Notes under the pieces: model-generated
The model's input: the letters and a program-made list of their open reading frames with translations, nothing else
What the model was told of the DNA's origin: nothing
Database searches by the model: none
Translations under genes and position numbers: made by a program
DNA from: Euprymna scolopes
Lineage: Eukaryota
Length of the DNA: 64,000 bases
Assembly (NCBI GenBank): GCA_053919585.1
Contig: CM132807.1
Reading direction: 5' to 3' (one strand)
In this document: piece by piece, positions 1 through 64,000 of the stretch
Layout of the letters: each line of letters starts with the position of its first letter
Position numbering within the stretch: position 1 is the first letter of the stretch

Positions 1-1347
1 AAAATATCTTCTCAGATTTTTAAATCAAGCTGATAAATCGAAGTTTACTTCTGACCAATTTTCATATGTTATTGTTCTAGCATGTTATTGGTAGTATGAT
101 ATAATTGAATATGATATAGTAAAAAAAAATACTCTCTCCATCTCACATAACTGATAATGATTTTTTAAATAATTACTTAAAAATAAAAGTTCATATTTTC
201 AATTTTAGAATATACTATTTTACCTTATCACTAAAATGTTATTTCTTTTTCTATATAAGTTTAACAATGTGTAAATAAATAAAATTAAAAACTAATATTA
301 CTTCACTGCATCTCAAGCAATGTTGAGTAGGTACAGCTTGTCTATATAAATAAAATACAATGCATGTGTGTGTAATCGTCACCAGCTTCAAAAACTGCCT
401 GACAACCACATCAAGTGATTTCATAAATAACTTTTTTTTTTAACTAATGAGTCACAACTTATCCAAACAAAAAAACACTCAATTATAATTGTTTGTATTG
501 GTAGATAGATTGATAGTTTGAACACAACAATTTTTTCCCTTTCGTTAGAAACATCTCTTATGAATGTATTTCTGCATTAGCTGTTGTTTTCAGTTAGTGG
601 CATGTGAAGATTTTCAATCCTCTCATAATATTGATCATCGTTGAAATAGTTTTAAAAAAAGCGTAAAAATTAGTTACTTGTGAAATCTATTCTTAGGTGG
701 CTTCAATGATCATGAAAGATAGAGGATGAAAGGCACCATCCAGACCTCTACTAGAAATGTGCAGAGAGTACTGGAATTTTCGGAAGACTTATTGCCATTC
801 AAATTCGAGAGAAGGCCAATATCCTTATTTAGTGAGAAATCATGGTAAATGGCTATTGCGATAATGCAAAAATATTTGCAACAATTATCAAAAGTACCAG
901 AAAGTACTAAAAATGTCAAGTGACGTATTCAGACTTCAGGGAACATCACTTGTTATTAGCCGTGGGTAATAACTCCTGTGAGAACTTCCAGAAAATAGCA
1001 ATAATTAGCTGTCCCTAGCTGGCGCTGCCCAGTTGTGTATTTACTTATTATTTGTTTTGCTTTTCTTTTTTGAAATTATGCCAATTCTTTTTTTTTTTTT
1101 TTTCAAAAATATTTTGTTTCAATCAAAGGGAAGTAACATTGTATGGACGAATACAGAGTTATGTCCACATATTTTTTTCAATGGCAGCCATTTGAAAATA
1201 ATTACAACCCAGATAATTCTTTTTGACAACTTGCTGAAATGATTCACAAGTAAAACTTATACACCAGAATCAAATATTGATTTTGTAGGAAGAAATCTAT
1301 CAATGACAAGGAAACAATATATATTACTTAATAATAGAGTGACTTAC

Positions 1348-1554
1348 CACATCGAAGCAAAACAGAGGTCTTTTCGACTTTGGCTGGGGCACAGCAACGA
1401 CATTCACTTTGTATATTACCGGTAGAATCAACATTTGCTTCAGAGTGACAAGAACCACTGCAGGACATAAGGGCGACTGATTCTTTGGACACACAGCCGT
1501 TGACTTTTAGTATCACATTCTTGGTTACTGGTGAACACTTGTCCACAGGTGTCT
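1348..1554 (-). CDS. Exon: C-terminal cystine knot (CTCK), first part
   Basis: 207 nt, phase 1-1, aaacag|...|gtaagt. ETPVDKCSPV...GCVSKESVALMSCSGSCHSEANVDSTGNIQSECRCCAPAKVEKTSVLLRC has the CxGxC and CxCC motifs of mucin/VWF CTCK. Confidence 0.9.
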
Positions 1555-4500
1555 CTGTTTAAAAATAAAATAATTATCAGTTAAGAACAATATTAAATAT
1601 GAACTAGTTGAGGTACCCACTCATGCCAGGTGAAATCTGACAATAATCTTTAATAAAACCTGTTTGTTTTATTAATAGACATTTATCATTTATGAAAAAA
1701 ATAAGCACAAAATTTTATGTCATGGTATTTTTTGTAGATGAGGATTGATAATGTGTATTTGAATTATTTAGACTATCTTCTCATCGTATATGTTTCCGGT
1801 GATGTGCCTCTTTTTGAACTCAGGAATTATTATGTCAAACTTGGGCAACTATATGTGGCACAATGGAAAAAGATACTCAGTTACAATTGGTTCTAAGCAA
1901 CAGTATTCAGGAGGTCGATGGTTCAATTCTTATTACAGGTGATACTAACAAAGAATAAATGGAAATTTATTATAGCAGCACATGATCTTTTTTCGATCAG
2001 ATACTTATCTACCTGTAAGTTGTAGACGCTAGAACACGATGGCTGAGAGTAAATCATACTATTAATCATATCACTATTAGTTTTTAGGTATTTATTTTGA
2101 AACTTGCAGTGGCTCAAAACTGTACTTAGCATGAGTATACTAGTTGTGTATACCTGTCTCAATTTAGGTGATTGGAATCCCTCCTTATTATATTTGCAAC
2201 AGAAGCACAAATATAATAAAAAAAAAAATGATAGAGACCTTACATAATGACGCATGAAGTGCCCTTATTTAATCACCTAAAGATGGTGTCTCTGATCACC
2301 ATAACTTCAGAGGTGGTATCCAACCTATACAAAGCTTGCCTCAAATAAAGAAATTACTTTCAAAGAAAATTAGTTGTATTTCAGTCTATATAGTGTGTGG
2401 AAGATCTGGTTAGATTATTGAGTTTCTCAAGAAGATGTATTAACTTGTGTTGTGTTCAAGAAACTTTTTGGAGAGATTGATCTGCTAGAATGGTTATGTC
2501 AGATATAAGATGGATTGGAAACGAAATGGTGGTTTCGGTATTTTTATTACAAAGAGGTGGGCAGGTAAAGTGATTAGATTATTTTTATGATTATGTAAGT
2601 GAATCCTACTGATGAAGTTGTTTGGTGAGAAAATTTTTACAGCTTTATCTGTTTGTGCACCACAATGTACTTGCTGTGGCAGGAAATTTAAAAGGTTAAG
2701 TTGGAAAGACCCTTGGTGATTTTGACGGTGTGCGTGGAAAGTATAAATTTGATGATAGAAATAGAGAAAGAACTTTAGAATTTAGTTGTGCAATGGAAAT
2801 GTTGATTGAAAATATCCTTTTTTAAAAAAAAAAAAAGCCATCTTGTTACGATATTTCTGAATTTTTGAGATGAGGATTGGTTATTCATATTATTTAGATT
2901 CATCAGGCTACTGTTCTCACCTTGAGCGTCATTTTCACAACGTTTCGGTCGATATAACCTCCGACCTTCTTCAGGTGTATCTTGTCGAACTCGGAAATGT
3001 ATCACACTCAAGATGAAAACAGTAGTCCGATGAATCCAAATGAAACCATCTTGTTACTTATGAATCTAGTGCAACAAAGATTCAAGAAAATTATCTCTCG
3101 GTCAGGAAAAATGATAGAGACCTTTTAAATGATGTGAAATAAATACTTGAAGAAATAACATAGCATCAGTTATTTGCAATTTCTTACTGAAGAAAAACTC
3201 ATGAGGTAAGAGAATATTCTCAGAAGAAAAGTGTGGAGGTTAAATGAAGAAAATGTGAAACGCAACTTTAGAGAGTACGTTATGGAATGTTCGACTACCA
3301 AATGCACTACAGAAAGCATAGAATAGCAGTGGAAAACACTCAAGGATACAGTGCTGGATTGAACAGATCAGATGTGGGTGGACTGAAAGGGTCTTCCTAA
3401 AGCATAGGGTGACAATGAAAAAGTGTATCAAAGAAAAGCAAAAACGAAGGGATCCGTGGATAAAAGGTTTAGTGAATAAGAATATGTATCTGAAGGTAAA
3501 GAGAGAAGCAAGAAAATCAATCTATACTCCTATAAATTCGTTTTTCTTTTGTGTGTATTGATATTCACACTAAAAACCCTCTTTTCTATTTATTTAAAAA
3601 GAAAATACAATTTTCTTATATATGGGTTGTGGAATTGCATTTACTAGCAAAAGATCTAGCTAATTTTCATATTCTTTTAAACATTCATTTTAATTAATTC
3701 CCTATTAGTTTTTTCTGTTTTCATATGGGATAATCATCTTTAGTTAACTATTACGTGTAATTATATTCATGCAGTTATTCTACATGATTTATACTTGCAT
3801 AATATTTGTGTAAAAAGTTTACAGTAAACACAATTTTTTCCATGTATATTTATGTATACATATATATTTTTGTTTAATCTATAAAAGTGAACATGTCTCT
3901 GTGTGTACATTTTCCTACGCAATTTGTCAATTTTCAGTTTACAGACTCGAAGTTTGATATACAGGGTACTGAGATTTGGGAAAATCTTTGTAATGCGTGC
4001 TCGACCAGAAATTTGGCTGTTAAGGGGTATAAGTTCAACTATTTGACCTTTGAGAACTCTACCAAACTCCTCCGCCAATTTTGGGTCTAAACACTTGAAA
4101 TTTTAGATATAGGTTCTTTGGACATGGATCAAACTTAATAACTTGATTTGAGCCCAAAACAATAAGCTAAGCCCTTTTGGAATCAAGGTAGAAAAGGAGA
4201 CGAAACAATGTAGAAATCTAAAGGCATCGAATCCCTGATCATCGTCATCATCATAACCAGCTGGAATAATAAATATCATCATGTAATAAGAAAGCCTTTT
4301 GTCTTCATTTGTCATCAACCAAAAAGGTAATGTGTTTTATAATTTGTCTTGCAAGTGAACATTTATGAAACCCCCTTTCCAAAGTGTAACTGAATCACCC
4401 CTCCTCAATAATGTATCTATCCCGTATGTGTGTAAAAAAGAACAGTCCACTCTCACATCTATATCTCTTCTACTACAAGTAATGAACTCAACGTCATTAT

Positions 4501-6662
4501 CATTGTTGTCGCCATATACTCCGTTATATAAATGTCTTATCACCTGTTATATGTCTCCAATATGTACACCTGCTATGCAACACCTTTATAAATTTTCTTC
4601 AATTGTTCTAAAGATAGTTTTAGTAGAAAATTTCATTCCGGTAAATTCATCAGGAACAATGGCAAAAGAAAGAATCAGTGAGATAAGGTGCATTCAATAT
4701 GTAGCATGAAGGAGAGAGAGAAAGAGGGGGGAGGGTGTAAAAGAAAGATGTTACACTTTTTTTTTTTTTTAAACAATTCTGTTTTTACAGCACCTCAGAA
4801 ACACTGAGTAGCCGTGCCAGTTTTATTATATAAATAAAAAACATAGCTAATCGAACTGTACATTCAGAGAAACTACCAAAATTGTAAGTGATTTTGAATA
4901 CGTATCTGCTTACCTTGTGTGGATGTTGGTGTTAAAGGTATTCTGGTAGTTATTTCTGGTGTTCCTGTTAAGAGACAGAGTAAACATGTCTATATATGCA
5001 CAAAAACGTATATCTAACAATATAAATAATGACTGGAAAATCTTATGTGAAATAAGCATATTTAGTTCATATGACATTTCAGTACAATTGATAACTTCTT
5101 CAGTTATGTAACAGCCAAGAGAAAAAAAACCCACATTGAACAGAAATCCCTCACCATCTCTGAAACATTTTTTGTCAATGAATTAAAATTAAAATTTTGC
5201 CATGCAAAGGCAAAAAAAGTCAAAGAAAAAAGAAAGAGAAAGAGATGTATTGATGTGATGATTATTTCCTCTCACTATGCCTTAATCTTGTGTCAGTATA
5301 TTGAATCGACAAAACTTTTTGTCAACTTTTCTTCTTTTACTTTGTACTTTATCATTATTTCCCGGATATCTATTCATAGCTTATAAAATACATTGGCAGT
5401 TTAGTTGTTTCTTTGATTCTTACTCATAACTCATTTTCAATTTATAAGTTTCAATAGAAATTATAAAAAATCTGAAAAATTCTGAAAAAAAGGGGAGGTA
5501 GGACTTACTTGGATAACTTGTACTTGGGGGTGCAGTTGTTGCTGAAATGAAAACAAATATATTTAGATGCTAAACATTTAGTATGGCATAATCATGGTAG
5601 CATACCGGTACTGATTAGATTATTAAAGTTAAGCAAAATTAAGCCTAGTCAGTACAAGACGAGTGATGAGTAACTATTTACGAATGCTAGACACTATATT
5701 TTGAAGGATAACGACATCTTGCTAAAAACACTAACATTATATAATAATTATAATAATGTTACTATTTAGAAAACTTTTATTAACCGACCAGTATTTAGAT
5801 GACTCTAACCTTACACTAATCTCGTGTTAATATACTGAACTGAAAAACAGAAAAAAATCTGTAACCGAAAGTAATCTTTTATTATGTTTCAATATCTCTA
5901 TATATAGTTATTCCTTCGCCTATAATACCAAGGGAGATAATTCTGTATCCATACAAGCAAATGCTACTATCAATCAACAGCAGTTTTTTTTTTCAACGTG
6001 GTAAGGGCTGTTATAATGTGGTGGCATCAAAGCTACCTGACTAACAGAGTTAGTCAATATTCCCCAACTTTATATCCAGTTGCTTGACTTTGCTACTGTG
6101 GGTGTCAGTGGTATAAACCTGCAATTTTGCTATATATAGCTATGGCAAATAAGGAAAACTTCATATTGACAAGATAATGTTAAGGCATGGACTCTGTGAA
6201 GAAGTCCGATTCACTCAACAAAAAAAGAAAAAAAAACATCAACAAGAGCAGCATGTGAAGAAAAATAAGAGAATGATTGAAAGTTAAAAAAAAAAGATGG
6301 AAAAATGTTTATTTTGAATTATATGTATGTTTCGATGACATTTTGAGTCTATTATTATACTAAAGCTGAAGTAATTTTTGATCCCATCATACATTTTTTT
6401 AAATATTTTAATCACACACCATGCATGTTAAAGCATTCCTTGTTTTTAGGATTGAGTTATATTCAAAATAAATTTTAATTGTTCTAATTAGCTGTAATTT
6501 ACAATTAACTCACCATCTAACTTATAGAGTACCTATCACTCTTGTTCCATTGCTTTCTTTATTTATTAGTAGTTGAAGGTAATAAAAGAATACAAAGATT
6601 GGGACAGCCTATTATACACAAAAGAGGATTTTACCAAGTGTAGTGACCCTTAGTTATAGAAA

Positions 6663-6699
<37 letters not shown>

Positions 6700-8206
6700 G
6701 GTGGCGTATATAATGATTAGAAAGAGACTAATTTGAGATTTTGTCTTTTTATTATTCTATATTTAACTAGCTTTATAAAATGCTTTTTTGCTGATTGCAA
6801 CAATCTGTCCCAAACTCAACCAATGATCCAATGTGTCACATTTTTTCTAGTAAACTTGAAACTAGATACACAAATGAAAACAACTTTTGTTCTGTAAACG
6901 TTTGATAGATTGATTGAAAGATATATACACAAAATATTTGGTTTAGCTCAGATGTTTTTTGAAGATCCTCCACTAGATTGGCAAGTCGATTTTGCGTGCT
7001 GTTGAGACAAGAAAGAATGCTCTTTGTCAAACCTCCCAAGATGTGGCAGTAGTATTCTAAATTCAGACATATCTAAATTTTATATGAGTAGTAAATTGTA
7101 CCAGGAGTCAGGAAATTACGAGAGCGATAGAATGATCTAGTAAGCTTAATAAGAGATTGTAGATGATTGCTACATTTTAGATCTGCAATAAAAGTCAGAC
7201 TTAGGAGTTTATTAAAACATCCAACTTGGATAGTAACAGTATTGTGTCTTTATCTTCTATAAGCTCTAACAATGTCCTCCTGAATTCATTATTAACCATT
7301 ATTTGAAAATTCATCCAGTTTATTTGTTAAACTATTTACATTTGTGATATTTTTAATTTGATGAAGCAACTTTTCTTTTTTTTTTTTTTTTTACAAAAAT
7401 GCAAGTTTTCAAAAGTTTAAGATATTCTCTAGCATAAAACCATTTAAGCAAGTTAAAATATCTGAAGTGGTAAGTTTAACTTGTGTAGTGTTAAAACTTG
7501 TCTTCCTTGTACTAGTAGTTATAAGTTATTTTAGTTATAAGTTCCCTTTATTGTAGAATTATTCAAAGATAAAACGTAAGGATGAATTGAAGACCACATG
7601 CAGACTTTCATGTAATATATTATATTAATTAGTACTTATATTAGACGAAATATATTTGCATAAATAACTTACTTGGTAAATGGAAACAAGCGTCAATTTT
7701 AACCCAGATCTTATAATTCTCTGGATATTTTCCAGATTCAAGAATACTGGGTGATTCCAAAATGATCTTTACTGCTGTCGCCTTTTCACCATTATTAAAT
7801 CGGAATATTCCACCAACATTGCTGCCGCCAAAAACTTTGTGGAATTTTGTTGAGCCTGGACGTTGTACAAGTATCGTGGCTTTATTGACATTGCCTAAGA
7901 GTTCAAGCTTGTTCAGTTCAACTCCTTCAGGGTCATTAGTCAGTTTAATAGTGAGTGTTGGTTTCGGGTCAAATGGTTCAGTTGGAACTCGTACAATCCA
8001 TCCAGGTTTATTAGGTCGGACATCGCTTACAAGACATTCAGGTGTGTATGGTACTCCAGTAATGAATTCATCAGGGATGATGTTTATATCACTCATACCC
8101 TCAATAGACTCACAGCGAACTGCAAATTGAATAAGAGAACAAATATATTAAACATTTAGCAAGTTTCGATTTTTTTATATTTCTCATGAATATTAAAAAT
8201 CACATG

Positions 8207-8240
<34 letters not shown>

Positions 8241-11200
8241 CACGCACACATTTGTTTTAACAAAATTAATATAAAGTACTATTTCCTTGTTGAAAACATT
8301 TGAAAAATATTTAGCAATTTTATAATTAAACCACCAGATACTCATTACGGACTAAATATTCTGTTAGTTAATAATATTATGAATTAAACAAACAAAATAG
8401 TTTTCAATCATTTTTGTGTTCCTTAAAAATATTTAAATCAAGATATATATTGGTACTTTATGAACAAAAAAATATTTATATATTATTTTAATATTTCAAT
8501 TGAGGCTCCATAATTTGTGCATTGATTTTTTTTTTCTGGACTGTTATTTTTATCTTCATAGTTGTTGTTTTACTGCGTTTCATCACCACACAGAAGATAG
8601 AGACGTTGAGTCTCTACAGTTCCATGTAAGCATTGTCTGAAGATAGCGGTTTCAATCCTTCACAAAGCAGGCCAGAGGTGGTGAGACAACAACACCTATG
8701 GAAGGCAGTAATTACTTGGGATACAGGTACAAAACTCAGCATTCCTATCCCTTATCGTGGTTAACCACCTGAAGAAGACCAGAAGGTGAGTTGCTGAAGT
8801 GTGGTGGGACAACAACAACTATAAAGATGAGAATAACAGTCCACAAAAAAAAAAAAAAAATCAATACAAAAGAAAAAATATGCGCTTTAAATAAATAAAA
8901 ATGTATGTAAGGATATTTTATTTGAAAATATACAATACAAACTATCAATAAATCATGAGAAATAAAAAAAAAATGTTCTTAAATATAAATTCACTTACGT
9001 GGTGTGGTAGTTTTCTGAGTAGAGGTTATTGGAGATGCTGAAAAGGAATATATGGTAAAATTACAGTATTATAAGAGAAATTGTTTCAAACATTATTAGT
9101 TATACAAAGTCAAATACTACATAGTTCAGTATTTTTGAAATTTCTGGAAAATAATTTTATGATAGAGTTAAAAATTATATAATTAATTTTATTAAATAAT
9201 CTGCATTTCATAATATTTTCATCAATCTTTTCTTAATTCTATATTTATCAGTTAGTATATTTGTGTATTTATTATAGTTATAAGTATACTTATTTTTTAT
9301 ATACTATTAAAAATATCATGAAATCGAATTTCATTGATTACTGATATTTTTAAGCATCTAAGATTTATATATCTACATTTTTTATAAATTTTCGAAACAT
9401 CTACATTTTTATAAATAATTCATACATAATTTCTGTTATAGAAAAAAACATAAAAATAGGTCAAAAGCATTCTGATACAAAATCTACCTATGGACACTCC
9501 TGAATGTAATTATAGACACTTTGAATGTTATTAAAAAATATCGACATTTTTTATATATTTAAAAAAAAATCTACCTAGCAGTTTTCAGAGGCATTTCGAT
9601 ATAAAACCTATCTATGAACACTCCCAGACACGTAATGTACATTTGTGCGTAATTAAAAAACAAAAACAAATCGACCATTCAGTTTTCAGAGGCATTTCTG
9701 ATATAAAACCTATATAAGAACACTTCTAGGTACATAAAATACATTTGTGAGTAATTTAAAGAAAAAAACAAGCTCAGCAGTTTCGTTGCCCATAGCAAAC
9801 GAACTAACACACACGAATATAAATGTAAGTAGAGATAATGTTAAAACTTGTCTTCTTTGTACTAGAAGTTATAAGTTATTTTAGTTATAAGTTACTTTTA
9901 TTGTAGAATAATTCAATGATAAAATGTAAGAGGTAAGGAAGTGCTCCCTCTTTTAACTAAGATAAATATAGCATTAAGATATTTAATCACTAAACTAATA
10001 AACGCATGAATTGAAGACCACATGCAGACTTTCACTTAATATATTAATTGGTACTTGTATCAGACTATAAATATACTTGCATAAATAACTTACTTGGTAA
10101 ATGGAAACAAGCGTCGATTTTAACCCAGATCTTATAATTCTCTGGATATTCTCCAGATCCAAGAATACGGGGTGATTCCAAAATGATCTTTACTGCTGTC
10201 ACCTTTTCAGCATTATCAAGTTCAAATATTCCACTAATATTGCTGCCACCAACAATTTTGTGAAATTTTGCTGAGCCTGGAAGTTGTGCAAGTATCGTGG
10301 CTTTATTGACATTGCCCAAGAGTTCAATCTTGTTCAGTTCAACTCCTTCAGGGTCATTAGTCAGTTTAATAGTGAGTGTTGGTTTCGGGTCAAATGGTTC
10401 AGTTGGAACTCGTACAATCCATCCAGGTTTATTAGGTCGGACATCGCTTACAAGACATTCAGGTGTGTATGGTACTCCAGTAATGAATTCATCAGGGATG
10501 ATGTTTATATCACTCATGCCCTCAATAGACTCACAGCGAACTGCAATTTGAATAAGAGAAAAATATATTAAATATTTAGCAACTTTATAATTAAACAAAC
10601 AGAATAGACGTTACAGAACAGGTATTCTGATAGTTAATAATATTATGAATTCAACAACAAAACATTTTTGAATCTTTTTGTGTTTCCTTTACAAATGTTT
10701 AAATCAAGATATATATTGGTATTTTATAAACAAAAAAAATTGTTTCAAATAAAAATGTACACTCATGAGCAAAAAAAAAAAAAAAAAAAAATGTGCCAAG
10801 AGCGGAAGAAAGAAGAAATCGATTTTTCAATATTTTCCCATGAATTTTTGTTAATTTTGATTGAAAATTTTTATTTTGCAGATCATTATTATTATAGTAT
10901 ATAATAATAAGTGGAAAAATTAATCCTAAAAATGGTAAGACCGCATCTTGGCGAGGATATAAAAAACCGAATTGCAGGATTAAGGCAGTCGAAAATGACT
11001 TACAAGCAGATTTTTGATATTTTAAGAAAAGAAAATGTGAAAACATCTCTTTCTGCCGTGGTTTGAAGTTGGAAGCTCGGTAAAAACGAAATCTGAATCT
11101 TGTCGCCCTAGAACATCCACTTTGAAGGACGACAACAGGCTTAAATTAAGTGTTTTGAAGGATTGAAAGAAAACTTATGTTGACCATAGCAAAGAATTCA

Positions 11201-14200
11201 AAACAGGGGCTGGAAATTCTCTTTCTAGATATACAATATGCAGACAAATGAAAGAAATGGGATTTCCCTCTAAAAGGAGTGCAAAGAAGCCATTTTAATC
11301 TAAGAAGAACATCAATGATAGAAAAAGATTTTTCTCGTGATGGCAAGAAAGGTACAGACTGGTTCAGGAATGTTTTCTGGTCAGATTAATCAAGATTTTG
11401 TCTTGTTAGTGATGTTTCCGAATGGTGCATTCGAAGAACTGGAGAAAGATTTCCACCAAATTGCATAAAAACGACAGTTAAACTCAGGAATGGAGGGATA
11501 ATGGTATGGGGAACTTATTAGATGTGAGAAATCAATCAATGCAAAGGAATACATTCGAATGTTAGAAACAGGACTGTCACCAAATATCCAGAAGCTGGGA
11601 ATATCCAAGAACATTATTTTTCAACATGATAATGCTCCTGCACACACTGCTAAAGTCACAAAAAATGGTTTCTTGATAATTCAATTGATTTGATGTTTTG
11701 ACCAGGTCAAAGCCCAGAATTAAACCAAATCGAGAATATTTGGTCCATAATATCTCATACATTAGCTGGAAGAACTTTTTCAAACAATGACAAACTGTGA
11801 GAAGCTGTGCAAAGCGAATGGAATAGCATCTTCTGTTCACGGCGTTACACTTTGGTTGAGAGCATGTCTAAAAAGATTGATCTTTTAAAGAAATCAAAAG
11901 GGAATGCGATTCCATCCTAAGCATTTATTAAAGTAAATGTCTTGTTCTGTATTATTAGTCTTGTTTAAGTTTCCTTGTTCAATTTTTCTTTGTTCAATAT
12001 AGCTTTTAGTGCAATAAAATGTATAAAATTTGTTTGGCTCATTTATTTTGCTCACGAGTGTATGTTGTTGTATTAGTTAAGTCCCTTGAACAAATTGGAA
12101 ATTAGGAAGAGTTATTTCCCTTGTACGTTTTACTGTCAGAGCGACTTTTGTAAATAAAGCTGGTATTCTTTAGCTCTCGTTCTTTTCTTATCGATTCTTT
12201 ATCACAACCATCCTATTGGATTACCCCCCCCCCCCCTAAATGACATGGTATCAGAAGCCGGATTTCAAGGACATATTTTTTACCAAAATGAATCATATCG
12301 GAAATAATGGATAAGCATTGATATTTGTTTTTCCACACGAGTTAAAAAAAGATGTCCACATGCGTAGCCGCTAAACACGAAAAGTAAGATAATTATCTTA
12401 TACCAAATCAATATTGTTTAGCATGGCAACTGTGCTCAAAAATATAAAAGCAATATTTGAGGAACGAGGTGTACCAGAAATCTCAGACAATGTCCCACAG
12501 TTCCCAAGCAAGGAATTTACATTTTTTTTCCAGATCATACAACTTTCTACACAAGACATCATCTCCACACTACCCGAAATCTAATGAATTTGCCAAGAGG
12601 ATGGTCGGAATAGGCAAGAAAACACTGCTAAAGCCACAAGAAACTGGACAAGATAGTTATCTAGCAATGATAGCATATAGAGCCACACTCACGTCTGAAA
12701 ACATCAAATCTACAGTGGCTTTACTCAATGGCCGACTAATACGGACACCACTAGTATCTAAGTAGCAACTTGGTGATGAGCAGACAAGAACAGCACTGCA
12801 GCAATAGAAGGAGGGATCAAAAAACTTATGACAAGCAGCATAACAGACAAAACCCACCTTTACATGTGGGGCAGAAAATCTATGTCCAGCACGAGAAGAA
12901 AAAGCTGTGGGAGTCCGGTATCATTCAATATCCTGCCATAACACCAAGATCATACATAGTCAAGTCTCAAAGTGGCAACATCTGTATCGAATTCAACTTC
13001 AATTGTCACCAATGCTCGCAATAGTAACACAATAACCTTGTGACTGTAAACTACACTGTCCCCTCCTCTAACTCAAGCTTGCTTTTTATGCAGTTTTTCA
13101 CCGTCTCATTTGCATGTGTGCCCTCTGTTTTCTCATGATCTCGCAAGACCATAGTTTATAAAACACCAGGCGCCATCTTTTTTCTCTTTTCCCACCCAGC
13201 ACTTCCCTGCGGCAAGTCCACCCTTCCTCCGTCACGCCGCCACCACTCACATGCACATCCACACAATGCACAAATACATGGACGCTTACTACTCTGGTGA
13301 GTATTACACTCCCCCTGATCTGATGATCACACAGAGTGCACTGCAGGGTTGGTTTCCTAGTCCGCTTACTTCTGCGAAGGGGCACGTTCATAGGTTCTGG
13401 TTCTGATTCCGGTTCTGGTTCTGGCTCTGGTTTTGATTCTGATTCAGATTAAGATTCTGGTTCTGGTTTCGGGTCTGGTTCTGATTCTGTTTTCACTGCA
13501 TCAGATGAACTGTAATCATCACTCTCTGGTCTGTTGATTTTGTTCATCAGTAGCTGATAACTTGACGATTCATTGCTCTCCTCTGTAGTTGTATGATGCA
13601 CCTCAGAAGCCGGGCAAAGATCACGCACATGGCGCGGGGTTCAGTCAACTATGACCGACTGCTGGCTGATTACCCCAGAGATTTGTCCTCGCTTGAATTT
13701 GGTGGTGCACTGGTTTCCAGGTGGTCTCACCCAAACTGGATCCCCTATCTCATATTTGGCATGTCTTTTTCTGGTTGACTGGCTGTGCAGCATCAATTCC
13801 CTTTAGTCTAACACGATATCTGTATATGGCATTGGCCGGCACTGTTGTAGGTAATTTCCCATCCTTTGGCATGACGTTATACCAATACGTGGCCTCCATA
13901 ATGGTACATTGCTTTCTGGCAGCAATTCTCTTAATGCTATAATGGCTCCTCTCAGCAATGCCATTTCCTGATGGCACATGAGCGCATCACAGCCGTAGTT
14001 GGACGCCCCATTCATCTAACAGCTGCCAAACTTATTGGTCGCAAAAACCAGTATCGTTATCCGTCAAGATCTCTTCCGGCGCACCCCGCTCAAAAAAGAT
14101 GGATGACAAAATGCAAACACCACTTGCCGAGTCCTGTCTAATCATGTGTCGCCATACTGCAAAATGTGTGGGTCCACAATCGATAAGAGTTAGAAAGGGT

Positions 14201-17200
14201 TTACCACTGTAATGAGTAATGTCCATCGCCACCTGCTGTCACACCTTCTTGACGTCCAATCATCCTTTTCGCCATTGCTCTAGTGCAGGATCAATAGACT
14301 GACACGTCTCACAGTGCCTGACAATCTGCCTGACATCTGCCTTTGTCACTGCTAGGTCCACACGCCTCGCAAAATACACTGTTCTCTTGCTACCTGGATG
14401 TCCGCTCTGTGCATGAATCATCTGTATATGACATGGACTAATCGCGCCAATTGCAACTGCACGAGATTGAGCAGTGTGCTCCACACCCATCTTCACAGCT
14501 CCATACCATCTGTGAGGTACACGGGTTAGTTGGTCGGCACGATTACAATGTGATGTTACCAGCGTTACCCCTACTGATAGTCCATACTCAGAGATCAGAT
14601 TCTTCAGCATGTCTAGCCTTCACTGGATCAACATCTCGCTGGCTGCCTTAGTGCGGATTCTTGTCCATCCTGAAAGCGTGTCAGACACGCAGTGGTAGAC
14701 GCAGAGAGAATCTGTGTACAGGTGCAGTTTTGATTGCCATTGAAGTGCGAGATTTATTCCCTTTACAACAGCGTCCAGCTCTGCTAAGTTGATGTGCTGA
14801 GCATCACTCATGGGTCGCAGCCAACATGCGTCTTTAAACACATTCCCTCCTTGCTCTAATGCGACTCCCAATGCCAATGAACTAGCATCAACCCACACAT
14901 TTATGTGGTCTGCATCAACACACCATTTTCCACAGGTAGGGTCTTCCTTGTTGACTCTCTCCAGGGTCTCAGTTACCATCAGAGTTAGAAGAGCATCGTC
15001 AAGCACATCTTCCCAACCTGTGATTACCAAATTCGCTCTGCATTTGATAACACCCACAGCTACACGGAGCCAGCCACAGGCCGGTAAGTGTCCAACAAGT
15101 TTCCCACACCAGGAAAAAACGGTTCGCCTCGTAACAACGTCAGGGATGCCTGGAATCCCATTGCCATGCCTCTATCATAGGGTGCTGTCTTCCTCACAGA
15201 CGTCTAATCCCAATATGCACGCTCCATCCCTCAGATGTTCAGGATTCTTGCACTGCAGACCAAACTGAGCAGATTTTATGTCCTCATTGATGTACACATC
15301 GTCAATGTAGGCTGATGTTGCGTCCTCAATGGTCTTTTCTTGAGACAACACCACATTCAGAATGGTCTTCATGATCTGTGGTGCCACATTCAGCCCAAAG
15401 CCAAGTCGAGTAAGGCAGTATCTCTGACCCCGAAACCACACTGTCTGGAATGGCCACAGCGTCTTATCTACTCACACCTGCAAATAGGCCTTCCGCAAGT
15501 CTAATATTGACACATTGGAGCCCTTCTGGCGCCATTTCCTCAGTTTGCTGGTGCACACGTCAGCATTGGCTGTGTAAGCCTCAATGTACTGGTTGAGCTC
15601 ATAATCCAGCACTGGTCTTACTTTTGACTTGTTATGCTGGATAACTACCATTAAGGGTATCAGACCCTTGGGCGGACCAAGCTTCTTGGAGTAGGGGATC
15701 AGCCATCCATCTCGGATCCACACTTCAAGGTCTTGCTTGTACTCATCACAAGCCTCATCAGGTATAGGATAGTCTGCGATGTGATTCTTTAATTCAGTTG
15801 GTGCCCTTCCCTCGGTCCACTTCCATGATGCAGTCCAGGCCTGCTGGCCATAGTCATAGCCTACCTTAAAGTCAGGGTGATCGATGTGGATTGCAGCACA
15901 TACCAGGTTTTTTAAAAAGCGCACGCTCCCATCTCTTTCAATGATCACTCCCCCCAGTGCCTTGATAGCATCATAGCCCAGCAGTACGTCAAACCCAAGC
16001 AAATCCCCTCGCATCACCAGCACATTAATTTCCACGGCCACACCAGAGTTTGTGTGGACCTTCACGGTTCTGTCTCCACAGCATGCTTGTGTCTCGCCAC
16101 CTATTGTGGTGACTTTAATGTTCCTTTTAGTCCAGGTCCGACACAATCTGATACTCATGATGGTATGTGAGCAGCCGGAGTTGAGAAGAGATGAGCAGGG
16201 AACTCGCTTCACGTACACAGTTATCGTAGGTTGCGCGTCACTTAGATCTTATCTGGGGAGCAGGGTGGTGCAGACATCCTGCCCCCTGATGCATTTCCTG
16301 CACAGTTTTAGGCTAGGTGCCCTATGCCACCACATTGGAAGCAGTGCAGTCACCCCCGCCCTTTGTCAGTACAGCTTCTCGCAAAATGACATCGCTGACC
16401 ACAGCAGTAACATCTTCCATTAGTCATGAGGCTCAGACTGGGAATCTCCCTGGCTTCATACTGGGCTGCCTTTGTCACCATCACAACTGACTGATGATAG
16501 CCCGAGCGCATTCCATGAAGTGCTCCATAGGCGTTGCGGACATACTGGTAGAGGCTCTCAACAATTGCTTAACACGGGTGGGAAGGCTGGCCACAAATGC
16601 ATATGCCAATGTTTTCTTCGGCACTCCATTGCCAAACAGCACAGCAAGTTTCTTCAATTCCACAAAGAACACATCCATGGTTTCTCCCGGCATGCGCTTC
16701 CTGGAGGCGAATCTTTCATAAGCCGTGCAAGGATCCATTGTAAATGCCTTGCACAGCGTATTTTTTATAGCGGTCACATCAGCCTTCTCGTTGGCACTAA
16801 GTTGCTGATACACACTCAGAGCGTCCCCAGCCAATCTAAGGGGAATCACAGTGTGCACTCTCTTTACCTCACAGAGATTGCAGGTCAACTCGACCCTCTC
16901 AACCCATCAAACTCTGGAATCAGTTTCTGATCAAACTTTGAGTCAGTCATTTTTCACAGCAATAGCCGAGATAGCTTGCTTGTATCGAATTCAACTTCAA
17001 TCGTCATCAATGCTCGCAATAGCAACACAATAACCTCATGACTGTAAACGACACTGTCCCCTCCTCTCACTCAAGCTTGCTTTTTATGCAGTTTTTCACT
17101 CTGTCTCATTTGCGTGTGTGCCCTCTGTTTTCTCATAATCTCGCGATCTCGTGAGACCACAGTTTATAAAACACCAGGCGCCATCTTTTTTTCTCTTTTC

Positions 17201-20200
17201 CCACCCAACACTTCCCTGCGGCAAGTCCACCCCTCCACCGTCATGCCATCACTCGCATGCACATCCACACAATGCACAAATACGTGGACGCTTACTACTC
17301 TGGTGAGTATTACAACATCTACCGAAGGAATAGACAATTCATCAAACCAAAAAAAGCTCGATACTTGAGGGCAGATCTGACCAACCACATGCATCTAAAG
17401 TAAGTGCATCATAAAGGGAACCACACATCAGCAGTATCCCAAAACTACACACACACCCACACACACATTTCAGAGCAGGTCATTCCCAGACTTTAGTCAG
17501 AGGAAGGGGTCTGAGAGCCAGACATCACCTACACATACAATGCAGCCAACTAGTGAATTACATGCCAATGGATCCTGTATATCTACCCTCAAGCCGAGAA
17601 GATCTTGCAGATGCATAAAGGCTCCACAGAGACTAGACCTATAGAGCCCACTACACAATTACACTGATAATACTATATTCTCCCATGAACTGTAAATAAT
17701 AATAAAAATAATTAAAATAATATAAGCCTGTATTTTTTAGCTGTTCTTTTTTATCCATTTTGTATCATAACTATCCTATCGAATTAACCCCCCCCCCCAA
17801 CGACATATGTAAGGATATTTTATTTGAAAATGTACACTACAAACTATTAATAAATCTTGAAAAATCAAAGAATGTTCTTAAATATAAATCCACTTACGTG
17901 GTGTGGTAGTTTTCTGAGTAGATGTTATTGGAGATGCTGAAAAGAAATAAATGGTTAAAATTACAGTATTATTAGAGAAATTGTTTCAGGCATTATTTAT
18001 TAGTCATACAAAGTCAATTTTATGATAAAGTTAAAAATTAAATAATTTGATTAAAAAATTTCTTTTAATAATTTGTATGTTATATTTTTATCTATCTTTT
18101 CTTAATTCTGTAATTATTAGTACATTTATGTGAATATTATCGTTATGAGTACACTTACTTGTGACTATATTATTAAAAATAACATGAAATCAAATTTCAT
18201 TGAATGCTGATATTTTTAAGCATGATGCTTAAAAATATCAGCATTCAATGAAAAATAAACTAACTCACTAAACTAACAAAAGCATGAATTGAACACCACA
18301 TGCAGCCTTTAACTTAATATATTATTTGGTTTTATATCAAACTATTAATATATCTGCATTAATAACTTCTAATAAATGCATGGTCGTATATCAGGCTAAA
18401 TATATTTGTGTAAAATAACTTACTTGGTAAATGGAAACAAGCGTCGATTTTAACCCAGATCTTATAATTCTCTGGAGATTTTCCAGATTCAAGAATACTG
18501 GGTGATTCCAAAATGATCTTTATTGCTGTCGCCTTTTCACCATTATTAAATCGGAATATTCCACCAACATTGCTGCCGCCAAAAACTTTGTGGAATTTTG
18601 TTGAGCCTGGACGTTGTACAAGTATCGTGGCTTTATTGACATTGCCTAAGAGTTCAAGCTTGTTCAGTTCAACTCCTTCAGGGTCATTAGTCAGTTTAAT
18701 AGTGAGTGTTGGTTTCGGGTCAAATGGTTCAGTTGGAACTCGTACAATCCATCCTGGTTTATTAGGTCGGACATCGCTTACAAGACATTCAGGTGTGTAT
18801 GGTACTCCAGTAATGAATTCATCAGGGATGATGTTTATATCACTCATACCCTCAATAGGCTCACAGCGAACTGCAAATTGAATAAGAGAACAAATATATT
18901 AAATATTTAGCAATTTTATAATTAAACAAACAAAATAGACGTTACAGAACAGGTATTCTGATAGTTAATAATATTATGAATTCAACAGGTTTGAATTATT
19001 TATATTTTATCATGAATATTAAAATCACACACACACACATACACACACGCATTTGTTTTAACAAAATTAATACAAAGTAATATTTCCTTGTTAAAAGCAT
19101 TTGAGCAATATAAGTGTTAATAAAGCCAAACAAATGCGTTTCTTTTAAATAAATGAACATATTGTTTATTTAATTACAATTTTTCGGTTTTCAAAGAAAC
19201 CTTTTTCAAGTAGGGATATTTGAAGTTTTTTTTCTTTTTCTTCAAACAAAGTCGAAAAAAATACAAGTTAAAAAGGTTTCTTAGAAACCGAAAATTTGTA
19301 ATTAAATAAACAATATGTACATTTACTGAAAAAAAAAAAAGACGCATTCATTCGGTTTTATTAACATTTTAATATTTAAAATAAATATTGATATCAGCAT
19401 TGCAAAAATGAAATGAATGAAAGCATAGAAGCATAGAAGTCATTGGAAGGCAATTAAAAAATAACTTCATTTAAATTTTCTGAAATAAAATATCCTCTTC
19501 AGAAATGTTTAAAAAATTTTTTTTTTTAATTTTCATTATTGGTTGCTAACACGCTTTAATACTTAAAAACATAGCGTCTGCAAACAAGGCCAATAATAAA
19601 TAATTTTCTTTTTGAGAAACATTGTTACGTAAGTGTAGTAAGATCTTCCAATGCAATGTTAAAATTTCATTTCAATTTTCAGGAATAAAATCTTCTCTTC
19701 AGCATTGATCTTGTCTTTAGTTGTGGGTGCTGGCTGTGAGATCTTATTGTAATGTATTTTGTGTTGTTTTATCACCTCGTCTATCACTGATTTCCTCAAT
19801 TTATGCAGGGTTCATATTTTTACAGTGTTACAGCCTTATAAAATTCATCTTTAACCGAGTTTTAGTTAATTTAATAAACATTTTGTCAGATTTTATTTTC
19901 ATTTTGTAATAGAATATTGTATAGGTAATTTATGGACAAAAAGATTTATTTTAAATAAATAAAACGTACATACGGATATTTTATTTGGAATAGTACAATA
20001 CAAGCTATCAATTAATTATGAAAAATAAAAACAATATTCTTAAATATAAATCCACTTACATGGTGTGGTAGTTTTCTGAGTAGATGTTATTGGAGATGCT
20101 GAAGAGGAATATAGAGTTAAAATTATCGCATTATTAAAGAAATTGTTTCAAACACTTTTTAGTCATAGAAATTCAAATACTACATGGTTCATTATTTTTT

Positions 20201-23200
20201 AAGTTTCTGTAAAATAATTTTATGATAGAGTAAAAAATTATATAATTTGAATAAAAAACTTCTTTTAATAATTTGTATGTCATATTTTTATCTATCTTTT
20301 CTTAATTCTATAATTATATATTTCATTACATTTTCACCCCAAACAAGGCACAGTGCCACTTTGATGTAGAGGCTACTATCAGTGATCTAAGTTGCAGGGA
20401 TACTATGTAGGCAGTTGAGCAACAAGATGTCTGTTCACCTTACACTTAAACTTCTGCATGTCAGTACAGTTGGGAAAGCTAGGACTCTGGAGGGGTTCCA
20501 AATTCTAGCAGTTCTGGAGAAGAAACTGTTAGAAGGCTTTCTTACATTTAGGGATCTCTACTATATAGAGGTGGGACTTGGCTGTTTGTTGACCGTATTT
20601 ACATCAAGGAAGTGCAAGGGCTTGTAGTTCGTCGGAGCATCCACCATCGCAATACTTGTAGAACAGGCAGAGAGATGCAACATTTCGTTGATGGGACAGA
20701 CGTTGAAGCTTTGATGATAGTTCAGGTTGGCGACTCTCTTTGGAACCCTGTCCAGGAGTGAGAGACTAGTAGCAGATGCACCAGCCCAAATGTGACAAAA
20801 ATATGCCGTACATGGGCAAATGGTGGCCTTGTAGAGGTACAGGATACTTTCAGGTGTAAGTAACTTTCTAGCACGGTAGAGAGACACCACCTTCGTCGCA
20901 GCAGCCTTGACAATTCTCTCAATGTATCTGTTCTAACTCATGTCCCCTGTGAATATTAAGTCAAGACGTTTGAAAGAAGTACTTTCAGGTAATGTATCTC
21001 TAGCCGTAGCTACTGGTGGTAGAGAAGTTGTCTTGTAATTATTGAAGGAAACAAGCGTAGTCTTGGCAGCATTAAATGTGACCAGCCATTTTTGTTCATA
21101 TTCTACCACAGATTGGAGGTCTTCCTCTAATGTCTCTGCCATTTCCTTAGATATGTGTTCATTCATTTTCCTCTCATGCCTGTTATAGAGCATGGTGTCG
21201 TCAGCAAATATACCCATTTCAGAGACAATTTTATCAGGGAGTTCATTTATGAATATTAGGAATAATAAAGGTCCAAGGATCGATCTCTGAGGTACACCTG
21301 CATTTATATCACATTGTTTAGATGTATGACCACCGAGGATTCTTCTCTTATTTAGGAAGGATTTAATTATGTTAAGTATTCGTCCAGTGACACCATATGA
21401 TCTGATCTGAGATTTTCACTAAATATATTAATTGGTACTTATATCAAACTAAATATATTTGTGTAAAATAACTTACTTGGTAAATGGAAACAAGCGTCGA
21501 TTTTAACCCAGATCTTATAATTCTCTGGAGATTTTCCAGATTCGAGAACACGGGGTGATTCCAAAATGATCTTTACTGCTGTCGCCTTTTCACCATTATT
21601 AAATCGGAATATTCCACCAACATTGCTGCCACCAAAAACTTTGTGGAATTTTGTTGAGCCTGGACGTTGTACAAGTATCGTGGCTTTATTGACATTGCCT
21701 AAGAGTTCAAGCTTGTTCAGTTCAACTCCTTCAGGGTCATTAGTCAGTTTAATAGTGAGTGTTGGTTTCGGGTCAAATGGTTCAGTTGGAACTCGTACAA
21801 TCCATCCAGGTTTATTAGGTCGGACATCGCTTACAAGACATTCAGGTGTGTATGGTACTCCAGTAATGAATTCATCAGGGATGATGTTTATATCACTCAT
21901 ACCCTCAATAGACTCACAGCGAACTGCAAATTGAATAAGAGAACAAATATATTAAACATTTAGCAATATTTTAATTAAACTAACAGAATAGATGTTACAG
22001 AACAGATATTCTGATATCATAGTTAATAATATTATGAATGTATCAGATTGAACAGTTTTTAAATTTTTTAATGTCCTCTTATGTATATTAAAATATGCGT
22101 GTGTATGTGAAAATGTTTTTGATAAATGTGGAGAGTACTTATTTATTTTCATTAAATTTGACAATAAAAAATTTTAGGAAAATTTGCACAAGGCCCAAAA
22201 TGGGGGGAAGAGGAGTAATGCTAACTAATCTAACCTAGTTAGTTCCTACTTTCACTCTACTTTCACCACAATACTGCATTCATACTATACATCCATCAGC
22301 GTATACATTCTTCATTGATCACCATAAAAACAACATACAATGAGAATCTTCTTAAATCCATATAAGAAAATATGCAACGGGGGGGGGGGCGCATAAAAAT
22401 ATTGTATGCAAAAATAAAATAATATGTACACAGGCAGAAACTTAAAAACTTGACTAAACCTAACTTGTCATATAATTTTGTCATATTTATTACTGGGTAT
22501 CAATATCCTTTCGCCTAAGGCATGTCCAAATACCAGTCAATTCTTGCTCCACTTGCACTGTAGACATGTACGACAGTTACCCACCTTTCAGTAAAGTTTA
22601 ATGAAGAGAGTCTAACCCTGTCAGCCTTAATGCAAACTTTCAAAGAATAACGGAAAATTTGAACAAGACTGAGAAGAAAGAAGGCATCGCCTCTGTAGAC
22701 CACTTTCATATGAGTCGACCAAATCACATTCTTCTTGCAATGCCTAGTAAGTTCGAGATTAAATATTTTTGATCTTATCATTGGTCGGTACCTAACTGCT
22801 ACAGACATTAATAGGTTCCAGTGTGATAGATGACACATTCAGTATGCAGACCATGAGATCTGTAATAAACTCAATCAATGGCGCTACAATGTGGTAGTAT
22901 AAGAAGACATGACATAAAGTCTCGTCTTCATCACCGCAATGCTTACGCAAGGACAAATCCACCAATCCAGCTGATTGAAGTCTTTTACCGACTCAGAGTG
23001 CATCCCTGATTACTAGCCAGGTCAGGGAAGCCTCGTCGTTGTCGAGAAAACCTGACCAGGCACCCAAGGTCATATGTTTTTTTAAACAAAATAATATTAA
23101 TATGGAATCATAAATTTTGCTTTTGAAAAACTCAAAAGCTTGTATGAAAAGCCTAAAAGAAGCCAAGATTAAAAAAGGATATTCCATGGTGTCATGAGGA

Positions 23201-25649
23201 TCAATGAAGAAATATTAAATTCACAATCGTAAAATCCAAGGAAATGAAAAATAGTATAATCCAAATGAAGAGTTTTTAATGTTCAAATGTATGCATATGA
23301 GGCAATCCATAAAACATGATGAGGTAAAATTCATTGCAGATTGTAATATTCCAACAAGCGTACTGTACAAAAGAATTTTCAGAAAACCAGATGTAAATGT
23401 CTCGGTTATGGTGACCTCAATTAACCTAATTACCAATTCCATTTAGACTAGGTAAGTTTTTATATTTCATTCATGTTTTTGATGGGACCATGCAGAGTTT
23501 TTTCTCTCTTGTATTAGTCTATTGTCTATTATAATTTTAATATTTTATTTAATATACCAATTTTAAAGTATAATAGCATTAGAAATGTTTCAGTAAATTT
23601 TAATATAACAAACTTTACAGAAAATTCAGCTATCATTATACAGCATAGATATAGTTAGCTCTTTATCAAAAGGAGTCAGATAAAGACCCGTCGCATGCTT
23701 GACAAGCATAACTTCCCATTAGTTTTTTTCTTGTTTTCCTTTTCTCTTTCCTTCCGATCTCTGCGCCCATATATACATACTGCACTGTGGCATCATGCTC
23801 ATGTCACAGCTTAAAATTCTGACCGGCACGTTATTTTAATGGTGAAATCTGGTTACGTTACAATTGTACATGAAAATATATCTTAGTCAATAAATCTGTC
23901 ATCATTCATCCTTGAATCTCAATTAAAAAATGTTTTTATTTTAGTAAAATATTACAAAGACAAGACAATAAAGAAGATATATTTGCTTACATTTTATTGG
24001 GACATTGTCTTAACATTTTGAAAAAAATAATTCTTATATATGATACTAAGAATTATATATATTTTAATCTAATGTCTTAATATGTGAATCCTTAAATCAT
24101 CAATAAATTTGTTTCTCACCTGGTGTTGTTGTAGTACGTCCTGATGTTGTGGTCATTTCAGTGGTCACTGTTAGTTGAAAAAAAAAGAGCTTGTTAGATT
24201 TGTTTGAAAGATTATATTATAGAAATTACCTATTAATGAGAAAGTAGTGGGGTCGAAGTCTATTGGATATATATATAGTGGATATTACAGATATAAGTAA
24301 ATATGTGGAGTGGATATCGTTTATTCTAATTAATTATTGGTATGTGATTGTCTTGAATTGCCTATTAGTAGTATACAAATGACTATTAGCAATGTTTGAA
24401 TCGTGTCAAACCCAAAACACAATTTTCACTAGAGATATTGTGAACCCTCATGTAGTTCCATTGTACGTAGGCCATTCTATTGAAGTAATCCATGCCGTTA
24501 AAATATTAGAATATAAAAATCTTGTAATTTTCCAAATCAAACTAATGACGTTTTTAAATTTAGTAAACAGATATGAATGAAATTTAATTATATAGTTATA
24601 TATAAATGCATAAATTTATTCCTGCAAATAAGGTCATTATAACCAGACTATAAAAATCTTATTAACGAATTAATCCCCTATGTTTTACCTGTAGTAATCA
24701 ATGGTGTTGTTGTTGTTGTTGCAGTTCCTGTTGAAGTGGATCCGGTGGTCGGTCCTGGTACTAAAAGGAAAGTAGATTGATGTATTAAACTAGTTAAAAA
24801 ACAAAACAAAAACAAACAAAAAAACATATGTGCATGTAAAATAAATATTCTCACTGAACAAAATAAAGAGAAATAAATTTTGAATTATAAAAGCCAAAAT
24901 TGTATCGCTGTATACATACAATAATATGTGAAATTGATAGCACAAAGGGCCAGATAATACAAATGTTAGGGGTTTTAGAATGTGAATAATTCATTTTTGC
25001 AATTTGTTTTTGGATGTAGGGTTTACTTTAAGGTTAAATAAGATGTCAAATGTAAGAGGAATAATTTTTTATCATATTACCATTGTTATAAAGATGCACG
25101 AACTTGCTGAATAATCCAAAGAAATTGCGAGGAATTGCTTCATATGCTTTTCTTGAAATATTTAGTTCATTAAATAACATAATAGAAATAGACCAATATA
25201 GGAAAATAAAAATGCATGTAAATTCTTCTTCCTTATTTCATCCTGCATCATAGCACATATGTTATTTTGTTTCTCAATTTGCTATCGTTGTGTGTGTGTG
25301 ATCGAAGTATATATCAACGATTTTTTTAGTGAGGCATGTTGAACCAACAATTTTTTCATCATTCTCTTGGTAACTGACCCCCAACTGTCAGCTTATACAT
25401 CATCTTGGCAAGACTGTCTTTCGCTCGCAGGACACAAACATACCATCTTAGTCAAGATTCATGGAACTTGTTGGTGATGGGTGTCACTCTATATCAATGG
25501 CGAATACTGTCATTGGTGATGCCATTGACTAATGTAATGCCTGATATCCAATGCAGCATCTTTATCTCTGTAATACTGACACAGATCTTATATCCTTTGT
25601 GATTGGCTAACATTTAGAACCATAAATTGCAACTGGTCGAATGACTGAG

Positions 25650-25712
<63 letters not shown>

Positions 25713-28700
25713 TAATCAGCCACTGATCTTCTTATTGCACATCATTGAACTTATGCATGTACACTCCAGTCAGACTGCATTCATGCATGCTATGACCCCA
25801 GACTTCTGTCAGCAGCAATTCTTGACTCCAGATACTTGAAGATATCTGTTCATAGAAGCTTGGTATTGTTGACAGTAATAGAATCCTACACTCTTTCTTC
25901 AGTTGTTAAATACCCGATTTTATTGCTGTTGAGTTGTAGACCAAATTGTGCAAGTCCCATGTCTGCACCTTATGTTGGAGATATTGTGTTGGGATCAACA
26001 TGAAATCCTCTGCATGGAGAAGTGGTTCTCGTTGCAGATCCAGAATTATTGTGTTCATAACCAAAACAAATAATATAACAAGAATAATAGTTATATGTAT
26101 TATAAAATATGAATAACGCTTATATGTAGTATAGGAGAAAATATGGATAAAATACTAAAACAGCATCTAAATATGACATCAAAATATTTGTCCTCTATAA
26201 AACTAGAATACTATACTAATACATGGTTTATACTATGATAATGACCTCGTGATCTTCATGAAAGAAAATAAATTTGAGATTCTAATCAGTTTCTCAATCA
26301 TTAATAAAATCTGCCTAGAACTGGTCAAGCAAAAGAGAAACCCAAATTCCAAACGGATATTTAGTATATACTATTTTTTCTTACTAATATAAATTTTTAT
26401 TTTGGGTTCTGTTTGAAATATATCATTCAAATACAATATTTAAAAAAATGAATCAAAATTAAATTTCTATTCTATAAAAGTACTAGAGTAAAAAGTAAAA
26501 AGTTGTTTCAGGTTTACTTCCAACAGCCTCGTAACTCTCACTTCTCTTATTTTGTCCTGTAGCCTTCACATTCCATGAACAATATTTCTGACAAAGGGGG
26601 AAGGATTGCTGTTTTCTAGGTACGAATCTATCCATCTAACACTTACCGTTGGTTAGTGTTTTTTTTTAACCTTAATGTGGTATGTTTTTAGCTCCTTACA
26701 CATCAAGTGGCTTCATACTCTGTCTGGAGTGATTTCCACAAAACGAAATTAAATGACAGAAAATGAATAAAAGTGAAAATCTATTTTAGCATCTATACAT
26801 ATCGTAGGTTGAACCCCAATCTGAAAACTTAAAAAGTTATTTATGTTTTAAAACATTTTGTGTATAATCTGATTTTCTAATTATAAATAATATCCTATAC
26901 AAATTATTCAATAAATTAATTATATAAAAAAATAAATAAACATTTAATTTAGGTTTACTTGATTTGAAATTGGGCAAAGAATATCATGAAACAGTGTTTG
27001 TTGGCACTTTTTTTAAATGTCCACAAATATAAATAAATTTACCTGTTGTGGTAGTTTTCTTTGTAGATGTTGTTATTGGAGATGCTGAAAAAGAAATATA
27101 TAGTTACAATAGCAACGTTATTGGAGAAATTGTTCAATCTATGCTAAACAATGCATCTTCTTTTTTGAGAATATTTAAACATTTATATCATTTGTGAGTA
27201 ATTTCGGTAATTTCGTTTATACATCCAATATGTTAAAAAGATATAAAATATTAGCATTCAGAGATAACTTGCTAGAACAATAATGAGTTTGATAAACAAA
27301 TAAAATAATTGAAAATAATTTTGTTGGAAATTGCATGTATCACTATTTAAAGATAAAACAATTATTAAAGGCATATCATAGCCGATATACTGACAATATA
27401 ATCATTGCACTTTAAGGAGTTATCACAATATATTTAGAAAGCATTTTTTACTTGTTAGGTTCGTACAGGGGAAGTTAGAATAAATAGTACAGCTATTATA
27501 GCGATATTCTTATTTAAACCATATAATAATAATGTAATAAATAGTAAATGTAAGATACCGGGTTATTTTCATGACAAATCTGTCCATGATATGAATGATA
27601 TTAATATATAAAATAGGGACAATAAGGCTAAAATACTCAGTATAAGTTATCTGAAATCTCCTTACTTGGCAAATGGAAACATGCTTCAACATCCAAGTTT
27701 ACTTTGTAGTTTGGATTCTGATCATCTTCTTTTTCTTCCAAAATCACCTTGATTGCAGTTACTTTGTCAAAGGTGGTTGAGATGAATGGTCCAGTGATTT
27801 CGGTGGCACCAGGAAGTGGTTCGAAATTTTCAGATCCTGGCCGTTGTACAAGAATTGTGATTTTCTTTGCATTACCGCTAACATCAACCTTGATCAGTTC
27901 CACCCCTTCAGAGTCATCGGTCAGTTTAACTGTAATGCTGGGTTTCGGATTGTTGGGGTCAGTTGGTGCTGGTACAATCCATCCAGGGCCTTCAGGTCTC
28001 ACATCACTTACAGGAGAGTTTGGTGTGTCTGGTGTTCCTCTAATGTATTCATCAGGGATGAGGCTTTTATCATTCATACCCTTAGAGGATTCACATTGAA
28101 CTGTAATTAGAACAAAAACAAAACAATAATGAAAAGTTCATTAAACAATTTTACATAAAAATAATAATTGATCCAAAAATTTAGGCCTTAACCTCACTTA
28201 AAGATATTTTTTTCATTTGCCAAAGTATTATATAGGCAAAAAGTGAATATGATATATTTCACTCGGATAATTTATACCTTTGCAAATTACATTGTTTTAA
28301 CAATCTTAATAATTCTTATACAGGATGCTAAAAATGATATTTATTTCAAACTATTGATTTAATATGTAAATCCTTAAATTATAAATTAATTAGTTTCTCA
28401 TTTGATGTTGAAGTATATCCTGATGTGGTGATTTTAGGCATCACTGTTAGAAGAAAAGTTTTCTAAACAAAATTTTCTGAAAATAATATAGAAAACATCT
28501 ATAAATTGGGAGGTGTCACTGACTGAATAGATACTATTTGCATATTAGAGTATATTGTATATTAGGTGTTACTAATATGAAATATTGATATGAATTTTTG
28601 ACTTTTGAATTAATAATTTGTATTATTTGGAATATTCAGATCATTATTTTTATATTTGTTGCTATATTCACGAGATTTTGCTCGATGTAATGGTCGTCTT

Positions 28701-31700
28701 TTGTCAGTTGAACCCATTGTCTAATTATGTTAATTCTGAAATTATCAATTATTTAATTTCTTACCTGATGTTGTTGAAGTACGTGTTGATGTTGTTGAAG
28801 TAGATCCTGATGTTGTTGAGGTAGGTCCTGATGTTGTTGAGGTAGGTCCTGATGTTGTTGAGGTAGGTCCTGATGTTGTTGAAGTACTTCCTGATGTGGT
28901 AATTTAGGTGTCATTGTTAGTTGGAAGAAAAAAAGAAAACTTTGTTACATGTTAAATTTATTTGAAAGATTTAATGCAGAACATATAGAAAACAGCTGCA
29001 AATCAGCAAGGGACAACGGTTAAGTACGTATTGTATATTAGAAGAAAGTATTTTTTTACATTCGTTATAGCTAGATGAGTTTTTTTATGAATGATTAAAG
29101 GGGAAGGGGACAAGAAAATGGAACAAAGTCGAGAACTTACTATTTAAATAACGATAGAGTAAAAAAAGACTAGCAACGTCTCTCTTGTGAGAAAGTGGCT
29201 GTAAAGAAGAGAAGAGGATATTTCTCCAGCAGATTCTGTAGTCGATTCCTACTCTGTCAAGGCAGGAGATAGTGTTTTGAGCAACACATCCCCACATGTG
29301 GTAACTGTACTCCATCTTCAGACATCTCTGTCTCAGGTAAATGTTTGTGCCATGAATATGATACTTTCTGAAACGGTAGAATGATGCAAACATTTTTTCC
29401 AGCAACCTTAACCGCTCATCTGATATGTCTTCCACTTTAAGTCTGGAGTGAAAGTCAGTTCTATGAGTCTAACAAAAACGATGCCCTCCTCAAAGAGAAA
29501 AGCTTGGTTTTTGAGGTGTTATAAGTAATCAGTTACTTTTCCCCGTTACACAACGTGCTTGGAATCGGAACAAAGATAATCAGAAAGATCTTTATCATTG
29601 ATGCTCTTCAAAGTGCTGCCATAAATGTTTTTGTCATCTGCATAGATGTCAATGAATGATCTCAGAATTATTTTGACATGAAATCTAGAGATCAAATATG
29701 TATGATTTTTAGTTATAGTGAGATTACAACCCCCCCCCCACAAATATCTATATAATAAAATAAAATAGATTTCCCCCTAGATATGTATTATTCTTATTAG
29801 ATGCTGTTATATGTGTGCGTGAATACTGGCATAAAATAAGAACACATAATTAATAACAAGACTATCATTAGCAAGATATGATTATAATATTATTTACTGA
29901 CCAAACACAAAACAGATACTATACATTGAATTATTTATTTGCAGAAAATATTTTAAAATTTACATTTAAAATAAATTAGGCACAAGGTTTATCAGAAGTG
30001 TGGAGTAAATGAGTGTCGTTGGTCATTCTTTGTCTAAAATAATAAAACATTTCTATCCTACTGTTAACTAAAATCATTTCAACGACTACAATATTACATT
30101 TACACTAGAGGTAATCCTATTTAAGATAATCTCAAATTGATTGGAAATTTTATTTTTTCATAAATATACTTATAAACAAAAAATTCATCTATTATAATAA
30201 AGTCGTATTTGTGTCTGTTTGTTTGTGTTCACAATTCAATTAATATGTACAAAAAGTACATTGTTTCACAAATGAATTTTTATACTGAAAACAGACTTTT
30301 ATTTCAGCAATAATTTCTATATCTACTATTTATTCAAAGGAAAAACTACATTAAAGAAGTAACCTCATTTGCGTATTACATGAAAGAAAATCTATTTTAA
30401 TAATTAGCTCGATATTATTTATGGTTATTAGTAATAGAATTGTTTTAATTGTGCTGTTTAGAACTATCATTTAAAGTTGATTAATTTACACACAGGTTTC
30501 TCTGTTGATGATATGTCAAGTCGAAGATTCCCAAGCACCTTTCACACAGGTGTAGAATACAGACCTGTCTGTGAATCCAGTGCTTACACTTTTCCCAGAG
30601 AAGTGAGAACAAAAGGACCTTTAGGTAGTTCACAGGCATGCACCAATTCTACCCTTTCTCTTGAGCTGAAAGCCCAGTCTGAACCACAAGCCGAGAATTG
30701 AAATGGGGCATAAATCCAACAGAAACAGATGAAGGGGTGGTGTCACTATACCAAGCATCGAACCACAGGTCAATTGACTTGCTGATACTACACTTTGATC
30801 TCAACCTGACAGTCAAAGGAGGTGATTATATATTAAGTAGATTTTTTACCTGTGGTAACCAATGGTGTTGATGTTGTTGTTGGGGTTCCTGTTGAAGTGG
30901 ATCCAGTGGTCGGTCCAGTTCCTATAAAATAAATATATTATTATATTAGAATAATTTTTTTTTAATATCATATGTTAATATGAAATGAAATCCTCTTATT
31001 GAATAAAATAAAGAGAAATTATTGTTGAATAATAAATTAAAATTTTACTCTAGTGCATGAGAAATAAATAAAACAATTGGAAATATATGTTTCCATATAG
31101 TTGATTTTCGTAGACATTTGGTATGTTTCATTTACTTATTATGGTTCATTTGAGTTTAATTGAAATAGTAAACTAAAAACATTTATTCCAAATTTCATGG
31201 TATACTTGTTGCTTTTGGTTACACTCAATGATTATCATCTTGTAAATCCTTCTTTTGAAACTAGAGACATGGAATATATTAGCATATTGAAATTAAAAAA
31301 CTATATGGGTGTATGATCCATTTTCTTACAGAGGTTATCGGTGATGTAGGGCAAGCCGAGGTTAGAAAACAGGAAGTACTGGATTATTAAAGTTTACAAT
31401 CAATGGCAGATCCACTAATGCAGAATAATTTTAGATCGGTATAACACTCTGAGCGAATATAAGCAAGGTAACTGCTTCATTCTCAAGTGTAAAAGAAGGA
31501 GAAATTAGGAATAGCCTATACTAAAATTACACTGTTATCGACCCTTCTACAAACCATATGATGATAATGGGAAATTTTATGTCTCAACCAGCTTTTGAAT
31601 TATATTTATTGTAAGAATATAAATTTGAGATGCTATGACAAATTGAAAACGATATTTAGTTCATACTATCTTTTCAGGCTTGAATTGGAGTTTAGAATGA

Positions 31701-34700
31701 AAAATAACATTTAAAGAAAACTGAATTTAGATCAAATTTCTATTCCAAAAAAGACAATTCCTCCTAACTTCGATGAACAAAATAAATAAAAATTTAACAA
31801 CAAAAAACAAAACAGCAAAAACAACCGTTCCCACCACTCTTCTGTCTAATTTCTTCCAATTGCAAAAACACAACTCTCTGCTCACAAGATTCGCATTTTC
31901 TGTCATCGAATCCTAAATCCCGAATCTCTATAAAAGTCAGGCTTTTATACTACAATCAGCAGCTCATTTACATAAAGTGATCAGTTGGATTGGCATAAAA
32001 CCGGAAAGGCAGCCATTTTTTCTTTTCTTTTTGTCTGCGTGGGACTGCACAAGAAACAGGTGTATATTGATTTTTAATGACTTTTAATTGAAAATGACAA
32101 TGAATGAATAAAAAGTAATTTTTTTAATATTATATTAAACAATATAAAATTTCAGATACGTTAGGAAAAGTAAGCTAAAAACATTCAACATTTTATGGAT
32201 GATTTGTTGCTTTTGGTTACTTTGATTAATTATCATCTTGTTAAGCATTCTCTTTACATCAGAAGCATGGAATATATTATCATATGGAAGTTAAACGACT
32301 ACAAGTTTGTATGGTAAATTATGCCAGGAAGATTATGATACTGCCTGACAGAACAAAGTTTGCAACTAGGAAATATTGGAGAGTTTAGGTCTACAATCTG
32401 TGATGGATCTACTAACTCAGAATAATTTGTGAGGGGTAAGACAGCTGAAGAGAACACACACACACACACACACATACACACAAGTGGAAAGTGTGATCGT
32501 TATCTGTATGTAATGAAATAGGAATTTTTATTTCTCAAACAACCTTCAACAAATTTGATGCTGGCATGTGTAGGACGGCTTTTAGAAACTGAAGGATGTC
32601 TGGTCAGAGCTTTATTTATTCCTCTTTTTCTCATATTCATCCTTATCACTTTATCCAATCTTTTCCTGGACACTCTGCCAACTAACTCTGATACATCTAC
32701 TAATCCAAGCACTCATTACTTTTTTCAATACGATCAAACCAACGAAGTTTCCTGTTCTGCACACACCTCCCTATTCCAGATTTAATCTTTCTCTGAGTTT
32801 ATCAGACCTAAAGCTGTCTTTTTTGTAGCATTATATTCAACAATATCTTGAACATCTTTTATAGACAAAAAAATATAATTAAATAAATAAATTATTTATG
32901 AGGGGCGTTTCAAAAGTAATGCCTCCTACTTTTACCACACCCAAATAGATCAGAAGGGATTGCACATTGCATTGTTATAATTCATGACTTGGAGTTTCAT
33001 CTCTTTGTTGCAAATATTAACGGTGTGAAACTCTAAGAAAGCAACCCCTGTCATGGACATGTGTCAGAATTCCTGGCAAAGTGCATTATAAATAGAGGTA
33101 ACTATAGAGGAAAATAAATTCTGGAGCACAAAATGTTGCTCGTTTTAATGGTATCATAACCGTCTTCGTAGCTCTTCAACTTTTTGAATAAAAATAAAAA
33201 TTGGTTGCTTTACTTTTAGAATGACCCTCATATGACAAAACACAGTCTGGATACCTATGCATGGAAATCGTTCATCGCTAGCAAAAGTGCAGAGAATGGT
33301 TGTGACTGTGTAGAAAAAATAAATTCTGGAGCACAAACGGTCGCTCGTTTTAATGGTACCACTTCTGTATTTGTTGCTCAGCTTTTTGAGATAAACAAAA
33401 ATAAGAGGCTTTATTTTTGGAGCGACCCTTGTATATAGAGACATTTTATTTGAGATTGTACAAAATGTACCAATAAATCATAAAATACTGTATTTTGAAA
33501 ATGAAAAAATATGTCCACAAATATAAATATATTTACCTGTTGTGGTAGTTTTCTTTGTAGATGTTGTTATCGGAGATGCTGAAAATGAAAACGTAGTTAC
33601 AGTAAGCAACACATTGGAGAAATTGTTCAAACATTATTTTTTGCTGTTACACAGTATTATCCAGGAAAAATGAAGAAACAAAGTTCGAAAAAAGAAGATT
33701 TGGTATGGGGAGGGGGATTAAATTAAAACTTTTCATGTGAAGTCACTGGAAGAAAAATATTTAAAAAAAAACAGAAGAAAGAAGGTACTATTGTATGAGA
33801 TTATTTTATTTAAATGAAATTACTTTTACAAATATTATGTTTAAGAAGCTATGCGTTAGATAGAAAGATAATGATTATGATTTTTTATCATTTTGGTAAT
33901 AATAATCTACATATTAATACGATAACGTGTGTGTTCTTTTGTGTGTCACGCTTACATGTAGGTCGTTTAATTGTTATGAAATTCCATATCGTAATTCGCT
34001 TCGGCTGTTATCATGCTGTGCATATTTATGGATGAAAGGAAAGTGCAATATTCCAAATAAAACTTGTCACCCCTTAAAAGGAAAGTGGAATATTCCGAAA
34101 AAAAAAAAAAAAAAAAAAATGGTGTCACTGTTGAGGCAAAGCTAATAAAAATGATTTGTTCTTCTTGGCCTTTTGGCCAAGATCAAAGTGTAGTGTCTGT
34201 TTTTCAGATGCTACATTCCAATTTCTTCTTTTCTCTCAGTGGAGGAGAAATCCTTTACAATTTTTTGTTCCTTTTCTCCACGTTAAAAAACGACCCTGGT
34301 GTCTAAATCTGTCCGATGGGGAGGCATTAACGTAACAAAGTTTTAATATTATAAAAGTAACTGGGAAAAGTAATTTCTGATTTAATTACAAAATGTCCTG
34401 GAAATGTCCCTTCTGATTAATTATAAGTTATTATTTAAGTAAGGGGGAGCGACATAGTGGGTTAAAATTATGAAAATTATTGTAGAAATTAGTAACATAT
34501 TCCCCATTTCAAACACACCAATCAATTAACTCACATTTCGTCATTTTTCATAACTCTTGGATATGTTACTAATATCGACAGTCATGTTTCTATCGTTTTA
34601 AACCATATTATCGCCCCCCCCATTACTAAAATAATTACTTTGATATATTGTCTGGTCTGATTATTTCATTGCAAACATATATTATCATTTTTCATAATTC

Positions 34701-37700
34701 TTGGATATGTTACTAATTTCGACAATAATTTTTCATAATTTAAATCATTCATATCGCCCTCTCTTACTTATATAATAATTTTGAGATATTGTCTGGGTTG
34801 ATTATTTTATTATAAACACACACAAATCAACTCACATTTCATCATTTTTCGTAATTCTTGGAGATGTTACTAATTTTGACAATTATTTTTCATAATTTAA
34901 AAACACCTTCTCGCCCTCTCTTACTAAAATGATAACTTTTGATATATTTCCTGAGTAGATTATTTCATTACAAACACACCAATCAATTAACTCGCATTTA
35001 ATCATTTTTCATAATTCTTGGATATGTTACTAATTTCGACAATCATTTTTTATAATTAAAAACCCCTCCTGCTAATATAAGAATTCAAATATATTGTCTG
35101 GGCTTATTATTTCATTACACACACACCAATCAAGTAACTCACATTTTATCATTTTTCATAAACATAATAGAATATCCAGGAATTATGAAAAATGATGAAA
35201 TGTTAGCTAATTGATTGGTGTGTTTGTAATGAAATAATCAACCTTGACAATAAATCAAAATTATTATTTAGTAAGTGGGGAGGTGCGAAAATGTGGGTTA
35301 AAATTATGAAAAATCATTGTCGAAATAAGTAACACTTCCAAGAATTATGAAAAATGATGAAATGTGATTCCATGCATTAGTGTTCTTTTGTAATTTAATA
35401 ATCATCCCAGACAACATATCAAAATTATTATTTTATTTAGAAGGGGGCGATAATGTGGGTACAAAAAAAAATGAAAAATGAATGTCGAAATTAGTAACTT
35501 ACCCAAGAATTATGAAAAAATTATGAAATGGAGGTTAATTGATTGGTGTGTTCATAATGAAATAATCAGCCCAACAAATATATCAGTTATTAGTTTAATG
35601 TTGGTGAAAAATATAGAAAAAATATTGTAGAAATTAGTAACATATCTATGAATAATAACACATGATTAAATGCAAGTTAATTGATTGGTGCGTTTGTAAT
35701 GAAATAATCAGCCAAAACAATATATCAAAGTTATTATTTTATTAAGGTGTGCGATATAGTGAGTTTAAATGATTAAATATTATTTTCGCAATTAGTAACA
35801 TATCCCAGAATCATAAAAAATGATGAAATCTGAGTTAATTGATAGTTGTATTTTCTTTATGAAATAATCAGCCCATACAATATATCAAATTTATTATTTT
35901 AGTAAAGGGAAGGGCGATAACGTGGGTTAAAATTATGAAAAATTATTGTCGAACATAGTAACATATTCGATGATTGTGAAAAATGATGAAATGTGAGTTA
36001 ATTGACCGGTGTGTTTGTAATGAAATAATCAGCCCTGGAAATATATAAAAGTTATTATTTTAGTAAGAGGACGATACAGTTTTAATAAAAGGGCTAGAAC
36101 AATATGATTGTGCCTTTTTCCATGCTGAACAGAACGCCTACAGAATGACCAGAACGCCTACATATGAAAAATGCTGCTGTGGAATTTCCACAGGTCTCGC
36201 TAGTAATAGTAATAATAATAACAATTTGAATATCTATTTGTAATCCTGTAAACCATAATGTATATAGGAAATGGTATTGTTCTGTGCCTCCACTATATTA
36301 TTCATCATAGATATGTTTTTGTGATCAAGTAAAAGTTTCTAAATAGAATGTTTATTTTTAATCTTTTAAACCTGAATATGCAACCATCTTATTGAGTTTC
36401 ATGCAAAAAGAATGATAAATATCTAGTAAATAAGCGTTGGAAACTTGTTATCATGAATATTGAGAAAACGTCATGGCAAGTATAAATAATGCACACAATC
36501 TAATGAATATGAAATGTCCTTACTTGGCAATTTGAAACATGCTTCAATATCCAACCATACTCTATAGTTTGGATTCTGATCAGCTTCTTTTTCTTCCAAA
36601 ATAACCTTGATTGCAGTCACTTTGTCAAATGTGGTCGAGATATACGGTCCAGTGATTTTAGTGCCACCAGGAATATTCTTGAAATCTTCCGATCCTGGAT
36701 ATTTTACAAGAATTGTGATTTTCTTTGCATTACCACTAACATCAACCTTTGTTAGCTCTACTCCTTCAGGGTCATCAGTCAGTTTAACTGTAATACTGGG
36801 TTTCGGATCAGTAGATGTAGTCGGCACAGGTGCAAGCCATCCAAGTCCATTAGGTCTGACATAACGTATGGGAGAGTTTGGTGTGTCTGGTGTTCCAGTA
36901 AGGTATTCATCAGGGATGAGACTTTTATCATTCATGCCCTTAGAAGACTCACATCGAACTGCAATAAATGAAATCAATTTTACACATTGTTATAGATATA
37001 ATTTAAATGTTGTACTCGTAGTGCTCAATTAAATATACATTAGGAAAGATGAAAGACTCACATCGAACTGCAAAAGAAGTAAATTAATTGATGAAAAATT
37101 AAGTATAGATTTAGAAAATAAACATGGAATCATTGTCATATTATTTTGATATGTAATAATGAACCCCTGGCTCAAAACTATTGGAATTTCTTACATAGTA
37201 TGTGTCATATAATAAATCTTCAATTTTTTCCAATCTTAAAATTTGAAGGATATATCATATTATATGTGCAGTTGAAAATACATGTAATGCTAAAACGAGG
37301 CTTGATTTTGGGTTCAGTTGACAATTTTAAAATAAGAAATCAATGTTTATCATATAAAATAACAATAAATTACATGGAATATGTAATTGTTATAAGTTGT
37401 CTTCTTCATTGGTGTCACTGCAAAAATATTTATCCTCTTTCTCAGCAATGATGTCAAACATTTAAAAACAAAAAAATAAAAGCATGAAGTGAAGATCACT
37501 TGAGTTATCTTAATTCCTCAACTCTGCCTTGTCTAAATTCATGACAGAAAGAACAATAATTCATGGACAATTTAAGATCAATTATTTCTGTATATTGAAC
37601 CCTCATTTAAATGCTTTTAAAATATGTTGTTTTTGGTAACTTTTTGAGATATCTTAGGTATAATATGATTTTCTTATTATACTAAACAGTATTTTTAAAG

Positions 37701-40700
37701 TATTTTTTACACAAAATAATTATTAAAAAAATGAATTTAAAAAATCCTGTTGTACTTTATTTGAGATTGTGCAAAAATAAGGATAAATCATGGAATATTG
37801 TTTTTTATTGTGGAAAATAATTAAAAGCTACCATCAAATATATATTCACTTACCTTTTGTGGTTGTTGATTTTGTAAAGGTTGTTGTTGACGATCCTGTA
37901 AATGAAGATTTTAGGAGAAATTGTTTAAAATGTTGTGAGTTACTAGTCATCATATAACATAATTCTTTTTGCTGTTTCTATAAAGTAATTATATGATTAA
38001 CTGATTAAGTAGATAATTTAAATAAGAGGCCGTCGTTATTTATCTTGTATCAGTCATTGAGGCGTGGGTAGTGTGATATGGTGTTTTCTAGCTACATCCG
38101 ATAATATAATTAGTATATATGTTTATGTATATGCAAACATAAACATATATACTAATTATATTAATAAATAAGATAACTTAATGTGAATACAAAATGTAAA
38201 CAAAAAAAATTTGCTAAAAATTGTTGTATGATTATCTATAGATGAAATGGATTATTTAAGACAGACATGGGTTCAAATATGCTCAGAGGCTATCACAATA
38301 TATTTATAAACTATTTTCTACTTGTTATGACTCGGGCCTCTTTTAATGAATACTAGCAAATATTAGTTATCATTACAGCATTTTTAAAATTTTAATCATA
38401 TTTAAATATCTCACTGCAGAAATGAAATAAAAGCACTTAATTTATGATTCTCGTACAATATTCAACTTATGCTTAGAGCATACCGACTGTAATTAAATGT
38501 TATAATAAAGCATTTATATAAATTTGCGCTTCATTAAATTTATAGTAAAAACCAAACTGTAATAACTTAATTTATGCTATCTTTGTAACTTAATGCCTCT
38601 ATCAATTACAGATATTTGTAAGCAAAACAAGCTGCGCATGTGTGATCCCCCTCTGGTGCATAGATATGTATGTCTATATAGTGAAAAACCACTATATAGA
38701 CATACATATGAAGTTTTTGAGTAATATGAAAAAAGAGCTCCAAAAAAGCATGTTTTTTTTAGCCCTAAAAGTCCAAGAGGGATGCGAACCAGAATTTTGC
38801 CAGAGTCACCCATACTGGATTTATATTAAGACCAATGGGTTCCACATTTAGGCCAAGTTTCAGATAAATCTAATGGATGGATCCAAAGTTATGGGGCAAA
38901 ACGTTTCATTTTTGGCCATTTTGGGGTATTTTTGATCTCTTTTGAGCACATCTATTTAATAAAATACAATTTGTGGCAAAATTTAAGGAAAAACTAATGG
39001 ACGGTTATCTGGCAATCGTCTGGACTAACGAATGCACAGATGGACACACGGACGGACGCACAGACGCCACTGAAAACATAGGTCCCTTTCTGATAAATCG
39101 GGGGACCAATAATTGGATGCAAGAATCAATGAAAATTTTCTGACATAATGCAAGATCTTTATCTAAAAAGCACAGTTTCAAAAAATGCTTATTACTGGCA
39201 AAGCAAATACATCTTATGATATTTGTCAGCTTTCATGTGAGACGTAGTGAATATATTGGAAGGAGCCAGCATAACTTATTCGTAGTGAATGCCACCTCAA
39301 GACAAGACAGCATCTTATGGGATACTTCACAAAATGGAGATATTGACATGTGAACCTTCGAGTAAAGAACACTGTTGATAGAATAGTTGTCTTCTCTTGG
39401 AATACTGGAATCCTAAAGAAGCTTATGGCCATTCGAATCAATGGTGGATTTCAGCAAAAATTCAATAGTAAACGACTGTTGTGACAATGCAAAATGATTT
39501 GCAACAATGTTCAAATGAAATGGAAATCTGGGGAGGCTTATTGTTGTAGCAATATGGCGTGTGAATGCATTAGTAAAATGAAGTTTCCTCATATAAATTA
39601 AATCAAGTAGAAATGGAAATTTCCACTAGAAATTAAGTTCATGTGGTTGAAATAAGTGATGTCATAGGAAGTGTTGAGTGTAATGTGGCAAATGTCTCAG
39701 AATTTCAGACTTAGTTATAATTTAATCTTTTTGATACATTAATTAATCTGAATCTTTAATTAATCCATTAATTGTCTTTGCAGAGGATTTATATGCTATT
39801 TTTATATTATCTTTGTGTATCAGACCTATATGTGATTATCCAACAATTCCTAGTAAAAATTACCAGAATATTGTCGTTTCAGTGAAGAATGATTAACACC
39901 AGTAGTGATGAAGCAGTTTTTTCTTCTATTTTGGCAAGTTGCATGTCCTTGTTTTCTACTTTGATGGCTGATGAACGCTCTAACCCATTGTTCTGCTAAG
40001 GTTTTGAAAAAGTAGGAAATAGGCTACACGAAATCCACATACCATACAATGGAGTTTTAATAAATAATATATACTGCTTCTGTGTTACAGTCAAACATTT
40101 TGGCTTAGGTTTTGTACATAAGGTGTGTGTATACACACACACACACACACACACACACGCGAACAGCAGAAATAAGAGAGTGAAGGAAAAAAGCAATTGT
40201 GAGACAAGGTCAGTTAAACTACAGAATCAGTTAATACTAGTTTTACCTGGTTCAGCAGTTGATGATGGGAAAGTCCATTCAATTGTTTCCTCTGTTATAG
40301 GTAACACTTCCGTAAAAGCAGTAGTTGTTTTAGTTGGTGTAGTAGATGGAGAAGTAGTTTGTGTCGAACCTGTATTGAATTTGAACAATAGTGAGTTGGA
40401 TAAACAAATATGATAACTTAATCTAACAAAAGAATCTGAAAATATTGTTACAGAAAATTACTCGTATCTCTATAGAAAAAACAAACTTTTTTTATATGCA
40501 AGTCGAGGTCAAAATGCTTTCAATTAAAGCAATTGTATTTTAGGAGCTTCAACAATATTTTTATAAACCATTTTTTAATAGCTAAGCTTCTGCAAGTCCG
40601 TTTATAGAAATTGCTAACAACTATTAGACTGGATATAATTATAGTTATTTTCTTACCTAAGTTATGACTCAATAATATACAAGATGTTTATTGAATAAAA

Positions 40701-42637
40701 GATAACTGCTTCTTTTTCCAACAATTATCCTCATAACAGGGATCATTTTACCATGTAAAATTGGAAAAATATGGACATAGTATTCATCGTAAGGAATATG
40801 AAATGTCCTTTTCTATCCAATGGTATCAGCATGATATTATATCAATGTATAATGAATCTAGTATTGAATCATAAATTCTGAAACTATTGAAATTAATTTA
40901 CATTATATGGACCAAAAAAAAAATTCAATCTCAACCACCTCTTCGAATAACAGAATAACAGATTTGATAAAATTAAAAAAAAATACCTTGAAAAATTTCA
41001 AAATTTGTATTTGATTTTTAATGTATGTCATTTTAAAATAAGATCCCATTTTGGGTACAATTTACAAAGTTACATTAAAATATGATTTTTTAAACATGGA
41101 TAAAAAATTAAATTTATATTCCATAAAAATGTATCTATTTGTGCATATATAGACATAAACTATGAAAAATAATGTTGAATCTTTCAACGGTTGAGGTTAT
41201 TTTGGAACTTCTAAGTACAATGAATTATTTACATATTTGTAAGTAATTTTGTAATAATTTCTATTGTATATAAAATATTCTAAACATTTGTAAAATTTCA
41301 ACAGTGACTAAGCAGACTGAAATTTTGACACTAGTAAGTTGGATAAACAAATAAACTTTAATATGAGAAAATAGTAATCTAAAAATATATTCCTACTAAA
41401 AATTGTTTTTTATTTATAGTTAAAAATGCTTATTTAGATAGATTAGGTCCAAATAAGCAATTCTAAAGCAGTTTAACTTAAGAGCTCCTACTAGAAATTT
41501 AGGAAGCGTCTTTTAATTAGTAACATTGTGCAAGATGGCTTACAGAAAATGGTAGCAAATATTTGATTAGACATAATTATAACTATATTTTTTTTATCCG
41601 AGACATATATTAATACGCATAACAGGAATAATATTTATATGTAGAATTTGTAAAATATGGATAAAACACTCGGTCTAAAAAATATGAAATATCCTTACTT
41701 GGCAATTTGAAACATGCTTCAATATCCAGCCAAACTCTATAGTTTGCACTCTGATCAGCTTCTTTTTCTTCCAAAATAACCTTGATTGCAGTCACTTTGT
41801 CAAATGTCTTTGAAATATATGGTCCAGTGATTTTATTGGCACCAGGAATTGCTACAAAACCTGTAGAGCCTGGTAATTGTACAAGAATTGTGATCTTCTC
41901 AGCATTACCGCTTACATCAACCTTGACCAACTCAATTCCTTGAGGGTCATCAGTCAGTTTAACAGTGATGCTAGGTTTCGAGTCACCTGATGTAATCGGC
42001 ACAGGTGCAATCCATCCAGGCCCATTAGGTCTGGCATCACTTACGGGAGAGTTTGGTGTGTTTGGTGTTCCACTAATTAAATCATCAGGAATGAGACTTT
42101 TATCATTCATACCTTTAGATGATTCACATCGAACTGTAATTGGAACAAAAATAAAGTAATAATTAAAACTTCATTTAATAACTTAAAATGAAAACATATA
42201 TTAAACAATAAATCTCTGATCATTTAAACTTTAACTTCAATTTTATAAAATCCACTTTGGTAAAGTATTACATAGACAAACAAAGAAGATTTATTTATTT
42301 AAATTTCACTTGAATAATTGATAGTTTTGAAAATTAAATTGTCTTAGGAATCGGAATAATTATTCTTACATATGATACTGTAAATGCTATTTATTTCAAA
42401 CTATTTTCTTAATGTGCGAATCCTTACATTATCAATGAATTAATTCCTCACCTGGTGTTGTTGGAGTACGTCCTGATGTTGTTGGAGTACGTCCTGATGT
42501 TGTTGGAGTACGTCCTGGTGTTGTGGTGATTGTAGGCGTTACTGTTATGTGTAAAAATGGAGAAGCAAACGTTTTTAGATGTTGGATTTGTTTGAAAGAG
42601 TTTATCATACAAAATAGCTATTAGTATATGGAAGTAA

Positions 42638-42698
<61 letters not shown>

Positions 42699-45600
42699 GT
42701 ATTATATGGGATGAATCTTAAACATGAACCTTCATACGGTTCCATTTTTTGTAGCTCATTTTCTTGAGTAAGTGAGTGTGTTTGCTTAACGGCATTTCAA
42801 CTTCTAGCGGTCATTTAATGCCAAGAAAAGATTTATTGACATAAGGATGGTTCAATGTCTTGAAAAGTTTATTTTCAGAAGCAAGATGCTTTAAATTTCC
42901 GAAAAGTTTGTTTTTAAATGTAAATTTATATTAAACATTATAAATTTTCAGATGTAATGAAAAGTAAGCTTAAACATTTATTCCGCATTCCCACATTGTC
43001 TGGATACTTTGTTCCTGTTGGTTACTCTGCTTAATCATCATTTTGTTAAATAGTCTCTTTTGATTAGAAGCATGGAATATGTTACCATATGGAAGTAAAA
43101 AGACTACATGATTATATGGTAAATTATGTCAAGAAGATTATGAATGTTGTCTGATAAGCCACGGTCAACAACTAGGAAATATTGGAGAGGTGAGACCTAC
43201 AATATGTGATGGATTAAGAAGACGGCTGTCTACCAATGCTCTATTCCTTAGTGTCAAAGGAAGAGAAATCAGTGAAGACCTATACTAAGATAAAATTTAC
43301 AGTTAAAAGAAACATTAAATGGAGGAATATCAACACAGCCATATGAAAAATACAATATCAAATGGAGAATATTAAGTGGAGGAATATTAACACAATCATA
43401 TGAAAAACATAAACTGGAACAGTGTAATCATAGCCTGATGACCTTCATGAAACTGTCATCTATGCTTTGACAAACTGTATATGATGATAATAGGAGCTTT
43501 TATTTCTCAAGCAACTTTTTTATTAGATTTAATGATAAAATAAATTTGAGATTCTCGTCAGTTTTTCCTGAGCTAATAAAGCTGACTTATAAACAGGTCA
43601 GAAAATTCAAAGGACAATAAATTACAAGGAATGAAGAAAAATAAAGCTTTATTTTTGCCTCAAGATATATAGATTGAGCCCCCATTTGAAAACTTAAAAA
43701 GTTACTTATGTTTGTAAACATTTTGTATATAATAATTTTGCTAATTAATTATATTAATGAAAGACAACAAATTAAGAATGTAATCGATTTTTCCAGCCTT
43801 AACCAAATCCGCTTGGTATTGGCTCATAAACTAATTAGGCTAAAACAGAAATGAAAATTCAGAATATTTAGTTTATACGATCTTTTCTTGTTGATATAAT
43901 GTTTTATATTGGGATTAGTTTGAAAAATAGCGTTTAAGAAAAATCTTTTAAAAATTAAATTTGAAATAAATTGTCAAACATTGAACAAAATATCAAAGTC
44001 TATTTTAGCATCAATACATGTTGTAAATTGAACTTTTATCTGAACTCAAAACATGTTATTCATATTTATGTTTTACAGCATTTTATTTATAATCTAACGT
44101 TCTTATTATATTTAAAAATATTTCAAGCATACTTTCAGTAAATTAATTATTAAAATAAATAAACAAATGAAAAATGTATATCATTTGAAATTATGCAAAA
44201 TATGAATATAAATAAATCATGAAATAGAATTTTGGAACAAAAATTTAAAAAAATGTCCCCAAATAGTAATCTGCTTACCGACTGTGGTAGTTTTCTTTGT
44301 GGATGTTGTTGGAGATGCTGAAAAATGAATATACAGTTAAAATAAGCAATATTATTGGATAAATTATTTAAACTGTTTATTCTTCATTCAAAGTTAAATA
44401 CGTTTTAGTTTTATTTACTTATCTTCAATATAACATGTAGTATATTTGTTTGTGTATAAATTAGAAAAAATAACATTAAAACTATGATAATTGCTTGAGA
44501 ACATTGTGCTGTAATGCATTAGTGTGTTTGCAATGAAATAATCAGACCCGACAATATATCAAAGTAATTATTTTAGTAATGGTGGGGGGCGATGATATGG
44601 TTTAAAATGATAGGAACATGACTGTCGACATTAGTAACATATCCAAGAGTTATGAAAAATGACGACGTGTGGGTTAATTGATTGGTGTGTTTGAAATGAA
44701 ATAATCAGCCCAGATAATATATCAAAGTTATTATTTTAGTAGTGGGAGGGGGTGATAATGTGGATTAAAAATGTAAAAAGTGATTGTTGAAATTACTAAC
44801 ATCTCCAAGAATTGTGAAATATGATAAAATGTGAGTAAATTCATAGTTGCCCAGACAATACATCTAAGTTATTTTCTAGTAAGAGAAGGGCGATGAGGAT
44901 GATCTAAATTATAAAAAATTATTGTCGAAATTAGTAACCTATCCAAGAATTACCAAAAATGATGAAATACAAGTTAATTGATTGGTATATTTGTAATGAA
45001 ATAATCAACCTAGACTATATATCAAAGTTATTATTTTAGTAAGATAGGGCGATAGGGATGGTTTTAATTACAAAAAATTATGGTCGAAATGTGTAACATA
45101 TCCAAGAATTATGAAAAATGATGAAATGTGAGTTAATTAATTGGTGTGTTTATAATAAAATAATCAGTCCAGATAATATATCAAAGTTATTATGTTAGTA
45201 AGAGATGGTGATAAGGATAGTTTAAATTATGAAAAATGATTTTCGAAATTAGTAACATATCCAAGAATTATGAAAAATGATAATATGTGATTTAATGCAT
45301 TAGTGTGTTTGCAATGAAATAATCAGACCAGACAATATATCAAAGTCCTTTTTTCAGTAAAGGAAGGCGATAAGGATGGCTTAAATTATGAAAAACTATT
45401 GTTGCAATTAGTAACATATCCAAGAATTACGAAAAATTATGAAATGTGAGTTTATTAATAGTCCAAACAATATATCAAAGTTTTTATTTGAGTGAGAGAG
45501 TGCAGTACGCATGGATTAAATTACTAAAAATGATTGTCGACATTAGTACCATATCCAAGAATTATGAAAAATGATATGTAATTTCATGCATTAGTGTGAT

Positions 45601-48600
45601 TGCAATGAAATAATCAAGCCAGACAATATATCAAAGTTATTATTTTAGTAAGGGAGGGATGATGTCAGTTAAAATGATGAAAAATAATTGTCGAAATTAG
45701 TAACATATCTAAGAATTATGAAAAATGATGGAATGTGAGTTAATTGATTGGTGTGTTTGTAATGGAATAATCTGTCTAGACAATATATCAAAGTTATTTT
45801 TTTAGTAAGGTGTGCGATATGGTGAGTTTAAAGGATGAAAAATTATTGTCGAAATTAGTACCATATCTAAGAATTATAAAAAAATGATGAAATGTGAGTT
45901 AATTGATAGTTGTGTTTTTTTTATGAAATAATAAGCCCATACAATATATTAAATTTATTATTTTAGTAAGGTGGAGGCGATTATGAGGGTTAAAATTATC
46001 ATAAATTGTTGTCGAATATAGTAGCATATTCAATAATTGTGAAAAATGATGAAATGTGAGTTAATTGATAGTTGTGTTTTTTTATGAAATAATCAGCCCA
46101 TACAATATATCAAATTTATTATTTTAGTAAAGGGAGGCGCGATTATGTGGGTTATAATTAGCATAAATTATTGTCAAACATAGTAACATATTCAATAATT
46201 GTGAAAAATGATGAAATGTGAGTTAATTGACCGGTGTGTTTGTAATGAAATAATCAGCCCTGGAAATATATAAAAGTTATTATTTTAGTAAGAGGACGAT
46301 ACAGTTTTAATAAAAGGGCTAGAACAATATGATTGTGCCTTTTTCCATGCTGAACAGAACGCCTACAGAATGACCAGAACGCCTACATATGAAAAATGCT
46401 GCTGTGGAATTTCCACAAGTCTCGCTAGTAATAATAATAATAATAATAATTTGAATGCCTATTTGTAATCCTGTAAACCATAATGTATATAGGAAATGGT
46501 ATTGTTCTGTGCCTCCACTATATTATTCATCATAGATATGTTTTTGTGATCAAGTAAAAGTTTCTAAATAGAATGTTTATTTTTAATCTTTTAAACCTGA
46601 ATATGCAACCATCTTATTGAGTTTCAACACATGCTACACTTAATTACCATTGTAATACTTGGTTTTATTTTAATTGTTGCTATATTGAAAAAAAAAATTG
46701 AAGTTATCAAACTGGAAAAGCGATAAACATTCAATATCAATGGATGCAAAAAGAATGATAAATATCTAGTAAATAAGCGTTGGAAACTTGTTATCATGAA
46801 TATTGAGAAAACGTCATGGCAAGTATAAATAATGCACACAATCTAATGAATATGAAATGTCCTTACTTGGCAATTTGAAACATGCTTCAATATCCAACCA
46901 TACTCTATAGTTTGGATTCTGATCAGCTTCTTTTTCTTCCAAAATAACCTTGATTGCAGTCACTTTGTCAAATGTGGTCGAGATATACGGTCCAGTGATT
47001 TTAGTGCCACCAGGAATATTCTTGAAATCTTCCGATCCTGGATATTTTACAAGAATTGTGATTTTCTTTGCATTACCACTAACATCAACCTTTGTTAGCT
47101 CTACTCCTTCAGGGTCATCAGTCAGTTTAACTGTAATACTGGGTTTCGGATCAGTAGATGTAGTCGGCACAGGTGCAAGCCATCCAAGTCCATTAGGTCT
47201 GACATAACGTATGGGAGAGTTTGGTGTGTCTGGTGTTCCAGTAAGGTATTCATCAGGGATGAGACTTTTATCATTCATGCCCTTAGAAGACTCACATCGA
47301 ACTGCAATAAATGAAATCAAATTTACACATTGTTATAGATATAATTTAAATGTTGTACTCGTAGTGCTCAATTAAATATACATTAGGAAAGATGAAAGAC
47401 TCACATCGAACTGCAAAAGAAGTAAATTAATTGATGAAAAATTAAGTATAGATTTAGAAAATAAACATGGAATCATTGTCATATTATTTTGATATGTAAT
47501 AATGAACCCCTGGCTCAAAACTATTGGAATTTCTTACATAGTATGTGTCATATAATAAATCTTCAATTTTTTCCAATCTTAAAATTTGAAGGATATATCA
47601 TATTATATGTGCAGTTGAAAATACATGTAATGCTAAAACGAGGCTTGATTTTGGGTTCAGTTGACAATTTTAAAATAAGAAATCAATTTTTATCATATAA
47701 AACAACAATAAATTACATGGAATATGTAATTGTTATAAGTTGTCTTCTTCATTGGTGTCACTGCAAAAATATTTATCCTCTTTCTCAGCAATGATGTCAA
47801 ACATTTAAAAACAAACAAATAAAAGCATGAAGTGAAGATCACTTGAGTTATCTTAATTCCTCAACTCTGCCTTGTCTAAATTCATGACAGAAAGAACAAT
47901 AATTCATGGACAATTTAAGATCAATTATTTCTGTATATTGAACCCTCATTTAAATGCTTTTAAAATATGTTGTTTTTGGTAACTTTTTGAGATATCTTAG
48001 GTATAATATGATTTTCTTATTATACTAAACAGTATTTTTAAAGTATTTTTTACACAAAATAATTATTAAAAAAATGAATTTAAAAAATCCTGTTGTACTT
48101 TATTTGAGATTGTGCAAAAATAAGGATAAATCATGGAATATTGTTATTTATTGTGGAAAATAATTAAAAGCTACCATCAAATATATATTCACTTACCTTT
48201 TGTGGTTGTTGATTTTGTAAAGGTTGTTGTTGACGATCCTGTAAATGAAGATTTTAGGAGAAATTGTTTAAAATGTTGTGAGTTACTAGTCATAATATAA
48301 CATTATTCTTTTTGCTGTTTCTATAAATTAATTATATGATTAACTGATTAAGTAGATAATTTAAATAAGAGGCCGTCGTTATTTATCTTGTATCAGTCAT
48401 TGAGGCGTGGGTAGTGTGATATGGTGTTTTCTAGCTGCATCCGATAATATAATTAGTATATATGTTTATGTATATGCAAACATAAACATATATACTAATT
48501 ATATTAATAAATAAGATAACTTAATGTGAATACAAAATGTAAACAAAAAAAATTTGCTAAAAATTGTTGTATGATTATCTATAGATGAAATGGATTATTT

Positions 48601-50470
48601 AAGACAGACATGGGGTCAAATATGCTCAGAGGCTATCACAATATATTTATAAACTATTTTCTACTTGTTATGACTCGGGCCTCTTTTAATGAATACTAGC
48701 AAATATTAGTTACCATAACAGCATTTTTAAAATTTTAATCATATTTAAATATCTCACTGCATAAATGAAATAAAAGCACTTAATTTATGATTCTCGTACA
48801 ATATTCAACTTATGCTTAGAGCATACCGACTGTAATTAAATGTTATAATAAAGCATTTATATAAATTTGCGCTTCATTAAATTTATAGTAAAAACCAAAC
48901 TGTAATAACTTAATTTATGCTATCTTTGTAACTTAATGCCTCTATCAATTACAGATATTTGTAAGCAAAACAAGCTGCGCATGTGTGATCCCCCTCTGGT
49001 GCATAGATATGTATGTCTATATAGTGAAAAACCACTATATAGACATACATATGAAGTTTTTGAGTAATATGAAAAAAGAGCTCCAAAAAAGCATGTTTTT
49101 TTAGCCCTAAAAGTCCAAGAGGGATGCGAACCAGAATTTTGCCAGAGTCACCCATACTGGATTTATATTAAGACCAATGGGTTCCACATTTAGGCCAAGT
49201 TTCAGATAAATCTAATGGATGGGTCCAAAGTTATGGGGCAAAACGTTTCATTTTTGGCCATTTTGGGGTATTTTTGATCTCTTTTGAGCACATCTATTTA
49301 ATAAAATACAATTTGTGGCAAAATTTAAGGAAAAACTAATGGACGGTTATCTGGCAATCGTCTGGACTAACGGATGCACAGATGGACACACGGACGGACG
49401 CACAGACGCCACTGAAAACATAGGTTCCTTTCTGATAAATTGGGGGACCAATAATTGGATGCGAGAATCAATGAAAATTTTCTGACATAATGCAAGATCT
49501 TTATCTAAAAAGCACAGTTTCAAAAAATGCTTATTACTGGCAAAGCAAATACATCTTATGATATTTGTCAGCTTTCATGTGAGACGTAGTGAATATATTG
49601 GAAGGAGCCAGCATAACTTATTCGTAGTGAATGCCACCTCAAGACAAGACAGCATCTTATGGGATACTTCACAAAATGGAGATATTGACATGTGAACCTT
49701 CGAGTAAAGAACACTGTTGATAGAATAGTTGTCTTCTCTTGGAATACTGGAATCCTAAAGAAGCTTATGGCCATTCGAATCAATGGTGGATTTCAGCAAA
49801 AATTCAATAGTAAACGACTGTTGTGACAATGCAAAATGATTTGCAACAATGTTCAAATGAAATGGAAATCTGGGGAGGCTTATTGTTGTAGCAATATGGC
49901 GTGTGAATGCATTAGTAAAATGAAGTTTCCTCATATAAATTAAATCAAGTAGAAATGGAAATTTCCACTAGAAATTAAGTTCATGTGGTTGAAATAAGTG
50001 ATGTCATAGGAAGTGTTGAGTGTAATGTGGCAAATGTCTCAGAATTTCAGACTTAGTTATAATTTAATCTTTTTGATACATTAATTAATCTGAATCTTTA
50101 ATTAATCCATTAATTGTCTTTGCAGAGGATTTATATGCTATTTTTATATTATCTTTGTGTATCAGACCTATATGTGATTATCCAACAATTCCTAGTAAAA
50201 ATTACCAGAATATTGTCGTTTCAGTGAAGAATGATTAACACCAGTAGTGATGAAGCAGTTTTTGCTTCCATTTTGGCAAGTTGCATGTCCTTGTTTTCTA
50301 CTTTGATGGCTAATGAACGCTCTAACCCATTGTTCTGCTAAGGTTTTGAAAAAGTAGGAAATAGGCTACACGAAATCCACATACCATACAATGGAGTTTT
50401 AATAAATAATATATACTGCTTCTGTGTTACAGTCAAACATTTTGGCTTAGGTTTTGTACATAAGGTGTGT

Positions 50471-50532
<62 letters not shown>

Positions 50533-52998
50533 ACAGCAGAAATAAGAGAGTGAAGGAAAAAAGCAATTGTGAGACAAGGTCAGTTAAACTACAGAATCAG
50601 TTAATACTAGTTTTACCTGGTTCAGCAGTTGATGATGGGAAAGTCCATTCAATTGTTTCCTCTGTTATAGGTAACACTTCCGTAAAAGCAGTAGTTGTTT
50701 TAGTTGGTGTAGTAGATGGAGAAGTAGTTTGTGTCGAACCTGTATTGAATTTGAACAATAGTGAGTTGGATAAACAAATATGATAACTTAATCTAACAAA
50801 AGAATCTGAAAATATTGTTACAGAAAATTACTCGTATCTCTATAGAAAAAACAAACTTTTTTTATATGCAAGTCGAGGTCAAAATGCTTTCAATTAAAGC
50901 AATTGTATTTTAGGAGCTTCAACAATATTTTTATAAACCATTTTTTAATAGCTAAGCTTCTGCAAGTCCGTTTATAGAAATTGCTAACAACTATTAGACT
51001 GGATATAATTATAGTTATTTTCTTACCTAAGTTATGACTCAATAATATACAAGATGTTTATTGAATAAAAGATAACTGCTTCTTTTTCCAACAATTATCC
51101 TCATAACAGGGATCATTTTACCATGTAAAATTGGAAAAATATGGACATAGTATTCATCGTAAGGAATATGAAATGTCCTTTTCTATCCAATGGTATCAGC
51201 ATGATATTATATCAATGTATAATGAATCTAGTATTGAATCATAAATTCTGAAACTATTGAAATTAATTTACATTATATGGACCAAAAAAAAATTCAATCT
51301 CAACCACCTAACAGAATAACAGATTTGATAAAATTAAAAAAAAATACCTTGAAAAATTTCAAAATTTGTATTTGATTTTTAATGTATGTCATTTTAAAAT
51401 AAGACCCCATTTTGGGTACAATTTACAAAGTTACATTAAAATATGATTTTTTAAACATGGATAAAAAATTAAATTTATATTTCATAAAAATGTATCTATT
51501 TGTGCATATATAGACATAAACTATGAAAAATAATGTTGAATCTTTCAACGGTTGAGGTTATTTTGGAACTTCTAAGTACAATGAATTATTTACATATTTG
51601 TAAGTAATTTTGTAATAATTTCTATTGTATATAAAATATTCTAAACATTTGTAAAATTTCAACAGTGACTAAGCAGACTGAAATTTTGACACTAGTAAGT
51701 TGGATAAACAAATAAACTTCAATATGAGAAAATAGTAATCTAAAAATATATTCCTACTAAAAATTGTTTATTATTTATAGTTAAAAATGCTTATTTAGAT
51801 AGATTAGGTCCAAATAAGCAATTCTAAAGCAGTTTAACTTAAGAGCTCCTACTAGATATTTAGGAAGCGTCTTTTAATTAGTAACATTGTGCAAGATGGC
51901 TTACAGAAAATTGTAGCAAATATTTGATTAGACATAATTATAACTATATTTTTTTTATCCGAGACATATATTAATACGCATAACAGGAATAATATTTATA
52001 TGTAGAATTTGTAAAATATGGATAAAACACTCGGTCTAAAAAATATGAAATATCCTTACTTGGCAATTTGAAACATGCTTCAATATCCAGCCAAACTCTA
52101 TAGTTTGCACTCTGATCAGCTTCTTTTTCTTCCAAAATAACCTTGATTGCAGTCACTTTGTCAAATGTCTTTGAAATATATGGTCCAGTGATTTTATTGG
52201 CACCAGGAATTGCTACAAAACCTGTAGAGCCTGGTAATTGTACAAGAATTGTGATCTTCTCAGCATTACCGCTTACATCAACCTTGACCAACTCAATTCC
52301 TTGAGGGTCATCAGTCAGTTTAACAGTGATGCTAGGTTTCGAGTCACCTGATGTAATCGGCACAGGTGCAATCCATCCAGGCCCATTAGGTCTGGCATCA
52401 CTTACGGGAGAGTTTGGTGTGTTTGGTGTTCCACTAATTAAATCATCAGGAATGAGACTTTTATCATTCATACCTTTAGATGATTCACATCGAACTGTAA
52501 TTGGAACAAAAATAAAGTAATAATTAAAACTTCATTTAATAACTTAAAATGAAAACATATATTAAACAATAAATCTCTGATCATTTAAACTTTAACTTCA
52601 ATTTTATAAAATCCACTTTGGTAAAGTATTACATAGACAAACAAAGAAGATTTATTTATTTAAATTTCACTTGAATAATTGATAGTTTTGAAAATTAAAT
52701 TGTCTTAGGAATCGGAATAATTATTCTTACATATGATACTGTAAATGCTATTTATTTCAAACTATTTTCTTAATGTGCGAATCCTTACATTATCAATGAA
52801 TTAATTCCTCACCTGGTGTTGTTGGAGTACGTCCTGATGTTGTTGGAGTACGTCCTGATGTTGTTGGAGTACGTCCTGGTGTTGTGGTGATTGTAGGCGT
52901 TACTGTTATGTGTAAAAATGGAGAAGCAAACGTTTTTAGATGTTGGATTTGTTTGAAAGAGTTTATCATACAAAATAGCTATTAGTATATGGAAGTAA

Positions 52999-53061
<63 letters not shown>

Positions 53062-56000
53062 AAAAGTATTATATGGGATGAATCTTAAACATGAACCTTC
53101 ATACGGTTCCATTTTTTGTAGCTCATTTTCTTGAGTAAGTGAGTGTGTTTGCTTAACGGCATTTCAACTTCTAGCGGTCATTTAATGCCAAGAAAAGATT
53201 TATTGACATAAGGAGTGTTCAATGTCTTGAAAAGTTTATTTTCAGAAGCAAGATGCTTTAAATTTCCGAAAAGTTTGTTTTTAAATGTAAATTTATATTA
53301 AACATTATAAATTTTCAGATGTAATGAAAAGTAAGCTTAAACATTTATTCCGCATTCCCACATTGTCTGGATAGTTTGTTCCTGTTGGTTACTCTGCTTA
53401 ATCATCATTTTGTTAAATAGTCTCTTTTGATTAGAAGCATGGAATATGTTACCATATGGAAGTAAAAAGACTACATGATTATATGGTAAATTATGTCAAG
53501 AAGATTATGAATGTTGTCTGATAAGCCACGGTCAACAACTAGGAAATATTGGAGAGGTGAGACCTACAATATGTGATGGATTAAGAAGACGGCTGTCTAC
53601 CAATGCTCTATTCCTTAGTGTCAAAGGAAGAGAAATCAGGGAAGACCTATACTAAGATAAAATTTACAGTTAAAAGAAACATTAAATGGAGGAATATCAA
53701 CACAGCCATATGAAAAATACAATATCAAATGGAGAATATTAAGTGGAGGAATATTAACACAATCATATGAAAAACATAAACTGGAACAGTGTAATCATAG
53801 CCTGATGACCTTCATGAAACTGTCATCTATGCTTTGACAAACTGTATATGATGATAATAGGAGCTTTTATTTCTCAAGCAACTTTTTTATTAGATTTAAT
53901 GATAAAATAAATTTGAGATTCTCGTCAGTTCTTCCTGAGCTAATAAAGCTGACTTATAAACAGGTCAGAAAATTCAAAAGACAATAAATTACAAGGAATG
54001 AAGAAAAATAAAGCTTTATTTTTGCCTCAAGATATATAGATTGAACCCCCATTTGAAAACTTAAAAAGTTACTTATGTTTGTAAACATTTTGTATATAAT
54101 AATTTTGCTAATTAATTATATTAATGAAAGACAACAAATTAAGAATGTAATCGATTTTTCCAGCCTTAACCAAATCCGCTTGGAATTGGCTCATAAACTA
54201 ATTAGGCTAAAACAGAAATGAAAATTCAGAATATTTAGTTTATACGATCTTTTCTTGTTGATATAATGTTTTATATTGGGATTAGTTTGAAAAATAGCGT
54301 TTAAGAAAAATCTTTTAAAAATTAAATTTGAAATAAATTGTCAAACATTGAACAAAATATCAAAGTCTATTTTAGCATCAATACATGTTGTAAATTGAAC
54401 TTCTATCTGAACTCAAAACATGTTATTCATATTTATGTTTTACAGCATTTTATTTATAATCTAACGTTCTTATTATATTTAAAAATATTTCAAGCATACT
54501 TTCAGTAAATTAATTATTAAAATAAATAAACAAATGAAAAATGTATATCATTTGAAATTATGCAAAAATATGAATATAAATAAATCATGAAATAGAATTT
54601 TGGAACAAAAATAAAAAAAAATGTCACCAAATAGTAATCTGCTTACCGACTGTGGTAGTTTTCTTTGTGGATGTTGTTGGAGATGCTGAAAAATGAATAT
54701 ACAGTTAAAATAAGCAATATTATTGGATAAATTATTTAAACTGTTTATTCTTCATTCAAAGTTAAATACGTTTTAGTTTTATTTACTTATCTTCAATATA
54801 ACATCATAGTATATTTGTTTGTGTATAAATTAGAAAAAAATAACATTAAAACTATGTTAATTGATTGAGAAAGTTTACATAACTACATTTTTTATAAGTA
54901 ATTTCTTCATGAAACACATTAAGCATATAAACTATAGACATTAGTAAATTGGATGAATGAGATAATTTTATTTCTATAATAAAAGTAATCTGAAAATAAC
55001 TTTGCTAGAAAATTACTTGTATCACTAGTTGTAAATGAAATTGATTAAGGGAGACGTGGCCCGAAATACTCACAATTAAAGCAGTTCACTTCTAGAGATT
55101 ATCACAATACATTCAGAAAAATTTTACTTAATACTATTCTACAACGTCACTTTCAAAAAATATTAGCAACTATTAGCTATAATTATAGCTATTTTGTTAT
55201 CTAAGCCATGTAATATTATTGTAAAAAATACTTTGTAAATAAAAGATACCCGATTGTTTTGCAACAAAATACGCTCGCTAAGATAATACTATTTATAGAT
55301 ATAGATTAGCAAAAGTATGACTAAAACATTCAGTATATGTTATTTGAAATGTCCTTACTTGGCAATTTGAAACATGCTTCAATATCCAGCCAAACTCTAT
55401 AGTTTGCACTCTGATCAGCTTCTTTTTCTTCCAAAATAACCTTGATTGCAGTCACTTTGTCAAATGTCTTTGAAATATATGGTCCAGTGATTTTAGTGCC
55501 ATCAGGAATATTTTTGAAATATTCTGATCCTGGATATTGTACAAGAATTGTGAATTTCTCGGCATTGCCATTCACATCGACCTTTGTTAGCTCTACCCCT
55601 TCGGGATCATCGGTAAGTTTGACTGTAATAGTTGGTTTCGGGTCAAGAGATGAAGTCGGTACTGGTGCAATCCATCCAGACCCCTCAGGTCTGACATTAT
55701 TTATAGGAGAGCTTGGTGTTTCTGGTGTTCCACTAATGAAGTCATCAGGAATGAGTATTTTATTATCCATGCCTGCAATAGCTTCACATCGAACTGTAAT
55801 TGAAACAAAACAATAAGAAAACATTAATTTTTACAATTTTACATGAAAATAACAATTAGTCAATAAATTTAACCCAATGTTTTACTAAAAGCTATGTTTT
55901 TCCATATTTGTAAAGTATTACCTATGCAAAAAATGAATATGATATATTTGTTTCAATTTCACAATTTATACTTTTGAAAATAACATTGTTTCAACAATCT

Positions 56001-56274
56001 TCATAATAACACTTACATAAGATACTAAGTATTGTTTTTTTTATCGTAATCTAGTGTCTTAATGTGTGAATCCTTAAATCATCAATTAATTTATTTCTCA
56101 CCTGGTGTTGTTGAAGTAGTTCCTGACGTTGTTGAAGTGCGTCCTGATGTTGTGGTGATTTTAGGGGTCACTGTTACGTGAAAAAATGTAAAAGCAAGAG
56201 ATATTGGATTTGTTTGAAAGGTTATATTATAGAAATTACCTATTAATGAGAAAGTAGTATTGTCGAAGTATATT

Positions 56275-56343
<69 letters not shown>

Positions 56344-59300
56344 GTGGATATTACAAATATCAGTGAAGATATAGCTTGGATATTTAAGTTAATTATTGGT
56401 ACGTGGTTGTCATTAATTTCCTATCTATAGTAGACTCACATCGAACTGTAAGTGGCACAAAAAAAAAATAAAATAAAATAAAAAATTTCACTGAAATTCT
56501 CTGTAACGGATCCAAGCATTGTATGTAGAGACAGTTGCAAAGAAAGTAAGAACTTCAACACAAACTTTTACTGTAGATAAAAAAGTTCTTTATTTTCTTT
56601 GTTTAACATGCAAGTCGCCAACACGTAGTTAACATCAGTCTGTTTTCTCGTTTTCTCATCCACGTCCACAGTCTGTCATAACATGGTACCAGACACAGCT
56701 TACTGTCATTATACGGCACCAGACATAGTTGGTTCTTCAACAAAGTGGGAAAGAAAAAGACCCGTCTCCTGCTTGCCAAGCCCATTCTCTGTGTCTATGC
56801 ATGCATTCTGCTTTGTGACATCACACCCATGTCACGGCTTGAAATGCTAACCTGCATGTCATTTTAATGGCAGAACCCAACTACGTGATAATTGTTCATG
56901 AAAATAAATATTAGTCAATCAGTCGTCATTTACCTATAAGCCTCAATGAAATAACATTTCTATTTTAGTAAAATATCACAAAGACAATATGAAAGAAATA
57001 TTTGTTTTAATTCCACTCAAATAATTGTTACGTTTGCAAAGGCAATGTCTTAAAAATTTGAAAGTATACTTCTCACATATGATGCTAAGAATAATATTTA
57101 TTTCAGTTTATTGTCATAATATGTGAATATTTAAATCATCAATTAATTAGTTTCTTACCTGATGTTGTTGAAGTACGTCCTGATGTTGTGGTTATTTTAG
57201 GCATCGATTTTCAGTAGAAAAAGAAAAAGTAAAATTTTGTTAGATTTAGGATATTGTAAAAATATTTTCTGTACATTGTATCTTATAAAATTGCTTTTGA
57301 TGTGAAGATGGCGGTTGTAGATAGAAATACTATATCAATTTTAGTGGATATATTTTTATAAAAAAATGGATACTGTATAGTTAATATTATTGTTATGTAT
57401 TTTCCGTCCAGTGATGATGATGATGATGAAGTAGATATAAAAGGGGAAAGAATTGCTGATTTCTCGTTCAAACTCTATTCATCTAACACTTATCGTTGAC
57501 TATTGTTTGACTAGAAGTGGTATTTTTTAGTTCCTTACATCAAGTAGATTCATGTCTTGTCTCAAGCGATTTAAAAAAAAATTACATTGGAATAGACAAA
57601 CAGTGAATGTCTATTTTAGCATCTATACACCTTGCTTTAACCTTTATCTGAAAACTTTAAAAAGTTATTAATGTTTTAAACATTTTGCATATAATCTGAT
57701 ATTTTAATTATAATAAACAGTATCTAACTCAAAGCTTTTAATAAGCTGATAATACAAATAAATTGATAAACATTTAATTCAGGTTTATTTCACTGAAAAT
57801 TGTGCAAAGAATATCAATAAATTATAAAACAGTGTTTATTAGAAAAAATTTAAAATGCCTCCAAATATTAACCGACTTACCTACTGTGGTAGTTTTCTCT
57901 GTGGATGTTGTTATTGGTAATGCTGCAAATAAATATATAATAATTACAATAGCAACATTATTGGAGAAATTGATTAAACTTTATTATTTATTAGTCATTC
58001 AAAGTCAAATAGATTTTTGTTTTATCAAACTTTTTTTGTATTATATTTCTTAGTATATTTGTTTGTTTTTGAATCAGAAAAAATATTAAAACTATTTTAA
58101 TTTTTTTCAGGGTAGCTTTAAACTGAGAAACAAAAACCGGTACCAAAGAGAAATGTCAAAGTCAGTCTACTGTACAGGAAAAAAAGAAAAGCTGATTCAC
58201 ATTTTATATCTATAACGGACGTTTATGCTTGTCACTGACTATTCAAAAAAGAAGTAGAAAAAGACTACATGAATTCAAAATGAAAATCATATAAAAGACA
58301 AAAGCAAAAAGGAACATTTAATGTCACAATAAGAGCAACTATAAGCTATAATTATAGCAATTTCGTTAGCTTAACCATACAATAGTGGTGTAAAAAATTG
58401 TGAAGTTAGATTTTTGGATGTTTTTACAACAAATCTCACAATGATAGGAATAATATGTAGAGTTGGTTAAAATATAGATAAACTACTTGAACTAAAGATT
58501 ATTAAATGTCCTTACTTGGCAATTTGAAACATGCTTCAATATCCAGCCAAACTCTATAGTTTGCACTCTGATCAGCTTCTTTTTCTTCCAAAATAACCTT
58601 GATTGCAGTCACTTTGTCAAATGTCTTTGAAATATATGGTCCAGTGATTTTAGTGCCATCAGGAATATTTTTGAAATATTCTGATCCTGGATATTGTACA
58701 AGAATTGTGAATTTCTCGGCATTGCCATTCACATCGACCTTTGTTAGCTCTACCCCTTCGGGATCATCGGTAAGTTTGACTGTAATAGTTGGTTTCGGGT
58801 CAAGAGATGAAGTCGGTACTGGTGCAATCCATCCAGACCCCTCAGGTCTGACATTATTTATAGGAGAGCTTGGTGTTTCTGGTGTTCCACTAATGAAGTC
58901 ATCAGGAATGAGTATTTTATTATCCATGCCTGCAATAGCTTCACATCGAACTGTAATTGAAACAAAACAATAAGAAAACATTAATTTTTACTATTTTGCA
59001 TGAAAATAACAATTAGTCAATAAATTTAACCCATAGTTTTACTTAAAGCTATGTTTTTCCATATTTGTAAAGTATTACCTATGCAAAAAATGAATATGAT
59101 ATATTTGTTTCAATTTCACAATTTATACTTTTGCAAATAACATTGTTTCAACAATCTTCATAATAACACTTACATAAGATACTAAGTATTGTTTTTTTTT
59201 ATCTTAATCTAGTGTCTTAATGTGTGAATACTTATATCATCAATTAATTCATTTCTCACCTGGCGTTGTTGAAGTAGTTCCTGACGTTGTTGAAGTGCGT

Positions 59301-61995
59301 CCTGATGTGGTGATTTTAAGTAGAAAAAGAACAAAAAGGAACATTTTGTTAGATTTAGCATATTAAAAACTATTTTCTGCATTTTATTTCCTAGAAAATA
59401 TTTTTTGTCTGAAGTTGGCAGCGGTGAAGTAAGGACTGTATATCAATTAATGCATAGTGAGTATTATTAATATAAGAATGTCGGTACTGTATAATGAATA
59501 TTCTATAGTCAACATTACTGACATGAAAAGGGTGGATATTGTATAGTAAATATTATTGATATAAATAGTGGATTCTATATAGTGGATAATTTATAAATAA
59601 TATTATTGTTATCAAATGATCTGCAGTGATATTATTCTTCGTCCCATCAGTAGATGTGATACTAAACGGGTTTCACTACCTCAATAACCCAGATTTTTTA
59701 TTCGGTAGCTATCTCAAAGCTAATTTCTTTAAAAACCCTTTCCAGACTATTGAACTGAACCAACAATCACAACCAAAAAGTGTCAGGAGAAGAATATTGA
59801 CTATTTTGCATATCTTATCCTAGTGTGCTTATCATTATACAACAATAAAACTTACAATTTTAGATATTCATAACTGAAATTTTGTGGTTATGTTTGTTAT
59901 AGACTAAAGTTTATTTGTACAAAATTTGGTTGGATTGTGAATTTTATTAATGATTTCATACGTGACATTTTTTTGGGGGGAGTCACCTCATAATTTTTTG
60001 TGGAATTGATATTTCTAAATTTTACTTTTTAACTATTTGTGTCCTTCAAACATACAAGAGCCTTTAATTCCCAAAAGCTTAGAAAACATTTTGCATAGTG
60101 AATAATGCTATTTAATCTTCAAAGATTTTCACACACAAACATGTTTCATCTTTTATTATATAAAGGGCAAATGTCTGTGTGTATGCATGCATGTTTGTAT
60201 GTTCAGCTAACATTTAAAAAATATAAAAGAATCTCCTACAAAGTTGGTAATTTTTATAATTGGCTTAAATTTTTTATTAAATTTTCATTAATTTTTAAAA
60301 TCTATTTCATTCAGTAGCTTTCATTCATTTTTTCTCATTCTTTCAACATAATATTCTGCACACATTTTTACTACTGTCCAGATTCCATCTTCTTCTGAAG
60401 TTATCAATCCAAGCCTCACATTACATATCCATCTTATTATCTTTATATCATTTATCTTAATGCACCACATATTCTCAATGTTCACTGCCATATATCATAG
60501 TACATATTAATGCCCGATAGACTATTTCCTTAGTCGACAATGGTAACCTTCAGTTTGTACTCCAATTTTAGGATATGTATATATATACAGGTAGAGAGTT
60601 GCATAGTCAGGTAAATCAACTACCTTCACTAAAATAAGTTATTACTTTATTGTTAATTCATATATTCTTAGTGATGTCGATCTATAATGAGAAACGAGAA
60701 TAACAGAAAACTTGAGAAAGCTTTATTCTACTTAGAATAACTGATACAGCTGTAGTAAGCTTTTAGTTTTGCACTTAACTAAAGAGTTCTCCGAAACGAA
60801 GGTAATCAAAATAAATGAGTTTACTCTTGATTACTTATTACACTGCCTTCGAATGAAACTGAGTTTCAGACTCTTTTGCAAAGGAGTGAAGTATAGTATC
60901 TGTTCTGTTACTCCACGTTAATTTTTCTATCCTCGATCAGTGAAGAAGAAGTTCTTCTGGGCTGAGGTAATTTTAATTTTTGTACCAATCCAGTATCCTT
61001 TTCTAGGGAGCTGAATTTTCCTCACATTAAAAACTGACCTATTGTTTAACTCTGTCCTCATGTGGAGACAAGTAAATAGAAAATGAGCCTCAGACTAAGA
61101 AATCATGTTTTAGTCTTACCAACTTATTTTCCTTTGCAGTTTAGTCTTAAAGGTGGTTGTCCAACTCTTTCGATTTAAAAAATGGGAATATTTGAAATTT
61201 AAAAAAATATATATACTTGTTTTTATTTTATTGTTTTTTTTTTTTCACTTGAAATCGTATTTGCATGTTATTGTCTAGAAAAGTAATATTTAAAATCTTG
61301 AATAAATAACATTTTCTTCCAAAATTCAAGTCTGGATCAAAATATAGTAACTGCTCTACCCTCATTAAAGCCCTGTAGCACTAAAAATGGACATACCTAA
61401 TATTAAGTTCAGTTATGTGTCACATCCAATTTTCATATGTTGGCAAGTATATGGTAATTAGAATCATATTTACTGTATGTAGTTATTAAGGATTTCTGCA
61501 CAATGTACTGATCATAGTTATTTCTTGTTAATATACACTATGTATGCAAAAAGGAAATAAAAGTTTAGTGGGATTTGAACATAGAAATCATTTTTTTATT
61601 TCATCAAAGTTTCCCAGCATATATTTTAACAAAAATCATACACATATTAACAGTGATCGTCTACCTAGTTAGCCATCAGTTTTTAACACTTTACAATCAG
61701 TACTCTTAAAAATATGTCAATAAACAAGATGTGTTTTACCCGAGACTAAAATGGAACAAGTAGACATTGTATTACCTGTTGTGGTCGACATTTGACTTGG
61801 CGTTGTTGACAAAAATACTGTTGTTTGAACAGTTGTTAAGTTTCCTGGTTTGCAAATTGGACAGCATTTTCCTTCTATGTACTCCCAAGTTCCATAACAG
61901 GGTTGGTCAGAGCATTTAATAGTCTCTTTCTTTAACATTGGACCAGGTTCACATGTTAGTTTCGTACAAGGACCATCATTCCATTCGGCATTAAC
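1348..61995 (-). CDS. Multi-exon mucin/VWF-like secreted protein (partial): VWC - (Thr-rich linker + discoidin/F5-8C-like domain) x11 - Thr-rich - CTCK
   Basis: 33 exons with AG/GT boundaries join in one open frame (6436 nt). VWC and CTCK cysteine motifs flank an alternating PTS-linker/domain array. No start codon or terminal exon found in the window. Confidence 0.88.
2850..3050 (-). mobile_element. Penelope-like terminal-repeat fragment with hammerhead-like core
   Basis: Minus strand CACCTGAAGAAGGTCGGAGGTTATATCGACCGAAACGTTG: CUGANGA, a GGTCG/CGACC stem, then GAAA. Confidence 0.5.
4914..4964 (-). CDS. Thr/Pro-rich linker exon (51 nt)
   Basis: taacag|..TPEITTRIPLTPTSTQ..|gtaag, phase 1-1. 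Confidence 0.75.
5509..5541 (-). CDS. Thr/Pro-rich linker exon (33 nt)
   Basis: tttcag|..TTAPPSTSYP..|gtaagt, phase 1-1. Confidence 0.7.
5580..5697 (+). pseudogene. Degenerate 5S rRNA-derived sequence (pseudogene or SINE3 head)
   Basis: ACCGGTACT..GAT....AAGTTAAGCAA.....GCC..GTCAGTAC..GA.G.GTGA is collinear with 5S rRNA box A/IE/C; many substitutions. Confidence 0.5.
7673..8119 (-). CDS. Domain exon, type A (most C-terminal copy), discoidin/F5-8C-like
   Basis: 447 nt, ttgcag|..RCESIEGMSDINIIPDEFITG...KIWVKIDACFHLP|gtaagt, phase 1-1. Confidence 0.9.
8521..8865. mobile_element. MITE-like insertion with ~50-bp imperfect terminal inverted repeats
   Basis: attgattt..tggactgttatttttatcttcatagttgttg vs caacaactataaagatgagaataacagtccac..aaatcaat; not seen in the paralogous introns. 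Confidence 0.5.
8999..9037 (-). CDS. Thr-rich linker exon (39 nt)
   Basis: tttcag|SPITSTQKTTTP|gtaagt, phase 1-1. Confidence 0.85.
10094..10540 (-). CDS. Domain exon, type A (divergent C-terminal half)
   Basis: 447 nt, same splice sites and phase as 7673-8119. Confidence 0.9.
10760..12060 (+). mobile_element. Degenerate Tc1-family DNA transposon
   Basis: TA flanks; TIR cactcatgagcaaaa / ttttgctcacgagtg (14/15); broken transposase motifs VFWSD, GGIMVWG, FQHDNAPAH, PGQSPELNxIENIW. Confidence 0.9.
12066..17805 (+). mobile_element. Internally deleted Gypsy LTR retrotransposon (outer element)
   Basis: TSD TATGT at 12061-12065 and 17806-17810. 5' LTR TGTTGTA..GACA at 12066-12245, then tRNA-iMet-like PBS TGGTATCAGAAGC. 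Integrase remnant TSSPHYPKSN...YRAT...GRLIRT, resuming as YRRNRQFIKP after the nested insert. Partial 3' LTR ends at 17805. Confidence 0.9.
12983..17314 (-). mobile_element. Full-length but frameshifted Gypsy-like LTR retrotransposon nested in the outer integrase
   Basis: LTRs 16981-17314 and 12983-13308 (TG..CA); TSD ACATC at 12978-12982 and 17315-17319; PPT AGGGGGAG; order gag, protease, RT (LDLRKAYLQV, FGLNVAP, YIDD), RNase H (VDAS, AELDA, TDS), integrase (HAQSGHPG..CETC, LTDN, NGIAER). Confidence 0.95.
17898..17936 (-). CDS. Thr-rich linker exon (39 nt)
   Basis: SPITSTQKTTTP, AG/GT, paralog of 8999-9037. Confidence 0.85.
18424..18870 (-). CDS. Domain exon, type A
   Basis: 447 nt, AG/GT, phase 1-1. 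Confidence 0.9.
20060..20098 (-). CDS. Thr-rich linker exon (39 nt)
   Basis: SPITSTQKTTTP, AG/GT. Confidence 0.85.
20320..21400 (-). mobile_element. 5'-truncated degenerate LINE (CR1/L2/Jockey group) RT fragment
   Basis: GVPQRSILGPLLFLIFINEL...IFADDTMLY; WLVTFNAAKT; LYLYKATICP. Confidence 0.85.
21477..21923 (-). CDS. Domain exon, type A
   Basis: 447 nt, AG/GT, phase 1-1. Confidence 0.9.
22510..23080 (-). mobile_element. Decayed L1/Tx1-like LINE C-terminal (zinc-finger) fragment
   Basis: EASLTWLVIRDAL and HCGDEDETLCHVF resemble the zf-RVT region; many breaks. Confidence 0.4.
24120..24167 (-). CDS. Thr-rich linker exon (48 nt)
   Basis: aacag|TTEMTTTSGRTTTTP|gtgag. Confidence 0.8.
24689..24760 (-). 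CDS. Thr-rich linker exon (72 nt)
   Basis: ttttag|PGPTTGSTSTGTATTTTTPLITT|gtaaaa. Confidence 0.8.
25652..25705. repeat. (TA)n microsatellite; others at ~42640, ~53001, ~56277; (CA)n at ~8205, ~40132, ~50472; (GA)n at ~6667
   Basis: Directly visible. Confidence 0.95.
27043..27084 (-). CDS. Thr-rich linker exon (42 nt)
   Basis: tttcag|SPITTSTKKTTTT|gtaaat. Confidence 0.8.
27666..28100 (-). CDS. Domain exon, type B
   Basis: 435 nt, ttacag|QCESSKGMNDKSLIPDEYIRG...KVNLDVEACFHLP|gtaagg, phase 1-1. Confidence 0.9.
28402..28443 (-). pseudogene. Linker pseudo-exon (donor GT>AT)
   Basis: Paralog of the 24120 and 56102 linkers (MPKITTSGYTSTS); acceptor intact but donor reads atgag instead of gtgag. 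Confidence 0.6.
28765..28890 (-). CDS. Linker exon of six 21-nt (TSTTSGP-like) repeats; ancestral acceptor mutated, in-frame cryptic acceptor available
   Basis: Donor gtaag intact. Ancestral aacag is aacaa at ~28914. Internal catcag|G gives a 126-nt phase 1-1 exon. Confidence 0.5.
29085..29700 (-). mobile_element. Decayed LINE RT fragment (same group as 20320-21400)
   Basis: IDIYADDKNIY and LQPLSHKRDVASLFLLYRY. Confidence 0.7.
30850..30921 (-). CDS. Thr-rich linker exon (72 nt)
   Basis: ttatag|TGPTTGSTSTGTPTTTSTPLVTT|gtaaaa; paralog of 24689-24760. Confidence 0.8.
32896..33435. mobile_element. Mariner-like non-autonomous remnant(s)
   Basis: tatgaggggcgtttcaaaagta pairs with tacttttagaatgaccctcata (33211-33232); second TIR-like end ttttggagcgacccttgta at ~33433; internal direct repeat. 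Confidence 0.5.
33537..33578 (-). CDS. Thr-rich linker exon (42 nt)
   Basis: SPITTSTKKTTTT, AG/GT. Confidence 0.8.
34157..34204 (+). pseudogene. U2 snRNA 5'-end fragment
   Basis: CTTCTTGGCCTTTTGGCCAAGATCAAAGTGTAGTGTCTGTT vs U2 CTTCTCGGCCTTTTGGCTAAGATCAAAGTGTAGTATCTGTT; rest of U2 absent. Confidence 0.8.
34430..36075. repeat. ~159-bp satellite-like array, ~10 units, with inverted block ~34505-35160
   Basis: Recurring gtcgaaattagtaacatatccaagaattatgaaaaatgatgaaatgtgagttaattgattggtgtg in both orientations. Confidence 0.9.
36524..36958 (-). CDS. Domain exon, type B
   Basis: 435 nt, AG/GT, RCESSKGMNDKS...RVWLDIEACFKLP. Confidence 0.9.
37854..37895 (-). CDS. Thr-rich linker exon (42 nt)
   Basis: ttacag|SSTTTFTKSTTTK|gtaagt. 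Confidence 0.8.
38626..39110 (+). mobile_element. DINE-1/HINE-like (Helentron-derived) non-autonomous element; copy at ~48968-49452
   Basis: Starts AACAAG; (GGAC/CAGA)-type microsatellite; terminal hairpin ggtccc...gggacc followed by aa. Confidence 0.55.
40247..40369 (-). CDS. Thr-rich linker exon (123 nt)
   Basis: atacag|STQTTSPSTTPTKTTTAFTEVLPITEETIEWTFPSSTAEP|gtaaaa. Confidence 0.8.
41699..42133 (-). CDS. Domain exon, type B
   Basis: 435 nt, AG/GT, phase 1-1. Confidence 0.9.
42452..42541 (-). CDS. Thr-rich linker exon (90 nt, 21-nt repeats)
   Basis: aacag|TPTITTTPGRTPTTSGRTPTTSGRTPTTP|gtgag. Confidence 0.8.
44279..44317 (-). CDS. Thr-rich linker exon (39 nt)
   Basis: SPTTSTKKTTTV, AG/GT. 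Confidence 0.8.
44515..46428 (+). repeat. Second copy of the ~159-bp array (~11 units) plus Helitron 3' end; 5' end absent
   Basis: Unit starts at 45001, 45160, 45319; ends with hairpin + CTAG at 46425-46428. Confidence 0.9.
46867..47301 (-). CDS. Domain exon, type B (duplicate of 36524-36958)
   Basis: 435 nt, identical translation. Confidence 0.88.
48197..48238 (-). CDS. Linker exon (42 nt; duplicate of 37854-37895)
   Basis: AG/GT, same sequence. Confidence 0.8.
50617..50739 (-). CDS. Linker exon (123 nt; duplicate of 40247-40369)
   Basis: AG/GT, same sequence. Confidence 0.8.
52060..52494 (-). CDS. Domain exon, type B (duplicate of 41699-42133)
   Basis: 435 nt, identical translation. 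Confidence 0.88.
52813..52902 (-). CDS. Linker exon (90 nt; duplicate of 42452-42541)
   Basis: AG/GT, same sequence. Confidence 0.8.
54647..54685 (-). CDS. Linker exon (39 nt; duplicate of 44279-44317)
   Basis: AG/GT, same sequence. Confidence 0.8.
55359..55793 (-). CDS. Domain exon, type B
   Basis: 435 nt, RCEAIAGMDNKILIPDDFISG...DIEACFKLP. Confidence 0.9.
56102..56170 (-). CDS. Thr-rich linker exon (69 nt)
   Basis: aacag|TPKITTTSGRTSTTSGTTSTTP|gtgag. Confidence 0.8.
57159..57179 (-). pseudogene. Linker pseudo-exon or 21-nt cryptic micro-exon
   Basis: Donor gtaag intact; ancestral acceptor lost at ~57206; first downstream AG (catcag) gives in-frame RTSTTS. Confidence 0.4.
57881..57922 (-). 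CDS. Thr-rich linker exon (42 nt)
   Basis: ttgcag|LPITTSTEKTTTV|gtaagt. Confidence 0.8.
58516..58950 (-). CDS. Domain exon, type B (most N-terminal copy; same translation as 55359-55793)
   Basis: 435 nt, AG/GT, phase 1-1. Confidence 0.9.
59260..59301 (-). CDS. Linker exon (42 nt) requiring an internal catcag acceptor
   Basis: Donor gtgag; pyrimidine tract followed by first AG at 59302-59303; in-frame RTSTTSGTTSTTP. Confidence 0.55.
61776..61995 (-). CDS. Exon: C-terminal part of a VWC domain plus Thr-rich tail
   Basis: 220 nt, phase 0-1, ttttcag|VNAEWNDGPCTKLTCEPG...KCSDQPCYGTWEYIEGKCCPICKPGNLTT...TTT|gtaata; W...C....C...C....C...CCPxC is the VWC signature. Confidence 0.85.
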
Positions 61996-62219
61996 CTGAA
62001 AAAACATTTGATTCAAGAATATACAAGGTGTTGGAGACAAATTTGACCCTTTTTGAAAAGGAAAGAGAAAACATACTTTGGCCAATAGTTGATATGTTCT
62101 CAAAATGCAAAGTGCAACTCTTAGAGAATTTTTTGCTGAATACAAACTCTAAAAAGCTGGTCTGCGCTTCCACCATGGCTTCTAGGCAGGACTTGAGCCT
62201 AGAAAATACAGCCTTCACA

Positions 62220-63334
62220 CAGTGGCGTAGCATCAGATTTTGCTGCCGGGGGCGGTAGTAAAATTTGCCCCCCTCCCGCTTGCATATGATTACCTGTTGT
62301 GCCCCCCCCCCCCACCGCTGGCATATGATTACCTCTTTTGTCGCCCCCCTCCGATTTCGATACCTCCAAAAGTTCCAATTTTTTTACAAACTTTTCAGTA
62401 TAAAATTTAAAATATTTTATTAGCTTTTATTTAGTTTTTTCATTTTTTTTTTATCCTCACAAAATGCCGCCCCCTGGTATGTGCCGCTCGTAAAATAGGG
62501 ACACATTTTTCTGATTCCAATACCTCCAAAAGTTCCGATTTTTTTACAAACTTTTCGGTATACAATTTAAGATATTTTGTTAGCTTTTATTTTTTAAATT
62601 TTTTTTCTATTTTCTATTTGTGTAATCTCAAAATGCTGCTCCCCGACATGGTAAAATAGGAGATAGATTTTTCCGATTCCAATACCTCCAAAAGATCCGA
62701 TTTTTTAAAAACCTTTCGGTAAAAAATTCCGATTTTTATTAGCCTTTATTTATTTTTTCTATTTTCTATTTTTATCCTCACAAAATACCGCCCCCTGGTA
62801 TGTGCCGCTCGTAAAATAGGGACACATTTTTCCGATTTCAATACCTCAAAAATTACCGATTTTTTTACAAACTTTTCGATATAAAATTTAAGATATTTTG
62901 TTAGCTTTTATTTATTTCTATTTAATTTTTTTCTATTTTCTATTTTTCACCTCTCAAAATGCCGCCCCCTGACATGAGCCGCTTGTAAAATAGGGATACA
63001 TTTTTCCGATTCCAATACCGCCAAAAGTTCCCATTTTTTAAAGACTTTTCAGTAAAAAAATCCAATTTTTTGTTAGCTTTTATCTATTTTTTATTTTCTA
63101 TTTTCAGCCTCTCAAAATACCGCCCCTGAAATGTGTCGTTCATAAAATAGGGACACATTTTTCTGGTTCCGATATCTCTAAAAGTCCCAATGTTTTACAA
63201 CCTTTTCGGCATAAAATTTCAGATATTTTGTTAGCTTTCATTTCTGTTTATTTATTTTTTACCCTCTCAAAATGCCGCCCGGAGCGAACTGCCCTCAGCG
63301 CCCCCCCCCACGCCTCGCCCTTGCTACGCCACTG
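62220..63334. mobile_element. Non-autonomous hAT-like transposon with internal ~160-170 bp tandem repeats
   Basis: 13-bp TIR CAGTGGCGTAGCA / TGCTACGCCACTG; 8-bp TSD CCTTCACA at 62212-62219 and 63335-63342; ~6 internal units (aaaatgccgccccc..gtaaaatagggacaca..). Confidence 0.9.
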
Positions 63335-64000
63335 CCTTCACAGTATCCTCTGCAAAATACCTAAACACCAGTTTCGTCCTGACAATCAGTTTGTCTTCTC
63401 AATTATTCCCTACACAAATCCACAGAGCTGCAATCAAGCGAGTCGAGGGGGGTAGGTAGGATTGATGAAGTTTGAGATAGGCACTTGTAAGTTTTTTTTC
63501 GGAGGTGTGACATGCAGCTGTGTCCTGTTGTCAAATGAATTGCAATACCAAAATTCGAAATTATAGGTCTTTACTGGTTTAAAGATAAGAATGAATGGTC
63601 AATCAGTATCAATAGCTTAGCAAATGCTTGTTAAGATATTATAAGGGATAAATAGTGCTTTCAACAGGATAGGTCAAGACAAGAGTGTGTCAGAGTTATT
63701 GACAATTTTGCACATCGTATTCAGATGTGCTTGCAATGCAGATGGATATTTAAAATGTACCATTGAACGGTAATAAAGCAAAAACTATTGAATATTTGTA
63801 GCTGAAATTTGGTGGGTAAGTAAAACTTATATTGAAGTTTATTTGTACCAAATATAGTTAAAAGGATTGTGAATTTTACTAATGATTCCATAGTTGGCAT
63901 TTTCTTTGGTGAATTTGTACCTGTTTTTTTGCCAAAAATATGTATACACAATTGTATGTGTATGTAGATTCATATGATGTGATATATCGATAAGTAAAGA

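What the first reader, a model, noticed from the sequence alone, without database searches (positions are those of the whole stretch)
1348..61995. Beads-on-a-string mucin-like protein: VWC - (O-glycan linker + discoidin-like domain) x11 - CTCK
Seen: 11 copies of a 145-149 aa globular domain alternate with short Thr/Ser/Pro linkers between a VWC and a CTCK domain. Known: CTCK dimerises VWF and gel-forming mucins, and F5/8C domains occur in invertebrate VWF-like proteins such as hemolectin and in echinoderm adhesive proteins. Inference: the usual long single-exon PTS region is replaced by a multivalent array of putative binding domains on short glycosylated spacers. This suggests a polymerising mucus, adhesive or matrix protein with an architecture I do not recognise as a named gene.
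Basis: partly seen in the sequence, partly recalled or inferred. Interest (0 to 1): 0.8.

Follow-up and report, generated by a model that had tools for sequence, protein, structure and literature searches.

The report
Tail of a giant squid mucin gene
The window holds the last tenth of what looks like one enormous squid gene for a mucus-type polymer, in which more than a hundred small clotting-factor-like "beads" alternate with short sugar-carrying spacers; limpet, chiton, octopus and flatworm have smaller, unstudied versions of it.

Summary
The minus strand carries 11 intact single-exon copies of a 144-148 aa domain bracketed by cysteines, 21 short Thr/Ser/Pro exons, a VWC exon and a CTCK exon.

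The domain has no Pfam hit, but a pLDDT-95 model matches neuropilin b1, factor V/VIII C and DDR discoidin domains (Z 15, 2.7 Å over 131 of 144 residues). "Discoidin-like" therefore holds at fold level.

The interpretation needs widening: this is not a whole gene.
- The VWC is split by an intron, and its first cysteine lies 84 bases beyond the window.
- The CTCK ends in an exon 62 bases before the window.
- Upstream on the same strand lie TIL/VWC exons, at least 107 more copies of the domain (at least 118 over 500 kb), and three VWD-C8-TIL sets at C25:32.277-32.321 Mb.
- Only one CTCK is detectable at the locus.

The best reading is one gel-forming-mucin-type gene of about 640 kb. No transcript evidence could be obtained, because the only read-laying run failed.

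Annotated but unstudied homologues with VWD x3 plus the same domain array exist in Patella (13 copies), Octopus (3), a chiton and Macrostomum. This is a hugely expanded variant of a conserved spiralian mucin family. The scan earlier noted another giant discoidin-type mucin-like gene elsewhere in this genome (s1-295490).

The parts
61776..61995 (-). VWC exon (C-terminal four fifths of a VWC domain) plus a short PTS tail; enters in phase 0, leaves in phase 1. An alternative donor lies at 61740.
   Evidence: PF00093 26.6-27.9 bits. Acceptor ttttttcag|G at 61995. The first Cys and 'GKFYD' of the domain come from an exon at window-relative 64084-64188, outside the window.
59260..59301 (-). PTS linker exon (RTSTTSGTTSTTP)
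   Evidence: phase 1-1, AG/GTGAG, 85% S/T/P
58516..58950 (-). discoidin-fold domain exon 1 (144 aa)
57159..57179 (-). possible mini PTS exon (uncertain)
   Evidence: phase 1-1, AG/GTAAG, only 6 codons
56102..56170 (-). PTS linker exon
55359..55793 (-). domain exon 2 (identical in sequence to exon 1)
54647..54685 (-). PTS linker exon (SPTTSTKKTTTV)
52813..52902 (-). PTS linker exon (TPTITTTPG(RTPTTSG)n)
52060..52494 (-). domain exon 3
50617..50739 (-). PTS linker exon (40 aa)
48197..48238 (-). PTS linker exon
46867..47301 (-). domain exon 4
44279..44317 (-). PTS linker exon
42452..42541 (-). PTS linker exon
41699..42133 (-). domain exon 5 (identical to exon 3)
40247..40369 (-). PTS linker exon
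37854..37895 (-). PTS linker exon
36524..36958 (-). domain exon 6 (identical to exon 4)
33537..33578 (-). PTS linker exon
30850..30921 (-). PTS linker exon
28765..28890 (-). PTS linker exon ((PTSTTSG)n, 41 aa)
27666..28100 (-). domain exon 7; the copy closest to the large upstream array (86-97% identical to those copies) and the one modelled
27043..27084 (-). PTS linker exon
24689..24760 (-). PTS linker exon
24120..24167 (-). PTS linker exon
21477..21923 (-). domain exon 8 (148-aa subtype, with one extra Cys)
20060..20098 (-). PTS linker exon (SPITSTQKTTTP)
18424..18870 (-). domain exon 9 (148-aa subtype)
17898..17936 (-). PTS linker exon
10094..10540 (-). domain exon 10 (148-aa subtype)
8999..9037 (-). 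PTS linker exon
7673..8119 (-). domain exon 11 (148-aa subtype)
5509..5541 (-). possible last PTS exon (TTAPPSTSYP; uncertain)
   Evidence: phase 1-1, AG/GTAAG
1348..1554 (-). first CTCK exon (8 of the 11 cysteines), phase 1-1. The second and last coding exon lies at window-relative -62 to -160, outside the window, and is followed by AATAAA.
   Evidence: PF00007 28.4 bits. Sequence. The spliced CTCK has 98 aa and 11 Cys.

Best explanation
The window is the 3' end, about one tenth, of a single very large minus-strand gene of the VWF / gel-forming-mucin type. The gene spans roughly C25:31,681,840-32,320,700, or about 640 kb.

Order of parts along the gene: three VWD-C8-TIL assemblies; a VWC-like exon; about 107 units of 'discoidin-fold domain exon plus 1-3 short PTS exons'; a cysteine-rich block (EGF/TIL-like, TIL, TIL+VWC, VWC); 11 more units, which are the window; and a cystine knot.

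Proposed way of working:
1. The protein is secreted and dimerises tail to tail through the 11-Cys CTCK.
2. It multimerises head to head through the D assemblies, as VWF and MUC2/5B do. Steps 1 and 2 are inferred by homology.
3. Its long middle is a chain of rigid 16-kDa beta-sandwich beads. Each bead is closed by a disulfide between its first and last cysteine. The beads are joined by 13-80-residue, probably O-glycosylated, stiff spacers. The sequence shows this; the glycosylation is inferred.
4. The beads give the polymer over a hundred weak binding sites, probably for glycans or other surface ligands as in discoidins and CBM32. These would cross-link the gel or hold particles, microbes or a substrate. 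This step is speculative.

Because every repeat exon is phase 1-1, any subset can be spliced in frame.
For: Domain array:
- At least 118 copies lie on C25:31.690-32.191 Mb, all on the minus strand and none with a stop.
- All 78 copies that I could read have an AG acceptor and a GTAAG donor in phase 1.

Mucin ends:
- VWD, C8 and TIL hits form three ordered sets at 32.277-32.321 Mb on the same strand.
- A VWC-like exon lies at 32.245 Mb.
- Only one Cys_knot hit exists on C25, the one in the window.
- The VWC and CTCK exons are unique in the genome.

Continuity across the upstream (5') edge of the window:
- TIL and VWC exons lie 2-9 kb upstream of the window's VWC.
- The window's VWC lacks its first Cys. 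An exon at window-relative 64084-64188 supplies it. The splice gives CEYPPKSGKFYD|VNAEW, which aligns with the Dimorphilus VWC at score 104 against 81 for the alternative.
- Forty exons with canonical splice sites give one 2,547-aa ORF from window-relative 71017 to the stop.

CTCK: across its splice the sequence fits CC-x13-C-x2-[GN]-x12-C-x-C-x(2,4)-C (the pattern is from memory of PROSITE CTCK).

Selection: dN/dS is 0.30-0.37, and no exonic differences occur in a 98.9%-identical duplicate.

Fold: pLDDT 95; Z 15.0 and 2.7 Å over 131 aa to neuropilin b1, FV/FVIII C, DDR1/2, CASPR2 and discoidin I.

Homologues that hold VWD x3 and the array in one annotated protein: Patella XP_055959230 (signal peptide, 13 copies); Octopus XP_052827192 (one copy before and two after its Cys-rich block, the same order as in this locus); Macrostomum A0A1I8G0U9.

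Expression: the VWC exon and the upstream TIL+VWC exon are held by the same eight small runs (13-160 million letters, too small for DNA of a 5.9-Gb genome) from six studies. One poly(A) RNA-seq run holds the VWC exon.
Against: - No transcript was seen.
The 5' part is known only from hit coordinates, and about 87 kb between the third TIL and the first detected copy is unexamined apart from one VWC-like hit.
- The squid Cys-rich block shows only generic similarity to the octopus protein.
- No ligand is known for the domain.
- Pfam's F5/8C model does not detect the squid copies.
- Perfect 4.93-kb repeats in the array could be partly mis-assembled.
Confidence: 0.68

Rival explanations
1. There are two genes. 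A shorter gene starts at an unrecognised first exon between window-relative 71 kb and 81 kb and encodes TIL/VWC block - 11 domains - CTCK, about 2,600 aa. The upstream array with the VWD assemblies is a separate gene that ends without a cystine knot.
For: The gaps of 9.6 kb and 22 kb around the Cys-rich block are larger than the usual unit spacing. The 11 window copies are the most divergent of the array, at 51-77% identity to copy 7 against 86-97% for the upstream copies. No junction-spanning RNA was seen.
Against: Exon (a) at window-relative 71017 enters in phase 1, like every repeat exon. No CTCK or other terminal exon is detectable for an upstream gene. The Octopus and Patella models keep the VWD assemblies and the arrays in one protein, and the octopus model has copies on both sides of its Cys-rich block. 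Copy 7 inside the window belongs to the upstream subtype.
Confidence: 0.22
2. The gene is as in the best explanation, but the beads bind nothing. They serve as compact, protease-resistant structural spacers or weak self-association modules, as proposed for the CysD domains of MUC2/MUC5B. The material is a structural matrix (egg jelly, capsule or adhesive cement) rather than a lectin-like mucus.
For: The copies are highly similar and evolve in concert: 55 distinct sequences among 78 copies, with variation mostly in one loop at residues 46-51. No canonical F5/8C sequence signature is detectable. Gel-forming mucins of vertebrates intersperse non-lectin CysD beads (established knowledge).
Against: All the closest structural neighbours are ligand-binding discoidin or CBM32 domains. 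This is only fold-level evidence and predicts no function.
Confidence: 0.35
3. The array is a decaying or mis-assembled tandem repeat and is not expressed as protein.
For: Some copies are identical, and there is a perfect 4.93-kb higher-order repeat. No reads were laid on the sequence.
Against: None of at least 118 copies has a stop. All 78 copies read have conserved splice sites. dN/dS is about 0.3. The differences between duplicates are confined to introns. The exons are present in small, probably transcriptomic runs and in one poly(A) RNA-seq run.
Confidence: 0.03

Closest known systems
Vertebrate gel-forming mucins (MUC2, MUC5AC, MUC5B, MUC19) and VWF
   Same: Three N-terminal VWD-C8-TIL assemblies, C-terminal VWC modules and an 11-Cys cystine knot. 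A Ser/Thr/Pro-rich middle is interrupted by small globular domains (CysD in MUC2/5AC/5B).
   Different: The PTS is cut into about 120 short spacers of 13-80 aa, each in tiny phase-1 exons, instead of one giant exon. The globular beads have a discoidin fold, not CysD, and they dominate the mass. There is no fourth VWD before the VWC modules. Eleven bead units sit between the last VWC and the CTCK.
Patella vulgata 'mucin-2-like' XP_055959230; Liolophura sinensis 'mucin-2-like' XP_064614628; Octopus bimaculoides LOC106875009 XP_052827192; Macrostomum lignano A0A1I8G0U9; Dimorphilus gyrociliatus CAD5117733/35
   Same: True sequence homologues of the bead domain (E 1e-16 to 1e-55). They alternate with PTS spacers in the same way. 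Patella, Octopus and Macrostomum have VWD x3, C8 and TIL at the N-terminus.
   Different: They have 1-13 copies against at least 118 here. Patella adds LDLa repeats and Macrostomum adds EGF repeats. None has been studied and all names are automatic. No CTCK is visible in those models, which may be incomplete.
Insect hemolectin/hemocytin and sea-star adhesive Sfp1 (from my own knowledge; Sfp1 domains also as cited in PMC6410801)
   Same: Secreted VWD/C8/TIL proteins that also carry discoidin (F5/8C) domains and act in clotting or adhesion. Hemolectin ends in a CTCK.
   Different: They carry one or two canonical F5/8C domains that Pfam detects. They have no array and no PTS spacers. Homology of the discoidin parts was not tested here.
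F5/8 type C (discoidin) domains: neuropilin b1/b2, factor V/VIII C1-C2, DDR1/2, discoidin I, bacterial CBM32
   Same: The same beta-sandwich over the whole domain (Z 12-15). The length is about 145-160 aa, with cysteines at both ends as in the animal members.
   Different: Sequence identity is 8-17%. PF00754 gives no hit for the squid copies. The family has its own conserved motifs (GM-DP--IPD, RP---GW--PVP, KP-ITV-L, GN, ACF).

Membership tests
Gel-forming mucin / VWF family | Three N-terminal VWD-C8-TIL assemblies (D1, D2, D'D3) | tested here: met
   Ordered hits on the same strand at C25:32,320,735-32,277,400. VWD hits are, C8 x3 and TIL x3. This holds for the locus; whether they belong to the same transcript was not shown.
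Gel-forming mucin / VWF family | C-terminal cystine knot (CTCK) with 11 cysteines | tested here: met
   PF00007 scores 28.4 bits against a cut-off of 24 on the first exon. The spliced domain has 98 aa and 11 Cys and fits the CTCK spacing pattern. It is the only such hit on C25.
Gel-forming mucin / VWF family | Central Pro/Thr/Ser-rich, O-glycosylated mucin region | tested here: inconclusive
   The spacers are 64-81% S/T/P but only 13-80 aa each. The window-encoded part is 15% Thr overall. Glycosylation cannot be tested here.
Gel-forming mucin / VWF family | All parts in one polypeptide | tested here: inconclusive
   Phase continuity, a single ORF over 40 exons and the homologues' architecture support it. 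No reads could be laid.
F5/8 type C (discoidin) domain, PF00754 | Match to the family profile above its threshold | tested here: not met
   The squid copies give no hit at E <= 1. Two of 31 relatives reach E 3e-4. A profile of the family against PDB sequences gives neuropilin-1 only at E 0.5.
F5/8 type C (discoidin) domain, PF00754 | Distorted jelly-roll beta-sandwich of about 150 aa | tested here: met
   The AF2 model has pLDDT 95 and pTM 0.89. Most of the top 50 Foldseek matches are discoidin or CBM32 domains, with TM 0.54-0.70 by query across those 50 rows. VIA gives Z 15.0 and rmsd 2.7 Å over 131 aa.
F5/8 type C (discoidin) domain, PF00754 | Cysteines at the N- and C-terminus that form a disulfide | tested here: inconclusive
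   Cys140 is invariant and Cys2 is present wherever the N-terminus is covered. They align with the ends of neuropilin b1 residues 273-428. The bond itself was not measured.
VWC domain, PF00093 | Profile match and the 10-Cys pattern with CxxCxC and CCxxC | tested here: inconclusive
   The score is 26.6 bits or 27.9 bits against a cut-off of 27.6. There are 8 cysteines: CCPIC is present and CxxCxC is replaced by C-x4-C. The N-terminus is encoded outside the window.

The most novel reading that the evidence does not exclude
All of the at least 118 bead units, the three D assemblies and the CTCK are spliced into one mRNA of about 70 kb. The protein would then exceed 20,000 residues, in the size class of titin and MUC16. 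It would be a new kind of 'lectin-mucin', in which discoidin-fold beads bind the O-glycans of neighbouring chains so that the gel cross-links itself. The bead would be a spiralian-specific discoidin subfamily that is not yet in Pfam.
Probability: 0.25. Interest if true: 0.78.

Novelty: new variant of a known kind. Interest (0 to 1): 0.56.

Why it matters
Invertebrate mucus, egg jelly and adhesives are materials of wide interest, but their backbone genes are mostly unknown because they are huge and repetitive. This locus gives four things.
- A full map of such a gene in a cephalopod.
- An undescribed, highly divergent branch of the discoidin domain, conserved across molluscs, annelids and flatworms and always found in VWD-type secreted polymers.
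- An extreme case of exon-array expansion: 3 copies in octopus, 13 in limpet and at least 118 here, all in phase 1-1, which allows isoforms of very different length.
- A testable idea for how a mucin can carry its own cross-linking lectin modules.

If the protein is confirmed, it would be among the largest known.

Tried and rejected
- **The fetch from genomes beyond C25:32,006,000:** The 5' third of the locus is known only from hit coordinates.
- **The search for homologous proteins with the VWC exon:** nothing found.
- **The search for homologous proteins with domain 11:** one unnamed 170-aa Logan protein on genomic-looking contigs, so no cDNA was obtained.
- **Alternative acceptor at 62048 (phase 1) for the VWC exon:** considered because Pfam aligned a Cys upstream of 61995. 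Rejected because the 64084 to 61995 splice has stronger splice sites and gives a much better VWC N-terminus.
- **Macrostomum homologue as the adhesive protein Mlig-ap1 or Mlig-ap2:** rejected. Those have one or two VWD and different repeats (PMC6410801), while the hit has three VWD.
- **Literature searches** for gel-forming mucin with squid, cephalopod or discoidin: no description of this gene or domain.
- **Pfam on single domain copies** and a sequence-only PDB profile search: uninformative.
- **Language-model atlas search:** leans to F5/8C and galactose-binding-like families, but all scores are below 0.9.

Full report
**What is in the window**

The window is C25:31,682,001-31,746,000 of a 5.9-Gb genome. 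Earlier notes of the scan call the animal a squid. The DNA is about 30% GC, apart from a GC-richer retroelement at 12-18 kb.

tblastn with one copy finds exactly 11 copies of the repeat domain, all on the minus strand. Each copy is one exon with the boundaries ...cag|TT CGN TGT ... CCA A|gtaag, so it enters and leaves in phase 1. Seven copies (27.6-58.9 kb) encode 144 aa. Four copies (7.6-21.9 kb) encode 148 aa and carry an extra cysteine. The two subtypes are about 50% identical.

Between the copies I found 21 candidate phase 1-1 exons of 6-41 codons. They have canonical splice sites and 64-100% Ser/Thr/Pro. Spliced together they give linkers of 13-80 aa.

**Are the exons real?**

Four observations say yes.
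- Among the diverged copies (dS 0.34-0.56), dN/dS is 0.30-0.37.
- An 8.1-kb tandem duplicate (36401-44501 and 46744-54871) is 98.9% identical. All 45 mismatches lie outside the six predicted exons it contains, two domain exons and four linker exons. There are 0 mismatches in 1,164 nt against 7.5 expected, P = 5e-4. This also argues that the duplicate is not an assembly artefact.
- The VWC exon is held by one poly(A) RNA-seq run.
- The VWC exon and an upstream exon are held by the same eight runs of 13-160 million letters, which are far too small to be DNA of a 5.9-Gb genome.

No splice junction is therefore confirmed.

**What the bead is**

Pfam finds nothing in the squid copies, even at E = 1. 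A profile of the copies run against 1.84 billion representative proteins finds only 67 relatives.

Adding 25 of these relatives to the alignment raised the AlphaFold model from pLDDT 70.6 to 95.0, with pTM 0.89. Most of the top 50 Foldseek matches of that model in the PDB are discoidin (F5/8C) or CBM32 domains; the exceptions are two chains of proteasome-bound TXNL1. An exhaustive structural search gives Z 15.0 and rmsd 2.7 Å over 131 of 144 residues to neuropilin b1. Factor V/VIII C domains, CASPR2, discoidin I and DDR1/2 follow at Z 14-15.

Two of 31 family members reach PF00754 at E 3e-4. The conserved first and last cysteines sit where the animal discoidin disulfide sits.

The bead is therefore a very divergent discoidin-fold domain with its own motifs. 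"Discoidin-like" is right for the fold. Membership of the Pfam family is not met.

Among 50 distinct 144-aa copies, variation is concentrated in one loop, residues 46-51.

**The window is not a whole gene: 3' side**

The CTCK exon stops at Cys 8 in phase 1. The rest (GWGRERLHTFDKIISCACHQC..., then a stop) lies in an exon at window-relative -62 to -160, followed by AATAAA. The spliced CTCK has 98 aa and 11 cysteines and fits the classical CTCK spacing.

**The window is not a whole gene: 5' side**

The VWC exon starts in phase 0 and lacks the first cysteine of the domain. An exon at window-relative 64084-64188 ends in phase 0 at a GTAAGT donor. It supplies ...CCRCIPEKPMCEYPPKSGKFYD, which finishes one VWC and starts the next. 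The spliced N-terminus aligns much better with a Dimorphilus VWC than the alternative that I first favoured.

Further upstream lie these exons:
- a TIL+VWC exon (PF01826 E 1.6e-5; PF00093 E 8.4e-6);
- a small Cys-containing exon;
- a PTS+TIL exon;
- an EGF/TIL-like+PTS exon that enters in phase 1.

Forty exons, all with AG/GT sites, give one ORF of 2,547 aa from window-relative 71017 to the stop. Of these, 34 exons encoding 2,178 aa lie in the window.

**The whole locus**

A search of the genome with the domain profile finds 121 matches. Of these, 118 lie on C25:31,689,674-32,190,510, all on the minus strand and none with a stop.

I could read as far as 32,006,000. In that part there are 78 copies, and all have an AG acceptor and a GTAAG donor in phase 1. 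They include a 4.93-kb two-domain higher-order repeat present about 13 times.

Upstream on the same strand are three ordered VWD, C8, TIL sets at 32,320,735-32,277,400 and a VWC-like exon at 32,245,337. The window's CTCK is the only Cys_knot hit on C25. The window's VWC and CTCK exons are unique in the genome.

Together this is the canonical frame of a gel-forming mucin or VWF: D1-D2-D'D3 ... VWC ... CK. The middle is made of about 118 bead and spacer units over about 640 kb. If all units are used, the protein would exceed 20,000 residues. That figure is an estimate, not a measurement.

**Relatives**

The named relatives are as follows.
- Patella vulgata "mucin-2-like", 4,007 aa: signal peptide, VWD x3, C8, TIL, LDLa x5, then 13 copies with PTS spacers.
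- Octopus bimaculoides LOC106875009, 3,066 aa: VWD x3, C8 x3, TIL, VWC. One copy lies before its Cys-rich block and two after, the same order as in the squid locus.
- Liolophura "mucin-2-like": 7 copies with PTS spacers.
- Macrostomum VWFD proteins: VWD-C8-TIL x3 and 6-7 copies.
- Dimorphilus proteins.

These annotated models join the D assemblies and the array in one protein, which supports the one-gene reading. They also show that the architecture is a conserved spiralian one and not unique to this squid. None has been studied. The Macrostomum hit is not the adhesive protein Mlig-ap1 or Mlig-ap2 (PMC6410801). I found no paper that describes the domain or the gene.

**How it probably works**

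By homology, the CTCK would dimerise and the D assemblies would multimerise, giving long disulfide-linked polymers. The sequence shows that the middle is a string of rigid discoidin-fold beads on short, probably O-glycosylated spacers.

By analogy with the fold's ligand-binding relatives, the beads may offer many weak binding sites that cross-link the gel or hold targets. This last step is speculative. A purely structural role, like that of CysD domains, is a serious rival.

**Verdict**

The thing is a greatly expanded variant of a known kind, a gel-forming mucin, built on an undescribed discoidin subfamily. The main open point is transcript continuity.

The scan earlier noted another giant mucin-like gene with split discoidin-like domains on another contig of this genome (s1-295490). 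I did not test its relation to this locus. My profile gives only weak hits on C8:104.2 Mb, next to VWD, C8, TIL and Cys_knot hits there.

Noticed in passing
window 12000-18000: A GC-rich (42-48%) degenerate LTR-type retroelement lies on the minus strand inside the intron between domain exons 9 and 10. Its ORFs are broken and include RNase H (PF00075, E 6e-7) and the integrase zinc-binding domain (PF17921, E 7e-7).
   Followed up: partly
window 36401-44501 and 46744-54871: An 8.1-kb tandem segmental duplication at 98.9% identity carries two domain exons and four linker exons. All 45 mismatches are intronic. A shorter duplicate (55340-56163 and 58499-59318, 97.9% identical) makes domain exons 1 and 2 identical.
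   Followed up: yes
C25:31,899,000-31,961,000 (window-relative 217-279 kb; loci L020-L026): A 4.93-kb higher-order repeat holding two domain exons (spacing 3,668 + 1,265 bp) recurs about 13 times almost perfectly. It is either very recent amplification or gene conversion, or a place where the assembly should be checked.
   Followed up: partly
G000 C8:104.21-104.95 Mb, minus strand: A second locus has VWD, C8, TIL and Cys_knot hits and weak matches to the bead profile (E about 1e-4). It may be a paralogous mucin-type gene, perhaps the one of earlier finding s1-295490.
   Followed up: no
G000 C19:138.2-138.8 Mb, plus strand: Dozens of regularly spaced VWD, C8 and TIL hits form a large tandem VWD-C8-TIL array of the FCGBP or zonadhesin kind.
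   Followed up: no
window 40100-40230 and 50440-50600: (TG)n/(CA)n microsatellites lie in the introns of the duplicated unit and differ in length between the two copies.
   Followed up: no
window 7762-8130, 18513-18881, 21566-21934, 27749-28099, 55442-55816, 58599-58973 (+ strand): Open frames of 116-124 aa lie antisense to the domain exons. They recur because the exons recur. I saw no sign that they code for anything.
   Followed up: no
G000 C46:86,052,719-86,052,970: An isolated partial copy of the bead domain (profile positions 1-84, E 2e-35) lies on another contig, away from the array.
   Followed up: no
protein P0012 (JGI metagenome, 1,208 aa on a 7.6-kb contig): An apparently intronless protein carries a canonical F5/8C domain (PF00754, E 5e-7) directly followed by a good copy of the bead domain (E 4e-37). 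This hints that the two are related but distinct, and that the bead family also occurs outside the named spiralians.
   Followed up: no

Follow-up and report, generated by a model that had tools for sequence, protein, structure and literature searches.

The repeated module encoded at this locus raises two questions: what kind of domain it is, and what a long array of such domains might do in a single gene. A sequence-only reading of the window (a 64,000-nucleotide stretch of Euprymna scolopes DNA, contig CM132807.1 of assembly GCA_053919585.1) described the module as a highly divergent F5/8 type C (discoidin) domain, possibly of an unmodelled family. We analysed the array, the fold and family of the module, and the gene in which it lies.

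Eleven module exons on the minus strand

A six-frame motif scan of the window found 11 copies of the module, all on the minus strand (Table 1), with the outer exons reaching to 7673 and 58950, the limits given by the sequence-only reading. The modules are 144-148 amino acids long, a unit of ~145 residues with a Cys close to each end, and every module is encoded by a single symmetric exon (phase 1-1), 435 or 447 nt long; in all 11 copies a pyrimidine tract and ...CAG/TT come before it and CCAA/GTAAG after it (the slash marks the exon boundary). The module alignment contains C-x4-GM, IPD, GW, P(T/S)(I/L)T(V/I)KL, TA(I/V)K(V/I)IL and (I/V)(E/D)AC. The reading was right about these motifs and about their repetition; its spacing after IPD has to be corrected from IPD-x-(I/L)-x-G to IPD-x2-(I/L)-x-G.

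Table 1. Module, linker and flanking-domain exons of the array gene, in window coordinates
Feature	Position	Strand	Details and evidence
M1	exon 58516..58950; coding 58517-58948	-	145 codons, phase 1-1; motif scan, splice context, alignment; boundaries by homology to RNA-verified M7
M2	exon 55359..55793; coding 55360-55791	-	coding sequence identical to M1
M3	exon 52060..52494; coding 52061-52492	-	motif scan, splice context, alignment
M4	exon 46867..47301; coding 46868-47299	-	motif scan, splice context, alignment
M5	exon 41699..42133; coding 41700-42131	-	identical to M3; within 8.1-kb duplication
M6	exon 36524..36958; coding 36525-36956	-	identical to M4; within 8.1-kb duplication
M7	exon 27666..28100; coding 27667-28098	-	start and end confirmed by spliced RNA contigs
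M8	exon 21477..21923; coding 21478-21921	-	148-aa subtype, third Cys at position 28; motif scan, splice context, alignment
M9	exon 18424..18870; coding 18425-18868	-	148-aa subtype; motif scan, splice context, alignment
M10	exon 10094..10540; coding 10095-10538	-	148-aa subtype; motif scan, splice context, alignment
M11	exon 7673..8119; coding 7674-8117	-	148-aa subtype; motif scan, splice context, alignment
Pro/Thr/Ser linker exon, 72 nt, TGPTTGSTSTGTPTTTSTPLVTT	30849..30920	-	phase 1-1; RNA joint 28889/30849; translation
Pro/Thr/Ser linker exon, about 126 nt, (STSTTSGPT)n	28765..28890	-	joined directly to M7; RNA joints 28100/28765, 28889/30849
Linker mini-exon, 42 nt, SPITTSTKKTTTT, after M7	27043..27084	-	RNA joint 27084/27666
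Other Pro/Thr/Ser linker exons, predicted, between modules	20043..59362 (59252-59362, 56094-56420, 52796-52978, 50600-50827, 48192-48302, 42435-42617, 40230-40457, 37849-37977, 33481-33633, 24681-24884, 20043-20147)	-	S/T/P-rich open-stretch scan; approximate boundaries
VWC-like cysteine-rich domain, then Thr/Ser-rich stretch	61852..62025, in open stretch 61720-62148	-	Pfam VWC E 7.6e-6, 26.6 bits, just below 27.6 cut-off; upstream of array
C-terminal cystine-knot (CTCK) exon	1348..1554	-	phase 1-1; Pfam Cys_knot E 2.2e-6, 28.4 bits vs cut-off 24; splice sites read; downstream of array

In poly(A) RNA-seq contigs the splice points fall exactly on 27666 and 28100, the two ends of M7, and the joints 27084/27666 and 28100/28765 show GT..AG on the minus strand with 0-1 contig mismatches. 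The module domain is real, spliced and expressed. Two other kinds of RNA joint were rejected. Joints that appear to go back in the sequence were not accepted as circular or shuffled splicing, because a near-identical paralogue of the 42-nt mini-exon at ~33.5 kb collapses the k=31 assembly graph (a copy search placed this paralogous copy at about 33537-33578); the joint 28102 to 27664 was not accepted as splicing of this gene, because its contig is about 91% identical and so comes from a paralogous gene.

The module open stretches run for 161-186 codons in DNA of 30% GC, and dN/dS among the older module paralogues is 0.31-0.37. Because of these long open stretches, the dN/dS, the conserved splice sites and the exactly spliced RNA contigs, the array is not due to chance. 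Three pairs of modules have identical exons (M1=M2, M3=M5 and M4=M6), and therefore the array holds 8 distinct module sequences. The M3/M5 and M4/M6 pairs come from an 8.1-kb duplication with 98.9% identity, and the M1/M2 pair comes from an 825-bp duplication with 97.9% identity. The array probably grew as exon-intron blocks were duplicated, with the symmetric phases preserving the reading frame each time.

The three identical exon pairs and the 8.1-kb block, which could be a mis-assembled haplotype, as well as the retroelements present inside introns of the module gene, would also fit non-functional repeats, whether pseudo-exons, fragments carried by transposons or extra copies created by an assembly artefact. 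We consider such an origin very improbable, since all 11 module frames are open with their splice sites kept, the spliced poly(A) RNA contigs agree exactly, the modules are under purifying selection, and the module family is conserved across phyla. An assembly artefact could at most reduce the module count from 11 to about 8.

Fold and family of the module

AlphaFold2, supplied with a 36-sequence alignment of the module family (alignment A2), returned a model with a pLDDT of 95.0 and a pTM of 0.89. The predicted model is a jelly-roll barrel of the size of a discoidin domain (~150 residues) that superposes on solved discoidin structures. When the model was compared by VIA-align with 48,161 PDB representative chains, with no Foldseek pre-filter, ranks 1-16 were taken throughout by discoidin domains of eukaryotes (Z 13.4-15.2, rmsd 2.2-2.8 Å, 127-133 of 144 residues), the best matches being neuropilin b1, factor V/VIII C1/C2, DDR1/2 and CASPR2. 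Foldseek matched DDR2, neuropilin and FVIII C2 (TM up to 0.73, E about 1e-5), and an earlier, shallower module model gave the same ranking of structural matches. The discoidin fold suggested from the sequence is thus upheld by the model and by both structural searches. The next VIA-align ranks were IFT25, bacterial F5/8C and CBM32 domains, with Z up to 13.2. Since Z falls off gradually, from 15.2 for the discoidin domains to about 13 for CBM32 and IFT25, the fold search alone supports the superfamily more firmly than the eukaryotic discoidin branch.

The likeness to F5/8 type C domains (PF00754: neuropilin b1/b2, factor V/VIII C1/C2, DDR1/2, CASPR2, discoidin I) extends from barrel fold and size to a Cys at each end, at apparently equivalent positions, and, by reading, to the same order of elements: C..GM, I.D..I, R...GW, a hydrophobic strand x-phi-x-phi-L, a turn G-N/Q-G and the closing phi-x-phi-x-x-C. 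Among the 36 family sequences C140 is invariant and C2 nearly invariant, and the predicted beta-barrel of about 145 residues would probably be clasped by a C2-C140 disulfide. Model positions 1..144 map onto neuropilin-1 b1 273/274..428, FVIII C1 2019/2020..2173 and FVIII C2 2173..2329, and by these aligned ranges C2 and C140 fall within one residue of the canonical terminal Cys positions of NRP1 b1 and FVIII C1/C2. Such a pair of terminal Cys residues typifies the discoidin domains of animals and is not known as a hallmark of CBM32.

Unlike F5/8 type C domains, the window copies lack the Trp of WLQxDL (now T/S-I-T-V-K-L), TQG and RY(V/I)R, an absence that the sequence-only reading had pointed out and that both the alignment and a pattern check bear out. 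The reading took it to mean that ligand specificity would probably differ. For the pattern check we used PROSITE-style patterns, [GASP]-W-x(7,15)-[FYW]-[LIV]-x-[LIVFA]-[GSTDEN]...[QKMT]-G for FA58C_1 and P-x(8,10)-[LM]-R-x-[GE]-[LIVP]-x-G-C for FA58C_2. None of 38 sequences matched either pattern in full, and only P0056:160-315 and P0078:3625-3771 matched the first half. The suspicion that the family is unmodelled was also correct: no window module had any match in Pfam-A or NCBIfam even at E<=10, PF00754 included, and none reached the PF00754 gathering threshold of 28.2 bits. A word-index protein search with one module gave no match, which its length window would lead one to expect.

A link between the two families is provided by a relative. 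Among the family members, only P0056:164-311 passes PF00754 (38.3 bits against the threshold of 28.2), and it retains WLEIDL. The same segment was matched over its full length by a module profile built without P0056 and P0012 (72.1 bits, E 9e-24), and BLASTP aligned it with M7, again over the full length, at E 2e-7 and 26% identity, with KPSITVKL opposite KPWLEIDL. A second P0056 module (343-494) has a co-linear sub-threshold PF00754 match (E 3.2e-4, 21.3 bits). Because P0056:164-311 belongs to both PF00754 and the module family, homology is supported beyond likeness of fold.

Could the module instead be a galactose-binding-domain-like jelly roll of its own family, unrelated to hemolectin-type discoidin domains and no more than a structural analogue, or a very distant relative within the clan, of F5/8 type C, for example CBM-like or DOC/APC10-like? 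The window modules have no direct Pfam match, and CBM32, IFT25, DOC and SUN domains also score in the Z 11-13 range. The family profile matched none of the discoidin chains among PDB sequences and gave only chance matches to dihydroorotate dehydrogenase (E 0.07). Comparison of the module family by hhalign with canonical FA58C was weak (probability 12.7%, E 2e-3) and is a single-sequence comparison, since the canonical collection started from P0012:120-250 yielded one protein. Against this stand the double membership of P0056:164-311, the structural ranks 1-16, the terminal Cys pair, and the position of the module next to canonical FA58C domains in relatives, and we regard a merely analogous fold as improbable. 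We conclude that each module very probably belongs, as a divergent member, to the discoidin family (F5/8 type C, galactose-binding-domain-like). It is a known design in divergent form rather than a new type of protein, and the finding overturns nothing known. A whole branch of discoidin domains escapes the standard family models, and spiralian mucus proteins therefore seem to be domain-less in automatic annotation; alignment A2 can serve as the seed of a family model to be added to the galactose-binding-domain clan.

Gene layout and spiralian relatives

S/T/P-rich exons, the PTS feature of gel-forming mucins, lie between all modules, and three of them are RNA-verified as spliced. The modules alternate with these short exons, which encode predicted Pro/Thr/Ser linkers of ~80 residues, probably O-glycosylated, with all modules and linkers probably in one transcribed mollusc gene. 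The cystine-knot exon supplies the C-terminal feature of a gel-forming mucin or hemolectin-type protein, and the predicted order, VWC, then 11 units of linker plus module, then the cystine knot, is the C-terminal layout of a gel-forming mucin. These results come from exons analysed singly. When all relatives were compared with the window by tblastn, no exons came up beyond those of the 11 modules, and the window contains no VWD domain; the gene extends past its upstream end, and from the relatives we infer an N-terminal polymerising VWD part.

The module family is small, with 67 cluster representatives among 1.84 billion, and all of its named members are spiralian (chiton, octopus, Argonauta, an annelid and a flatworm). 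The relatives are usually VWD/TIL/VWC mucin-like proteins: P0003, P0016, P0056 and P0089 carry VWD/C8/TIL/VWC domains, P0003 and P0089 with three VWD-C8-TIL assemblies each, and relatives also have PTS regions. The module stands immediately after a canonical F5_F8_type_C domain in P0012, and after the linking domain that passes PF00754 (164-311) in P0056. The best match to the module profile, P0001 (201 bits), has a single module. The second best (200 bits, E 1e-54) is P0002, a mucin-2-like protein of the chiton Liolophura sinensis (XP_064614628.1), which resembles the window gene in its bead-and-linker design, with 7 modules between PTS tracts. Its modules are only about 30% identical to the window modules, keep a more discoidin-like YIQLDL strand, and have an extra Cys beside the C-terminal Cys. 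This chiton protein also illustrates the gap in annotation, as it is named just 'mucin-2-like' by similarity only, and Pfam finds no domain in it.

Hemolectin/hemocytin and lophotrochozoan gel-forming mucin-like proteins are secreted VWD-C8-TIL polymer-formers with discoidin domains after the third D assembly, and the module relatives P0003, P0016, P0056 and P0089 share the VWD, C8 and TIL domains. In the window gene, by contrast, many copies of the discoidin-type domain alternate with PTS linkers all along the central region; the gene has at least 11 tandem beads, where known F5/8 type C systems have one or two domains. Lang et al. 2016 (PMC4948705) describe the F5_F8 domain as a characteristic feature of the gel-forming mucin-like proteins of lophotrochozoans, and the present gene extends this remark, since here the domain is the main repeated building block and not a single accessory.

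Possible roles of the beads

CysD domains, found in the vertebrate gel-forming mucins MUC2, MUC5AC and MUC5B, are about 110 amino acids long with 10 cysteines. Like the modules, they are small, folded, non-glycosylated domains that break the PTS regions of a polymeric mucin, and the position is the same and the logic probably so. The modules are not CysD domains: their fold and sequence are unrelated, and they have 2-3 cysteines in a discoidin barrel where CysD has 10 conserved cysteines. CysD domains are proposed to provide non-covalent cross-links (PMC3195396). By analogy, the beads in the equivalent position could be folded binding sites, resistant to proteases and set at intervals along a glycosylated polymer. 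Their putative ligands would be glycans, microbes or other components of mucus and matrix, held by loops at one end of the barrel, and binding might cross-link the gel or trap particles, as reported for the discoidin domains of insect hemolectin/hemocytin. In Drosophila, according to work cited in PMC4015701, hemolymph lacking the hemolectin discoidin domain showed no bacterial aggregation.

Taken as a whole, the explanation by divergent discoidin beads and PTS linkers in a mucin-type gene, with the mechanism proposed here, seems to us probable; for the binding or cross-linking role by itself our expectation is somewhat below even. The same domains could instead bind no ligand and serve purely as spacers or packing units, rigid and protease-resistant, that fix how the glycosylated polymer is spaced and how stiff it is. 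The loss of the canonical binding-end motifs (Trp of WLQxDL, TQG, RYVRI) from the window copies is consistent with such spacers, as is the equal variability of loops and strands among the paralogues (64% variable in both), which gives no sign of diversifying binding loops. On the other hand, the dN/dS of 0.31-0.37 and the loop residues that are near-invariant across phyla (R34-P35, G39-W40 and G75-N76) suggest more than the constraint on a bulk spacer, and the discoidin domains known from VWD-type polymers are functional binders (PMC4015701). We consider pure spacers less likely than not.

If the beads do bind, we can suggest, speculatively, that the array is a spiralian-specific answer to the problem that CysD solves in vertebrates. 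Lectin-like discoidin beads in a mucin backbone might attach reversibly to microbial surfaces or to O-glycans of the mucin itself, setting gel strength and trapping microbes, and the phase 1-1 exons might let bead number and type change by exon skipping or duplication. For research on invertebrate mucus and adhesives, the module offers an expressible unit of 145 residues that can be tested for glycan, lipid and microbe binding.

Module exons and their splicing

A six-frame motif scan of the window, which is AT-rich (~30% GC) and contains no long bacterial-type ORFs, found 11 copies of the module (M1-M11), all on the minus strand from 7674 to 58948 and each within an open stretch 161-186 codons long. 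Every copy has a pyrimidine tract and CAG|TT before it and CCAA|GTAAG after it; thus, each module is a symmetric phase 1-1 exon, and the outermost exon ends fall exactly on 7673 and 58950, the limits set by the sequence-only reading. The alignment of the window modules has 54 invariant columns. All the motifs listed in that reading were present in the alignment, although the spacing of one of them is IPD-x2-(I/L)-x-G, not IPD-x-(I/L)-x-G. Short S/T/P-rich open stretches occur between all modules. A minus-strand open stretch (56396-56554) that ends ...FFFVPLTVRCES and then diverges resembles the start of a module exon (acceptor and first codons) that has lost the rest of its sequence. The M8-M11 subtype (21478-21921, 18425-18868, 10095-10538 and 7674-8117, minus strand) has a third Cys at module position 28 (TPECLV), and in modules of a chiton relative the C-terminal Cys has an additional Cys next to it; a Cys without a partner could form intermolecular disulfides.

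RNA contigs were placed on 25000-30990, where they are informative on splice joints, not on expression levels. The public runs containing the stretch were mostly from one organism, together with one 'mollusc metagenome' run (oligo-dT RNA-seq) and two 'invertebrate metagenome' runs (poly(A) RNA-seq). Contigs with 0-1 mismatches gave the splice joints 27084|27666, 28100|28765 and 28889|30849, all GT..AG on the minus strand, and the first two verify both predicted boundaries of M7. Splicing joins M7 in frame with three linker exons (see the table), which amounts to ~80 linker residues per bead. Joints 'going back' ~3.9 kb were also seen and are explained by a near-identical copy of the 42-nt mini-exon (at ~33.5 kb, one mismatch) that collapses the k=31 assembly graph. 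One contig in run X24, with ~91% identity to the window, joined a module end directly to a module start (28102 -> 27664); the probable source of this joint is a paralogous mucin gene at another place in the genome and not the window locus.

Coordinates of features in the window
Feature	Coordinates	Strand	Remarks
VWC-like cysteine-rich domain, then Thr/Ser stretch	61720-62148		upstream of modules; Pfam VWC 26.6 bits, just below cut-off
M1-M7 exons	M1, 58516-58950; M7, 27666-28100	minus	435 nt; 144 aa between flanking split codons
M8-M11 exons	M11, 7673-8119	minus	447 nt; 148 aa
Linker exon	30849-30920	minus	TGPTTGSTSTGTPTTTSTPLVTT
Linker exon	28765-28889/90	minus	(STSTTSGPT)n
Linker mini-exon	27043-27084	minus	42 nt; SPITTSTKKTTTT
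Cystine-knot (CTCK) exon	1348-1554		phase 1-1, downstream of modules; Pfam Cys_knot 28.4 bits (cut-off 24); ends from splice sites
Tandem duplication, 8.1 kb	36401-44501, 46744-54871		98.9% identity; contains M3-M6
Duplication, 825 bp	55340-56163, 58499-59318		97.9% identity; common to M1/M2
Degenerate LTR retroelement	12000-17650	minus	M10-M9 intron; GC 45% vs 30% around
LTR-like direct repeats	~13.1-13.45 kb, 17.17-17.4 kb
Second integrase-like fragment	12448-13021	plus
Non-LTR reverse-transcriptase fragment	20936-21415	minus	intronic; Pfam RVT_1 E 1e-11
Non-LTR reverse-transcriptase fragment	29088-29468	minus	intronic
Satellite arrays	34500-36400, 44500-46300, 62350-63280		period ~160 bp; some copies mutually inverted

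The discoidin fold of the module and its family

The window modules matched no family in Pfam-A (at E<=10) or in NCBIfam, consistent with the earlier suggestion that the family might be unmodelled. A word-index protein search returned nothing within the allowed length range, and a full HMM search with the profile of the window modules recovered no more than 67 cluster representatives (E<=1e-3) out of 1.84 billion. Members with named species are all spiralian: P0002, a 'mucin-2-like' protein of the chiton Liolophura sinensis with seven modules between Pro/Thr/Ser-rich (PTS) tracts; P0003, a VWFD protein of the flatworm Macrostomum lignano with EGF, three VWD-C8-TIL units, VWC and four C-terminal modules, and its cluster-mate P0078 with five; P0008 and P0016 of the annelid Dimorphilus gyrociliatus; LOC106875009 of Octopus bimaculoides; and a member in Argonauta hians. 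In the 36-sequence family alignment, C140 is invariant, C2, M8, R34 and N76 are nearly so, and the conserved blocks are G-M, I-P-D, R-P...G-W, K-P-x-phi-x-phi-x-L-T, G-N-V and A-C-F. Two further proteins, P0023 (3347 aa, 22 partial stretches; named as a bacterial repeat protein of the TIGR02543 family) and P0066 (982 aa, 9 stretches), had many matches to a 35-45-residue piece of the profile only, probably a chance strand-repeat resemblance and not family membership.

AlphaFold2 gave a pLDDT of 74 with a poor N-terminal third from an 8-sequence alignment, and a pLDDT of 95.0 (pTM 0.89) with no weak segment from the 36-sequence alignment. VIA-align, run on the latter model without Foldseek pre-filtering, placed 16 eukaryotic discoidin domains at the top of 48,161 representative chains (Z 13.4-15.2, rmsd 2.2-2.8 A over 127-133 of 144 residues), namely neuropilin-1/2 b1 and b2, factor V/VIII C1/C2, CASPR2, DDR1/2 and discoidin I. 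Foldseek agreed (E ~1e-5, TM up to 0.73), and the shallower model gave the same ranking order. The discoidin fold proposed from sequence was thus borne out by the structural comparison. Next in the VIA-align ranking were IFT25 (Z 13.2), a bacterial F5/8C domain (13.0) and CBM32 modules (<=12.9). Because Z declines gradually across the galactose-binding-domain superfamily, the fold search places the module securely in that superfamily and less securely in the eukaryotic discoidin branch; assignment to the branch comes from the sequence link and from the pair of cysteines at the two ends. Residues 1..144 of the model aligned to NRP1 b1 273/274..428, FVIII C1 2019/2020..2173 and FVIII C2 2173..2329, and by these ranges C2 and C140 would fall within one residue of the canonical disulfide cysteines of these domains.

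The sequence link is provided by P0056, a relative from the profile search. Its residues 198-300 are above the threshold of Pfam F5_F8_type_C (PF00754; 38.3 vs 28.2 bits, E 1.7e-9), and its residues 164-311 matched the module profile, from which the P0056 and P0012 rows had been removed, over the full length (72.1 bits, E 9e-24). BLASTP of M7 against this linking region gave 26% identity across the whole domain (E 2e-7), pairing CESSKGM with CAIKEGM, IPDEYI with IPSESI, RPEGPGW with RPSSTEGW, KPSITVKL with KPWLEIDL, and EACFH with FACFH. The T/S-I-T-V-K-L strand of the module therefore corresponds to the WLQxDL strand of discoidin domains, in keeping with the sequence-only reading. The second module of P0056 has a co-linear sub-threshold PF00754 match (E 3.2e-4), and another relative, P0012, has a canonical F5_F8_type_C domain (128-242) directly before its module (268-414). 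The family profile reached no discoidin chains among PDB sequences, hhalign of the family against a single canonical domain gave only 12.7% probability, and PROSITE-style FA58C signatures had no match. P0056 (563-683, 730-838) and P0012 (544-643, 895-993, 1102-1188) also contain regions that match the module profile far less strongly (E 1e-5 to 0.1) and may represent beads of this fold that have diverged even further.

Layout of the gene and a proposed role

The VWC and cystine-knot matches flank the array, so that the layout in the window is VWC, (linker + module) x11, CTCK. Taken together, the results demonstrated a transcribed, spliced gene in which discoidin-fold beads alternate with ~80-residue PTS linkers, in an array bounded by a VWC domain on one side and a cystine knot on the other. 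The window holds the C-terminal two-thirds of this gel-forming-mucin-like gene, and the N-terminal part lies outside. The module belongs to a known domain type, of which it forms a divergent, unmodelled subfamily, and the protein class is likewise known; the unusual feature is that a discoidin domain has been turned into the main repeated unit.

Mucins and VWF dimerise through cystine knots, and PTS tracts carry O-glycans. We propose that the beads would bind glycans, microbes or matrix and thereby cross-link or load a mucus polymer; compared with vertebrate mucins, they would hold the position of the CysD domains. The main functional rival is that the beads are pure spacers, in favor of which the canonical discoidin motifs have been lost and loop variation is not in excess. 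As to a binding role, hemolymph of flies without the hemolectin discoidin domain failed to aggregate bacteria, according to a passage on cited work in PMC4015701. The gel-forming mucin-like proteins of lophotrochozoans are characterized by F5_F8 domains, and insect hemolectin has three VWD-C8-TIL units and, after these, F5_F8_type_C domains (Lang et al. 2016, PMC4948705). A hemolectin-type ancestor probably supplied the discoidin domains from which the modules descend; the modules were probably amplified by duplication of symmetric exons.

Duplications, selection and intron contents

M1 and M2, M3 and M5, and M4 and M6 are identical down to the DNA level. Two module exons lie in each copy of the 8.1-kb tandem duplication, and their sequences agree fully from copy to copy; this block and the 825-bp duplication reflect either recent duplication or an assembly/haplotype artefact. 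Among older module paralogues, dN/dS was 0.31-0.37. M10 against M8, M9 and M11 gave a dN/dS of ~1 from few changes (17-20 non-synonymous vs 5-6 synonymous), which could reflect relaxed constraint, diversification or a gene-conversion patchwork.

The LTR retroelement contains gag, an aspartyl protease, a short RT fragment with YIDD, RNase H with DUF7047, and an integrase. The first non-LTR fragment lies only ~60 bp downstream of the M8 exon, and the ~160-bp satellites border the duplicated block and are also present upstream of the VWC exon.
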